Shown: positions 1 to 45,565 of the stretch, piece by piece
How the letters are laid out: every line of letters starts with the position of its first letter
How positions within the stretch are numbered: position 1 is the first letter of the stretch
From: Nemertoderma westbladi
Lineage: Eukaryota; Animalia; Xenacoelomorpha
Assembly (NCBI GenBank): GCA_032718475.1
Contig: JAUCBJ010004447.1
Location: 1 to 45,565 of the forward strand
Direction: 5' to 3'
Length of the DNA: 45,565 nucleotides
Translations under genes and position numbers: made by a program
The notes under the pieces: generated by a model
Told to the model about the DNA's origin: nothing
Seen by the model: only the letters and a program-made list of their open reading frames with translations
Databases searched by the model: none

Positions 1-637
1 AACACATCAGTATGGCAGGTATGTCACCGAATATAAGCGAAATCCGGAATTATTAGCGTCTAATTCTAATAGAGCACCGATACAATATTTATGTACAACA
101 AACATTAACTGCAGCTTGGAAAGACTGTAAATATAAAAAATACTACAAGATCGCTGGATATTCTATAAAAAGTAGCACCCAATATATTATTTAGAAACCA
201 ATAAGCCACTTTTATTGCAAATATAAAAACAATCAGTAAGACCTTCATACCACTAATAAATTAATACTATTTACTTATCTATATATTTACAAAATTAGTT
301 ACACAGTTAAATAATTAAAAAATTATTGCTAAAACAATTAAAATTATGTTTGTACCTCTATTACTTACAGTAACTAGTTAAGGTTTGCATAACCAATCGA
401 GAACTTATAAAGCAAAGGACCGTAGCACAAAAATTTTATAAATTAAATAGAAGTATCTATATATAAATAGATTCATATATTACACATTTACACCTAAATT
501 ATATATATTACCGAAAATATTCTAAAATTAAAATCATCTGAAAATTAAGTGTAAAATATTCCGCGGATTAAAAAATCCTTAAAACTTCCTTTATTATCGT
601 ATGTTTTTCTTTCTAGATATAAAATCGTGTTTAACTT

Positions 638-1750
638 CTACCTCCTGGCCCCAGCTACCCCCTGCCTACAGCTACCCCCTGCCTACAGCTACCCCCTGCC
701 TACAGCTACCCCCTGCCTACAGCTACCCCCTGCCTACAGCTACCCCCTGCCTACAGTTACCCCCTGCCTACAGCTACCCCCTGCCTACAGCTACCCCCTG
801 CCTACAGCTACCCCCTGCCTACAGCTACCCCCTGTCTACAGCTACCCCCTGCCTACAGCTACCCCCTGCCTACAGCTACCCCCTGTCTACAGCTACCTCC
901 TAGTTCTGCTACCTCCTGCCTACAGCTACCCCCTGGCCCCAGCTACCCCCTGCCTACAACTACCCCTGGCCCCAGCTACCCCCTGCCTACAGCTACCCCC
1001 TGCCTACAGCTACCCCCTGCCTACAGCTACCCCCTGCCTACAGCTACCCCCTGCCTACCGCAACCCCCTGTCTACAGCTACCTCCTGGTTCTGCTACCTC
1101 CTGCCTACAGCTACCCCCTGGCCCCAGCTACCCCCTGCCTACAACTACCCCTGGCCCCAGCTACCCCCTGCCTACAGCTACCCCCTGCCTACAGCTACCC
1201 CCTGCCTACAGCTACCCCCTGCCTACAGCTACCCCCTGCCTACCGCTACCCCCTGTCTACAGCTACCTCCTGGTTCTGCTACCTCCTGCCTACAGCTACC
1301 CCCTGGCCCCAGCTACCCCCTGCCTACAGCTACCCCCTGGCCCCAGCTACCCCCTGCCTACAGCTACCCCCTGCTTACAGCTACCCCCTGGCCCCAGCTA
1401 CCCCCTGCCTACAGCTACCCCCTGCCTACAGCTACCCACTGCCTACAGCTACCCCTGCCTACAGCTACCCCCTGTCTACAGCTACCCCCTGTCTACAGCT
1501 ACCTCCTGCCTACAGCTACCCCCTGCCTACAGCTACCCCCTGCCTACAGCTACCTTCTGGCCCCATCTACCTCCTAACTGCGACCCCAGCTACATCCTGC
1601 CTACAGCTACCTCCTGGTTCCAGCTACCCCCTGTCTACAGCTACATCCTGGCCCCAGCTACCTCCTGACCCAAGCTATCTCCTGGACCCAGCTACCCACT
1701 GCCTACAGCCACTGCCAACTACCTCCTAACTGCGGCCCCAGCTACCTACA
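638..1750. repeat. 17-bp minisatellite (GCCTACAGCTACCCCCT), about 65 copies, in the probable 3' UTR of the zinc-finger gene
   Basis: Unit read directly; spurious ORFs have a 17-aa period (3 x 17 nt). It begins just past the zinc-finger stop codon at 1759. A minus-strand AATAAA lies at 590-595. Confidence 0.93.
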
Positions 1751-1758
1751 GACCCCGG

Positions 1759-2082
1759 CTAGCCCTTGACTCCGGCGTGGAACTTAGTGCGATGGGCCGC
1801 CAACATGCTTCCGTACTTAAACTTGGTATCACAAACGCTGCAGACGAAATCGAATTTGTTGTAATGGACCCCGCGGACATGCTGACGCAACTTGTAGGGG
1901 AAGGGAAACGCGGCCCCGCAGATGTCGCAGACGTGTTTCTTGAGCTGCTGATGGACGACGCGGATGTGGAGTGGCAGGTTGTGTTTGGTGACCACCTTGC
2001 CGCACTCCTTGCAAGCCTCGGTCGCCACGCCTGAGTGCACGACCTTGTGGTGCTGCATCAGTGCCATCTTACCCGAGAAAAC
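1759..2082 (-). CDS. C2H2 zinc-finger protein, last coding exon
   Basis: Acceptor ttcttcag|GTT, phase 0. Encodes VFSGKMALMQHHKVVH, CKECGK..HIRVVH, CDICG..HVRGVH, CSVCD..HRTKFH, then stop TAG. Joining to the upstream exon completes the finger CMYCAK|VFSGKMALMQHHKVVH. Confidence 0.9.
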   Translation of the reverse strand, partial: VFSGKMALMQHHKVVHSGVATEACKECGKVVTKHNLPLHIRVVHQQLKKHVCDICGAAFPFPYKLRQHVRGVHYNKFDFVCSVCDTKFKYGSMLAAHRTKFHAGVKG

Positions 2083-2092
2083 CTGAAGAAAG

Positions 2093-5046
2093 TCGCGGAA
2101 AAATGTACAATGAAAACTAAAAGTAAGTGTGGGAAAATATACAAAGAAAATAAAAAGTAGGAAGGGGAAATATACAAGGAAAATAAAAAGTAGGACGGGG
2201 AAATTATACAAGGAAAATAGAAAGTAGATCGGGGAAAATATACAAGGAAAATAAGAAGTAGGTCGGGGAAAATATACAAGGAAAATAAAAAGTAGGTCGG
2301 GGAAAATATAGAAAGAAAATAAAAAGTAGGAAGGGGAAATATACAAGGAAAATAAAAAGTAGGTCGGGGAAAATATACAAGGAAAATAAAAAGTAGGTCG
2401 GGGAAAATATACAAGGAAAATAAAAAGTAGGTCGGGGAAAATATACAAGGAAAATAAAAAGTAGGTCGGGGAAAATATACAAGGAAAATAAAAAGTAGGT
2501 CGGGGAAAATATACAAGGAAAATAAAAAGTAGGTCGGGGAAAATATACAAGGAAAATAAAAAGTAAGTGGTGGAAAATATACAAGGAAAATAAAAAGTAA
2601 GTCGGTGAAAATATACAAGGAAAATAAAAAGTAAGTCGGGGAAAATATACAACGAAAATAAAAAGTTAGTCGGAGAAAATATACAACGAAAATAAAAAGT
2701 AAGTCGGGGAAAATATACAAGGAAAATAAAAAGTAAGTGGTGGAAAATATACAAGGAAAATAAAAAGTAAGTGGTGGAAAATATACAAGGAAAATAAAAA
2801 GTAAGTCGGGGAAATATCCAAGGAAAATAAAAAGTAGGTCGGGGAAAATATACAAGGAAAATAAAAAGTAAGTCGGGGAAAATATACAAGGAAAATAAAA
2901 AATTGGTCGGGGAAAATATAAAAGGAAGATAAAAAGTAAGTCGGGGAAAATATAGAAAGAAAATAAAAAGTAGGAAGGGGAAAATATACAAGAAAATAAA
3001 AAGTAGGTCGGGGAAAATATAGAAGGAAAATAGAAAGTAGGTCGCGGAAAATATACAAGGAAAATAAAAAGTAAGTCGCGGAAAATATACAAGGAAAATA
3101 AAAAGTAAGTGGTGGAAAATATACAAGGAAAATAAAAAGTAAGTCGGTGAAAATATCCAAGGAAAATAAAAAGTAAATCGAGGGAAATATCCAAGGAAAA
3201 TAAAAAGTAGGTCGGGGAAAATATACAAGGAAAATAAGAAGTAGGTCGGGGAAAATATAAAAGGAAAATAAAAAGTAAATCGGGGAAAATATACAAGGAA
3301 AATAAAAAGTAAGTCGGGGGAAATATACAAGAAAAATAAAAAGTAAGTTGTGGAAAATATACAACGAAAATAAAAAGTAGGTCGGGGAAAATATAAAAGG
3401 AAAATAAAAAGTAAGTCGGGGAAAATATACAAGGAAAATAAAAAGTTAGTCGGGGAAAATATCCAAGGAAAATAAAAAGTAGGTTGGGGAAAATATACAA
3501 GGAAAATAAAAAGTAGGTCGGGGAAAATATACAAGGAAAATAAAAAGTAAGTTGTGGAAAATATACAACGAAAATAAAAAGTAGGTCGGGGAAAATATAC
3601 AAGGAAAATAAAAAGTAAGTCGGGGAAAATATACAAGGAAAATAAAAAGTAAGTCGGGGAAAATATACAAGGAAAATAAAAAGTAAGTCGGGGAAAATAT
3701 ACAAGGAAAATAAAAAGTAAGTTGTGGAAAATATACAACGAAAATAAAAAGTAGGTCGGGGAAAATATAAAAGGAAAATAAAAAGTAAGTCGGGGAAAAT
3801 ATAGAAGGAAAATAAAAAGTAAGTCGGGGAAAATATACAAGGAAAATAAAAAGTAAGTTGTGGAAAATATACAACGAAAATAAAAAGTAGGTCGGGGAAA
3901 ATATACAAGGAAAATAAAAAGTAGGTCGGGGAAAATATACAAGGAAAATAAAAAGTATATAAGTTGTGGAAAATATACAACGAAAATAAAAAGTAGGTCG
4001 GGGAAAATATACAAGGAAAATAAAAAGTAGGTCGGGGAAAATATACAAGAAAAATAAAAAGTAAGTTGTGGAAAATATACAAGGAAAATAAAAAATTGGT
4101 CGGGGAAAATATAAAAGGAAAATAAAAAGTAAGTCGGGGAAAATATACAAAGAAAATAAAAAGTAGGAAGGGGAAAATATACAAGAAAATAAAAAGTAGG
4201 TCGGGGAAAATATACAAGGAAAATAAAAAGTAAGTCGGGGAAAATATACAAGGAAAATAATAAGTAAGTCGGGGAAAATATACAAGGAAAATAAAAAGTA
4301 AGTCGGGGAAAATATACAAGGAAAATAAAAAGTAAGTCGGGGAAAATATAAAAGGAAGATAAAAAGTATGTCGGGGAAAATATCCAAGGAAAATAAAAAG
4401 AGGTCGGGGAAAATATACAAGGAAAATAAGAAGTAGGTCGGGGAAAATATACAAGGAAAATAAAAAGTAAGTCGGGGAAAATATACAAGGAAAATAATAA
4501 GTAAGTCGGGGAAAATATACAAGGAAAATAAAAAGTAAGTCGGGGAAAATATACAAGGAAAATAAAAAGTAAGTCGGGGAAAATATACAAGGAAAATAAA
4601 AAGTTAGTCGGGGAAAATATACAAGGAAAATAAAAAGTAAGTCGGGGAAAATATACAAGGAAAATAAAAAGTAAGTCGGGGAAAATATACAAGGAAAATA
4701 AATAGTTAGTCGGGGAAAATATACAAGGAAAATAAAAAGTAAGTCGAGGGAAATATACAAGGAAAATAAAAACTTAGTCGGAGAAAATATCCAAGGAAAA
4801 TAAAAAGTAGGTTGGGGAAAATATACAAGGAAAATAAGAAGTAGGTCGGGGAAAATATACAAGGAAAATAAGAAGTAAGTCGGGGAAAATATACAAGGAA
4901 AATAAAAAGTTAGTCGGAGAAAATATAAAAGGAAAATAAAAAGTAAGTCGGGGAAAATATCCAAGGAAAATAAAAAGAGGTCGGGGAAAATATACAAGGA
5001 AAATAAAACGTAAGTCAAGGAAAATATACAAGTAAAATAAAAAGTA
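2093..5046. repeat. 34-bp minisatellite (AAGGAAAATAAAAAGTAAGTCGGGGAAAATATAC), about 87 copies, filling the 3' part of zinc-finger intron 2
   Basis: Unit read directly; 34-aa period in minus-strand ORFs. It runs up to the acceptor at 2083-2085. One to two inverted copies follow at 5051-5131. Confidence 0.95.
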
Positions 5047-5473
5047 AAGCCTTACTTACTTACTTATTTTCCCCGACTAACTTTTTTAATTTCCTTGTAT
5101 ATTTCCCTCGACTTACAATTCGGGAAAAATACACGCCTAATGTTCACACTGTAATCTTGTGGTACATAGATTATAAAACTTTAGTAAATACAGTAATATT
5201 ATGAAAATAGTATTAAAAAATGCCCGCCAAAAATGCCCGGAATATCCGCTCCGTTCATATCCGGCCAGAATTGACAAAAATCCGGCCGTATATTTTATGT
5301 TATTAGTTGTATGTTATTTTGTTACCTTTTTTTTTAAAGTAAAAAAGAAACAAAATTAATTTCCCCGGCGCCCCTACCTCATATAAATTCAAATTATTAT
5401 ATATTAAACTAGAAAAGCCAGAAAGCTGACTGTAAACGTAACTGTCTAACTCTAAATCGAAATTTAAGATTAA

Positions 5474-5553
5474 ACAAAAAGACCTGATCAGGGATCGAAC
5501 CCAGAACTTTCACACCTTAAGTCTGGCGCTTTACGGAGTGAGCTAACTGAGAT
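5474..5553 (-). pseudogene. tRNA-derived sequence (tRNA pseudogene or SINE head)
   Basis: Minus strand has A-box-like TAGCTCACTCCGTAAAGCG, B-box GGTTCGATCCC and a following T6 run. Anticodon and acceptor stems pair poorly. Confidence 0.6.
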
Positions 5554-5567
5554 AAATCACCAGAAAA

Positions 5568-5638
5568 TGTATTCGATTATAAGGAAGCTGATTCTTTTAT
5601 AGGTGATAAAAGAATCAGCTTCCTTATAATCGAATACA
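5568..5638. repeat. Perfect 33-bp inverted repeat with 5-nt loop
   Basis: TGTATTCGATTATAAGGAAGCTGATTCTTTTAT-aggtg-ATAAAAGAATCAGCTTCCTTATAATCGAATACA. Confidence 0.95.
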
Positions 5639-5675
5639 ATAATGTAATATTTAATTAACAATTAATAATATTTAC

Positions 5676-6116
5676 CTTGGCACAGTACATGCATTCTAGA
5701 ACGGGTTTACTCAGCTGCGGTTTGGCCACACGCGGTCTCGACGCAGCCTTCGTACTACCGGCGCGAGACTCCCCACTCCCGTTGGCGGTGGGACCACCGC
5801 CGGTGCCGTGAACCCTCACCATGTGCTGCACCAGGGCGGCCTTCCCCCGGAAGGACCGCGGGCACTTATCGCAGGCCCACCCCGGTACCTCGGGCTCTCG
5901 TCTAAACGGTTCCATGTGGTACCGCTGGAAGTGCGCGTGCAACAGGGTCCGGTTCACGAAGGATTTATTGCAGACGCTACAGAACCAGGACTGGCCTCTG
6001 TGCAGCGCTTTGCAGTGGGAGACCAGGGAACCCTTGGAACCCAGGAGTTTCCCACAGATGTCGCAGTCGAAGGATTCCTTGTTGTGTATCAACTTCCTGT
6101 GGGCAATGGCGGCCAC
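5676..6116 (-). CDS. C2H2 zinc-finger protein, middle coding exon
   Basis: Acceptor ctccctccctacag|GTG and donor AAG|gtaaat; 441 nt, phase 0/0. Fingers CDICGK..HCKALH, CSVCNK..HFQRYH, CDKCPR..HMVRVH. Confidence 0.92.
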
Positions 6117-6592
6117 CTGTAGGGAGGGAGACGAGGCGGCTAATGGTACTGAATAGTCCTGCATCCTATATACAGTAGACAAGCTATGTTTATCTCTGAT
6201 TGAGATACACCGTCTGTATTATTGGGGGTACGGATAATTCCGACCCAATCAGAGATCGAATAAAAATTTCATGTGTCGGAATTACCCGGATCCAGCGTAG
6301 GACAATTCCGACACAAATAATTTAAAAATAATAATAATAATAAATAATAATTTTATTTAACTACTGTTTTTTTTGTTTTACTATTTTATTATTCTACATA
6401 AGATTGCTGGGTCCATGGATATTTAGATTTATAGACACGTTTGCTATGTAATTTTATAGTTGTATAGTATTTTTCGAATTGGGTGCATTCGGTATACCGA
6501 ACACACCCTCGGTGTGCCCAAAACACACCAGTACTGGTACTAGTGTGTTTTGGGTGTGTTATAAATATATTTAGCTATTAATTAAGAAAAAT

Positions 6593-6956
6593 ATTGTCCG
6601 GGTCGGAATTGTCCGGGTCGGAATTGTCCGGGTCGGAATTGTCCGGGTCGGAATTGTCCGGGTCGGAATTGTCTGGGTCGGAAATGTCCGAATCGGAATT
6701 GTCCGGGTCGGAATTGTCCGGGTCGGAATTGTCCGGGTCGGAATTGTCCGGGTCGGAATTGTCCGGGTCGGAATTGCCTGGGTCGGAAATGTCCGAATCG
6801 GAATTGTCCGGGTCGGAATTGTCCGGGTCGGAATTGTCCGGGTCAGAATTGTCCGGGTCGGAATTGTCCGGGTCGGAATTGTCCGGGTCGGAATTGTCCG
6901 GGAAGGAATTGTCCGGGTCGGAATTGACTGGGTCGGAAATGTCCGAATCGGAATTG
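6593..6956. repeat. 15-bp minisatellite (GTCCGGGTCGGAATT), about 24 copies
   Basis: Unit read directly. Related motifs in both orientations at 6231-6315 (AATTCCGAC, GTCGGAATT) suggest a decayed non-autonomous element. Confidence 0.92.
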
Positions 6957-8032
6957 CTTATGTTTATCATATTGCAATTTAATCTTAGGATCAATTAGAC
7001 TAAAAAGTTACAAACAAAACTTCGAAAGAAGAGTTCTAAATTTTGAGATATTAATTGAATGAGTCGTAATATATTATTAGTGCGAATGTATTTACAGCTA
7101 ATAGGATAACGTAACGACCGACAACCGTTACAAATGTTAAAGGGAAGGGGCCGGTTACTGCGGCAAGTTATTCTAACCAAAACAATAAACTGGAGTGGAG
7201 AGCGCAGGTTCCGCTCTTTTTGTTCGTAATAGCGGTTTCCGACGGCGGTTCTCGGCTGTCGGTTGTCAGCATATCGTTTACACCCAAAATCGTTTGCGTT
7301 GTTGGGAGACACACTACCCACCCATGTCGCGTTACCTATTAACCTGCGGTTGTTGCTCTCCATAGCAACAGACGCCAGGACCAAGTCGCAATGCTAGCTA
7401 GATGTGGTTGTCCGTCCGCATTTCATTCCTAGAAATCGCCTCATTTTATTGCCAAACTGTGGCAATATTTCCCGGATTGATATTTACATACAGACAGAAA
7501 ATATTGTTGAATACAAAAATAATGTGATTTACTTTATATCCCTTATGACTCATATAGACCTCGCCGAAACTCGTTTGGTAACTTTGTACATCTCTGGGTC
7601 AGCGGGATATAGTTAACATATATATTTTCTCCCAAACTTTATAGAGTTTCTCCCTGCGATACGTTGCCATCACCCACAATCCCCGATCACCAGTTCCACC
7701 TCCTGCGGTTCTCCCACTCCCACGATACTTATATAAGAGCCTCTGAATTAGACACGTCACTCAACTCAGCAACAGCTGCTGGCTTCTACTACAGTAAGAC
7801 TCACCAGAAGTACCGGTATTACATACTGAAACTAAAACCTGAATAGTTACTATTTTGAGTAATTTATTCTTATTTTTTTTATATTATATCGGGTTTTAGC
7901 GAATTTAAAAAAAAATTCAACAAAAAAATTAAGCGGGAATATTTATGATTATTTACAAAAACAATTTTCCCATTGTTGTGATGATTATAAATTAGAAAAA
8001 TACCGAAACCGGTCTGGGTTTGATGAACTCAC

Positions 8033-8611
8033 CTTGTTATCGTACTGCTCGCGACAAACATCGCAGTTATAAACGTAGCGACGCGGAAACCCCTGCGGAT
8101 TCGGATACATTCCCAACGGTCCCCCATCGGCGCCGTGTTTGCGCTGCATGTGCCGACGGTAATCGTCGCGAGATACTAGTTGCCGAGCGCAAACGCCGCA
8201 CTGCACCAGCTCCGAGTCGGCAGCTTTAGTCAGCTCGCGAAGCGCCTCGAATCCGTGGCGTTTACGCGTATGCGAGGCGAGCGCCGTCTCCGAGAGGTAG
8301 GAGTTCTCGCAGAGCTTACAAACGAACGAGACGAGCAGAGAGGAGGACGAAGTCTGCAGCAACCGAGGTTTAGCCGCCCCGCGCAATGCCATATGATTGC
8401 TTGGAGGTTCTACACTACCTTGGATTACGTCCACTTCCACGTTGCTTCCTATCCACTCCATTGTTTCTACCGTCAGATATTCTGGTGAAATTTCGGAATT
8501 TTCTCTATCTACGACATCCCCGATAACATTAGTCACGGCAACCGATTCCGCTGGGCCGCTCACAAAGAACGCGGGTAAATTACAGCTGTTCATACTTGGG
8601 TAACTTTCCAT
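8033..8611 (-). CDS. C2H2 zinc-finger protein, first identifiable coding exon (start uncertain)
   Basis: Donor AAG|gtgagt at 8033/8032. Fingers CKLCEN..HTRKRH, CGVCAR..HMQRKH and split finger CDVCREQYDNK|VAAIAHRKLIH. An ATG at 8611 gives a 447-aa, 10-finger protein; an upstream exon cannot be excluded. Confidence 0.8.
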
Positions 8612-8867
8612 TTTCACCAAAAAAATGCGCAGTTTTTTTAGTAGGCCTAGTATCTCGAATTCTACCGTCTGACATCAATAAAACACTGGTACCGGTACAG
8701 TTAAATCCAGTAGGCCTATGTTCCCTGCATATTATTTTGCAGATGATAGGTAGGACAGGCTACTGCAGTATGAGTCCTGTTGTATGCTACCGGTACTTAC
8801 TTTCAGTTTTGCATAGCATTATCTTCGGGCACTTTATTTTAGTGAGTATGGGCCGCTTTAGGTCAAT

Positions 8868-9030
8868 GGGTCCAAAGGTCAATGGGTAGAGTACAACAGG
8901 AAAGGGTACAACGAGACAAAGGGTACAAACCAGCCGATCAAAGGGCACAAAACATGACGTCAAAGGGTACAAACAAAACTAGTCAAAGTTTACAACATCA
9001 AAGGGTACAACGAGTCAAATGGTACAAACA
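8868..9030. repeat. Degenerate short tandem repeat (AAAGGGTACAA core)
   Basis: About 7 imperfect copies, followed by GGTTAGGGTTAG and CCCTAACCCTAA motifs at 9060-9121. Confidence 0.6.
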
Positions 9031-9142
9031 AGGCGGTTATTTAGTTCGTTTATTGTTTTGGTTAGGGTTAGTTGGTCAGGCCTAAACCATAATTAAAACT
9101 GTCATGTCACCCTAACCCTAAGTCATAATTTAGCCGAGAAAT

Positions 9143-9218
9143 TTAGCCGAATTTCTGACATTATTGCTATCTAGGCCCGAAGGGCCGTTAATGGCAATAA
9201 TGTCAGAAATTCCGCTAA
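9143..9218. repeat. Inverted repeat (~28-bp arms) capped by a GGCCCGAAGGGCC mini-hairpin
   Basis: TTAGCCGAATTTCTGACATTATTGCTAT pairs with ATGGCAATAATGTCAGAAATTCCGCTAA with 2 mismatches. Confidence 0.85.
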
Positions 9219-9371
9219 TAAGGATAAATTTTCAAAAATACAAATTTTTCTTACATTAAATTAAAATAAAATACAATCGAAATGCAATAACCTGGCATTC
9301 TTCACATGGGCGCAGTTTTGGATTTCATTTTTAGTGTTTAGCTCTATAGTATTTGTTCGCGATTCGCGCAG

Positions 9372-9858
9372 TGAGGCACATGGGTCCGACTTGTAACCAG
9401 GCACTGAGGCACATGGGTCCGTCTTGTAACCAGGTACTGAGGCACATGGGTCCGACTTGTAACCAGGCACTGAGGCACATGGGTCCGTCTTGTAACCAGG
9501 TACTGAGGCACATGGGTCCGACTTGTAACCAGGTACTGAGGCACATGGGTCCAACTTGTAACCAGACACTGAGGCACATGGGTCCGACTTGTAACAAGGC
9601 ACTGAGGCACATGGATCCGACTTGTAACCAGACACTGAGGCACATGGGTCCGACGTGTAACCAGGTACTGAGGCACATGGGTCCGACTTGTAACCAGACA
9701 CTGAGGCACATGGGTCCGACTTGTAACCAGGTACTGAGGCACATGGGTCCGCCTTGTAACCAGGTACTGAGGCACATGGGTCCGACTTGTAACCAGGTAC
9801 TGAGGCACATGGGTCCGCCTTGTAACCAGGCACTGAGGCACATGGGTCCGACTTGTAA
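9372..9858. repeat. 33-bp minisatellite (GAGGCACATGGGTCCGACTTGTAACCAGGTACT), about 15 copies
   Basis: Unit read directly; 11-aa period in four overlapping ORFs. Confidence 0.95.
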
Positions 9859-10157
9859 CAACGCACAATTGATTTGTTACCCGTCACTCAGATTTCAAAC
9901 CATACCGATAAATGCGATATTGATAGCCCGGGTCTTGTGATGTTAATATTGTCTCTACTGTTTAAATTATAGGTCGCTTTCTTTATCAAGTCGCTAGATA
10001 CACCCGGTGACATAAAGGTAGAAGTTTCAGGAATGTCGACAGCTGACCACTACTCACTACATTCACGTCAGAATACTCGTTACATAAACGATAAACAAAA
10101 CAAACGATTCGATAACAAAATAATGCCAAATTATTTACTCCAAGTTTAACTGAAACG

Positions 10158-10170
10158 GTTGCCAGGCAAC
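10158..10170. promoter_or_regulatory. RFX X-box (GTTGCCAGGCAAC) upstream of the dynein gene; forkhead-type ATAAACA at 10091-10097
   Basis: Matches GTNRCC-N-RGYAAC, 600 bp upstream of the dynein ATG. RFX and FOXJ1 are established regulators of motile-cilia genes. Confidence 0.7.
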
Positions 10171-10757
10171 TATACAAGCACATAACTTGCTGGACACATG
10201 ATATCGACTAATCCATAATCTGACAGTTGGCTGGCATTTCTAATATCATCAGGGCCTACTAACTGCTAGCAGTACCGATGGGAAATTGTAAACTTCTGCA
10301 GCACCGGTACCGGTTGTTGATCATAACACAGGAAACACATTATTGAGGATTTGTTTTGATTCTAATGGATATACACTGTAACTCTACTGACACTACACTA
10401 ACTGACACGGCACGCGGTACCGGTTATGTCAGTATATGCATGCATCCATTGATCTCAATGAGTTTGGGTTTCATTATTATGTAGGGCCTACCGGTAGTTA
10501 TTTCGAGTTAAGGAAGTTCCACGTATTCGTACGATTTACTATTTATTTATTAGGTAGGTATAGTATGTATATACCGGTATAAAGCAATTGTAACCACATT
10601 TAATCTGTTAATACTGTAGCCTTTATCACAAATATATGACCTTATAGTAAATGGTTGCGATTTTAGGATAAAACTCGTCGTTAAATGATAATAATGTAAT
10701 GTCATTGATTAATTAACTAATTGTATATTTGGTACATTCAATCTTCTTGTTCATTAA

Positions 10758-10883
10758 ATGTCAACGACCACCCGGAGTCGCAACATAAAGGCTGCCCACG
10801 AGCAAAGTGAGGAGGGAATGGAGTCCCAGGATAGACTGGTCGCTACAGCCCAGGCCGATCTGATAACTCCACAGGTCGACAAG
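10758..10883 (+). CDS. DNAH6: Axonemal dynein heavy chain 6, coding exon 1 (putative start)
   Basis: ATG..AAG|gtaact, 126 nt open (MSTTTRSRNIKAAHEQ..QVDK), phase 0, compatible with exon 2. Low conservation, so inferred from frame and splice sites. Confidence 0.6.
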
Positions 10884-11105
10884 GTAACTATAGTAACTAT
10901 TTAGTTATGTCTATCACGGTGGTTTATAAAAACATAATATATTATGTTTTTATAATATATATATACATCGGTTACCAGGTATTTATACCGTAAGGTATTT
11001 TTACCAAACACGCATGAAGTTTAAACTGGTAATATCGACAGAGAAAGTTGCGTGCCCGGTCAAAGGCGCGCGGAAACATTATGTATTTAATGGGGGGGGG
11101 GGGGG

Positions 11106-11268
11106 ATCTTTTACAGGTGATCAAAGTAGTATTATTGCCAAATATTTCAACCAATTTATATTATTATAATAATAATTATATATATACTAGACAGGTCTTC
11201 ATTAGTGGCGGCACAGAATCTATCTACTGAAATGTGAAATAATACTACTTTTATAACCTGTAAAAGAT
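11106..11268. mobile_element. Small MITE-like element with ~31-bp terminal inverted repeats
   Basis: ATCTTTTACAGGTGATCAAAGTAGTATTATT pairs with AATAATACTACTTTTATAACCTGTAAAAGAT. Confidence 0.55.
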
Positions 11269-11406
11269 AATTAAACTGGTAATATTTTATGCAGATTCGA
11301 ATCATTATTTAAACATTGTCTATATGAGTAGCATTATTACAATCTCATAAGGTCCAACTCACATTTTTTTATATTCCAAATATAATTTATATATATAATA
11401 TTATAG

Positions 11407-11556
11407 GAGGAGTTGAAACAGCGATTGTATTCGGAAACAAATTCCGAGTTTATGGCTACAAGTCAAGTCAATCCATTTGTTATACGTTTCCACGGTCCAA
11501 CCCCAGCCCAGGACGTTGCTAGGGCAAGACCATCTGGTCCCAACTTGGAACCCTTG
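11407..11556 (+). CDS. DNAH6: DNAH6 coding exon 2
   Basis: tatag|GAG..TTG|gtaagt. EELKQRLY..RPSGPNLEPL resembles the DNAH6 N-terminal KQRV..QPIKLEPL as I recall it. Confidence 0.8.
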
Positions 11557-11948
11557 GTAAGTCACAATCGGAACAGGAACATCATACCTATTTATGGTTA
11601 AAAATATTCTAGAATCCGTAGCCCAATGATATATCAGATATATTTAAATAGCTAATGTTTTTCCACTTTACGTTCTCCCACAATTTTTTCCACTTCTAAA
11701 CAAAATCCTTATTATAATATTATTTATCCTGTCTGTTCCGTCATTGTAGCCAGTTCTGTGTATTTTTTATTTATAACCAGTTTTGTGTACTTTCCCTTAT
11801 TGACGTGGACTTTCTCGTGGAACCAGTTGTGCGGAGTGGACTAAACCTTTTGTAACCTGGGTGTGACTCTCCACTTTATAACCAATTATGTGCACCTTTC
11901 CCACATATACTTCACTTGTAACCAGTTCTGCGACGTTACCCTTTATAG

Positions 11949-12085
11949 CCAGTTCTGTGTACTTTCCAATCACAAAACCAAATAGAATACATTCATGAAC
12001 GCCGATTGGAGGAACTGGTTGCTAAGGGTTACAAACCCCCTAGAAAGAAATCCAAAGAAGACCTCGGGGAAAGCCAAGACGTCAG
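11949..12085 (+). CDS. DNAH6: DNAH6 coding exon 3
   Basis: ctttatag|CCA..AG|gttagt. PVLCTFQSQNQIEYIHE matches DNAH6 PVLK..EYIHE; phases 0/2. Confidence 0.82.
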
Positions 12086-12871
12086 GTTAGTTAACACAGT
12101 AGGTCCTGGGTAAGGCGCTGGTGCAGCTAACAGATGTAGTTTTAATTCAAAATTTAAACTTTTGTCATAAAAGGTGAATTTTGTTAGTGGTTATACTTTG
12201 AGTTTAAGGGTAGAGTATCAGCCGCTTTCATTGAAATATTTCCGAAATTTCCGCCTTTTTATTATTTTTATTAACGTACATAGTGGTAATCATAACTAAT
12301 ATATAATAAGCACTATAGAGAGGGATAATGGTGGTGGTATGAAGAACGTTTTAGCAATTTTACGAAAAAAATTGAAATGCCAATTAGTTTGCCAGTAATA
12401 ATATCGTATAAAATAGGTGGGGTAATTCACTAAATTCATTGTAATTTAATTCTTAATTCGTCAATATTATGCTTATCCAAATAAATAACAGTCAAGCTTA
12501 ATTTATTCTTTAACTAGTGTTCTTTATTGACTCTGGTTTATTAATTTTTAAATACATTTATGTTTTATATTTTACAATATTTTATATATTTATTCTGGAG
12601 TGAAGGATGACTTTTACAGTTATAAATCGTATAATGATAATGAATTTTATTATAAAATTATAAATCTTTAAATAATTTAAACAGAGTGAAAGACACTTTT
12701 TCGCTTCATTAAAATCCTTTATAATTTATGCAATTTATTGTTGATGTTTAACATCTAAAAATTAAGTATTGGAGTGATTGGCACAAAATTGTTCAGGCAT
12801 CCATTACCCACAGCGAGATTTCTATAAAATGCGCTACCTTACAGAGCTGTCGATATTATTGGAATACACGA

Positions 12872-13255
12872 AGTGGGGACTTCGCGCAGCACGAAGTTGG
12901 CAGAGCCTTAGCGAATTGACACTGTTAGGGGGTAGGTCAATTTATGCAAATAGTCACGTTGGCCCTCTAGCGGCAGACTGGAGAACTGCAGATGGATTCG
13001 CCTCCTTTGAAAGTCACAGCTAATGGTCTAATACATATCTGCCAAGTTTCAGCTTAAACGGATTAAAAGCAAAGAAATGGGAGGGCATTTAATGTTTAGA
13101 CATGTGGCCCTCTAGCGGGAGACCATTGCACTGATGGTGTCTGAAAGTCTCTCAAAAATCTCAACTTTTGCTCATATTGATACCTACAAATTTTCAACTT
13201 GGCAGCTTTAAATCCGACAAAGTTATTAGCATGTCAAAATCGTAACGACGACGAC

Positions 13256-13287
<32 letters not shown>

Positions 13288-13386
13288 CAACGACGACGAC
13301 GACGACGACAACTATTTGCATAAATTGACCCACCCCCTAACAGTGTCAATTCGCTAAGGCTCCGCCAACTTCGTGGCTCGCCCCAC
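12872..13386. mobile_element. Non-autonomous DNA element with ~70-bp inverted ends and an internal (ACG)n microsatellite
   Basis: CACGAAGTTGGCAGAGCCTTAGCGAATTGACACTGTTAGGGGGTAGGTCAATTTATGCAAATAGT (about 12890-12954) is inverted at 13311-13375. (ACG)n at about 13245-13310. The terminal motif recurs at 44333. Confidence 0.7.
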
Positions 13387-13860
13387 AAACACTAAGAAAT
13401 AGCTTAACTACAGTACGAATAGTGGAATACCCAGTATTCTGTTATTGACTATATTTTACCTACTTGTGTGGATAAAACTGTTTGTAATATTGAACTATGA
13501 AAAAGAGCAACAGTTATGATTTTTGTACTATTATTTGCCAAGAACAGTTTGTTGTATTAACTCCAATTGGTTGAACAAAATTACGTATCATTGTATGAAA
13601 ATCTGAGTTATCAGCATTAAAGAACCTTGCTTGTTTTTTAAACATCGTCCCCAGCTCTAACTAAGTAACTAAGTAATGTGTTAGGTTGTCCTCTACTTAC
13701 AGTTCTAATATGCTGTAGAACACATCGCAATAAGGTCAATTAATACTAAAGGTGTCCAACGAAATTAGGAATTAAAAAGTTAGAATTTTTGTGGAAAAAA
13801 ATTATAATAGTACCTCGTTTGTTGGGCCAATTTTACTAAAAGTTTCCTTCTGTGGTATAG

Positions 13861-13948
13861 ATTTCCGACACGACTTCCTCCCATAGAAGTGGAAGACGAA
13901 AGGAGGAAATCGGCTTCGGCTCAAAGGCAGAAAGACGTCCCGTACAAG
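13861..13948 (+). CDS. DNAH6: DNAH6 coding exon 4
   Basis: ggtatag|ATT..TACAAG|gtgggt; 88 nt, phases 2/0, FPTRLPPIEVEDERRKSASAQRQKDVPYK. Bridges exon 3 and exon 5 in frame. Confidence 0.8.
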
Positions 13949-16900
13949 GTGGGTTTACTTAGAAGTCCCTTACAAGGTGGGTTTACTTAGAAGTCCCTTA
14001 CAAGGTGGGTTTACTTAGAAGTCCCTTACAAGGTGGGTTTACTTAGAAGTCCCTTACAAGGTGGGTTTACTTAGAAGTCCCTTACAAGGTGGGTTTACTT
14101 AGAAGTCCCTTACATAGTGGGTTTACTTAGAAGTCCCTTACAAGGTGGGTTTACTTAGAAGTCCCTTACATAGTGGGTTTACTTAGAAGTCCCTAATAAG
14201 GTGGGTTTACTTAGAAGTCCCTTACATAGTGGGTTTACTTAGAAGTCCCTTACAAGGTGGGTTTACTTAGAAGTCCCTTACATAGTGGGTTTACTTAGAA
14301 GTCCCGTACAAGGTGGGTTTACTTAGAAGTCCCTTACATAGTGGGTTTACTTAGAAGTCCCTAATAAGGTGGGTTTACTTAGAAGTCTCGTACAAGGTGG
14401 GTTTACTTAGAAGTCCCTAATAAGGTGGGTTTACTTAGAAGTCCCTTACATAGTGGGTTTACTTAGAAGTCCCTTACAAGGTGGGTTTACTTAGAAGTCC
14501 CTTACATAGTGGGTTTACTTAGAAGTCCCTAATAAGGTGGGTTTACTTAGAAGTCCCTTACATAGTGGGTTTACTTAGAAGTCCCTTAAAAGGTGGGTTT
14601 ACTTAGAAGTCCCTTACATAGTGGGTTTACTTAGAAGTCCCTAATAAGGTGGGTTTACTTAGAAGTCTCGTACAAGGTGGGTTTACTTAGAAGTCCCTAA
14701 TAAGGTGGGTTTACTTAGAAGTCCCTTACATAGTGGGTTTACTTAGAAGTCCCTTACAAGGTGGGTTTACTTAGAAGTCCCTTACATAGTGGGTTTACTT
14801 AGAAGTCCCGTACAAGGTGGGTTTACTTAGAAGTCCCTTACATAGTGGGTTTACTTAGAAGTCCCTAATAAGGTGGGTTTACTTAGAAGTCTCGTACAAG
14901 GTGGGTTTACTTAGAAGTCCCTAATAAGGTGGGTTTACTTAGAAGTCCCTTACATAGTGGGTTTACTTAGAAGTCCCTTACAAGGTGGGTTTACTTAGAA
15001 GTCCCTTACATAGTGGGTTTACTTAGAAGTCCCTAATAAGGTGGGTTTACTTAGAAGTCCCTTACATAGTGGGTTTACTTAGAAGTCCCTTACAAGGTGG
15101 GTTTACTTAGAAGTCCCTTACATAGTGGGTTTACTTAGAAGTCCCTAATAAGGTGGGTTTACTTAGAAGTCCCTTACAAGGTGGGTTTACTTAGAAGTCC
15201 CTAATAAGGTGGGTTTACTTAGAAGTCCCTTACATAGTGGGTTTACTTAGAAGTCCCTTACAAGGTGGGTTTACTTAGAAGTCTCGTACAAGGTGGGTTT
15301 ACTTAGAAGTCCCTAATAAGGTGGGTTTACTTAGAAGTCCCTTACATAGTGGGTTTACTTAGAAGTCCCTTACAAGGTGGGTTTACTTAGAAGTCCCTTA
15401 CAAGGTGGGTTTACTTAGAAGTCCCTTACATAGTGGGTTTACTTAGAAGTCCCTAATAAGGTGGGTTTACTTAGAAGTCCCTTACAAGGTGGGTTTACTT
15501 AGAAGTCCCTTACAAGGTGGGTTTACTTAGAAGTCCCTTACATAGTGGGTTTACTTAGAAGTCCCTAATAAGGTGGGTTTACTTAGAAGTCCCTTACAAG
15601 GTGGGTTTACTTAGAAGTCCCTTACAAGGTGGGTTTACTTAGAAGTCCCTTACATAGGTGGGTTTACTTAGAAGTCCCTTACATAGTGGGTTTACTTAGA
15701 AGTCCCTTACAAGGTGGGTTTACTTAGAAGTCCCTAATAAGGTGGGTTTACTTAGAAGTCCCTTACAAGGTGGGTTTACTTAGAAGTCCCTTACAAGGTG
15801 GGTTTACTTAGAAGTCCCTTACATAGTGGGTTTACTTAGAAGTCCCTTACATAGGTGGGTTTACTTAGAAGTCCCTTACATAGGTGGGTTTACTTAGAAG
15901 TCCCTTACATAGTGGGTTTACTTAGAAGTCCCTTACAAGGTGGGTTTACTTAGAAGTCCCTTACAAGGTGGGTTTACTTAGAAGTCCCTTACATAGGTGG
16001 GTTTACTTAGAAGTCCCTTACATAGTGGGTTTACTTAGAAGTCCCTTACATAGTGGGTTTACTTAGAAGTCCCTAATAAGGTGGGTTTACTTAGAAGTCC
16101 CTTACAAGGTGGGTTTACTTAGAAGTCCCTAATAAGGTGGGTTTACTTAGAAGTCCCTTACATAGTGGGTTTACTTAGAAGTCCCTTACAAGGTGGGTTT
16201 ACTTAGAAGTCCCTTACAAGGTGGGTTTACTTAGAAGTCCCTTACAAGGTGGGTTTACTTAGAAGTCCCTTACATAGTGGGTTTACTTAGAAGTCCCTAA
16301 TAAGGTGGGTTTACTTAGAAGTCCCTTACAAGGTGGGTTTACTTAGAAGTCCCTTACATAGTGGGTTTACTTAGAAGTCCCTAATAAGGTGGGTTTACTT
16401 AGAAGTCCCTTACATAGGTGGGTTTACTTAGAAGTCCCTTACAAGGTGGGTTTACTTAGAAGTCCCTTACATAGTGGGTTTACTTAGAAGTCCCTTACAT
16501 AAGTGTGGGTTTACTTAGAAGTCCCTAATAAGGTGGGTTTACTTAGAAGTCCCTTACATAGGTGGGTTTACTTAGAAGTCCCTTACAAGGTGGGTTTACT
16601 TAGAAGTCCCTTACATAGTGGGTTTACTTAGAAGTCCCTTACATAGTGGGTTTACTTAGAAGTCCCTTACAAGGTGGGTTTACTTAGAAGTCCCTTACAT
16701 AGTGGGTTTACTTAGAAGTCCCTAATAAGGTGGGTTTACTTAGAAGTCCCTTACATAGTGGGTTTACTTAGAAGTCCCTTACAAGGTGGGTTTACTTAGA
16801 AGTCCCTTACAAGGTGGGTTTACTTAGAAGTCCCTTACAAGGTGGGTTTACTTAGAAGTCCCTTACATAGTGGGTTTACTTAGAAGTCCCTAATAAGGTG

Positions 16901-19900
16901 GGTTTACTTAGAAGTCCCTAATAAGGTGGGTTTACTTAGAAGTCCCTTACATAGTGGGTTTACTTAGAAGTCCCTTACAAGGTGGGTTTACTTAGAAGTC
17001 CCTTACATAGTGGGTTTACTTAGAAGTCCCTTACAAGGTGGGTTTACTTAGAAGTCCCTTACATAGTGGGTTTACTTAGAAGTCCCTAATAAGGTGGGTT
17101 TACTTAGAAGTCCCTAATAAGGTGGGTTTACTTAGAAGTCCCTTACATAGTGGGTTTACTTAGAAGTCCCTAATAAGGTGGGTTTACTTAGAAGTCCCTT
17201 ACATAGTGGGTTTACTTAGAAGTCCCTTACAAGGTGGGTTTACTTAGAAGTCCCTTACATAGTGGGTTTACTTAGAAGTCCCTTACAAGGTGGGTTTACT
17301 TAGAAGTCCCTTACATAGTGGGTTTACTTAGAAGTCCCTAATAAGGTGGGTTTACTTAGAAGTCCCTTACATAGTGGGTTTACTTAGAAGTCCCTAATAA
17401 GGTGGGTTTACTTAGAAGTCCCTTACATAGTGGGTTTACTTAGAAGTCCCTTACAAGGTGGGTTTACTTAGAAGTCCCTAACAAGGTGGGTTTACTTAGA
17501 AGTCCCTTACAAGGTGGGTTTACTTAGAAGTCCCTTACATAGTGGGTTTACTTAGAAGTCCCTTAAGTGGGTTTACTTAGAAGTCCCTAATAGTGGGTTT
17601 ACTTAGAAGTCCCTTACATAGTGGGTTTACTTAGAAGTCCCTTACAAGGTGGGTTTACTTAGAAGTCCCTTACATAGTGGGTTTACTTAGAAGTCCCTTA
17701 CATAGGTGGGTTTACTTAGAAGTCCCTTACAAGGTGGGTTTACTTAGAAGTCCCTTACATAGTGGGTTTACTTAGAAGTCCCTAATAAGGTGGGTTTACT
17801 TAGAAGTCCCTTACATAGTGGGTTTACTTAGAAGTCCCTTACAAGGTGGGTTTACTTAGAAGTCCCTTACATAGTGGGTTTACTTAGAAGTCCCTAATAA
17901 GGTGGGTTTACTTAGAAGTCCCTTACAAGGTGGGTTTACTTAGAAGTCCCTTACATAGTGGGTTTACTTAGAAGTCCCTAATAAGGTGGGTTTACTTAGA
18001 AGTCCCTAATAAGGTGGGTTTACTTAGAAGTCCCTTACATAGTGGGTTTACTTAGAAGTCCCTAATAAGGTGGGTTTACTTAGAAGTCCCTTACATAGTG
18101 GGTTTACTTAGAAGTCCCTTACAAGGTGGGTTTACTTAGAAGTCCCTAACAAGGTGGGTTTACTTAGAAGTCCCTTACAAGGTGGGTTTACTTAGAAGTC
18201 CCTTACATAGTGGGTTTACTTAGAAGTCCCTGATAAGGTGGGTTTACTTAGAAGTCCCTTACATAGTGGGTTTACTTAGAAGTCCCTTACAAGGTGGGTT
18301 TACTTAGAAGTCCCTTACATAGTGGGTTTACTTAGAAGTCCCTAATAAGGTGGGTTTACTTAGAAGTCCCTTACAAGGTGGGTTTACTTAGAAGTCCCTT
18401 ACATAGTGGGTTTACTTAGAAGTCCCTAATAAGGTGGGTTTACTTAGAAGTCCCTTACAAGGTGGGTTTACTTAGAAGTCCCTTACATAGTGGGTTTACT
18501 TAGAAGTCCCTAATAAGGTGGGTTTACTTAGAAGTCCCTTACATAGTGGGTTTACTTAGAAGTCCCTTACAAGGTGGGTTTACTTAGAAGTCCCTAACAA
18601 GGTGGGTTTACTTAGAAGTCCTTTACAAGGTGGGTTTACTTAGAAGTCCCTTACATAGTGGGTTTACTTAGAAGTCCCTAATAAGGTGGGTTTACTTAGA
18701 AGTCCCTTACAAGGTGGGTTTACTTAGAAGTCCCTTACATAGTGGGTTTACTTAGAAGTCCCTAATAAGGTGGGTTTACTTAGAAGTCCCTTACAAGGTG
18801 GGTTTACTTAGAAGTCCCTTACAAGGTGGGTTTACTTAGAAGTCCCTTACATAGTGGGTTTACTTAGAAGTCCCTAATAAGGTGGGTTTACTTAGAAGTC
18901 CCTTACAAGGTGGGTTTACTTAGAAGTCCCTTACATAGTGGGTTTACTTAGAAGTCCCTAATAAGGTGGGTTTACTTAGAAGTCCCTTACAAGGTGGGTT
19001 TACTTAGAAGTCCCTTACAAGGTGGGTTTACTTAGAAGTCCCTTACATAGTGGGTTTACTTAGAAGTCCCTAATAAGGTGGGTTTACTTAGAAGTCCCTT
19101 ACAAGGTGGGTTTACTTAGAAGTCCCTTACGAGGTGGGTTTACTTAGAAGTCCCTTACACGGTGGGTTTACTTAGAAGTCCCTTACAAGGTGGGTTTTCT
19201 TAGAAGTCCCTTACAAGGTGGGTTTACTTAGAAGTCCCTTACATAGTGGGTTTACTTAGAAGTCCCTAATAAGGTGGGTTTACTTAGAAGTCCCTTACAT
19301 AGTGGGTTTACTTAGAAGTCCCTTACAAGGTGGTTTTACTTATAAGTCCCTTACATAGTGGGTTTACTTAGAAGTCCCTAATAAGGTGGGTTTACTTAGA
19401 AGTCCCTTACAAGGTGGGTTTACTTAGAAGTCCCTTACATGGCGGATTTACTTAGAAGTCCCTTACAAGGTGGGTTTACTTAGAAGTCCCTTACATAGTG
19501 GGTTTACTTAGAAGTCCCTTACAAGGTGGGTTTACTTAGAAGTCCCTTACATAGTGGGTTTACTTAGAAGTCCCTTACAAGGTGGGTTTACTTAGAAGTC
19601 CCTTACATAGTGGGTTTACTTAGAAGTCCCTTACAAGGTGGGTTTACTTAGAAGTCCCTTACATAGTGGGTTTACTTAGAAGTCCCTAATAAGGTGGGTT
19701 TACTTAGAAGTCCCTTACATAGTGGGTTTATTTAGAAGTCCCTTACAAGGTGTGTTTACTTAGAAGTCCCTTACATAGTGGGTTTACTTAGAAGTCCCTA
19801 ATAAGGTGGGTTTACTTAGAAGTCCCTTACATAGTGGGTTTACTTAGAAGTCCCTAATAAGGTGGGTTTACTTAGAAGTCCCTTACAAGGTGGGTTTACT

Positions 19901-20322
19901 TAGAAGTCCCTTACATAGTGGGTTTACTTAGAAGTCCCTTACAAGGTGGGTTTACTTAGAAGTCCCTTACATAGTGGGTTTACTTAGAAGTCCCTAATAA
20001 GGTGGGTTTACTTAGAAGTCCCTTACATAGTGGGTTTATTTAGAAGTCCCTTACAAGGTGTGTTTACTTAGAAGTCCCTTACATAGTGGGTTTACTTAGA
20101 AGTCCCTAATAAGGTGGGTTTACTTAGAAGTCCCTTACATAGTGGGTTTACTTAGAAGTCCCTAATAAGGTGGGTTTACTTAGAAGTCCCTTACAAGGTG
20201 GGTTTACTTAGAAGTCCCTTACATGGTGGATTTACTTAGAAGTCCCTTACAAGGTGGGTTTACTTAGAAGTCCCTTACAAGGTGGGTTTACTTAGAAGTC
20301 CCTTACAAGGTGGGTTTACTTA
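13937..20322 (+). repeat. 28-bp tandem array, 228 copies, each a copy of the exon-4 donor junction (GTCCCTTACAAG|GTGGGTTTACTTAGAA)
   Basis: First GT at 13949, last at 20310; distance 6361 = 227 x 28 + 5, with seven +1, one +3, one -3 and one -2 indels located by eye. Confidence 0.95.
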
Positions 20323-20393
20323 TATTGATATTTGCAATTGATTTTTTAACCACTTTGTTGGCATTTCTGTTAATTTTGAATTCGGATTGACTA

Positions 20394-23300
20394 TATAACA
20401 ACTTATTTGGCTGCAGGATGTCGGCTATTGTCCCGGTTCGATCTCTATAACTCTTTATTTGGCTGCAGGGTGTCGGCTATTGTCCCGGTTCGATCTCTAT
20501 AGCACTTTATTTGGCTGCAGGGTGTCTGTTATTGTCCCGGTTCGATCTCTATAACTCTTTATTTGGCTGCAGGGTGTCGGCTATTGTCCCGGTTCGATCT
20601 CTATAACTCTTTATTTGGCTGCAGGGTGTCGGCTATTGTCCCGGTTCGATCTCTATAACTCTTTATTTGGCTGCAGGGTGTCGGCTATTGTCCCGGTTCG
20701 ATCTCTATAACTCTTTATTTGGGTGCAGGGTGTCGGCTATTGTCCCGGTTCGATCTCTATAACCCTTTATTTGGCTGCAGGGTGTCGGCTATTGTCCCGG
20801 TTCGATCTCTATAACCCTTTATTTGGCTGCAGGGTGTCGGTTATTGTCCCGGTTCGATCTCTATAACTCTTTATTTGGCTGCAGGGTGTCGGCTATTGTC
20901 CCGGTTCGATCTCTATAACCCTTTATTTGGCTGCAGGGTGTCGGCTATTGTCCCGGTTCGATCTCTATAACTCTTTATTTGGCTGAAGGGTGTCGGCTAT
21001 TGTCCCGGTTCGATATCTATAACACTTTATTTGGCTGCAGGGTGTCGGTTATTGTCCCGGTTCGATCACTATAACTCTTTATTTGGCTGCATAGTGTCGG
21101 GTATTGTCCCTGTTCTATCACTATAACCCTTTATTTTGCTGTAGGGTGTCGGCTATTTTCCCTGTTCTATCTCTATAACTCTTTATTTGGCTGCAGGGTG
21201 TCGGCTATTGTCCCGGTTCGATCACTATAACACTTTATTTGGCTGCAGGGTGTCGGCTATTGTCCCGGTTCGATCTCTATAACTCTTTATTTGGCTGCAG
21301 GGTGTCGGTTATTGTCCCGGTTCGATCTCTATAACTCTTTATTTGGCTGCAGGGTGTCGGCCATTGTCCCGGTTCGATATCTATAACACTTTATTTGGCT
21401 GCAGGGTGTCTGTTATTGTCCCGGTTCGATCTCTATAACTCTTTATTTGGCTGCAGGGTGTCGGCTATTGTCCCGGTTCGATCTCTATAACTCTTTATTT
21501 GGCTGCAGGGTGTCGGTTATTGTCCCGGTTCGATCACTATAACTCTTTATTTGGCTGCAGGGTGTCGGCTATTGTTCCGGTTCGATCTCTATAACTCTTT
21601 ATTTGGCTGCAGGGTGTCGGCTATTGTCCCTGTTCTATCACTATAACCCTTTATTTGGCTGCAGGGTGTCGGCTATTGTCCCGGTTCGATCTCTATAACT
21701 CTTTATTTGGCTGCAGGGTGTCGGCTATTGTCCCGGTTCGATCTCTATAACTCTTTATTTGGCTGCAGGGTGTCGGCTATTGTCCCGGTTCGATCTCTAT
21801 AACTCTTTATTTGGCTGCAGGGTGTCGGCTATTGTCCCGGTTCGATCTCTATAACTCTTTATTTGGCTGCAGGGTGTCGGCTATTGTCCCGGTTCGATCT
21901 CTATAACTCTTTATTTGGCTGCAGGGTGTCGGCTATTGTCCCGGTTCGATCTCTATAACTCTTTATTTGGCTGCAGGGTGTCGGCTATTGTCCCGGTTCG
22001 ATCTCTATAACTCTTTTGCAGGGTGTCGGCTATTGTCCCGGTTCGATCTCTATAACTCTTTATTTGGCTGCATGGTGTCGGCTATTGTCCCGGTTCGATC
22101 TCTATAACTCTTTATTTGGCTGCAGGGTGTCGGTTATTGTCCCGGTTCGATCTCTATAACTCTTTATTTGGCTGCAGGGTGTCGGCTATTGTCCCGGTTC
22201 GATCTCTATAACTCTTTATTTGGCTGCAGGGTGTCGGCTATTGTCCCGGTTCGATCTCTATAACTCTTTATTTGGCTGCAGGGTGTCGGCTATTGTCCCG
22301 GTTCGATATCTATAACACTTTATTTGGCTGCAGGGTGTCGGCTATTGTCCCGGTTCGATCTCTATAACTCTTTATTTGGCTGCAGGGTGTCGGCTATTGT
22401 CCCGGTTCGATCTCTATAACTCTTTATTTGGCTGCAGGGTGTCGGCTATTGTCCCGGTTCGATCTCTATAACTCTTTATTTGGCTGCAGGGTGTCTGTTA
22501 TTGTCCCGGTTCGATCTCTATAACTCTTTATTTGGCTGCAGGGTGTCGGCTATTGTCCCGGTTCGATATCTATAACACTTTATTTGGCTGCAGGGTGTCT
22601 GTTATTGTCCCGGTTCGATCTCTATAACTCTTTATTTGGCTGCAGGGTGTCGGCTATTGTCCCGGTTCGATATCTATAACACTTTATTTGGCTGCAGGGT
22701 GTCGGCTATTGTCCCGGTTCGATCACTATAACTCTTTATTTGGCTGCAGGGTGTCGGCTATTGTCCTGGTTCGATCTCTATAACTCTTTATTTGGCTGTA
22801 GGGTGTCGGCTATTGTCCCGGTTCGATCTCTATAACTCTTTATTTGGCTGCAGGGTGTCGGCTATTGTCCCGGTTCGATCTCTATAACTCTTTATTTGGC
22901 TGCAGGGTGTCGGCTATTGTCCCGGTTCGATATCAATAACACTTTATTTGGCTGCAGGGTGTCTGTTATTGTCCCGGTTCGATCTCTATAACTCTTTATT
23001 TGGCTGCAGGGTGTCGGCTATTGTCCCGGTTCGATCTCTATAACTCTTTATTTGGCTGCAGGGTGTCGGCTATTGTCCCGGTTCGATCTCTATAACTCTT
23101 TATTTGGCTGCAGGGTGTCGGCTATTGTCCCGGTTCGATATCTATAACTCTTTATTTGGCTGCAGGGTGTCGGCTATTGTCCCGGTTCGATCACTATAAC
23201 TCTTTATTTGGCTGCAGGGTGTCGGCTATTGTCCCGGTTCGATCTCTATAACTCTTTATTTGGCTGCAGGGTGTCGGCTATTGTCCCGGTTCGATCTCTA

Positions 23301-26300
23301 TAACCCTTTATTTGGCTGCAGGGTGTCGGCTATTGTCCCGGTTCGATCACTATAACTCTTTATTTGGCTGCAGGGTGTCGGCTATTGTCCCTGTTCTATC
23401 ACTATAACCCTTTATTTTGCTGCAGGGTGTCGGCTATTGTCCCGGTTCGATCTCTATAACTCTTTATTTGGCTGCAGGGTGTCGGCTATTGTCCCGGTTC
23501 GATCTCTATAACTCTTTATTTGGCTGCAGGGTGTCGGTTATTGTCCCGGTTCGATCACTATAACACTTTATTTGGCTGCAGGGTGTCGGCTATTGTCCCG
23601 GTTCGATCTCTATAACTCTTTATTTGGCTGCAGGGTGTCGGCTATTGTCCCGGTTCGATCTCTATAACTCTTTATTTGGCTGCAGGGTGTCGGTTATTGT
23701 CCCGGTTCGATCTCTATAACTCTTTATTTGGCTGCAGGGTGTCGGCTATTGTCCCGGTTCGATCACTATAACTCTTTATTTGGCTGCAGGGTGTCGGCTA
23801 TTGTCCCGGTTCGAACTCTATAACTCTTTATTTGGCTGCAGGGTGTCGGTTATTGTCCCGGTTCGATCTCTATAACTCTTTATTTGGCTGCAGGGTGTCG
23901 GCTATTGTCCCGGTTCGATCACTATAACTCTTTATTTGGCTGCAGGGTGTCGGCTATTGTCCCGGTTCGAACTCTATAACTCTTTATTTGGCTGCAGGGT
24001 GTCGGCTATTGTCCCGGTTCGATATCTATAACACTTTATTTGGCTGCAGGGTGTCGGCTATTGTCCCGGTTCGATCTCTATAACTCTTTATTTGGCTGCA
24101 GGGTGTCGGTTATTGTCCCGGTTCGATCTCTATAACTCTTTATTTGGCTGCAGGGTGTCGGCTATTGTCCCGGTTCGAACTCTATAACTCTTTATTTGGC
24201 TGCAGGGTGTCGGCTATTGTCCCGGTTCGAACTCTATAACTCTTTATTTGGCTGCAGGGTGTCGGCTATTGTCCCGGTTCGATATCTATAACACTTTATT
24301 TGGCTGCAGGGTGTCGGTTATTGTCCCGGTTCGATCTCTATAACTCTTTATTTGGCTGCAGGGTGTCGGTTATTGTCCCGGTTCGATCTCTATAACTCTT
24401 TATTTGGCTGCAGGGTGTCGGCTATTGTCCCGGTTCGATCACTATAACTCTTTATTTGGCTGCAGGGTGTCGGCTATTGTCCCGGTTCGAACTCTATAAC
24501 TCTTTATTTGGCTGCAGGGTGTCGGCTATTGTCCCGGTTCGATCACTATAACTCTTTATTTGGCTGCAGGGTGTCGGCTATTGTCCCGGTTCGATATCTA
24601 TAACACTTTATTTGGCTGCAGGGTGTCGGCTATTGTCCCTGTTCTATCTCTATAACTCTTTATTTGGCTGCAGGGTGTCGGCTATTGTCCCGGTTCGATC
24701 TCTATAACTCTTTATTTGGCTGCAGGGTGTCGGCTATTGTCCCGGTTCGTTCTCTATAACTCTTTATTTGGCTGCAGGGTGTCGGTTATTGTCCCGGTTC
24801 GATCTCTATAACTCTTTATTTGGCTGCAGGGTGTCGGCTATTGTCCCGGTTCGATCACTATAACTCTTTATTTGGCTGCAGGGTGTCGGCTATTGTCCCG
24901 GTTCGATATCTATAACACTTTATTTGGCTGCAGGGTGTCGGCTATTGTCCCGGTTCGATCTCAATAACTCTTTATTTGGCTGCAGGGTGTCGGCTATTGT
25001 CCCGGTTCGATCACTATAACTCTTTATTTGGCTGCAGGGTGTCGGCTATTGTCCCGGTTCGATCTCTATAACTCTTTATTTGGCTGCAGGGTGTCGGCTA
25101 TTGTCCCGGTTCGATATCTATAACTCTTTATTTGGCTGCAGGGTGTCGGCTATTGTCCCGGTTCGATATCTATAACTCTTTATTTGGCTGCAGGGTGTCG
25201 GCTATTGTCCCGGTTCGATCTCTATAACTCTTTATTTGGCTGAAGGGTGTCGGCTATTGTCCCGGTTCGATATCTATAACACTTTATTTGGCTGCAGGGT
25301 GTCGGCTATTGTCCCGGTTCGATCTCTATAACTCTTTATTTGGCTGCAGGGTGTCGGCTATTGTCCCGGTTCGATATCTATAACTCTTTATTTGGCTGCA
25401 GGGTGTCGGCTATTGTCCCGGTTCGATCTCTATAACTCTTTATTTGGCTGAAGGGTGTCGGCTATTGTCCCGGTTCGATATCTATAACACTTTATTTGGC
25501 TGCAGGGTGTCGGTTATTGTCCCGGTTCGATCACTATAACTCTTTATTTGGCTGCATAGTGTCGGGTATTGTCCCTGTTCTATCACTATAACCCTTTATT
25601 TTGCTGTAGGGTGTCGGCTATTTTCCCTGTTCTATCTCTATAACTCTTTATTTGGCTGCAGGGTGTCGGCTATTGTCCCTGTTCTATCACTATAACCATT
25701 TATTTGGCTGCAGGGTGTCGGCTATTGTCCCGGTTCGATCTCTAACTCTTTATTTGGCTGCAGTGTGTCGGCTATTGTCCCGGTTCGATATCAATAACAC
25801 TTTATTTGGCTGCAGGGTGTCGGCTATTGTCCCTGTTCTATCACTATAACCATTTATTTGGCTGCAGGGTGTCGGCTATTGTCCCGGTTCGATCTCTAAC
25901 TCTTTATTTGGCTGCAGGGTTTCGGTTATTGTCCCGGTTCGATCACTATAACTCTTTATTTGGCTGCAGGGTGTCGGCTATTGTCCCGGTTCGATCTCTA
26001 TAACTCTTTATTTGGCTGCAGGGTGTCGGCTATTGTCCCGGTTCGATCTCTAACTCTTTATTTGGCTGCAGGGTTTCGGTTATTGTCCCGGTTCGATCAC
26101 TATAACTCTTTATTTGGCTGCAGGGTGTCGGCTATTGTCCCGGTTCGATATCAATAACACTTTATTTGGCTGCAGGGTTTCGGTTATTGTCCCGGTTCGA
26201 TCTCTAACTCTTTATTTGGCTGCAGGGTGTCGGCTATTGTCCCGGTTCGATCACTATAACTCTTTATTTGGCTGCAGGGTGTCGGTTATTGTCCCGGTTC

Positions 26301-29300
26301 GATATCTATAACTCTTTATTTGGCTGCAGGGTGTCGGCTATTGTCCCGGTTCGATATCTATAACTCTTTATTTGGCTGCAGGGTGTCGGCTATTGTCCCT
26401 GTTCTATCTCTATAACTCTTTATTTGGCTGCAGGGTGTCGGTTATTGTCCCGGTTCGATCTCTATAACTCTTTATTTGGCTGCAGGGTGTCGGCTATTGT
26501 CCCGGTTCGATCACTATAACTCTTTATTTGGCTGCAGGGTGTCGGCTATTGTCCCGGTTCGATCTCTATAACTCTTTATTTGGCTGCAGGGTGTCGGCTA
26601 TTGTCCCGGTTCGATCTCTATAACTCTTTATTTGGCTGCAGGGTGTCGGTTATTGTCCCGGTTCGATCTCTATAACTCTTTATTTGGCTGCAGGGTGTCG
26701 GCTATTGTCCCGGTTCGATCACTATAACTCTTTATTTGGCTGCAGCGTGTCGGCTATTGTCCCGGTTCGATCTCTATAACTCTTTATTTGGCTGCAGGGT
26801 GTCGGTTATTGTCCCGGTTCGATCTCTATAACACTTTATTTGGCTGCAGGGTGTCGGCTATTGTCCCGGTTCGATCACTATAACACTTTATTTGGCTGCA
26901 GGGTGTCGGCTATTGTCCCGGTTCGATCTCTATAACTCTTTATTTGGCTGTAGGGTGTCGGCTATTGTCCCGGTTCGATCACTATAACTCTTTATTTGGC
27001 TGCAGGGTGTCGGCTATTGTCCCGGTTCGATCTCTATAACTCTTTATTTGGCTGTAGGGTGTCGGCTATTGTCCCGGTTCGATCACTATAACTCTTTATT
27101 TGGCTGCAGGGTGTCGGCTATTGTCCCGGTTCGATATCTATAACACTTTATTTGGCTGCAGGGTGTCGGCTATTGTCCCGGTTCGATCACTATAACTCTT
27201 TATTTGGCTGCAGGGTGTCGGCTATTGTCCCGGTTCGATATCTATAACACTTTATTTGGCTGCAGGGTGTCGGCTATTGTCCCGGTTCGATCACTATAAC
27301 ACTTTATTTGGCTGCAGGGTGTCGGCTATTGTCCCGGTTCGATCTCTATAACTCTTTATTTGGCTGTAGGGTGTCGGCTATTGTCCCGGTTCGATCACTA
27401 TAACTCTTTATTTGGCTGCAGGCGCAGGGTGTCGGCTATTGTTCCGGTTCGATCTCTATAACTCTTTATTTGGCTGCAGGGTGTCGGCTATTGTCCCGGT
27501 TCGATCTCTATAACTCTTTATTTGGCTGTAGGGTGTCGGCTATTGTCCCGGTTCGATATCTATAACACTTTATTTGGCTGCAGGGTGTCGGGTATTGTCC
27601 CTGTTCTATCACTATAACCCTTTATTTTGCTGCAGGGTGTCGGTTATTGTCCCGGTTCGATCTCTATAACCCTTTATTTGGCTGCAGGCGCAGGGTGTCG
27701 GCTATTGTTCCGGTTCGATCTCTATAACTCTTTATTTGGCTGCAGGGTGTCGGCTATTGTCCCGGTTCGATCTCTATAACTCTTTATTTGGCTGTAGGGT
27801 GTCGGCTATTGTCCCGGTTCGATCTCTATAACTCTTTATTTGGCTGCAGGGTGTCGGCTATTGTCCCGGTTCGATATCTATAACACTTTATTTGGCTGCA
27901 GGGTGTCGGCTATTGTCCCGGTTCGATCTCTATAACCCTTTATTTGGCTGCAGGGTGTCGGCTATTGTCCCGGTTCGATATCTATAACACTTTATTTGGC
28001 TGCAGGGTGTCGGTTATTGTCCCGGTTCGATCACTATAACTCTTTATTTGGCTGCATAGTGTCGGGTATTGTCCCTGTTCTATCACTATAACCCTTTATT
28101 TTGCTGCAGGGTGTCGGCTATTGTCCCGGTTCGATCACTATAACTCTTTATTTGGCTGAAGGGTGTCGGCTATTGTCCCGGTTCGATATCTATAACACTT
28201 TATTTGGCTGCAGGGTGTCGGTTATTGTCCCGGTTCGATCACTATAACTCTTTATTTGGCTGCATAGTGTCGGGTATTGTCCCTGTTCTATCCTTATAAC
28301 CCTTTATTTTGCTGCAGGGTGTCGGCTATTGTCCCGGTTCGATCACTATAACTCTTTATTTGGCTGAATAGTGTCGGGTATTGTCCCGGTTCGATCTCTA
28401 TAACTCTTTATTTGGCTGCAGGGTGTCGGCTATTGTCCCGGTTCGATCTCTATAACTCTTTATTTGGCTGCAGGGTGTCGGCTATTGTCCCGGTTCGATC
28501 TCTATAACTCTTTATTTGGCTGCAGGGTGTCGGTTATTGTCCCGGTTCGATCTCTATAACTCTTTATTTGGCTGCAGGGTGTCGGCTATTGTCCCGGTTC
28601 GATCTCTATAACTCTTTATTTGGCTGCAGGGTGTCGGCTATTGTCCCGGTTCGATCTCTATAACTCTTTATTTGGCTGCAGGGTGTCGGCTATTGTCCCG
28701 GTTCGATCTCTATAACTCTTTATTTGGCTGCAGGGTGTCGGCTATTGTCCCGGTTCGATCACTATAACTCTTTATTTGGCTGCATAGTGTCGGGTATTGT
28801 CCCGGTTCGATCTCTATAACTCTTTATTTGGCTGCAGGGTGTCGGCTATTGTCCCGGTTCGATCTCTATAACTCTTTATTTGGCTGCAGGGTGTCGGCTA
28901 TTGTCCCTGTTCTATCACTATAACCATTTATTTGGCTGCAGGGTGTCGGCTATTGTCCCGGTTCGATCTCTATAACTCTTTATTTGGCTGAAGGGTGTCG
29001 GCTATTGTCCCGGTTCGATATAACACTTTATTTGGCTGCAGGGTGTCGGTTATTGTCCCGGTTCGATCACTATAACTCTTTATTTGGCTGCATAGTGTCG
29101 GGTATTGTCCCTGTTCTATCACTATAACCCTTTATTTGGCTGCAGGGTGTCGGCTATTGTCCCGGTTCGATCTCTATAACTCTTTATTTGGCTGCAGGGT
29201 GTCGGCTATTGTCCCGGTTCGATCTCTATAACTCTTTATTTGGCTGCAGGGTGTCGGCTATTGTCCCGGTTCGATATCTATAACACTTTATTTGGCTGCA

Positions 29301-32240
29301 GGGTGTCGGCTATTGTCCCGGTTCGATCTCTATAACTCTTTATTTGGCTGAAGGGTGTCGGCTATTGTCCCGGTTCGATATCTATAACACTTTATTTGGC
29401 TGCAGGGTGTCGGTTATTGTCCCGGTTCGATCACTATAACTCTTTATTTGGCTGCATAGTGTCGGGTATTGTCCCTGTTCTATCACTATAACCCTTTATT
29501 TTGCTGTAGGGTGTCGGTTATTGTCCCGGTTCGATCTCTATAACTCTTTATTTGGCTGCAGGGTGTCGGCTATTGTCCCGGTTCGATCACTATAACCATT
29601 TATTTGGCTGCAGGGTGTCGGCTATTGTCCCGGTTCGATCTCTATAACTCTTTATTTGGCTGCAGGGTGTCGGTTATTGTCCCGGTTCGATCTCTATAAC
29701 TCTTTATTTGGCTGCAGGGTGTCGGCTATTGTCCCGGTTCGATCACTATAACTCTTTATTTGGCTGCAGGGTGTCGGCTATTGTCCCGGTTCGATCTCTA
29801 TAACCCTTTATTTGGCTGCAGGGTGTCGGGTATTGTCCCTGTTCTATCACTATAACCCTTTCTTTTGCTGCAGGGTGTCGGCTATTGTCCCGGTTCGATC
29901 TCTATAACTCTTTATTTGGCTGCAGGGTGTCGGGTATTGTCCCTGTTCTATCACTATAACCCTTTCTTTTGCTGCAGGGTGTCGGCTATTGTCCCGGTTC
30001 GATCTCTATAACTCTTTATTTGGCTGCAGGGTGTCGGCTATTGTCCCGGTTCGATCACTATAACTCTTTATTTGGCTGCAGGGTGTCGGCTATTGTCCCG
30101 GTTCGATCTCTATAACCCTTTATTTGGCTGCAGGGTGTCGGGTATTGTCCCTGTTCTATCACTATAACCCTTTCTTTTGCTGCAGGGTGTCGGCTATTGT
30201 CCCGGTTCGATCTCTATAACTCTTTATTTGGCTGCAGGGTGTCGGCTATTGTCCCGGTTCGATCTCTATAACTCTTTATTTGGCTGCATAGTGTCGGCTA
30301 TTGTCCCTGTTCTATCACTATAACCCTTTATTTTGCTGTAGGGTGTCGGCTATTTTCCCTGTTCTATCTCTATAACTCTTTATTTGGCTGCAGGGTGTCG
30401 GCTATTGTCCCGGTTCGATCTCTATAACTCTTTATTTGGCTGCAGGGTGTCGGTTATTGTCCCGGTTCGATCTCTATAACTCTTTATTTGGCTGCAGGGT
30501 GTCGGCTATTGTCCCGGTTCGATCACTATAACTCTTTATTTGGCTGCAGGGTGTCGGCTATTGTCCCGGTTCGATCTCTATAACCCTTTATTTGGCTGCA
30601 GGGTGTCGGCTATTGTCCCGGTTCGATCTCTATAACTCTTTATTTGGCTGCAGTGTGTCGGTTATTGTCCCGGTTCGATCTCTATAACTCTTTATTTGGC
30701 TGCAGGGTGTCGGCTATTGTCCCGGTTCGATCTCTATAACTCTTTATTTGGCTGCAGGGTGTCGGTTATTGTCCCGGTTCGATCTCTATAACTCTTTATT
30801 TGGCTGCAGGGTGTCGGCTATTGTCCCGGTTCGATCACTATAACTCTTTATTTGGCTGCAGGGTGTCGGCTATTGTCCCGGTTCGATCTCTATAACCCTT
30901 TATTTGGCTGCAGGGTGTCGGCTATTGTCCCGGTTCGATCTCTATAACTCTTTATTTGGCTGCAGTGTGTCGGTTATTGTCCCGGTTCGATCTCTATAAC
31001 TCTTTATTTGGCTGCAGGGTGTCGGCTATTGTCCCGGTTCGATATCAATAACACTTTATTTGGCTGCAGGGTTTCGGTTATTGTCCCGGTTCGATATCTA
31101 TAACTCTTTATTTGGCTGCAGGGTGTCGGCTATTGTCCCGGTTCGATCTCTATAACTCTTTATTTGGCTGCAGGGTTTCGGTTATTGTCCCGGTTCGATA
31201 TCAATAACTCTTTATTTGGCTGCAGGGTGTCGGTTATTGTCCCGGTTCGATCACTATAACCATTTATTTGGCTGCAGGGTGTCGGCTATTGTCCCGGTTC
31301 TATCTCTATAACTCTTTATTTGGCTGCATAGTGTCGGGTATTGTCCCTGTTCTATCACTATAACCCTTTATTTTGCTGTAGGGTGTCGGCTATTTTCCCT
31401 GTTCTATCTCTATAACTCTTTATTTGGCTGCAGGGTGTCGGCTATTGTCCCGGTTCGATCTCTATAACCCTTTATTTGGCTGCAGGGTGTCGGCTATTGT
31501 CCCGGTTCGATATCTATAACACTTTATTTGGCTGCAGGGTGTCGGTTATTGTCCCGGTTCGATCACTATAACTCTTTATTTGGCTGCATAGTGTCGGGTA
31601 TTGTCCCTGTTCTATCACTATAACCCTTTATTTTGCTGTAGGGTGTCGGCTATTTTCCCTGTTCTATCTCTATAACTCTTTATTTGGCTGCAGGGTGTCG
31701 GCTATTGTCCCGGTTCGATATCAATAACACTTTATTTGGCTGCAGGGTTTCGGTTATTGTCCCGGTTCGATCACTATAACTCTTTATTTGGCTGCAGGGT
31801 GTCGGCTATTGTCCTGGTTCGATCACTATAACTCTTTATTTGGCTGCAGGGTGTCGGCTATTGTCCCGGTTCGATCTCTATAACTCTTTATTTTGCTGCA
31901 GGGTGTCGGCTATTGTCCCGGTTCGATCTCTATAACCCTTTATTTGGCTGCAGGGTGTCGGCTATTGTCCCGGTTCGATATCTATAACCCTTTATTTGGC
32001 TGCAGGGTGTCGGCTATTGTCCCGGTTCGATCTCTATAACCCTTTATTTGGCTGCAGGGTGTCGGCTATTTTCCCGGTTCGATCTCTATAACTCTTTATT
32101 TGGCTGCAGGGTGTCGGCTATTGTCCCGGTTCGATCTCTATAACCCTTTATTTGGCTGCAGGGTGTCGGCTATTGTCCCGGTTCGATATCTATAACCCTT
32201 TATTTGGCTGCAGGGTGTCGGTTATTGTCCCGGTTCGATC
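20394..32240 (+). repeat. 52-bp tandem array, 228 copies, each a copy of the exon-5 acceptor junction (TCTATAACTCTTTATTTGGCTGCAG|GGTGTCGGCTATTGTCCCGGTTCGATC)
   Basis: First AG ends 20416, last ends 32213; distance 11797 = 227 x 52 - 7, with indels -7, four -2, two +6 and -4 located by eye. Confidence 0.95.
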
Positions 32241-32353
32241 AAGGACATCCATGATGTTATCAACTTCATCAGGAACAATCCCAGTGTTGGATTCGTATAT
32301 CTCAGCGCTTGCGTTCCCAAATCATCTGTTGAATATCATCCCTATAACCTCAA
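32214..32353 (+). CDS. DNAH6: DNAH6 coding exon 5
   Basis: ggctgcag|GGT..CTCAA|gtaagc. GVGYCPGSIKDIHDVINFIRNNPSVGFVYLSACVPKSSVEYHPYNLK matches DNAH6 IRENEHLGFLYM..PRSSIEYDTYNLK. The first 27 nt are part of the last 52-bp unit. Confidence 0.88.
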
Positions 32354-33405
32354 GTAAGCTTTAGGACAACGTCTAACCACCACGTCCTGGAATATTAATA
32401 TTTTCTTTAAGTTTAATGGCGAAATTTGATTCTTAAAAATATAGTAAAATGCTTTGAAACACAAACACACGGGGGAAATGCAAGTTCTCCATGTGTATTA
32501 AGTAGTTTTGCTTCGTCGTGGCATTTTTGGAACGATCTACGACAACGAAAGTACCATATGATACAATGCGCGGAGTGAGTAATACCATATAGTACAATGC
32601 CCCGGGGTAAGTATATTATTAGTACCATATGGATGGCACAATTCCTAGAGGGGTTTTTTAACATACAACACTGGGTCCTACTTTCTACGATTACCCGCCA
32701 GCGTACACTTGCGTCTGACACCTTCGGTTTAGGTCGTTAGCGTTCGATTTTGCCCCGTAAAATAAATATTTTAACATCTGATGGCGATAAATATCATTAT
32801 AAACTACGGTGGTGATTTGCGGCCTTTTCCCTTTTACCTTAATTAAATAATTTTACTCTTTACCTTCCAAATAATTTTACTCTTTCTTTACCTTTTTCAA
32901 TAATTTTACTCTTTACCTTTTTCAATAATTTTACTCTTTACCTTTTTCAATAATTTTTACTCTTTACCTTTTTTAATAATTTTACTCTTTACCTTTTCCA
33001 ATAATTTGACACTTTTCAACAAGCAGACTTGGCCTTAACTGTTATAAATTGAACCGTTAGGGGTTAAGTACCGGTATTCATCTAGCCTATATTGTACTGT
33101 ACCCTACCCGTTATTGAACGGAACTGAAACAGTGTTAAATAAATATTTGAATTAGGCCTACTACATAGCTATCTATTACGAGGCGGTTTATATTGACTAC
33201 GAATTGTTACGAAAGTTATGTTTGATTTTAATTGTTAATGTTGTTTATCTGTGATATGTTTCACAATGAAAACGTTTTGTATCTTATAGTTCCTCCTTTC
33301 ATATCCTTAAGGGGGGGGGGGGGGGGGGGGGGGGGGGGTTGACTAATTAACCAAAAATGTTCGTTCCCTTATTTAGGAGGCTTCGTTTTACCCAAGATTA
33401 TTAAT

Positions 33406-33490
33406 CAAGCAAGCAGTCGGCCGAAGCCGGAGGCGACCCGAAGGCTCCTCTTTCGATAGCTGCTACCCGAGGAGGGTAGGGGTGTGTTCG
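33406..33490. mobile_element. Interspersed repeat fragment (probable reversed SINE tail), second copy at 40649-40740
   Basis: GTCGGCCGAAGCCG..GCGACCCGAAGGCTCCTCTT..GATAGCTGCTACCCGA..GGTAGGGGTG is shared between the two sites, each preceded by CAAGCAA repeats. Confidence 0.6.
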
Positions 33491-34229
33491 CGCTTTTAGA
33501 CCTTTAGTAGCAGTTTAACCTGCCAAATTTAGGTGTCTTTTTGGTTATAAATCGACTTTTGCCTATAACAAGTATTTGATACACATAAAGCTACATTAGC
33601 CGAAGCCAGCCTATGCGCGATCATTCACCCACGGTTAAGGGAGACTGGATTCGGATGCTTCAACCTTATTGCGGTGTAGACCTACTGTATTATTCGATTG
33701 ATCGTTAATATAATCTCTGACAAATATTATTCACTTTCGGGAAATATTAACAGTTCCTTTAGGACGTGGCGCTCTAAGTATGTAAACAGAGTTATGACTT
33801 ACACTAAACACAACGGGATGGCTAATGATTCACGTATAAAGCGCATTCTTTAGGAGATGCTTTGTTATCTATCACACTCATGCACACTACCGCACACTGC
33901 TGCACACTGATCTGCCGACCTTCACCAATTTTAATCATATATAAGGAGAACAGCAACTGACACATGTAGGGTCTATGAAATAGCATTCAATTCACTCCAA
34001 AACCACTATAAGGTAAGTCGCAATTGCTATATGTAACCGGTCTCTCTAACCTTCAGTATATCAAGAAGATTGGGGTTTTCTGATTATTTATCGATATTCT
34101 CCAAATATAACAACATTCCATTAACTGATAACAATTAATAACCGACAGTAAATAGCAGTAAAATAATGCGGTGAAAGATTGAGTTGATTTGCTATGAGTC
34201 TGCTTTGATAACAGTTATACGTTTCTATG

Positions 34230-35153
34230 TTATTCGTTTATACGTTTCACTAGCAAGCCAGATTTCCGCAAATGATGAGAATTCCACATTTCTCTTATTG
34301 AATTCAGCAACCGTTGCAATAGATCCATATACACATACCGGATCAGTTCTATATGGATCCGATTAGAAGTAGTGATGACACTATAACCATCCAACTGAGC
34401 GAAGTGTTCAATCCAATGTTGTAAGCCAAGTTTTGGAAATTGGCTCCACCACGCCTCAATCCTCTGATTTCGAGAACTTTTACCGTACATATAGGTTGTG
34501 TTATGTTCTGCCCGCGTGTCATCATCAAAAGCTCGCAAATACCGTTGAATAACTTCTATATTAACATTTTCCGTTCCACAGTCGGAACGAATCAAATGAG
34601 GAAGACCTCCAAAATTTTTCACAGCATCAATAAAATAATGTCCGATTACGAATGGATCATTGTTGGTAGAGCTGCACTGCAGCCACAGTAGTTTGCGGCT
34701 ATAACCATCAATGCATCCGTGAAGGGCGAGTCCATAGTTTTTCAACTTATCCCACCCGTCCACATGGTGAATATAGTTTGGTCCTAATGCGTAATAACTG
34801 CGACGTACTACTTTGTTCCTAATGCGATCGGCAACAAGTTGCGGATTTAACGTTTTTTGTATGAGTGCTACTAATTCTTCACGTGCAAATAAACCATACT
34901 TTCGAAGTAGAATCCTCTTCATTTGGCGGTAACCACACGACGGCTCTCGAGAAATGGCGTTTATGATCAGTTTAATATTATCAACATCACACCTCTTCTT
35001 CAAATTTATGTCAAACAATAGGCGACGGACAGTTCGCGATGAAATCCGAATTAAATGTCTCTCATTGAGCAATCTACTGATTTCTAAGTGAGTATACCCT
35101 AAAGAATAGTAATCCGTTAATGTCTCGTTTAAATGTAGCATACTCATGGTCAT
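34230..35153 (-). CDS. Transposase with integrase-core (RNase H fold) DDE domain, 307 aa, C-terminus possibly truncated or spliced
   Basis: N-terminal HTH-like segment (GYTHLEISRLL..ISSRTVRRLL), GYRQM, and catalytic motifs HVDGWDKLK, IDGYSRK, IRSDCGTEN, NQRIEAWW. Confidence 0.88.
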   Translation of the reverse strand: MTMSMLHLNETLTDYYSLGYTHLEISRLLNERHLIRISSRTVRRLLFDINLKKRCDVDNIKLIINAISREPSCGYRQMKRILLRKYGLFAREELVALIQKTLNPQLVADRIRNKVVRRSYYALGPNYIHHVDGWDKLKNYGLALHGCIDGYSRKLLWLQCSSTNNDPFVIGHYFIDAVKNFGGLPHLIRSDCGTENVNIEVIQRYLRAFDDDTRAEHNTTYMYGKSSRNQRIEAWWSQFPKLGLQHWIEHFAQLDGYSVITTSNRIHIELIRYVYMDLLQRLLNSIREMWNSHHLRKSGLLVKRINE

Positions 35154-35591
35154 ACAATATGGCTCACAATGCTATACACAGTTCAGTTCAATCTGTTCAC
35201 AGTAAAGTTGACACCGTTTCAGTTCCGAAAGACTTCAAAGGTCAATAACGGGTATGGTACAATATATGTAGGCTAGGTGAATTCCGCTACCAGTACTTAG
35301 CGGGTTCGATCCGATTCGTACGTTCGATTCGCAACAGTTAAGGCCAAGTCTGCTTGTTGAAAAGAGTAAAATTATTGAAAAAGGTAAAGAGTAAAATTAT
35401 TGAAAAAGGTAAAGAGTAAAATTATTGAAAAAGGTAAAGAGTAAAATTATTTGGAAGGTAAAAGTAAAATTATTTGGAAGGTAAAGAGTAAAATTATTTG
35501 TAAGGTAAAGAGTAAAATTATTTAATTAAGGTAAAAGGGAAAAGGCCGCAAATCACCACCGTAATAAACGTTGTATATTTTATTCTCTCAG

Positions 35592-35696
35592 AGTTACGCC
35601 GCATAAGCAAATCAATCCTAGTGATTACTACACTCTCTCCCAGACCGGTGTGATTCATGTCTGCGATGGCGATTCAGAATACACAACATTGGAAGG
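35592..35696 (+). CDS. DNAH6: DNAH6 coding exon 6
   Basis: ctctcag|A..GG|gttagt; VTPHKQINPSDYYTLSQTGVIHV..EYTTLE; phases 2/2. Confidence 0.9.
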
Positions 35697-35900
35697 GTTA
35701 GTGTAATATATAGCAGTCTCATACTAAATACTGAAAGTTTTTGTCACATTACTTAAAAGGGTTTAGTTTATATGTGATGACCGGTAGAGTTTTTGTTACT
35801 GGAGTGTGTTGATGGTATGTGTGGTGTTGTATCTCGCGTTGAATTATAATATAATATATCGCTGCATCAAAAACTAAAGACTAAAATCTGTTTAATATAG

Positions 35901-36063
35901 GTGGGAAAGAGAATACAGTAAATATTGCACTCTACGAAAGATAGCAGCGTTTAATTTATTCCGTCCGTGGAAGGCCTTTACAGTCTGGAAGAAGAATGTT
36001 CGCGCCAAAAAGATTTCTCTATACAGAAGACGGCTGCAATCGGATCTGTTCATAGTTAATGAT
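35901..36063 (+). CDS. DNAH6: DNAH6 coding exon 7
   Basis: atatag|G..GAT|gtaagt; WEREYSKY..FNLFRPWKAFTVWKKNVRAKKI..LFIVND. Confidence 0.93.
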
Positions 36064-36521
36064 GTAAGTTCGTTATTTATCGCGGTATTATTATTTGGGA
36101 ACGTTTTCTACATTTCATGGTTTTTGGAGCTTTTTATCTTTTTAATTGTGCGTTTTACTTTTTTTAGTTTATTTTTATATAACACTTTTTTTCTGTCGGA
36201 ATTTTTTTTATAAATAACAGAATTGAATAACCCTCTGTTAGCGGGTTTAATTGTTTTATTAATACCCGTCAAATTGGTAGTCAAAATGGACCTGGTAGTT
36301 TCTTTAATTAAAAAAAACTGCAGGTTTGCTTAGACACTAATAATAATACACAATTACAATAATAACTAACAGTTTGTTATAGTAGGCCCTAAGTTAAAAG
36401 GGGAATATTGTTGCCGACAATGGTACCACCAGTGACGCAGTTCTGAATTTATAACAGATTATTTATTTACTCTCTCATTGTCTTTCCCATATACTATTTA
36501 TGAATGACATCGATATTTCAG

Positions 36522-36656
36522 TCTCTGCGTCCTGCTCTACTCAACATACGGGAGATGTGTTACAAGATATCGGACATGGCCCTGTGTAAGATTGAGAAGC
36601 AGCATACCTACACATTGGATTCCTTTAGAGAGGCTCAGTTCCATCAGCTGGAAGAG
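36522..36656 (+). CDS. DNAH6: DNAH6 coding exon 8
   Basis: tttcag|TCT..GAG|gtgcgt; SLRPALLNIREMCYKISDMALCKIEKQHTYTLDSFREAQ. Confidence 0.93.
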
Positions 36657-36931
36657 GTGCGTTATGGTGATAGACTTACTTAAGTTCACTAAGTGGCCCG
36701 TCGCGTACTTAATGACACACTTAACATAGTAATTTCCAATTCAATTCGTTTCCAACACCCCACCTATAGAAGTGTCGATACAAAGAGTTGTTATAGTTGC
36801 ATTTGATTGGTCGGAACATTGACTTCCTATTGGCTGTTCTGCTTTCCCTTACAGGTTAATGATCGTTACACTGTCCTGCTATTGGTTGCTCTGCTTTCCC
36901 CTCCTATTGGTTGCTCTGCTTTCCCTTGCAG

Positions 36932-37055
36932 GTTATTGGTCGACTGAGCGAATTCCGAGAGTTAGTTAAGGGCGTTGTCCGGAGCGCTTGTCGCACCGCC
37001 CTTCTCGAGGCCGGATTCACACCAGATGATTATTTTATGGACCCAGACCAGGACG
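36932..37055 (+). CDS. DNAH6: DNAH6 coding exon 9
   Basis: cccttgcag|GTT..G|gtgagt; VIGRLSEFRELVKGVVRSACRTALLEAGFTPDDY. Confidence 0.93.
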
Positions 37056-37262
37056 GTGAGTGTTACGGTCACTGATTGGCTCATTAATATGTCTCCCATC
37101 GCAAATTGGCTGTTATATTATGAAACATCAAAGTTTTTCCGTAAAGATTAATTTTTATTGTTACACCAGCAACGTATTATAGTTAATTCTTGTTTTTCTG
37201 CTTGATTTTTTCCGATAAATTACGTATTTGTTTTTGATTTCGAATTTAATTGCTTGTTGCAG

Positions 37263-37383
37263 ACGAGTTTCCCGGTTCCGGGACCAGTTACCTTGGCAAT
37301 GCGGAATTTGCAGGAGATTCCGCTGACAAGATGACCTACACGGAGCAAGCCAATAAACGGAAGCGTTGTAAGAGACTGAGCGC
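37263..37383 (+). CDS. DNAH6: DNAH6 coding exon 10
   Basis: gttgcag|AC..GC|gtgagt; ..DKMTYTEQANKRKRCKRLS; phases 1/2. Confidence 0.9.
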
Positions 37384-37484
37384 GTGAGTGACTTAATTAT
37401 AATTACCCGCTTAGTCATTTGCCTCATTATTACTTATTGTACAATGTACATGTATGGTGGGAATCCTAGTTAGAAGAATGACAT

Positions 37485-39341
37485 CCCACCGGGAGGCTAC
37501 CCTAACGCCCGTCTCTCCTCCCACCGGAGGCTACCCTAACGCTTGTCTCTCCTCCCACTGGAGGCTACCCTAACGCCCGTCTCTCCTCCCACCGGAGGCT
37601 ACCCTAACGCCCGTCTTTCCTCCCACCGGAGGCTACCCTAACGCCCGTCTCTCCTCCCACCGGAGGCTACCCTAACGCTCGTCTCTCCTCCCACTGGAGG
37701 CTACCCTAACGCCCGTCTCTCCTCCCACCGGAGGCTACCCTAACGCCCGTCTTTCCTCCCACCGGAGGCTACCCTAACGCCCGTCTCTCCTCCCACCGGA
37801 GGCTACCCTAACGCTCGTTTCTCCTCCCACTGAAGGCTACCCTAACGCCCGTTCTCCTCCCACTGGAGGCTACCCTAACGCCCGTCTCTCCTCCTACCGG
37901 AGGCTACCCAAACGCTCCCATCTCCTCCCACCGGAGGCTACCCTAACGCTCGTCTCTCCTCCCACTGGAGGCTACCCTAATGCCCGTCTCTCCTCCCACC
38001 GGAGGCTACCCTAACGCTCCTCTCTCCTCCCACCGGAGGCTACCCTAACGCTCCCATCTCCTCCCACCGGAGGCTACCCTAACGCTCGTCTCTCCTCCCA
38101 CTGGAGGCTACCCTAACGCCCGTCTCTCTTCCCGCCGGAGGCTACCCTAACGCTCCTCTCTCCTCCCACCGGAAGCTACCCTAACGCTCCCATCTCCTCC
38201 CACCGGAGGCTACCCTAACGCTCCCATCTCCTCCCACCGGAGGCTACCCTAGCGCTCGTATCTCCTCTCCCGGAGGCTACCCTAACGCTCCCATCTCCTC
38301 CCACCGGAGGCTACCCTAACTCTCGTCTCTCCTCCCACCGGAGGCTACCCTAACGCTCCCATCTCCTCCCACCGGAGGCTACCCTAACGCTCCCATCTCC
38401 TCCCACCGGAGGCTACCCTAATGCTCCCATCTCCTCCCACCGGAAGCTACCGTAACGCTCGTCTCTCCTCCCCCGGAGGCTACCCTAACGCTCACATCTC
38501 CTCCCACCGGAGGCTACCCTAACGCTCGTCTCTCCTCCCTCCGGAGGCTACCCTGACGCTCCAATCTCCTCCCACCGGAGGCTACCCTAACGCCCGTCTA
38601 TCCTCTCACTGGAGGCTACCCTAACGCTCGTCTCACCTCCCACCGGAGGCTACCCTAACGCTCCCATCTCCTCCCACCGGAGGCTACCCTAGCGCTCCCA
38701 TCTCCTCACACCGGAGGCTACCCTAACGCCCGTCTCTCCTCCCACCGGAGGCTACCCTAACGCTCGTCTATCCTCCCACCGGAGGCTACCCTAACGCCCG
38801 TCTCTCCACCCACCGGAGGCTACCCTAACGCTCGTCTCTCCTCCCACCGGAGGCTACCCTAACGCCCGTCTCTCCTCCCACCGGAGGCTACCCTAACGCC
38901 TGTCTCTCCTGCCACTGGAGGCTACCCTAACGCCCGTCTCTCCTCCCACCGGAGGCTACCCTAACGCCCGTCTTTCCTCCCACCGGAGGCTACCATAACG
39001 CCCGTCTCTCCTCCCACCGGAGGCTACCCGAACGCCCGTCTCTCCTCCCACCGGAGGCTACCCTAACGCCCGTCTCTCCTCCCACCGGAGGCTACCCTAA
39101 CGCCCGTCTCTCCTCCCACCGGAGGCTATCCTAACGCCCGTCTCTCCTCCCACCGGAGGCTACCCTAACGCCCGTCTCTCCTCCCACCGGAGGCTACCCT
39201 AACGCCCGTCTTTCCTCCCACCGGAGGCTACCCTAACGCCCGTCTCTCCTCCCACTGGAGGCTACCCTAACGCCCGTCTTTCCTCCCACCGGAGGCTACC
39301 CTAACGCCCGTCTTTCCTCCCACCGGAGGCTACCCTATCGC
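37485..39341 (+). repeat. 34-bp minisatellite (CCACCGGAGGCTACCCTAACGCCCGTCTCTCCTC), about 55 copies, in DNAH6 intron 10
   Basis: Unit read directly; ends about 32 nt upstream of the acceptor at 39373. Confidence 0.95.
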
Positions 39342-39373
39342 TTGTTTGTCACATTATTTTTCTATATTTTTAG

Positions 39374-39554
39374 ATTTATACGCCTTGCGGATTACCTTAT
39401 AGTAAACACAATGCATGTATTAGCCAATAACTCAGTGTCAACACTCCTCAACCATTACACTAAACTCCTCAATCAGACGCCATCTTACGACGTGATCGAG
39501 CAATGGGCAAAGGAGCTGCAAGGAAGTATTACCGACAAAAAGGAAGATGATGAG
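39374..39554 (+). CDS. DNAH6: DNAH6 coding exon 11
   Basis: tttttag|A..GAG|gttagt; FIRLADYLIVNTMHVLANNSVSTLLNH..TPSYDVIEQW. Confidence 0.93.
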
Positions 39555-40319
39555 GTTAGTTCTCATTGGTCCAATTTATTGATTGAGTTGGTAAACTAAA
39601 TAAAAAAATGATATCTTTTCAATATATATATATGATTCATACTCAAAGATTATCCCTCTAAATGAATAAAATAATGTTAAATTGAGCACTTGAGTTATAT
39701 TTAGCAAGCGGTATCTTGAAATATTGTCGTTTTCTATTATTTTTTTTATTAGTCGCGTGCACAGTGGCACAGCACCAGACAGGCTGGCATTTAATATAAT
39801 ATAATGATAAAATTTCAAATAAAATACGGACATATAAAACGCACATGTTTAAAGTCGACTCGGAATATATATATCTATAGCAACATCAAACTAATTAATA
39901 TATACAGATAATCAGGTCACTGCACTCAGCAGATTAACAACGAGGGCTATGTAACCAATATACTCATTAAAACTGACCATTAAAAAAAAGAAATAAAAAG
40001 ATTTAAAAGATACAGACAATCCGGTCGCTGCACTCTGCAGATTAACAAAGGCTATAGGACCAATATACTCATTCATGATAAACAATATATCCCATTGCCA
40101 GGTTTAAAACAGTTCAAAAGATATTCGTAACTTATCGTATCATTCGTAACTTCTACTAATCAGTAATCATACCAAACGAATCTCTTGTTTTCTTAACACA
40201 AAGTAAACAATTTACTTTCTCTCTATCTCGCTCACGCTCACCCAAAGTTGCAATCTTAATTTAACACATTATGTAGTATTTGACAAACACTAATATGTTT
40301 ACATTCACTTTGGTTTCAG

Positions 40320-40531
40320 TCGACACACTCAGAGGAAGAGGAGGACAGTAAGATTAAGGTACCTTCTCCTATGTTCGTTACTGAATTAGTTCTAGAACCG
40401 CACCAGCTCAGTTACATTCCCGATCTGGATCTATTCCTGGAGGGAACCACAGGAATTATAAAACATTACCAGGAGGCCGTCCTCAGTGTGGAAAACCTTG
40501 TTCCGGACACTTATTTCGACGCGTTCACTAG
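40320..40531 (+). CDS. DNAH6: DNAH6 coding exon 12
   Basis: tttcag|TCG..AG|gtgagt; PMFVTELVL..AVLSVENLVPDTYFDAFT; phases 0/2. Confidence 0.92.
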
Positions 40532-40708
40532 GTGAGTTCCGGACGCCAACTTGGACACATTCACTAGTGGGAGTACCGAACACAAACATGAATGTGTTCA
40601 CCAGGTGAGTATCGAACACAAACTTGGATGTTTTCATCAGGTGACCAACAAGCAAAGCAAAAAGTCGGCCGAAGCCGTATGCGACCCGAAAGCTCCTCTT
40701 CTGATAGC

Positions 40709-41244
40709 TGCTACCCGAAGGTAGGGGTGGGCGCTACTCCTATCTGCTACCCGAAGGTAGGGGTGGGCGCTACTCCTATCTGCTACCCGAAGGTAGGGGT
40801 GGGCGCTACTCCTATCTGCTACCCGAAGGTAGGGGTGGGCGCTACTCCTATCTGTTACCCGAAGGTAGGGGTGGGCGCTACTCCTATCTGCTACCCGAAG
40901 GTAGGGGTGGGCGCTAATCCTTTCTGCTACCCGAAGGTAGGGGTGGGCGCTATCCTATCTGCTACCCGAAGGTAGGGGCGGGCGCTACTCCTATCTGCTA
41001 CCCGAAGGTAGAGTGGGCGCTACTCCTATCTGCTACCCGAAGGTAGGGGCGGGCGCTACTCCTATCTGCTACCCGAAGGTAGGGGTGGGCGCTAATCCTT
41101 TCTGCTACCCGAAGGTAGGGGTGGGCGCTACTCCTATCTGCTACCCGAAGGTAGGGGCGGGCGCTACTCCTATCTGCTACCCGAAGGTAGGGGTGGGCGC
41201 TACTCCTATCTGCTACCCGAAGGTAGGGGCGGGCGCTACTCCTA
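40709..41244. repeat. 36-bp minisatellite (CTGCTACCCGAAGGTAGGGGTGGGCGCTACTCCTAT), about 15 copies
   Basis: Unit read directly; grows out of the interspersed-repeat fragment starting at 40649. Confidence 0.93.
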
Positions 41245-41355
41245 TATATAAGTATAATACAGCTATAATAGTTGATGGATTTTTAATTTGTATTTTATTA
41301 TATTAATCATTTCATATTGGTTAGTATTTTTATTTTATTTGTTTGGTATATTTAG

Positions 41356-41575
41356 ACCGCTAATCAACGGGAAATACGAAGAGAAAAGTTGCGGCGACGG
41401 TCCCTCATTGGCTGGAATGTTTGAAGACGATCGACATCTCCAGGGTATCATCCACAACATCCGCGAGGCCATTAAATCGTCCTTCGAGTCGGCCAACCAA
41501 TATTCCGAAACGTTCGACAAGTTCCGTGTATTCTACAACGAGAACGAGTCCATGGATGTGGACAGTGTCGCTAAG
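41356..41575 (+). CDS. DNAH6: DNAH6 coding exon 13
   Basis: tttag|A..GCTAAG|gtcagt; PLINGKYEEKSCGDGPSLAGMFEDD..FDKFRVFYNENESMDVDSVAK. Confidence 0.92.
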
Positions 41576-44066
41576 GTCAGTGTCCAAAGTGTTCTACAAG
41601 AGTCCATGGATGTGGACAGTGTCTCTAAGGTCAGTGTCCCAAGTGTTCTACAAGAGTCCATGGATGTGGACAGTGTCGCTAAGGTCAGTGTCCCAAGTGT
41701 TCTACAAGAGTCCATAGATGTGGACAGTGTCGCTAGGGTCAGTGTCCCAAGTTTTCTACAAGAGTCCAGAATGTGGACAGTGTCGCTAAGGTCAGTGTCC
41801 CAAGTGTTCTACAAGAGTCCATGGATGTGGACAGTGTCGCTAAGGTCAGTGTCCCAAGTGTTCTACAAGAGTCCATGGATGTGGACAGTGTCGCTAAGGT
41901 CAGTGTCCCAAGTGTTCTACAAGAGTCCATGGATGTGGACAGTGTCGCTAAGGTCAGTGTCCCAAGTGTTCTACAAGAGTCCATGGATGTGGACAGTGTC
42001 GCTAAGGTCAGTGTCCCAAGTGTTCTACAAGAGTCCAGGGTGTGGACAGTGTCGCTAAGGTCAGTGTCCCAAGTATTCTATAAGAGTCCATGGATGTGGA
42101 CAGTGTGGCTAAGGTCAGTGTCCCAAATGTTCTACAAGAGTCCAGGATGTGGACAATGTCGCTAAGGTCAGTGACCCAAGTGTTCTACAAGAGTCCATAG
42201 ATGTGGACAATGTCGCTAAGGTCAGTGTCCCAAGTGTTCTACAAGAGTCCATAGATGTGGACAATGTCGCTAAGGTCAGTGTCCCACGTGTTCTACAAGA
42301 GTCCATAGATGTGGACAATGTCGCTAAAGTCATTGTCCCACGTGTTCTACAAGAGTCCATGGATGTGGACAGTGTCGCTAAGGTCAGTGTCCCAAGTGTT
42401 CTACAAGAGTCCATGGATGTGGACAGTGCCTCTAAGGGCAGTGTCCCAAGTGTTCTACAAGAGTCCATGGATGTGGACATTGTCGCTAAGGTCAGTGTCC
42501 CAAGTGTTCTACAAGAGTCCATGGATGTGGACAGTGTCGCTAAGGTCAGTGTCCCAAGTGTTCTACAAGAGTCCATGGATGTGGACAGTGTCTCTAAGGT
42601 CAGCGTCCCAAGTGTTCTACAAGAGTCCATGGATGTGGACAATGTCGCTAAGGTCAGTGACCCAAGTGTTCTACAAGAGTCCAAGGATGTGGACAGTGTC
42701 GCTAAGGTCAGCGTCCCAAGTGTTCTACAAGAGTCCATGGATGTGGACAGTGTCGCTAAGGTCAGTGTCCCAAGTGTTCTACAAGAGTCCATGGATGTGG
42801 ACAATGTCGCTAAGGTCAGTGACCCAAGTGTTCTACAAGAGTCCAAGGATGTGGACAGTGTCGCTAAGGTCAGCGTCCCAAGTGTTCTACAAGAGTCCAT
42901 GGATGTGGACAGTGTCGCTAAGGTCAGTGTCCCAAGTGTTCTACAAGAGTCCATGGATGTGGACAATGTCGCTAAGGTCAGCGTCCCAAGTGTTCTACAA
43001 GAGTCCATGGATGTGGACAGTGTCGCTAAGGTCAGTGCCCCAAGTGTTCTACAAGAGTCCATGGATGTGGACAGTGTCGCTAAGGTCAGTGACCCAAGTG
43101 TTCTACAAGAGTCCATGGATGTGGACAGTGTCGCTAAGGTCAGTGACCCAAGTGTTCTACAAGAGGCCATGGATGTGGACAGTGTCGCTAAGGTCAGTGA
43201 CCCAAGTGTTCTACAAGAGTCCATGGATGTGGACAGTGTCGCTAAGGTCAGTGCCCCAAGTGTTCTACAAGAGTCCATGGATGTGGACAGTGTCGCTAAG
43301 GTCAGCGTCCCAAGTGTTCTACAAGAGTCCATGGATGTGGACAGTGTCTCTAAGGTCAGTGTCCCAAGTGTTCTACAAGAGTCCATGGATGTGGACAGTG
43401 TCTCTAAGGTCAGTGTCCCAAGTGTTCTACAAGAGTCCATGGATGTGGACAGTGTCTCTAAGGTCAGTGTCCCAAGTGTTCTACAAGAGTCCATGGATGT
43501 GGACAGTGTCTCTAAGGTCAGTGTCCCAAGTGTTCTACAAGAGTCCATGGATGTGGACAGTGTCTCTAAGGTCAGTGTCCCAAGTGTTCTACAAGAGTCC
43601 ATGGATGTGGACAGTGTCTCTAAGGTCAGTGTCCCAAGTGTTCTACAAGAGTCCATGGATGTGGACAGTGTCTCTAAGGTCAGTGTCCCAAGTGTTCTAC
43701 AAGAGTCCATGGATGTGGACAGTGTCTCTAAGGTCAGTGTCCCAAGTGTTCTACAAGAGTCCATGGATGTGGACAATGTCGCTAAGGTCAGTGACCCACG
43801 TGTTCTACAAGAGTCCATGGATGTGGACAATGTCGCTAAGGTCAGTGACCCAAGTGTTCTACAAGAGTCCATGGATGTGGACAGTGTCTCTAAGGTCAGT
43901 GTCCCAAGTGTTCTACAAGAGTCCATAGATGTGGACAGTGTCTCTAAGGTCAGTGTCCCAAGTGTTCTACAAGAGTCCATGGATGTGGACAGTGTCGCTA
44001 AGGTCAGTGTCCCAAGTGTTCTACAAGAGTCCATGGATGTGGACAGTGTCACTAAGGACAGTGTCT
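41546..44066 (+). repeat. 54-bp tandem array, 47 copies of the exon-13 donor junction (GAGTCCATGGATGTGGACAGTGTCGCTAAG|GTCAGTGTCCCAAGTGTTCTACAA)
   Basis: Donor positions from 41576 to 44057; distance 2481 = 46 x 54 - 3, with three 1-nt deletions. Confidence 0.95.
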
Positions 44067-44146
44067 CTTATACAAACTTTTTGCCCTTATACCTTTTTGC
44101 CCTGATACAAACAGGAAGACATTTTTGTTAATATTTTATAATTCAG

Positions 44147-44308
44147 GAATCTCATTCAGTGGAATATTTTGCGACGTCTCTGGATAAATATAACAACGAA
44201 CATTTAATGTGCAAAAAGATTGTCCCACAAAGGGAATTGGGTCTACTACTAGTCGATACTAAGAACCTCAAAGAGATACTAACACCCTCGCCGTTACGTT
44301 GTTTAGAG
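44147..44308 (+). CDS. DNAH6: DNAH6 coding exon 14 (gene continues beyond the window)
   Basis: attcag|GAA..GAG|gtaagt; EYFATSLDKY..LGLLLVDTKNLKEILTPSPLRCLE matches DNAH6 GLLLIDT..PSPLRCLE. Confidence 0.93.
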
Positions 44309-44332
44309 GTAAGTCAATAGTGGTACTTATAT

Positions 44333-44600
44333 GTGGGGCGAGCCACGAAGTGAGTGAGCCTTAGCGTAGTGGTACCATTAATCAACCTGTCGTTCTGTCG
44401 TTCTGTCGTGTTCAATTTTAAACGTTAATAACTCGGCCAATCTTTGATGAAATCTATCCAAACTTGGTACACATGTTGTTTGGCAAAAGTTTAGAAATTT
44501 TCCAAGTAGAATTTCCGTGTGGCCTTCGAGAAGCTAAGATAATAGCAGTTAATTAGTTAATTAAGTTGATTGCGGTGAAAACGCCATTTTCAACCTGCCT
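44333..44600 (+). mobile_element. Interspersed element related to 12872-13386 (right boundary uncertain)
   Basis: GTGGGGCGAGCCACGAAGT..GAGCCTTAGCG matches the reverse complement of 13351-13386, followed by a (CTGTCGTT)n repeat. Confidence 0.5.
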
Positions 44601-45565
44601 TTTAAAGGAAATTAATTGTTTTACAGTATAAGATTTAAATAATTATACTTAAAAATTATACAGATATAATCCCCATACGCCATTCTATTATAGTTTTTAA
44701 TTAGTTTAAGTGATTTGCTTTAATAAATGTGTCTTTAATTGATCTAAACGTAATTAAACCGCACAATTATTGAGTACAAATTTAATCCTTCCCATTATTG
44801 GTCAAGTCTCTGCTGGTGTGGAGCTAGCTGCTGGGAGTTGTGGCTGTAGACTAACCTGAGAGGAATTGTAATAGAGGCAACCAGTATTGCTATTCCAGCC
44901 CAATCACTGAATTGTGTTTATTATAGGCTGGACGGGCCGCATAACCGTTCGACTATTACTACTATTGCTATCTCAGTTAAATGACAGATATAATAACATA
45001 AATACAATCCATGGCATGGCTGTTGTAGGCTTCTGAAATAGTTTATTCCACAATGTATATGTCTGGTTATTTTTTAATTGAATTTTTGCAAAGTAGTAAA
45101 ATTAATGTTCTTAAAAATAATATTATTATTTTATATGTAACCTAGGAAATTAGCTACATTTTTTCGCTGCAGCTTTAAGAGTGTACATTGATTTAATATT
45201 ATTTCAATACCCATATTACTACATCGGCATAAGATGCGTTGGCGTTGTATCACACATCTCCACATATCACACATCTCCACATAGATGTATCAACAGTTAC
45301 TCGCACAGTTTCGAAACTTCGCATAGTTATAACTGTATAAAGATCGTCAGTCTGCGTTTAGGAAAAATATTTTATGACAAAACAGGACAAGCGACGAGCG
45401 CAACGAGGCATATAATGAAGACGAGTACTGCGTTGACTAAATTATTATATAAACCACCTGGCTTCACATATTGATCGCATCCCTAGTTATTATTATTATA
45501 AAGATCGTCCTAGCTTGCGTTTAAGAAATATATTTAAATACAAAACAGGACGAACGCAAAGAGGC

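Follow-up and report, generated by a model that had tools for sequence, protein, structure and literature searches.

Why should some of the tandem repeats of one stretch of DNA from Nemertoderma westbladi lie across exon-intron junctions, and how does splicing find its way past them? The window, meaning the whole 45,565-nt stretch that we analysed, contains a ciliary dynein gene that, judged by its sequence, is DNAH6 (axonemal dynein heavy chain 6). Our model comprises 14 exons (2064 nt, 688 aa, with a putative start codon and without a stop), every intron is GT..AG, and the product is collinear with a mammalian DNAH6 at 46% identity (301/653 columns). Exon 3 searched alone in the PDB gave no dynein match. 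The exon joins 4-5, 5-6, 6-7 and 9-10 are present in contigs of sequencing run X4. This run is marked 'DNA?', and we take it as RNA-derived on the sole ground that its contigs skip GT..AG introns.

Table 1 Genes, exons and tandem arrays of the window.
Feature	Position	Strand	Basis or remarks
DNAH6, exons 1-14	10758..44308	+	688-aa open frame, PDB DNAH6 matches, collinearity with mammalian DNAH6
DNAH6 exons 1-5	10758-10883, 11407-11556, 11949-12085, 13861-13948, 32214-32353	+	
DNAH6 exons 6-10	35592-35696, 35901-36063, 36522-36656, 36932-37055, 37263-37383	+	
DNAH6 exons 11-14	39374-39554, 40320-40531, 41356-41575, 44147-44308	+	
Exon-3 acceptor array	11737..11976	+	about 7 decayed copies of about 28 nt; true acceptor in last copy, cut after 11948
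Exon-4 donor array	13933..20322	+	228 copies, 28-nt unit; true donor in first copy, cut after 13948; spliced X4 contig
Intron-4 core	20310..20416	+	107 nt, GT..AG, between last donor copy and first acceptor copy
Exon-5 acceptor array	20403..32240	+	228 copies, 52-nt unit; true acceptor in last copy, cut after 32213; spliced X4 contig
Exon-9 acceptor duplication	36816..36946	+	2 copies; decoy cut after 36854, true cut after 36931
Exon-12 donor array	40518..40646	+	about 4 decayed 36-nt copies; true donor in first copy, cut after 40531; collinearity
Exon-13 donor array	41546..44065	+	47 copies, 54-nt unit; first donor collinear with DNAH6
34-nt GC-rich array	37484..39341	.	55 copies; stops 32 nt short of exon-11 acceptor; unit without junction
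34-nt pyrimidine-rich array	2086..5047	-	87 copies; stops 3 nt short of last acceptor of zinc-finger gene (cut 2082/2083); unit without junction
C2H2 zinc-finger gene	1759..8620	-	three coding exons seen (about 8620-8033, 6116-5676, 2082-1759); 5' limit approximate

A preliminary description of the window had named six duplicated junctions (the exon-3, exon-5 and exon-9 acceptors and the exon-4, exon-12 and exon-13 donors). We scored all 31 junctions (27 in DNAH6, 4 in the zinc-finger gene) with a uniform local-duplication scan, and found that all six are real. They carry 2 to 228 local copies of themselves and score 18.4-37.3, while the remaining 25 carry none and score at most 8.8; shuffled sequence attained a score of 16 at 0.03% of positions. 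The three donors and three acceptors all belong to DNAH6, none of the four zinc-finger junctions being duplicated in the same scan, and in every case the extra copies lie on the intron side. Unit sizes, in the order of Table 1, are about 28, 28, 52, 77 (with an inner 25), 36 and 54 nt. Mean identity of the extra, decoy copies to the true junction ranges from 0.66 to 0.94, so the claim that ages run from near-identical to heavily decayed also holds.

The units of the three large arrays are made up as follows: the exon-4 donor unit joins 16 nt of the exon-4 end to 12 nt of donor (GT kept in 227/228; mean decoy identity 0.88), the exon-5 acceptor unit joins 25 nt of intron end to 27 nt of exon-5 start (AG in register in 216/228, with AG two bases on in 11 of the 12 others; 0.94), and the exon-13 donor unit is mostly exon-13 end plus 13 nt of donor (GT kept in 45/47; 0.94). 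When the arrays are examined for concerted evolution that bypasses the edge units, units of the exon-4 array show 3.0-3.8 differences to the true unit versus about 2.1 between unit pairs, and those of the exon-5 array 2.4-3.4 versus about 3.1. In the exon-5 and exon-13 arrays, alignments revealed short stretches of matching sequence where the units begin and end. At the exon-3 acceptor, the decoys have a mean identity of 0.70 against a background mean of 0.46 (maximum 0.61, 555 positions), with two of the six (0.52 and 0.57) falling inside that background. The exon-12 decoys have a mean identity of 0.66, and the single exon-9 decoy, in a duplication within which 25 nt of the pyrimidine tract are themselves doubled, has 0.80.

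The preliminary description also stated that the copy adjoining the unique exon body is the productive one. For intron 4, which holds two of the six sites, this is borne out by an X4 contig that joins the first of 228 exon-4 donors to the last of 228 exon-5 acceptors, its loose end running into the unique exon-5 body. RNA support for array splicing thus amounts to one contig from one run of another individual, and contigs drop rare forms. Of the 49,032 GT x AG pairs in intron 4, this first donor and last acceptor form the only one that leaves the frame open, making the intron an extreme natural test of splice-site choice. Use of the first exon-12 donor fits the size of an X4 contig, the reading frame and collinearity. 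At the exon-3 acceptor, exon-9 acceptor and exon-13 donor, frame and homology point to the exon-side copy: for exon 3, the first copy of the array breaks the reading frame, and the true acceptor keeps LEPL|PVL across the exon 2-3 join in the alignment to mammalian DNAH6. With each of exon-13 donors 1-4, the frame stays open; use of donors 2-4 would lengthen the protein by 18, 36 or 54 residues. Regular splicing therefore persists despite the decoy GT and AG sites in intron 4, and probably does so at the other sites.

Junction arrays make up 20,958 of the 31,487 DNAH6 intron bases (67%), nearly all from the three large arrays, so the idea that they drive intron growth is correct for this window. 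The 107-nt GT..AG core between the facing arrays is presumably the ancestral intron 4. These data outline a transposon-free route to intron growth, from about 110 nt to 18.3 kb in intron 4 and from about 90 nt to 2.6 kb in intron 13.

Minisatellites that span junctions in amphioxus were reportedly named 'mirages' two decades ago. The accessible text on them describes mirages in Adh3, the globins BflGb6 and BflGb9, troponin C and PGBD5 (Ebner et al. 2010, PMC3087553; PMC3902484), with units of 10-160 bp (PMC3087553) and 2-7 copies in the globins and PGBD5 (PMC3087553; PMC3902484). As described there, they resemble the DNAH6 arrays in that the tandem unit spans an exon-intron boundary, on 5' and 3' sides and several times per gene, decoys keep AG or GT, normal splicing persists and unit sizes overlap. 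DNAH6 differs from these accounts in copy number (228, 228 and 47 versus 2-7) and in having, within a single intron, a donor array opposite an acceptor array with the same number of copies. Human junction-spanning VNTRs are described in F7 intron 7 (37 bp, 5-9 copies), CBS intron 13, 6-16, LMNB2 and PDGF (Borensztajn et al. 2006, PMC1557585). In the portion of that paper at hand, the first unit spans the donor and the most upstream donor is used, as in the DNAH6 donor arrays; a rule of 5'-to-3' scanning was established by mutation, and CBS and 6-16 leak to the next donor copies (PMC1557585). The human cases given there are donor-side only with at most 25 decoys, whereas three of the DNAH6 cases are on the acceptor side and decoys number up to 227. 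Vertebrate megasatellites, according to the available part of their description, also begin tandem amplification from an exon-intron segment and overlap exon-intron junctions, but their units of at least 90 bp become repeated coding exons (bioRxiv 10.1101/2021.07.19.452908), whereas the DNAH6 units of 25-77 nt stay intronic. Since junction-spanning repeats have been described in genes of both amphioxus and human (accessible text of PMC3087553, PMC3902484 and PMC1557585), the earlier supposition that the process is lineage-specific finds no support. The class is already known, and what is new here is an extreme member, in scale and in its facing equal arrays.

The proposal that amplification in this window centres on splice signals stands in part: arrays across junctions are over-represented under most nulls, and the strictest null gives P 0.074. 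In a window itself chosen for the pattern, the 25 local duplication events include 6 that cross a junction versus 1.2-2.0 expected (P 0.001-0.01); the other 19 do not, and none of the 25 lies wholly in coding exons. Expected matches rise from 1.2 to 1.8-3.4 in models that allow for a GC preference, for purging from exons and for ancestrally short introns. Because matching by each unit's own GC over-corrects for junction units, we replaced it with a weight fitted on non-junction events only, and still found six matches versus 1.8-2.7 expected (P 0.006-0.03). The strictest null leaves 6 of 12 events at junctions versus 3.36 expected, and arrays detected by TRF give 3 of 15 versus 0.66-1.09 (P 0.025-0.084). 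The excess over chance is thus null-dependent, 2- to 5-fold with P 0.001-0.08.

'GC-boundary instability', suggested as a cause, found no support: the GC step is 0.12 at duplicated junctions and 0.15 at others (P 0.5). In an initial comparison, intron-side GC came out higher at duplicated junctions (P 0.004), but this was rejected as circular because those flanks are array copies. Using the flank of the outermost copy, the difference was mostly gone (P 0.035, 0.25 and 0.73 at 15, 25 and 40 nt), and the GC step difference gave P 0.29-0.88.

Arrays had also been reported to abut the acceptors at 39373 and 2083. Both arrays are present, and a decayed edge copy of the one at 2083 forms the pyrimidine tract of the last zinc-finger acceptor. 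The label 'branch-type' is doubtful before exon 11, because that unit matches the head of a high-copy dispersed repeat (0/2000 shuffles). Among the 19 non-junction events, 4 have an end no more than 40 nt from an acceptor versus 0.86 expected (P 0.009, with a cut-off set post hoc), and 2 lie within 10 nt versus 0.21 expected.

We consider it reasonably probable that the six duplications are 'mirage'-type minisatellites that arose by ordinary slippage and unequal exchange, placing decoy splice sites in introns, and that persist through exon-side splicing; DNAH6 is then probably an ordinary, if large, case of a known repeat type. The genome would readily seed and expand 15-55-nt tandem repeats, more so in GC-richer DNA (non-junction units have a GC content of 0.43 versus 0.35 for non-exon DNA). 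Copies inside exons would be purged, as suggested by their absence among the 25 events. A junction-spanning unit leaves the mRNA unchanged, as seen for intron 4 and presumably true elsewhere, so an array could grow freely, and would persist because splicing keeps choosing the copy beside the unique exon. In ancestral DNAH6, introns were probably short (about 90-700 nt in 12 of 13) and AT-rich, with exons of higher GC, so that much of the DNA where repeats could both be seeded and be tolerated would have lain at junctions. The same anatomy and normal splicing in the published descriptions of amphioxus mirages and human F7 are consistent with this account. Such a tolerance filter would account for roughly one third to one half of the six duplications, leaving the others to either a weak but genuine bias or the way in which the window was chosen.

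Against the mirage account count the excess that survives GC weighting, the acceptor-abutting events, the equality of the two intron-4 counts at exactly 228, which it leaves without explanation, and the single contig that forms the RNA support. The first two would fit a junction-directed mutational process, in which splicing-coupled R-loops or breaks, or a chromatin change at exon edges, seed splice-site duplications that splicing tolerance then permits to grow; in the accessible text of Ebner et al. (PMC3087553), moreover, the mirage mechanism is called unclear. We regard this as possible but the less probable reading, given the results with the strictest null and with TRF arrays, the unduplicated zinc-finger junctions, the GC step that is no larger at duplicated junctions, and a window selected for the pattern. 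Our literature searches brought up no study that tests across a genome whether repeats are seeded at splice sites, and a genome this rich in mirages would make such a study easy.

The third point concerns the GT..AG core of intron 4, flanked by exactly 228 donor and 228 acceptor units. Selection or mechanism could have matched the counts, for example if inside-out nested splicing removed the 107-nt core and then successive 80-nt donor-acceptor shells. Chance equality for one pair is about 0.003-0.02 (log-uniform copy numbers), and the conserved GT and AG of the units would suit such splicing. We nevertheless find such matching by selection or mechanism very unlikely. Variant patterns of the two arrays are uncorrelated, whether compared in parallel or as mirror images (r at most 0.11, a value reached by 4-5 of 73 shifts), and block-duplication lags differ between the arrays (18/11/7 versus 6). 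The units show neither similarity nor complementarity to each other (shuffles scored as high in 992 and 996 of 1000 cases), the donor array of exon 13 stands without a counterpart, and, as weak evidence, no X4 contig lies on donor units. One such coincidence is also expected among very many scanned windows. Coupled growth or base-pairing of the two arrays was rejected, as there is no mirrored variant structure and no complementarity. A 'Russian-doll' intron 4 combined with a junction-directed duplication process in this genome is similarly improbable; equal counts would be kept there because the single in-frame join of exons 4 and 5 would result only from as many donors as acceptors, and X4 shows only this final join for intron 4.

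An origin of the arrays, or of the equality of their counts, in assembly error is more improbable still. Array lengths do rest on the assembly, and the equality is seen in one assembly only. However, runs X1 and X3 have contigs with units of both intron-4 arrays, and X2 has contigs with donor units; the two arrays contain 22 and 60 distinct variants of their unit, arranged in blocks; and X3, from a different sample and study, carries its own variants inside the exon-9 decoy.

The window contains no N, and its numbering agrees with that of the preliminary description. Its plus strand encodes the 5' part of DNAH6 in 14 exons, with every intron GT..AG and 688 stop-free codons; a named mammalian DNAH6 shares 46% identity with the spliced frame, and exons 5, 8, 9, 12, 13 and 14 separately match PDB DNAH6 chains. 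A C2H2 zinc-finger gene occupies the minus strand, head-to-head with DNAH6, and a 33-mer array lies between the two genes. The 17-mer array that begins directly after the zinc-finger stop codon (1759) likely lies within that gene's 3' untranslated region.

Features of the window outside the coding sequence, with selected splice features
Feature	Positions	Strand	Details
17-mer array	652-1745		62 copies
Zinc-finger 34-mer array	2086-5047
Fold-back	5049-5118		two inverted 34-mer copies
Intergenic interval	8620-10758		~2 kb
33-mer array	9368-9866		15 copies
Short element	12868-13400		intron 3; terminal inverted repeats, (ACG)n run
Intron-4 donor array	13933-20322		28-nt unit
Intron-4 acceptor array	20403-32240		52-nt unit
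Intron-5 insertion	32799-35563		2765 nt; terminal inverted repeats, 6-nt flanking duplication
Dispersed-repeat head	33401-33500		matched by exon-11 34-mer
Dispersed repeat, nested copy	33406-34295		inside intron-5 insertion
ORF in intron-5 insertion	34233-35171	minus	313 aa; Pfam rva_4 integrase core, E 8e-34
Exon 7 to mid-exon 9 join	35926-36993		non-canonical ends, 4 letters in common
Exon-11 34-mer array	37484-39341
Dispersed repeat, second copy	40655-41245		head seeds 36-mer array
Exon-13 donors 2-4	41576-41740		+18, +36, +54 aa

A local-duplication scan that treated all positions alike gave each of the 31 junctions a score for copies of itself close by. The six junctions previously described as duplicated (exon-3 acceptor, exon-4 donor, exon-5 acceptor, exon-9 acceptor, exon-12 donor and exon-13 donor) scored 18-37 and the remaining 25 at most 8.8, confirming the duplications. 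In that order, copy numbers are about 7, 228, 228, 2, 4 and 47, and the decoys (extra intronic junction copies) are 0.66 to 0.94 identical to the true junction. Units of the intron-4 arrays were also found in sequencing run X3, from another sample and study, so these arrays are not an assembly artefact. Of the 31,487 intron bases, 20,958 belong to extra junction copies; once arrays and two transposons are taken out, intron 4 measures ~110 nt and intron 13 ~90 nt.

Run X4, which is labelled "DNA?" but whose contigs skip GT..AG introns, bears on which copy is spliced (joints 5-6, 6-7 and 9-10). One X4 contig (depth 10.6) runs through exon 4 to its first donor, then enters the exon-5 start and the unique exon-5 body, showing that the outermost intron-4 pair is joined; among 49,032 GT x AG pairs, only this one keeps the frame open. 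A second contig continues for 613 nt after exon 10, precisely the combined length of exons 11-13, consistent with use of the first exon-12 donor. It terminates exactly at the exon-13 donor, short of exon 14; this end, placed by contig extent, may hint at branching or decoy use. At the exon-3 acceptor, exon-9 acceptor and exon-12 donor, joining at the true sites preserves collinearity with DNAH6, and the tested decoys disrupt the frame. Exon-13 donors 1-4 of 45 all leave the frame open; homology favours the first, with possible leakage to later donors by analogy with human CBS and 6-16. The exon-side copy is thus productive, as had been proposed, directly at the two intron-4 sites and, we infer, at the other four. 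A further X4 contig links exon 7 to mid-exon 9, likely a template-switch artefact.

We hand-listed 25 local duplication events, excluding (ACG)n and poly-G runs and merging overlapping rows, and collapsed each to a single unit, giving a 16.7 kb sequence for placement nulls. Six of the 25 span a junction, against 1.21 expected under uniform placement (P 0.0009), 1.45 under GC matching (P 0.002) and 1.96 when exon-internal placements were also purged (P 0.01). Fitting GC preference from non-junction events only gave 1.8-2.7 expected (P 0.006-0.03). TRF-only events yielded 3 hits in 15 (0.66-1.09 expected, P 0.025-0.084), and the DNAH6 body minus transposons 6 in 12 (1.5-3.4 expected, P 0.0015-0.074). 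The proposed window-wide tendency therefore exceeds expectation under most nulls and is real in the window, yet it is moderate, partly a product of geometry and selection, and overstated by how the window was chosen. Coding exons make up 3.4 of the 16.7 kb, yet none of the duplication events (0 of 25) falls within them.

The preliminary description was right in what it observed and in part in how it explained it. GC-boundary instability is not borne out: with ancestral flanks, the GC step is 0.12 at duplicated junctions versus 0.15 at the other 21 DNAH6 junctions. The most likely mechanism is repeat seeding, exon-internal loss and free growth across junctions. Short tandem repeats would be seeded often; those within exons would be lost, as the 0/25 suggests; and those spanning junctions could grow freely because the exon-side site, whose use we show for intron 4, is chosen. 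Exon definition and nonsense-mediated decay form the general background to this mechanism. For F7, splice-site scanning has been demonstrated (PMC1557585). A weak bias directed at junctions, for which R-loops or splicing-coupled breaks are hypothetical causes, is a rather doubtful alternative: the excess over most nulls speaks for it, and the choice of window against it.

The DNAH6 arrays belong to a known class. Amphioxus "mirages" are tandem repeats spanning exon-intron boundaries, at both boundaries, with splicing unharmed and the mechanism unclear (Ebner et al.; PMC3087553), and further cases occur in troponin C and PGBD5 (PMC3902484). Human F7, CBS, 6-16, LMNB2 and PDGF carry junction repeats on the donor side, with leaky use of decoy donors in CBS and 6-16 (PMC1557585). 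From these cases, as described there, the DNAH6 arrays differ in scale and in the facing pair of arrays in intron 4. In literature covered mostly as titles and abstract openings, outside subscription journals, we found neither a genome-wide enrichment test at junctions nor matched donor and acceptor counts.

The intron-4 donor and acceptor arrays have exactly 228 units each around a 107-nt core, a match with a chance of about 0.003-0.02 for one pair. Nested duplication would predict mirrored variant blocks; these arrays show none, their duplication lags differ, and donor and acceptor units do not pair. The match is likely coincidence. A splice-site double-substitution variant in both arrays gives the identical hexamer CATAGT, and in the acceptor array 11 of 12 copies that lost the original AG have an AG two bases further on.

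The intron-5 insertion carries facing 25-nt arrays (7 copies). Contigs of runs X1 and X3 skip it; it is therefore polymorphic and probably young. The dispersed repeat is very high-copy, its contigs reaching depths thousands of times those of single-copy sequence. Of the 19 non-junction events, 4 terminate no more than 40 nt from an acceptor (0.86 expected, with the cut-off set afterwards). The array before exon 11, earlier taken for a branch-type array, is better read, from unit similarity, as repeat-seeded: its 34-mer matches the dispersed-repeat head (0/2000 shuffles as good; 28/2000 for the second copy). The head of the dispersed repeat, which recurs at 40655 and seeds the 36-mer array there, resembles this 34-mer array, and one dispersed-repeat family may have seeded several minisatellites. 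The zinc-finger 34-mer does grade into the pyrimidine tract of that gene's acceptor, and the fold-back lies at the array's far end.

Follow-up and report, generated by a model that had tools for sequence, protein, structure and literature searches.

An intron of DNAH6 from Nemertoderma westbladi with 228 tandem donors and 228 tandem acceptors around a 107-nt core

Border-spanning repeats and nested introns

Minisatellites known as mirages, whose unit spans an exon-intron border, have been described in amphioxus in Adh3, the globins BflGb6 and BflGb9, troponin C and PGBD5, as tandem copies at the 5' or 3' border, often keeping GT or AG, varying in copy number and leaving splicing undisturbed, with a normal mRNA (PMC3087553, PMC3902484). 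In human F7, the first unit of a 37-bp VNTR of intron 7 crosses the exon-intron border, and, out of 5-9 identical donors, splicing takes place at the most upstream one alone, those downstream being silent; the same paper cites globin duplications where the proximal copy was used (PMC1557585). Nested splicing is represented by the Lipomyces stwintrons sensu lato, which are nested U2 introns originated by donor duplication, with two levels followed by RT-PCR (PMC7138796). Sites can also be reused after a first step in recursive splicing and re-splicing, but the known cases of re-splicing are repressed by the EJC, which is placed 20-24 nt upstream of the new junction and blocks further splicing (PMC8184009; PMC8234774).

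Each of the two arrays of the DNAH6 intron described here is a repeat of the mirage type, with a unit spanning the exon-intron border and splice signals kept in many copies. While 3-6 copies are described in BflGb6, here both ends of one intron have been amplified to 228 copies each, with equal counts, and almost no unique intron DNA survives; each array by itself is of a known repeat type. The F7 repeat has 5-9 copies on the donor side only, with no acceptor array. Inside-out removal as in Lipomyces is how a nested reading would work; however, 228 levels are here predicted from sequence, and the inner intron does not interrupt the outer donor, branch or acceptor, as it does in a strict stwintron, the outer GT and AG being whole in the DNA and the outer intron intact without inner removal. 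Among literature titles and abstract openings, mostly of open-access papers, none described a single intron whose donor and acceptor arrays match.

Layout of the intron

The window is the whole stretch analysed, 45,565 nt of contig JAUCBJ010004447.1 (assembly GCA_032718475.1). The gene is DNAH6, as one exon matches three solved DNAH6 chains (E 4e-19 to 4e-18), and the alignment of exon 5 with DNAH6 covers residues 173-213 (tblastn). The intron (13949-32213) is 18,265 nt long, and its parts, together with a second array of the same gene, are as follows:

13861..13948, + strand: DNAH6 exon 4 (numbering of the initial annotation); its 3' end is the authentic donor, with AG/GT flanks, and the spliced contig of run X4 covers it without difference
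13949..20309, + strand: donor array, made up of 227 spacers, each about 28 nt long (13 nt from the intron start, 15 nt of exon-4-like end), by Tandem Repeats Finder (TRF) and unit-by-unit parse
19442..19443, + strand: sole non-GT donor (GC), rank 32 from the core, by site scoring of the 228 donors
20310..20416, + strand: core of 107 nt, GT-AG, likely the original intron, by unit-by-unit parse
20417..32213, + strand: acceptor array, made up of 227 spacers, each about 52 nt long (27 nt of exon-5-like start, 25 nt from the intron end), by TRF and unit-by-unit parse
22071..22073, + strand: sole acceptor position where AG is missing even within two bases; it has rank 33 from the core and follows the 45-nt deleted unit (rank 32)
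32214..32353, + strand: DNAH6 exon 5, starting after the authentic (last) acceptor, by tblastn; its unique start adjoins exon 4 in the X4 contig
41576..44065, + strand: exon-13 donor array, 47 copies of 54 nt, without acceptor array, used as internal control, by TRF and border alignment

Both repeat units align to the two exon-intron borders, and the ends of the core are the parents of both units. TRF, the count proposed by the initial annotation as a check, found the 28-nt unit 228.0 times in 13933-20322 and the 52-nt unit 227.8 times in 20403-32240, and the unit-by-unit parse gave 227 donor and 227 acceptor spacers, that is 228 donor and 228 acceptor positions, so that the structure first read there, 228 donors, a 107-nt core and 228 acceptors in a DNAH6 intron, is confirmed. 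Border alignment also agrees with its acceptor unit of 25 nt of intron and 27 nt of exon; the 28-nt length of its donor unit stands, but the division into 12 nt of exon and 16 nt of intron reads better as 15 and 13.

Units of exact length make up 217/227 and 219/227 of the two arrays, with structured variants, namely 22 unit types in the donor array, in three main classes, and 61 in the acceptor array, whose first unit is a private one. Variation is similar in both halves of the acceptor unit, affecting 11 of the 25 intron-derived and 14 of the 27 exon-derived positions. Regarding site quality, GT is present at 227 of 228 donor positions and GC at one, and 83 of the 228 agree with the consensus at no more than 6 of 9 positions; AG precedes 144 donors and TAG seven, giving the AG|GT motif of recursive sites. 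The 228 acceptor positions comprise 198 CAG, 12 TAG and 6 AAG, an in-register AG thus being kept at 216, and 11 of the other 12 show AG two bases later. Usable sites tie as well, 227:227 on a lenient count, with a single dead donor at rank 32 and a single dead acceptor at rank 33.

The longest block repeats of the donor array comprise 14, 12 and 10 units at offsets 18, 11 and 7, and at the same ranks of the acceptor array identical pairs number 1/14, 0/12 and 2/10, with a background of 0.07-0.11. The same gene carries three other border duplications, among them the 47-copy exon-13 donor array, which lacks a partner array, as had been pointed out before. From its sequence, the innermost copy lacks GT and an open frame is predicted from only 4 of the 47 donors. 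If this allele works, the unpartnered array would imply that some 40 identical donors can be passed over in this organism.

Spliced product and other samples

A 413-nt spliced contig from run X4 (listed 'DNA?'), from another sample, contains the end of exon 3, exon 4 and the unique start of exon 5, its junction linking the outermost donor with the outermost acceptor; mature mRNA at the authentic outer sites is thus seen on one spliced contig, which does not fix the array lengths in X4. As this contig represents the end product only, it fits both one-step and nested routes. No contigs of X4 and X6 matched the donor unit, the core or the acceptor unit, and none of the four runs covered the core; these absences carry no weight as evidence, all of the runs being assembled contigs, which drop rare forms.

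Both unit types occur in a second sample, S2. Contig depth was considered as a copy-number measure and is uninformative: the donor/acceptor depth-peak ratio was 0.27 (X1) and 0.92 (X3) on one stretch and 1.14 and 1.28 on the other, the donor figure of one sample moved from 21x to 88x single-copy depth between stretches, and the 228:228 of the window itself, simulated as unitigs, gave ratios of 0.18-0.60 and 0.44-0.54. Six donor contigs of sample S1 have 0.18-0.28 of the word counts of the window, and one S2 acceptor contig has counts of 60-77 vs 83 in the window. Both arrays are 7-8 times lower in S1 than in S2, consistent with library bias as well as with both arrays being shorter. Two exact sequence patterns had 0 matches among metagenome contigs, and protein searches for further assemblies returned nothing, or vertebrates only.

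Equal counts and register of facing units

The probability of the second array having exactly 228 units is 0.0006-0.003 per such intron, as computed under four assumed length distributions; the tie is unusual per intron, yet would be within reach for a survey of about 250,000 windows. The equality of donor and acceptor counts is likely a coincidence.

When the short-range kinship of donor units was compared with that of facing acceptor units, the strongest correlation occurred at nested shift 0, which ranked first among 401 registers across 80 settings, with a family-wise p of about 0.002 in a post hoc, metric-dependent test of one locus. Block permutations reached this signal in 1/450 and 0/450 cases and simulated uncoupled array pairs in 0/600; without the edges and ranks 130-143, the block that prompted the test, it was reached by 13/1500 permutations (p 0.009). 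Shift 0 was first or second of 31 in all six overlapping windows, and the peak is sharp (5.6, with neighbours at 1.3 and -0.1), its shape resembling simulated co-duplication of 1-2 units; larger or jittered blocks do not fit. The head and the tail of the acceptor unit each carry the signal (z 3.6 and 4.0), its last 16 nt giving z -2.4. In addition, matching insertion units lie at nested indices 134 and 139, and both 58-nt acceptor units lie opposite 29-nt donor units (1/226 shifts equally good).

Other tests gave less. The interior register test exceeded z 2 in only 11/80 settings, and in the parallel orientation, which has no meaning, the second-best value was 4.98 vs 5.12 for the nested one. 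Closest-kin acceptor pairs matched in the donor array in 10/28 cases (expected 7.2), and the best simple kinship test gave 76/220 vs 57.5. In the nested register, unit types were not associated (MI 0.032 vs 0.035 +/- 0.012, 127/226 shifts as high), rare unit types did not overlap in 10 tests, the best of 57 single-marker associations was equalled by 5/226 shifts and not significant, and shared diagonal runs numbered 4 vs 1.55 +/- 1.4, with 24/321 registers equally high.

One-step splicing and its alternatives

The intron is probably a pair of independent mirages, spliced in one step between the outermost sites. Each array likely started as a short tandem duplication across the exon-intron border and would then have grown by ordinary unequal exchange and conversion, while exon-side recognition and first-donor preference would select the outermost sites; border duplications would survive because these sites remain adjacent to real exons. 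Such outermost-site choice is known for human F7 and the amphioxus mirages (PMC1557585; PMC3087553; PMC3902484). Applied to this intron, the F7 rule is extrapolated from 5-9 donors to 228. It is highly improbable that the array lengths, and hence the tie, are assembly errors: S1 equals the window flank letter for letter over 571 nt and carries a donor-unit variant missing from the window, and none of the contigs listed spans either array, but the exact-length units with structured variants look as if derived from accurate long reads, and no known assembly step would equalise two unrelated arrays. Piecemeal removal, in which internal sites pair randomly or by ratchet points and the outermost pair finishes, would not need equal counts and is very unlikely; the AG and TAG before many donors agree with it, as does local RNA folding, which does not set the outer sites apart (accessibility of internal vs outer sites, 0.55 vs 0.47 for donors and 0.56 vs 0.59 for acceptors), yet most AG contexts are AAG without a pyrimidine tract, EJC masking partly applies and the tie is left unexplained. 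In long introns, each ratchet point is a unique site rather than part of a tandem array.

A true coupling of the arrays, of whatever kind, is a minority possibility. The coupling idea of the initial annotation gains from the usable-site tie and the weak nested-register signal. The geometry on which it was built is right by sequence, as removal of the core leaves a new 80-nt GT..AG intron, which has a branch-like TAA motif and lacks AG in the last 52 nt before the acceptor, so that the intron holds nested GT..AG introns, the 107-nt core and predicted 80-nt shells. Obligatory inside-out splicing, with the core first, each step remaking this plausible 80-nt intron and selection holding the counts equal, is nevertheless decidedly unlikely. 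In its favour, Lipomyces provides a demonstrated case of inside-out splicing at two levels that arose by donor duplication (PMC7138796), GT and usable AG persist at 227 sites each, with the displaced AG of 11 damaged acceptors, and leftover units shifted the frame or added a stop in 8/8 cases tested, so that selection for equal counts would be strong in a nested model. Against it, the simulated correct yield falls from 67% at 0.1% skipping per site to 19% at 1% and 8% at 5%, and with the real damaged sites exceeds 20% in only 1/15 settings; the EJC would cover +5 to +9 of each next donor, and any length change of a single array would be a null allele. Together with the weak donors, the donor blocks lacking acceptor counterparts and the unpartnered exon-13 array, this error build-up and masking disfavour the strict form first proposed, with 227 obligatory repeats. 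Shell-by-shell co-growth, in which facing donor and acceptor units are duplicated or lost as a pair whatever the main splicing route, and counts are equal by construction, is unlikely. Its cause would likely be a DNA change templated by RNA, or gap repair that spans the core and is then filtered by selection, because among known settings rank-matched units touch only in partly spliced RNA. The register signal, which persists without edges and prompting block, recurs across windows and in both parts of the acceptor unit and is joined by the matching insertion units, argues for it; its post hoc basis at one locus, the poor interior settings, the negative last 16 nt, the near-equal parallel orientation and the modest kinship counts argue against, as do the large donor-only block duplications, which should have wiped out any historic register, and the intact core, which known RNA-templated events would delete. 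A Russian-doll intron combining these features, with 228 rank-matched shells, donor and facing acceptor units tied in copy number and history, at least partly inside-out removal and DNA arrays altered in turn by the partly spliced RNA, is doubtful.

Significance

On the ordinary reading, with independent mirages and one-step splicing, this intron amounts to a natural experiment on splice-site choice at its extreme, where one pair is taken among 228 x 228 near-identical sites spaced 28 and 52 nt, and diagnostic unit variants would let any intermediate be placed. If counts and register were coupled, spliceosomal splicing would be nested two orders deeper than in two-level stwintrons, escape from EJC masking would be required, and two unrelated repeat arrays would need a way to change in step.

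Structure of the arrays

The intron between exons 4 and 5 of DNAH6, the gene to which both flanking exons belong, is made up of three parts:

13949..20309: donor array, 28-nt unit
20310..20416: core, 107 nt
20417..32213: acceptor array, 52-nt unit

The 228 donors and 228 acceptors reported around the core by the initial annotation were recovered with Tandem Repeats Finder (228.0 copies of the 28-nt unit, 227.8 of the 52-nt unit) and by a unit-by-unit parse, where 227 donor spacers, the core and 227 acceptor spacers give 228 positions of each kind. The acceptor unit has the proposed make-up, 25 nt of intron end and 27 nt of exon start, while the donor unit consists of 15 nt of exon end and 13 nt of intron start instead of 12 and 16. 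Both arrays are mirages, minisatellites whose unit spans an exon-intron border, a repeat type already known: those of amphioxus sit at 5' as well as 3' borders, with variable copy numbers, and leave splicing undisturbed (PMC3087553; PMC3902484), and human F7 has 5-9 identical donors, of which only the most upstream one is used (PMC1557585). Both unit types turn up in another DNA sample too, so the arrays are not peculiar to a single assembly; that their lengths are an assembly error is very improbable.

As had been anticipated, some units bear damaged splice sites: 83 of the 228 donors match the consensus at six or fewer of nine places (7-8 of 9 in correctly registered real donors, n=12). The junction motif CATAGTG is shared by the commonest donor variant (13949-20309) and the acceptor-damaging variant (20417-32213), through either coincidence or conversion between arrays, and 11 of the 12 damaged acceptors regain AG two bases later. 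Seven 29-nt donor units, within 15629-17705, carry TAG directly 5' of GT, resembling ratchet points.

Minisatellites are abundant in the window, with nine arrays of at least 15 copies and a unit above 10 nt. Neighbouring features are:

1760-8608, minus strand: C2H2 zinc-finger gene of three exons, arranged head to head with DNAH6; its last intron is filled as far as the acceptor by 87 copies of a 34-nt unit, and 62 copies of a 17-nt unit lie 3' of the stop
32833-33015 and 35361-35535: a 25-nt x 7 repeat present twice in inverted orientation, together with its flanks; the two copies are separated by about 2.3 kb and are likely transposon ends
near 12900-12950 and 13320-13370: similar inverted pair

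A search for a longer homologue of the zinc-finger gene found none.

Mature transcript

Six sequencing runs were found, none labelled as RNA. Compared with 13400-13989, X4, a run from another sample, gave one 413-nt contig (depth 10.6, zero differences across 13859-13949). Its two overhangs correspond to the last part of exon 3 and the first part of exon 5, the latter with letters unique to the real exon 5. Because this contig runs through exons 3-4-5 with real-exon letters, a mature transcript is spliced from the first donor to the last acceptor, as expected under either route, one-step or inside-out. Given this spliced contig, X4, labelled 'DNA?', is likely an RNA run, or else holds a retrocopy.

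Possible coupling of the arrays

Under four assumed distributions, equal counts have a probability of 0.0006-0.003 per such intron, and the usable sites tie as well on a lenient count (227 GT, 227 AG); the one dead donor and the one dead acceptor have almost the same rank, 32 and 33, when counted from the core. Both acceptor insertion units lie opposite donor insertion units, which prompted a register test: do close-kin units of one array stand opposite similar units in its partner? With an edge artefact removed, the nested register (shift 0), which pairs units of equal rank, scored highest among 401 registers across 80 settings. Its value was reached by 1/450 and 0/450 block permutations, by 13/1500 permutations excluding both edges and ranks 130-143, and by 0/600 simulated uncoupled array pairs, and shift 0 was first or second of 31 in all six overlapping windows. 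The signal comes mostly from one metric (z >2 in 11 of the 80 settings, with the same exclusions), depends on one donor class and was not found at offsets >10; simpler tests of donor-acceptor association were weak or null. Coming from a single locus, it amounts to a hint and falls short of a result.

Other duplicated borders

Three further border duplications occur in DNAH6, and five of about 26 borders in this part of the gene are duplicated:

41576-44065: donor mirage after exon 13, 47 copies of a 54-nt unit; GT in 45 copies, GA in the innermost
near 40532-40644: decayed, older donor repeat, 36-nt unit, about four copies
36826-36931: doubled acceptor, an older border duplication

The exon-13 array indeed has no partner acceptor array, and its intron keeps ~90 nt of unique sequence beside it. 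The innermost GT is lost and an open frame results from only 4 of the 47 donors, so any allele that works has to pass over some 40 identical donors without partners.

Origin and removal of the intron

The anatomy, the parentage of the units and the mature junction are observed. We infer, as the most probable course, that two mirages arose independently at the two borders of one intron, that the intron would leave in a single step between its outermost sites and that the equal counts would be due to chance. Growth of both arrays shell by shell (a donor unit with its facing acceptor unit), possibly RNA-templated, is unlikely; it draws on the register peak, which is one unit wide, as in co-duplication of single shells. 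Piecemeal or ratchet removal of the intron is quite improbable.

Obligatory inside-out splicing, with the tie kept by selection, is rather doubtful. Its mechanism would resemble that of the two-level stwintrons sensu lato of Lipomyces (PMC7138796), although the model falls outside the strict stwintron definition. Against it stand the donors that a working allele would skip at exon 13, and also the block repeats within the donor array: at equal ranks of the acceptor array, the three longest have no counterpart (1/14, 0/12 and 2/10 matches). The weak donors also weigh against it. In simulated inside-out splicing, the share of correct product was 67%, 19% and 8% at per-site skipping rates of 0.1%, 1% and 5%; with the real damaged sites it exceeded 20% in only 1/15 settings. 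Leftover units broke the frame in all eight cases tried. In addition, the exon junction complex (EJC), which settles 20-24 nt upstream of a junction, prevents its re-splicing (PMC8184009; PMC8234774); with a 28-nt unit it would cover the next donor itself.

The literature search, mostly by titles and abstracts, found no case of two very long mirages that fill a single intron in equal copy number; supplements and the 2002 paper naming mirages, either of which may describe two-ended arrays, were outside its scope. What appears to be new here is such a very long pair occupying one intron with equal counts, not the repeat type. An answer far more surprising than two independent mirages is improbable, with a chance that is nevertheless appreciable.

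Follow-up and report, generated by a model that had tools for sequence, protein, structure and literature searches.

Tandem copies of both splice junctions occupy intron 4 of a DNAH6-like dynein heavy chain gene in Nemertoderma westbladi

Tandem arrays over splice junctions have been described in lancelet and human genes. The lancelet arrays, called mirages, occur in Adh3, the globin genes BflGb6 and BflGb9, the troponin C gene and PGBD5, and leave splicing undisturbed according to the available text of the two reports (PMC3087553, PMC3902484). Intron 7 of human F7 contains a 37-bp VNTR; in the accessible parts of the study (PMC1557585), its pseudo-sites are functional and only the most upstream site is used, and inactivation of the first donor shifts splicing to the next one. 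These data were obtained for donors in mammalian cells, with 5-9 copies. The same source describes arrays in 6-16, CBS, LAMIN B2 and PDGF alongside F7, and in 6-16 and CBS splicing also takes place at the two pseudo-sites that follow. A splice-site tandem array within a single gene is also formed by the dual-specificity sites of the polyubiquitin gene UBC, whose units are coding, in frame and stochastically spliced in the portion of the paper available (PMC10809524).

Here we describe intron 4 of a DNAH6-like gene, found in a window (the whole stretch of DNA analysed) of 45,565 nt from Nemertoderma westbladi (contig JAUCBJ010004447.1). The structure is likely an extreme case of the splice-junction minisatellite class previously described in lancelet and human genes. 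As in the mirages, so far as the available text of PMC3087553 describes them, tandem units lie over the exon-intron boundary, at 5' or 3' ends; GT or AG is kept by many but not all units (here 227/228 GT and 216/228 AG); the units of 28 and 52 nt are inside the Adh3 range of 10-72 bp; several sites occur per genome; and the authentic sites are joined (here in two contigs of one public run, X4). Unlike the mirages in that text, the arrays described here occupy both intron ends at once and fill 99.6% of the intron, with 228 copies per end compared to 3-6 in BflGb6. The F7 VNTR, as presented in the accessible parts of PMC1557585, shares with the donor side of intron 4 a first monomer over the donor, identical pseudo-sites after it, the intronic hexamer gtgggt and use of the most upstream site; F7 and the related human arrays are at donors only and have 5-25 copies, whereas the array in intron 4 is about 10 times longer and has an acceptor array facing it. 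In contrast to UBC, the units of intron 4 are intronic and out of frame, with donors and acceptors in separate arrays. What is unusual here is the scale, the presence at both ends of one intron, and the equal counts (228:228). A literature search, with most subscription papers outside its coverage, found no two-ended array of such size and no experiment on acceptor arrays of such size.

The gene and its junction arrays

We modelled the gene on the forward strand. Remarks on contigs in the feature lines refer to run X4.

10758..44308, + strand: DNAH6-like axonemal dynein heavy chain gene, 5' portion, with 14 coding exons inside the window (our own model)
13861..13948, + strand: exon 4, 88 nt, open frame; the last 30 loose letters precede exon 5 in a contig
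32214..32353, + strand: exon 5, 140 nt, DNAH6 match; both ends joined to neighbouring exons in contigs
35592..35696, + strand: exon 6; its first 30 letters come after 32353 in a contig

The 14-exon model translates into 688 aa with zero stops, and exon 4 joined to exon 5 is open and in frame; the initial annotation had considered the flanking exons intact and the gene apparently functional, and the intactness is borne out over these 14 exons. Over aa 67-688, the model shows 45% identity to P0007, a full-length protein of 4150 residues. In comparisons with PDB, DNAH6 chains were the top three matches for both exon 13 (E 9.8e-20) and exon 5 (E 4.7e-05), residues 8-46 of the latter aligning to DNAH6 182-220. 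Based on these matches, which lie in the N-terminal tail, we designate the gene DNAH6-like; the motor domain (AAA ring, stalk) would be encoded beyond the window. A homologous-protein search, which covered lengths to 2000 only, gave no matches. When conservation of the repeated exon ends was looked at, the alignment with orthologues was poor around the exon 4/5 junction.

Intron 4 consists almost entirely of two arrays, which together make up 18,185 nt of its 18,265 nt.

13949..32213, + strand: intron 4, 18,265 nt, GT..AG ends; junction across it in a contig
13933..20322, + strand: donor array, 228 units of 28 nt, each unit comprising the intron start and the end of exon 4
20403..32240, + strand: acceptor array, 228 units of 52 nt, each unit comprising the intron end and the first 26-27 nt of exon 5
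20310..20416, + strand: GT..AG core of 107 nt from the innermost donor to the innermost acceptor, with about 80 nt of unique spacer inside

The 28-nt unit straddles 13948/13949 and the 52-nt unit straddles 32213/32214; the acceptor count of 228 takes in one 45-nt unit at 22021. GT is present in all donor register units except one. AG is in register in 216 acceptor units and displaced 2 nt downstream in a further 11. The authentic 9-mer is retained in 133 donors and AG/GT in 144, while the authentic 15-mer is retained in 187 acceptors and YAG in 209. These unit counts bear out the figure of 227 competitors per side given by the initial annotation, but its term "near-identical" was generous, as only 133 donors and 187 acceptors share the authentic motif. 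The two arrays include 22 and 61 distinct unit types, respectively, in non-periodic order. The 107-nt core is likely to be the remnant of an ancestral short intron.

One variant at the splice site, CATAGTG, is common to both arrays (about 78 donor units and 10 acceptor units). It weakens the donor and moves the acceptor by 2 nt. Its occurrence in both arrays is probably a coincidence.

RNA structure was considered as a discriminator of the real sites and rejected. Predicted accessibility showed no difference between real sites and copies (0.47 vs 0.49; 0.53 vs 0.55), and pairing between the donor and acceptor arrays was not stronger than that of shuffled sequences (-31.9 vs -36.1 +/- 6.4 kcal/mol).

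A second large junction array is located at the donor of exon 13.

41546..44065, + strand: 47 units of 54 nt over the exon 13 donor, without a facing acceptor array

Copies of a junction (at least 16/20 letters within 400 nt) were found at 6 of the 27 splice sites of the gene and at 3 of 400 control positions, a contrast that is overstated because the controls were picked away from arrays. Short, decayed junction duplications are present at the exon 3 acceptor (11750-11949), the exon 9 acceptor (36855-36932) and the exon 12 donor (40531-40640).

The window contains other repeats and elements as well. On the minus strand, a pyrimidine-rich unit of 34 nt is repeated 87 times (2086-5047), stopping just short of the CAG acceptor of the last exon of a C2H2 zinc-finger gene; this array has 2 AG in 2,962 nt vs 26 expected by composition, a deficit that counts as one event because a single unit was amplified. 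Three more minisatellites (17, 15 and 33 nt) lie around the zinc-finger gene within 652-9866, off splice sites as far as mapped. Another 34-nt unit, with CTAAC (45 times) and a pyrimidine run, is repeated 55 times at 37484-39341, leaving 33 nt between the last copy and the acceptor of exon 11; it resembles an array of branch-point motifs. In intron 5, an ORF of 313 residues on the minus strand (34233-35171) encodes an integrase core domain (PF24764, E 8.4e-34) and is flanked by inverted blocks of 25-nt repeats (32833-33015 and 35361-35535); ORF and blocks together are likely a transposon. A dispersed element is found at 33415-33495 and 40660-41245, and the end of its intron 12 copy has given rise to an array of 15 units of 36 nt.

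Reading frame and the junction found in public runs

The estimate of about 52,000 pairings made from the sequence in the initial annotation corresponds to 228 x 228 = 51,984. We enumerated the 48,805 GT x AG pairings in register (227 x 215, leaving out the 45-nt short unit) and determined the reading frame of each. Only the outermost pair, 13948/32214, was open and in frame, and it was also the single open pair among all 500,912 intronic GT x AG pairs. The majority of the others end at one codon.

13988..13990, + strand: in-frame TAG in the second donor unit, which kills donors from the third onward

Because of this TAG, only donors 1 and 2 are stop-free, and 48,375 of the 48,805 pairings (99%) terminate there. 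Another 286 are frame-shifted and then stopped, 141 have an in-frame length and The enumeration thus reproduced three statements of the initial annotation: that the outermost pair alone is productive, that donors from the third onward meet an in-frame TAG, and that the frame-restoring combinations traced run into TAA.

The same annotation had presented this uniqueness, one in 52,000, as remarkable, and in this it did not hold. When the intronic parts of both units were shuffled (12 x 12 pairings), exactly one productive pair was obtained in 1451 of 2000 trials. Of the 13 introns of the gene, 12 contain between 1 and 6 open GT x AG pairs, and in 4 introns the number is exactly one. One in 52,000 is unremarkable because 1-6 open pairs are to be found in almost any intron and the task reduces to two independent choices. 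A single open pair is not above chance expectation. In the array of intron 13, the first four donors (41576, 41630, 41684 and 41738) are in frame and are predicted to add 18 residues each, later ones being frameshifted, and an acceptor array is absent opposite; therefore, neither stops nor matched counts are the rule in this gene. Stops in the repeats would be the normal content of intron-derived sequence.

Employing contigs of public runs aligned to 32140-32385, we looked for the junctions of exon 5; donor-side alternatives were visible via one X4 contig end only. In X4, 13948 is joined to 32214, and 32353 is joined to 35592. The upstream contig extension is identical to 13917-13946 and the downstream extension to 35592-35621, and both of these 30-letter loose ends have an exact, single match in the window. 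Use of donor 2 would yield letters other than those in the contig. The X4 contigs are regarded as spliced on the ground that their loose ends correspond to exons at distances of 18.3 kb and 3.2 kb. The support consists of two contigs, with a depth of 6-11, from a single run of a single study; the library label "DNA?" of this run is a guess. None of the matching public runs was on record as RNA, a blank that carries no weight as evidence. X4 contains a tenth of the query words, which is about the share of exon 5; its cover is zero on the array part and on intron 5 of 32140-32385, gaps that prove nothing. Intron 4 is spliced at the outermost pair in X4. Skipping of exon 4 or 5, or use of other boundaries, which the initial annotation had named as the case against its interpretation, was not seen in these contigs.

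Contigs of X1 and X2 (one sample, possibly the source) and of X3 run into intron 5. The acceptor repeat is present in the raw data, because the acceptor unit is found on many high-depth contigs of these three runs. These contigs bear on the possibility that assembly artefacts contribute to the array lengths, and hence to the figure of 52,000 and to the equal counts. A double tandem array of 18 kb is difficult to assemble, and the summed contig depth of the acceptor unit relative to exon 5 varies widely among runs (about 21, 36-62 and 185 fold), depth not being copy number. However, the two arrays contain 22 and 61 distinct unit types in an order that is not periodic, and contigs with the acceptor unit at high depth, again no measure of copy number, are numerous in two samples. 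We see very little chance that artefacts account for these features.

Choice of splice site and the equal counts

We consider it quite probable that joining of the outermost pair reflects recognition of each exon by the spliceosome and use of the nearest site, the copies being tolerated and mostly silent repeats. By analogy with F7, the donor chosen would be the first one downstream of the exon 4 acceptor, and the acceptor chosen would be the one nearest the exon 5 donor. Exon length is not sufficient to single out the real sites, because an exon length of <=300 nt can be obtained from 8 donors and 4 acceptors. Such exon-proximal choice agrees with the human F7 array experiments in the accessible parts of PMC1557585. 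As to origin, two independent local duplications may have occurred, one over each end of a short intron (about 107 nt), and each may have grown as a minisatellite through slippage or unequal exchange. New copies would accumulate on the intron side only, and because of this the real sites would remain outermost. Rare splicing errors would be sent to NMD.

A leakier choice, in which the nearest few copies are often used and their products degraded, with DNAH6 output reduced by the length of the array or by its variants, would impose a real NMD load. Each alternative pairing does stop early, the authentic 9-mer recurs in 133 donors, two further donors are used in 6-16 and CBS (PMC1557585, available text), and contigs omit rare and degraded forms. 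However, errors would be expected from the few exon-adjacent copies and the load would not scale with total length; deletion of F7 monomers left splicing unchanged in the accessible text of PMC1557585; and the first alternatives of the intron 13 array give in-frame products, which are not NMD substrates. A substantial load of this kind is, in our judgement, unlikely, and we found no support for the heavy NMD load, or for the NMD-based tuning of dynein dosage by repeat length, raised in the initial annotation. Recognition of each exon with its nearest site remains our preferred explanation.

The two arrays match in number (228 units each; 227 GT-bearing vs 227 AG-bearing). Under log-uniform priors, and calculated post hoc, the probability of an exact match is 0.08-0.22%; the counts are probably equal by chance. 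With the arrays set in mirror register, the order of variants in one was uncorrelated with that in the other (rank 90, 21 and 129 of 227 for three labelings).

Matched counts would be needed if the intron were removed from the inside out, the 107-nt core first and then successive 80-nt introns, in 228 rounds. The equal counts would suit such nested splicing; the core and each later step have the size of an ordinary short intron, the end junction would be identical to that of exon-proximal choice, as in X4, and transcription of 227 acceptor copies ahead of the real one would cease to be a difficulty. Stepwise removal via internal sites is also the mode of intrasplicing and recursive splicing of long introns, in the parts of 10.1101/159350 and PMC4482092 available; unlike in those cases, use of an upstream acceptor copy in intron 4 restores no GT at the junction, and stepwise intermediates were not seen in the contigs. 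Several observations speak against inside-out removal. Sites of the strong type are unmatched (144 AG/GT donors vs 209 YAG acceptors), and the variants lack mirror correlation (rank 90 of 227). In intron 13, 47 donors face a single acceptor, and the innermost donor copy of that array is without GT. Moreover, the exon junction complex acts against re-splicing in the vicinity of newly formed junctions, as described in the available text of PMC8184009, and a single site missed over the 228 rounds would be enough to spoil the message, while minisatellite length is unstable according to the accessible text of PMC3087553. Taken with these points, the nested route seems very improbable. We give hardly any credence to a further form of it, a telescoping intron in which pairs are consumed from the core outward, selection holds the array lengths equal, and the arrays act as a counter or timer for maturation of the dynein mRNA. 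If equal counts were enforced, this would be a new way of intron removal; the evidence makes that unlikely.

Ratchet-point recursive splicing (YAG/GT) was also considered and rejected: acceptor units read CAG/GGT, and in the common donor units GT is preceded by AAG, TAG being present in only 7 units.

With the site nearest each exon as the preferred reading, intron 4 provides an extreme natural test of splice-site choice, in which the correct junction is still made with 227 competitors per side. As we read it, the rule that the nearest site wins, known from F7, would extend to acceptors and to arrays about 10 times longer. Growth from its own ends can apparently take an intron from about 0.1 kb to 18 kb. 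The locus is a good natural substrate for the study of splice-site choice rather than evidence for a new control system.
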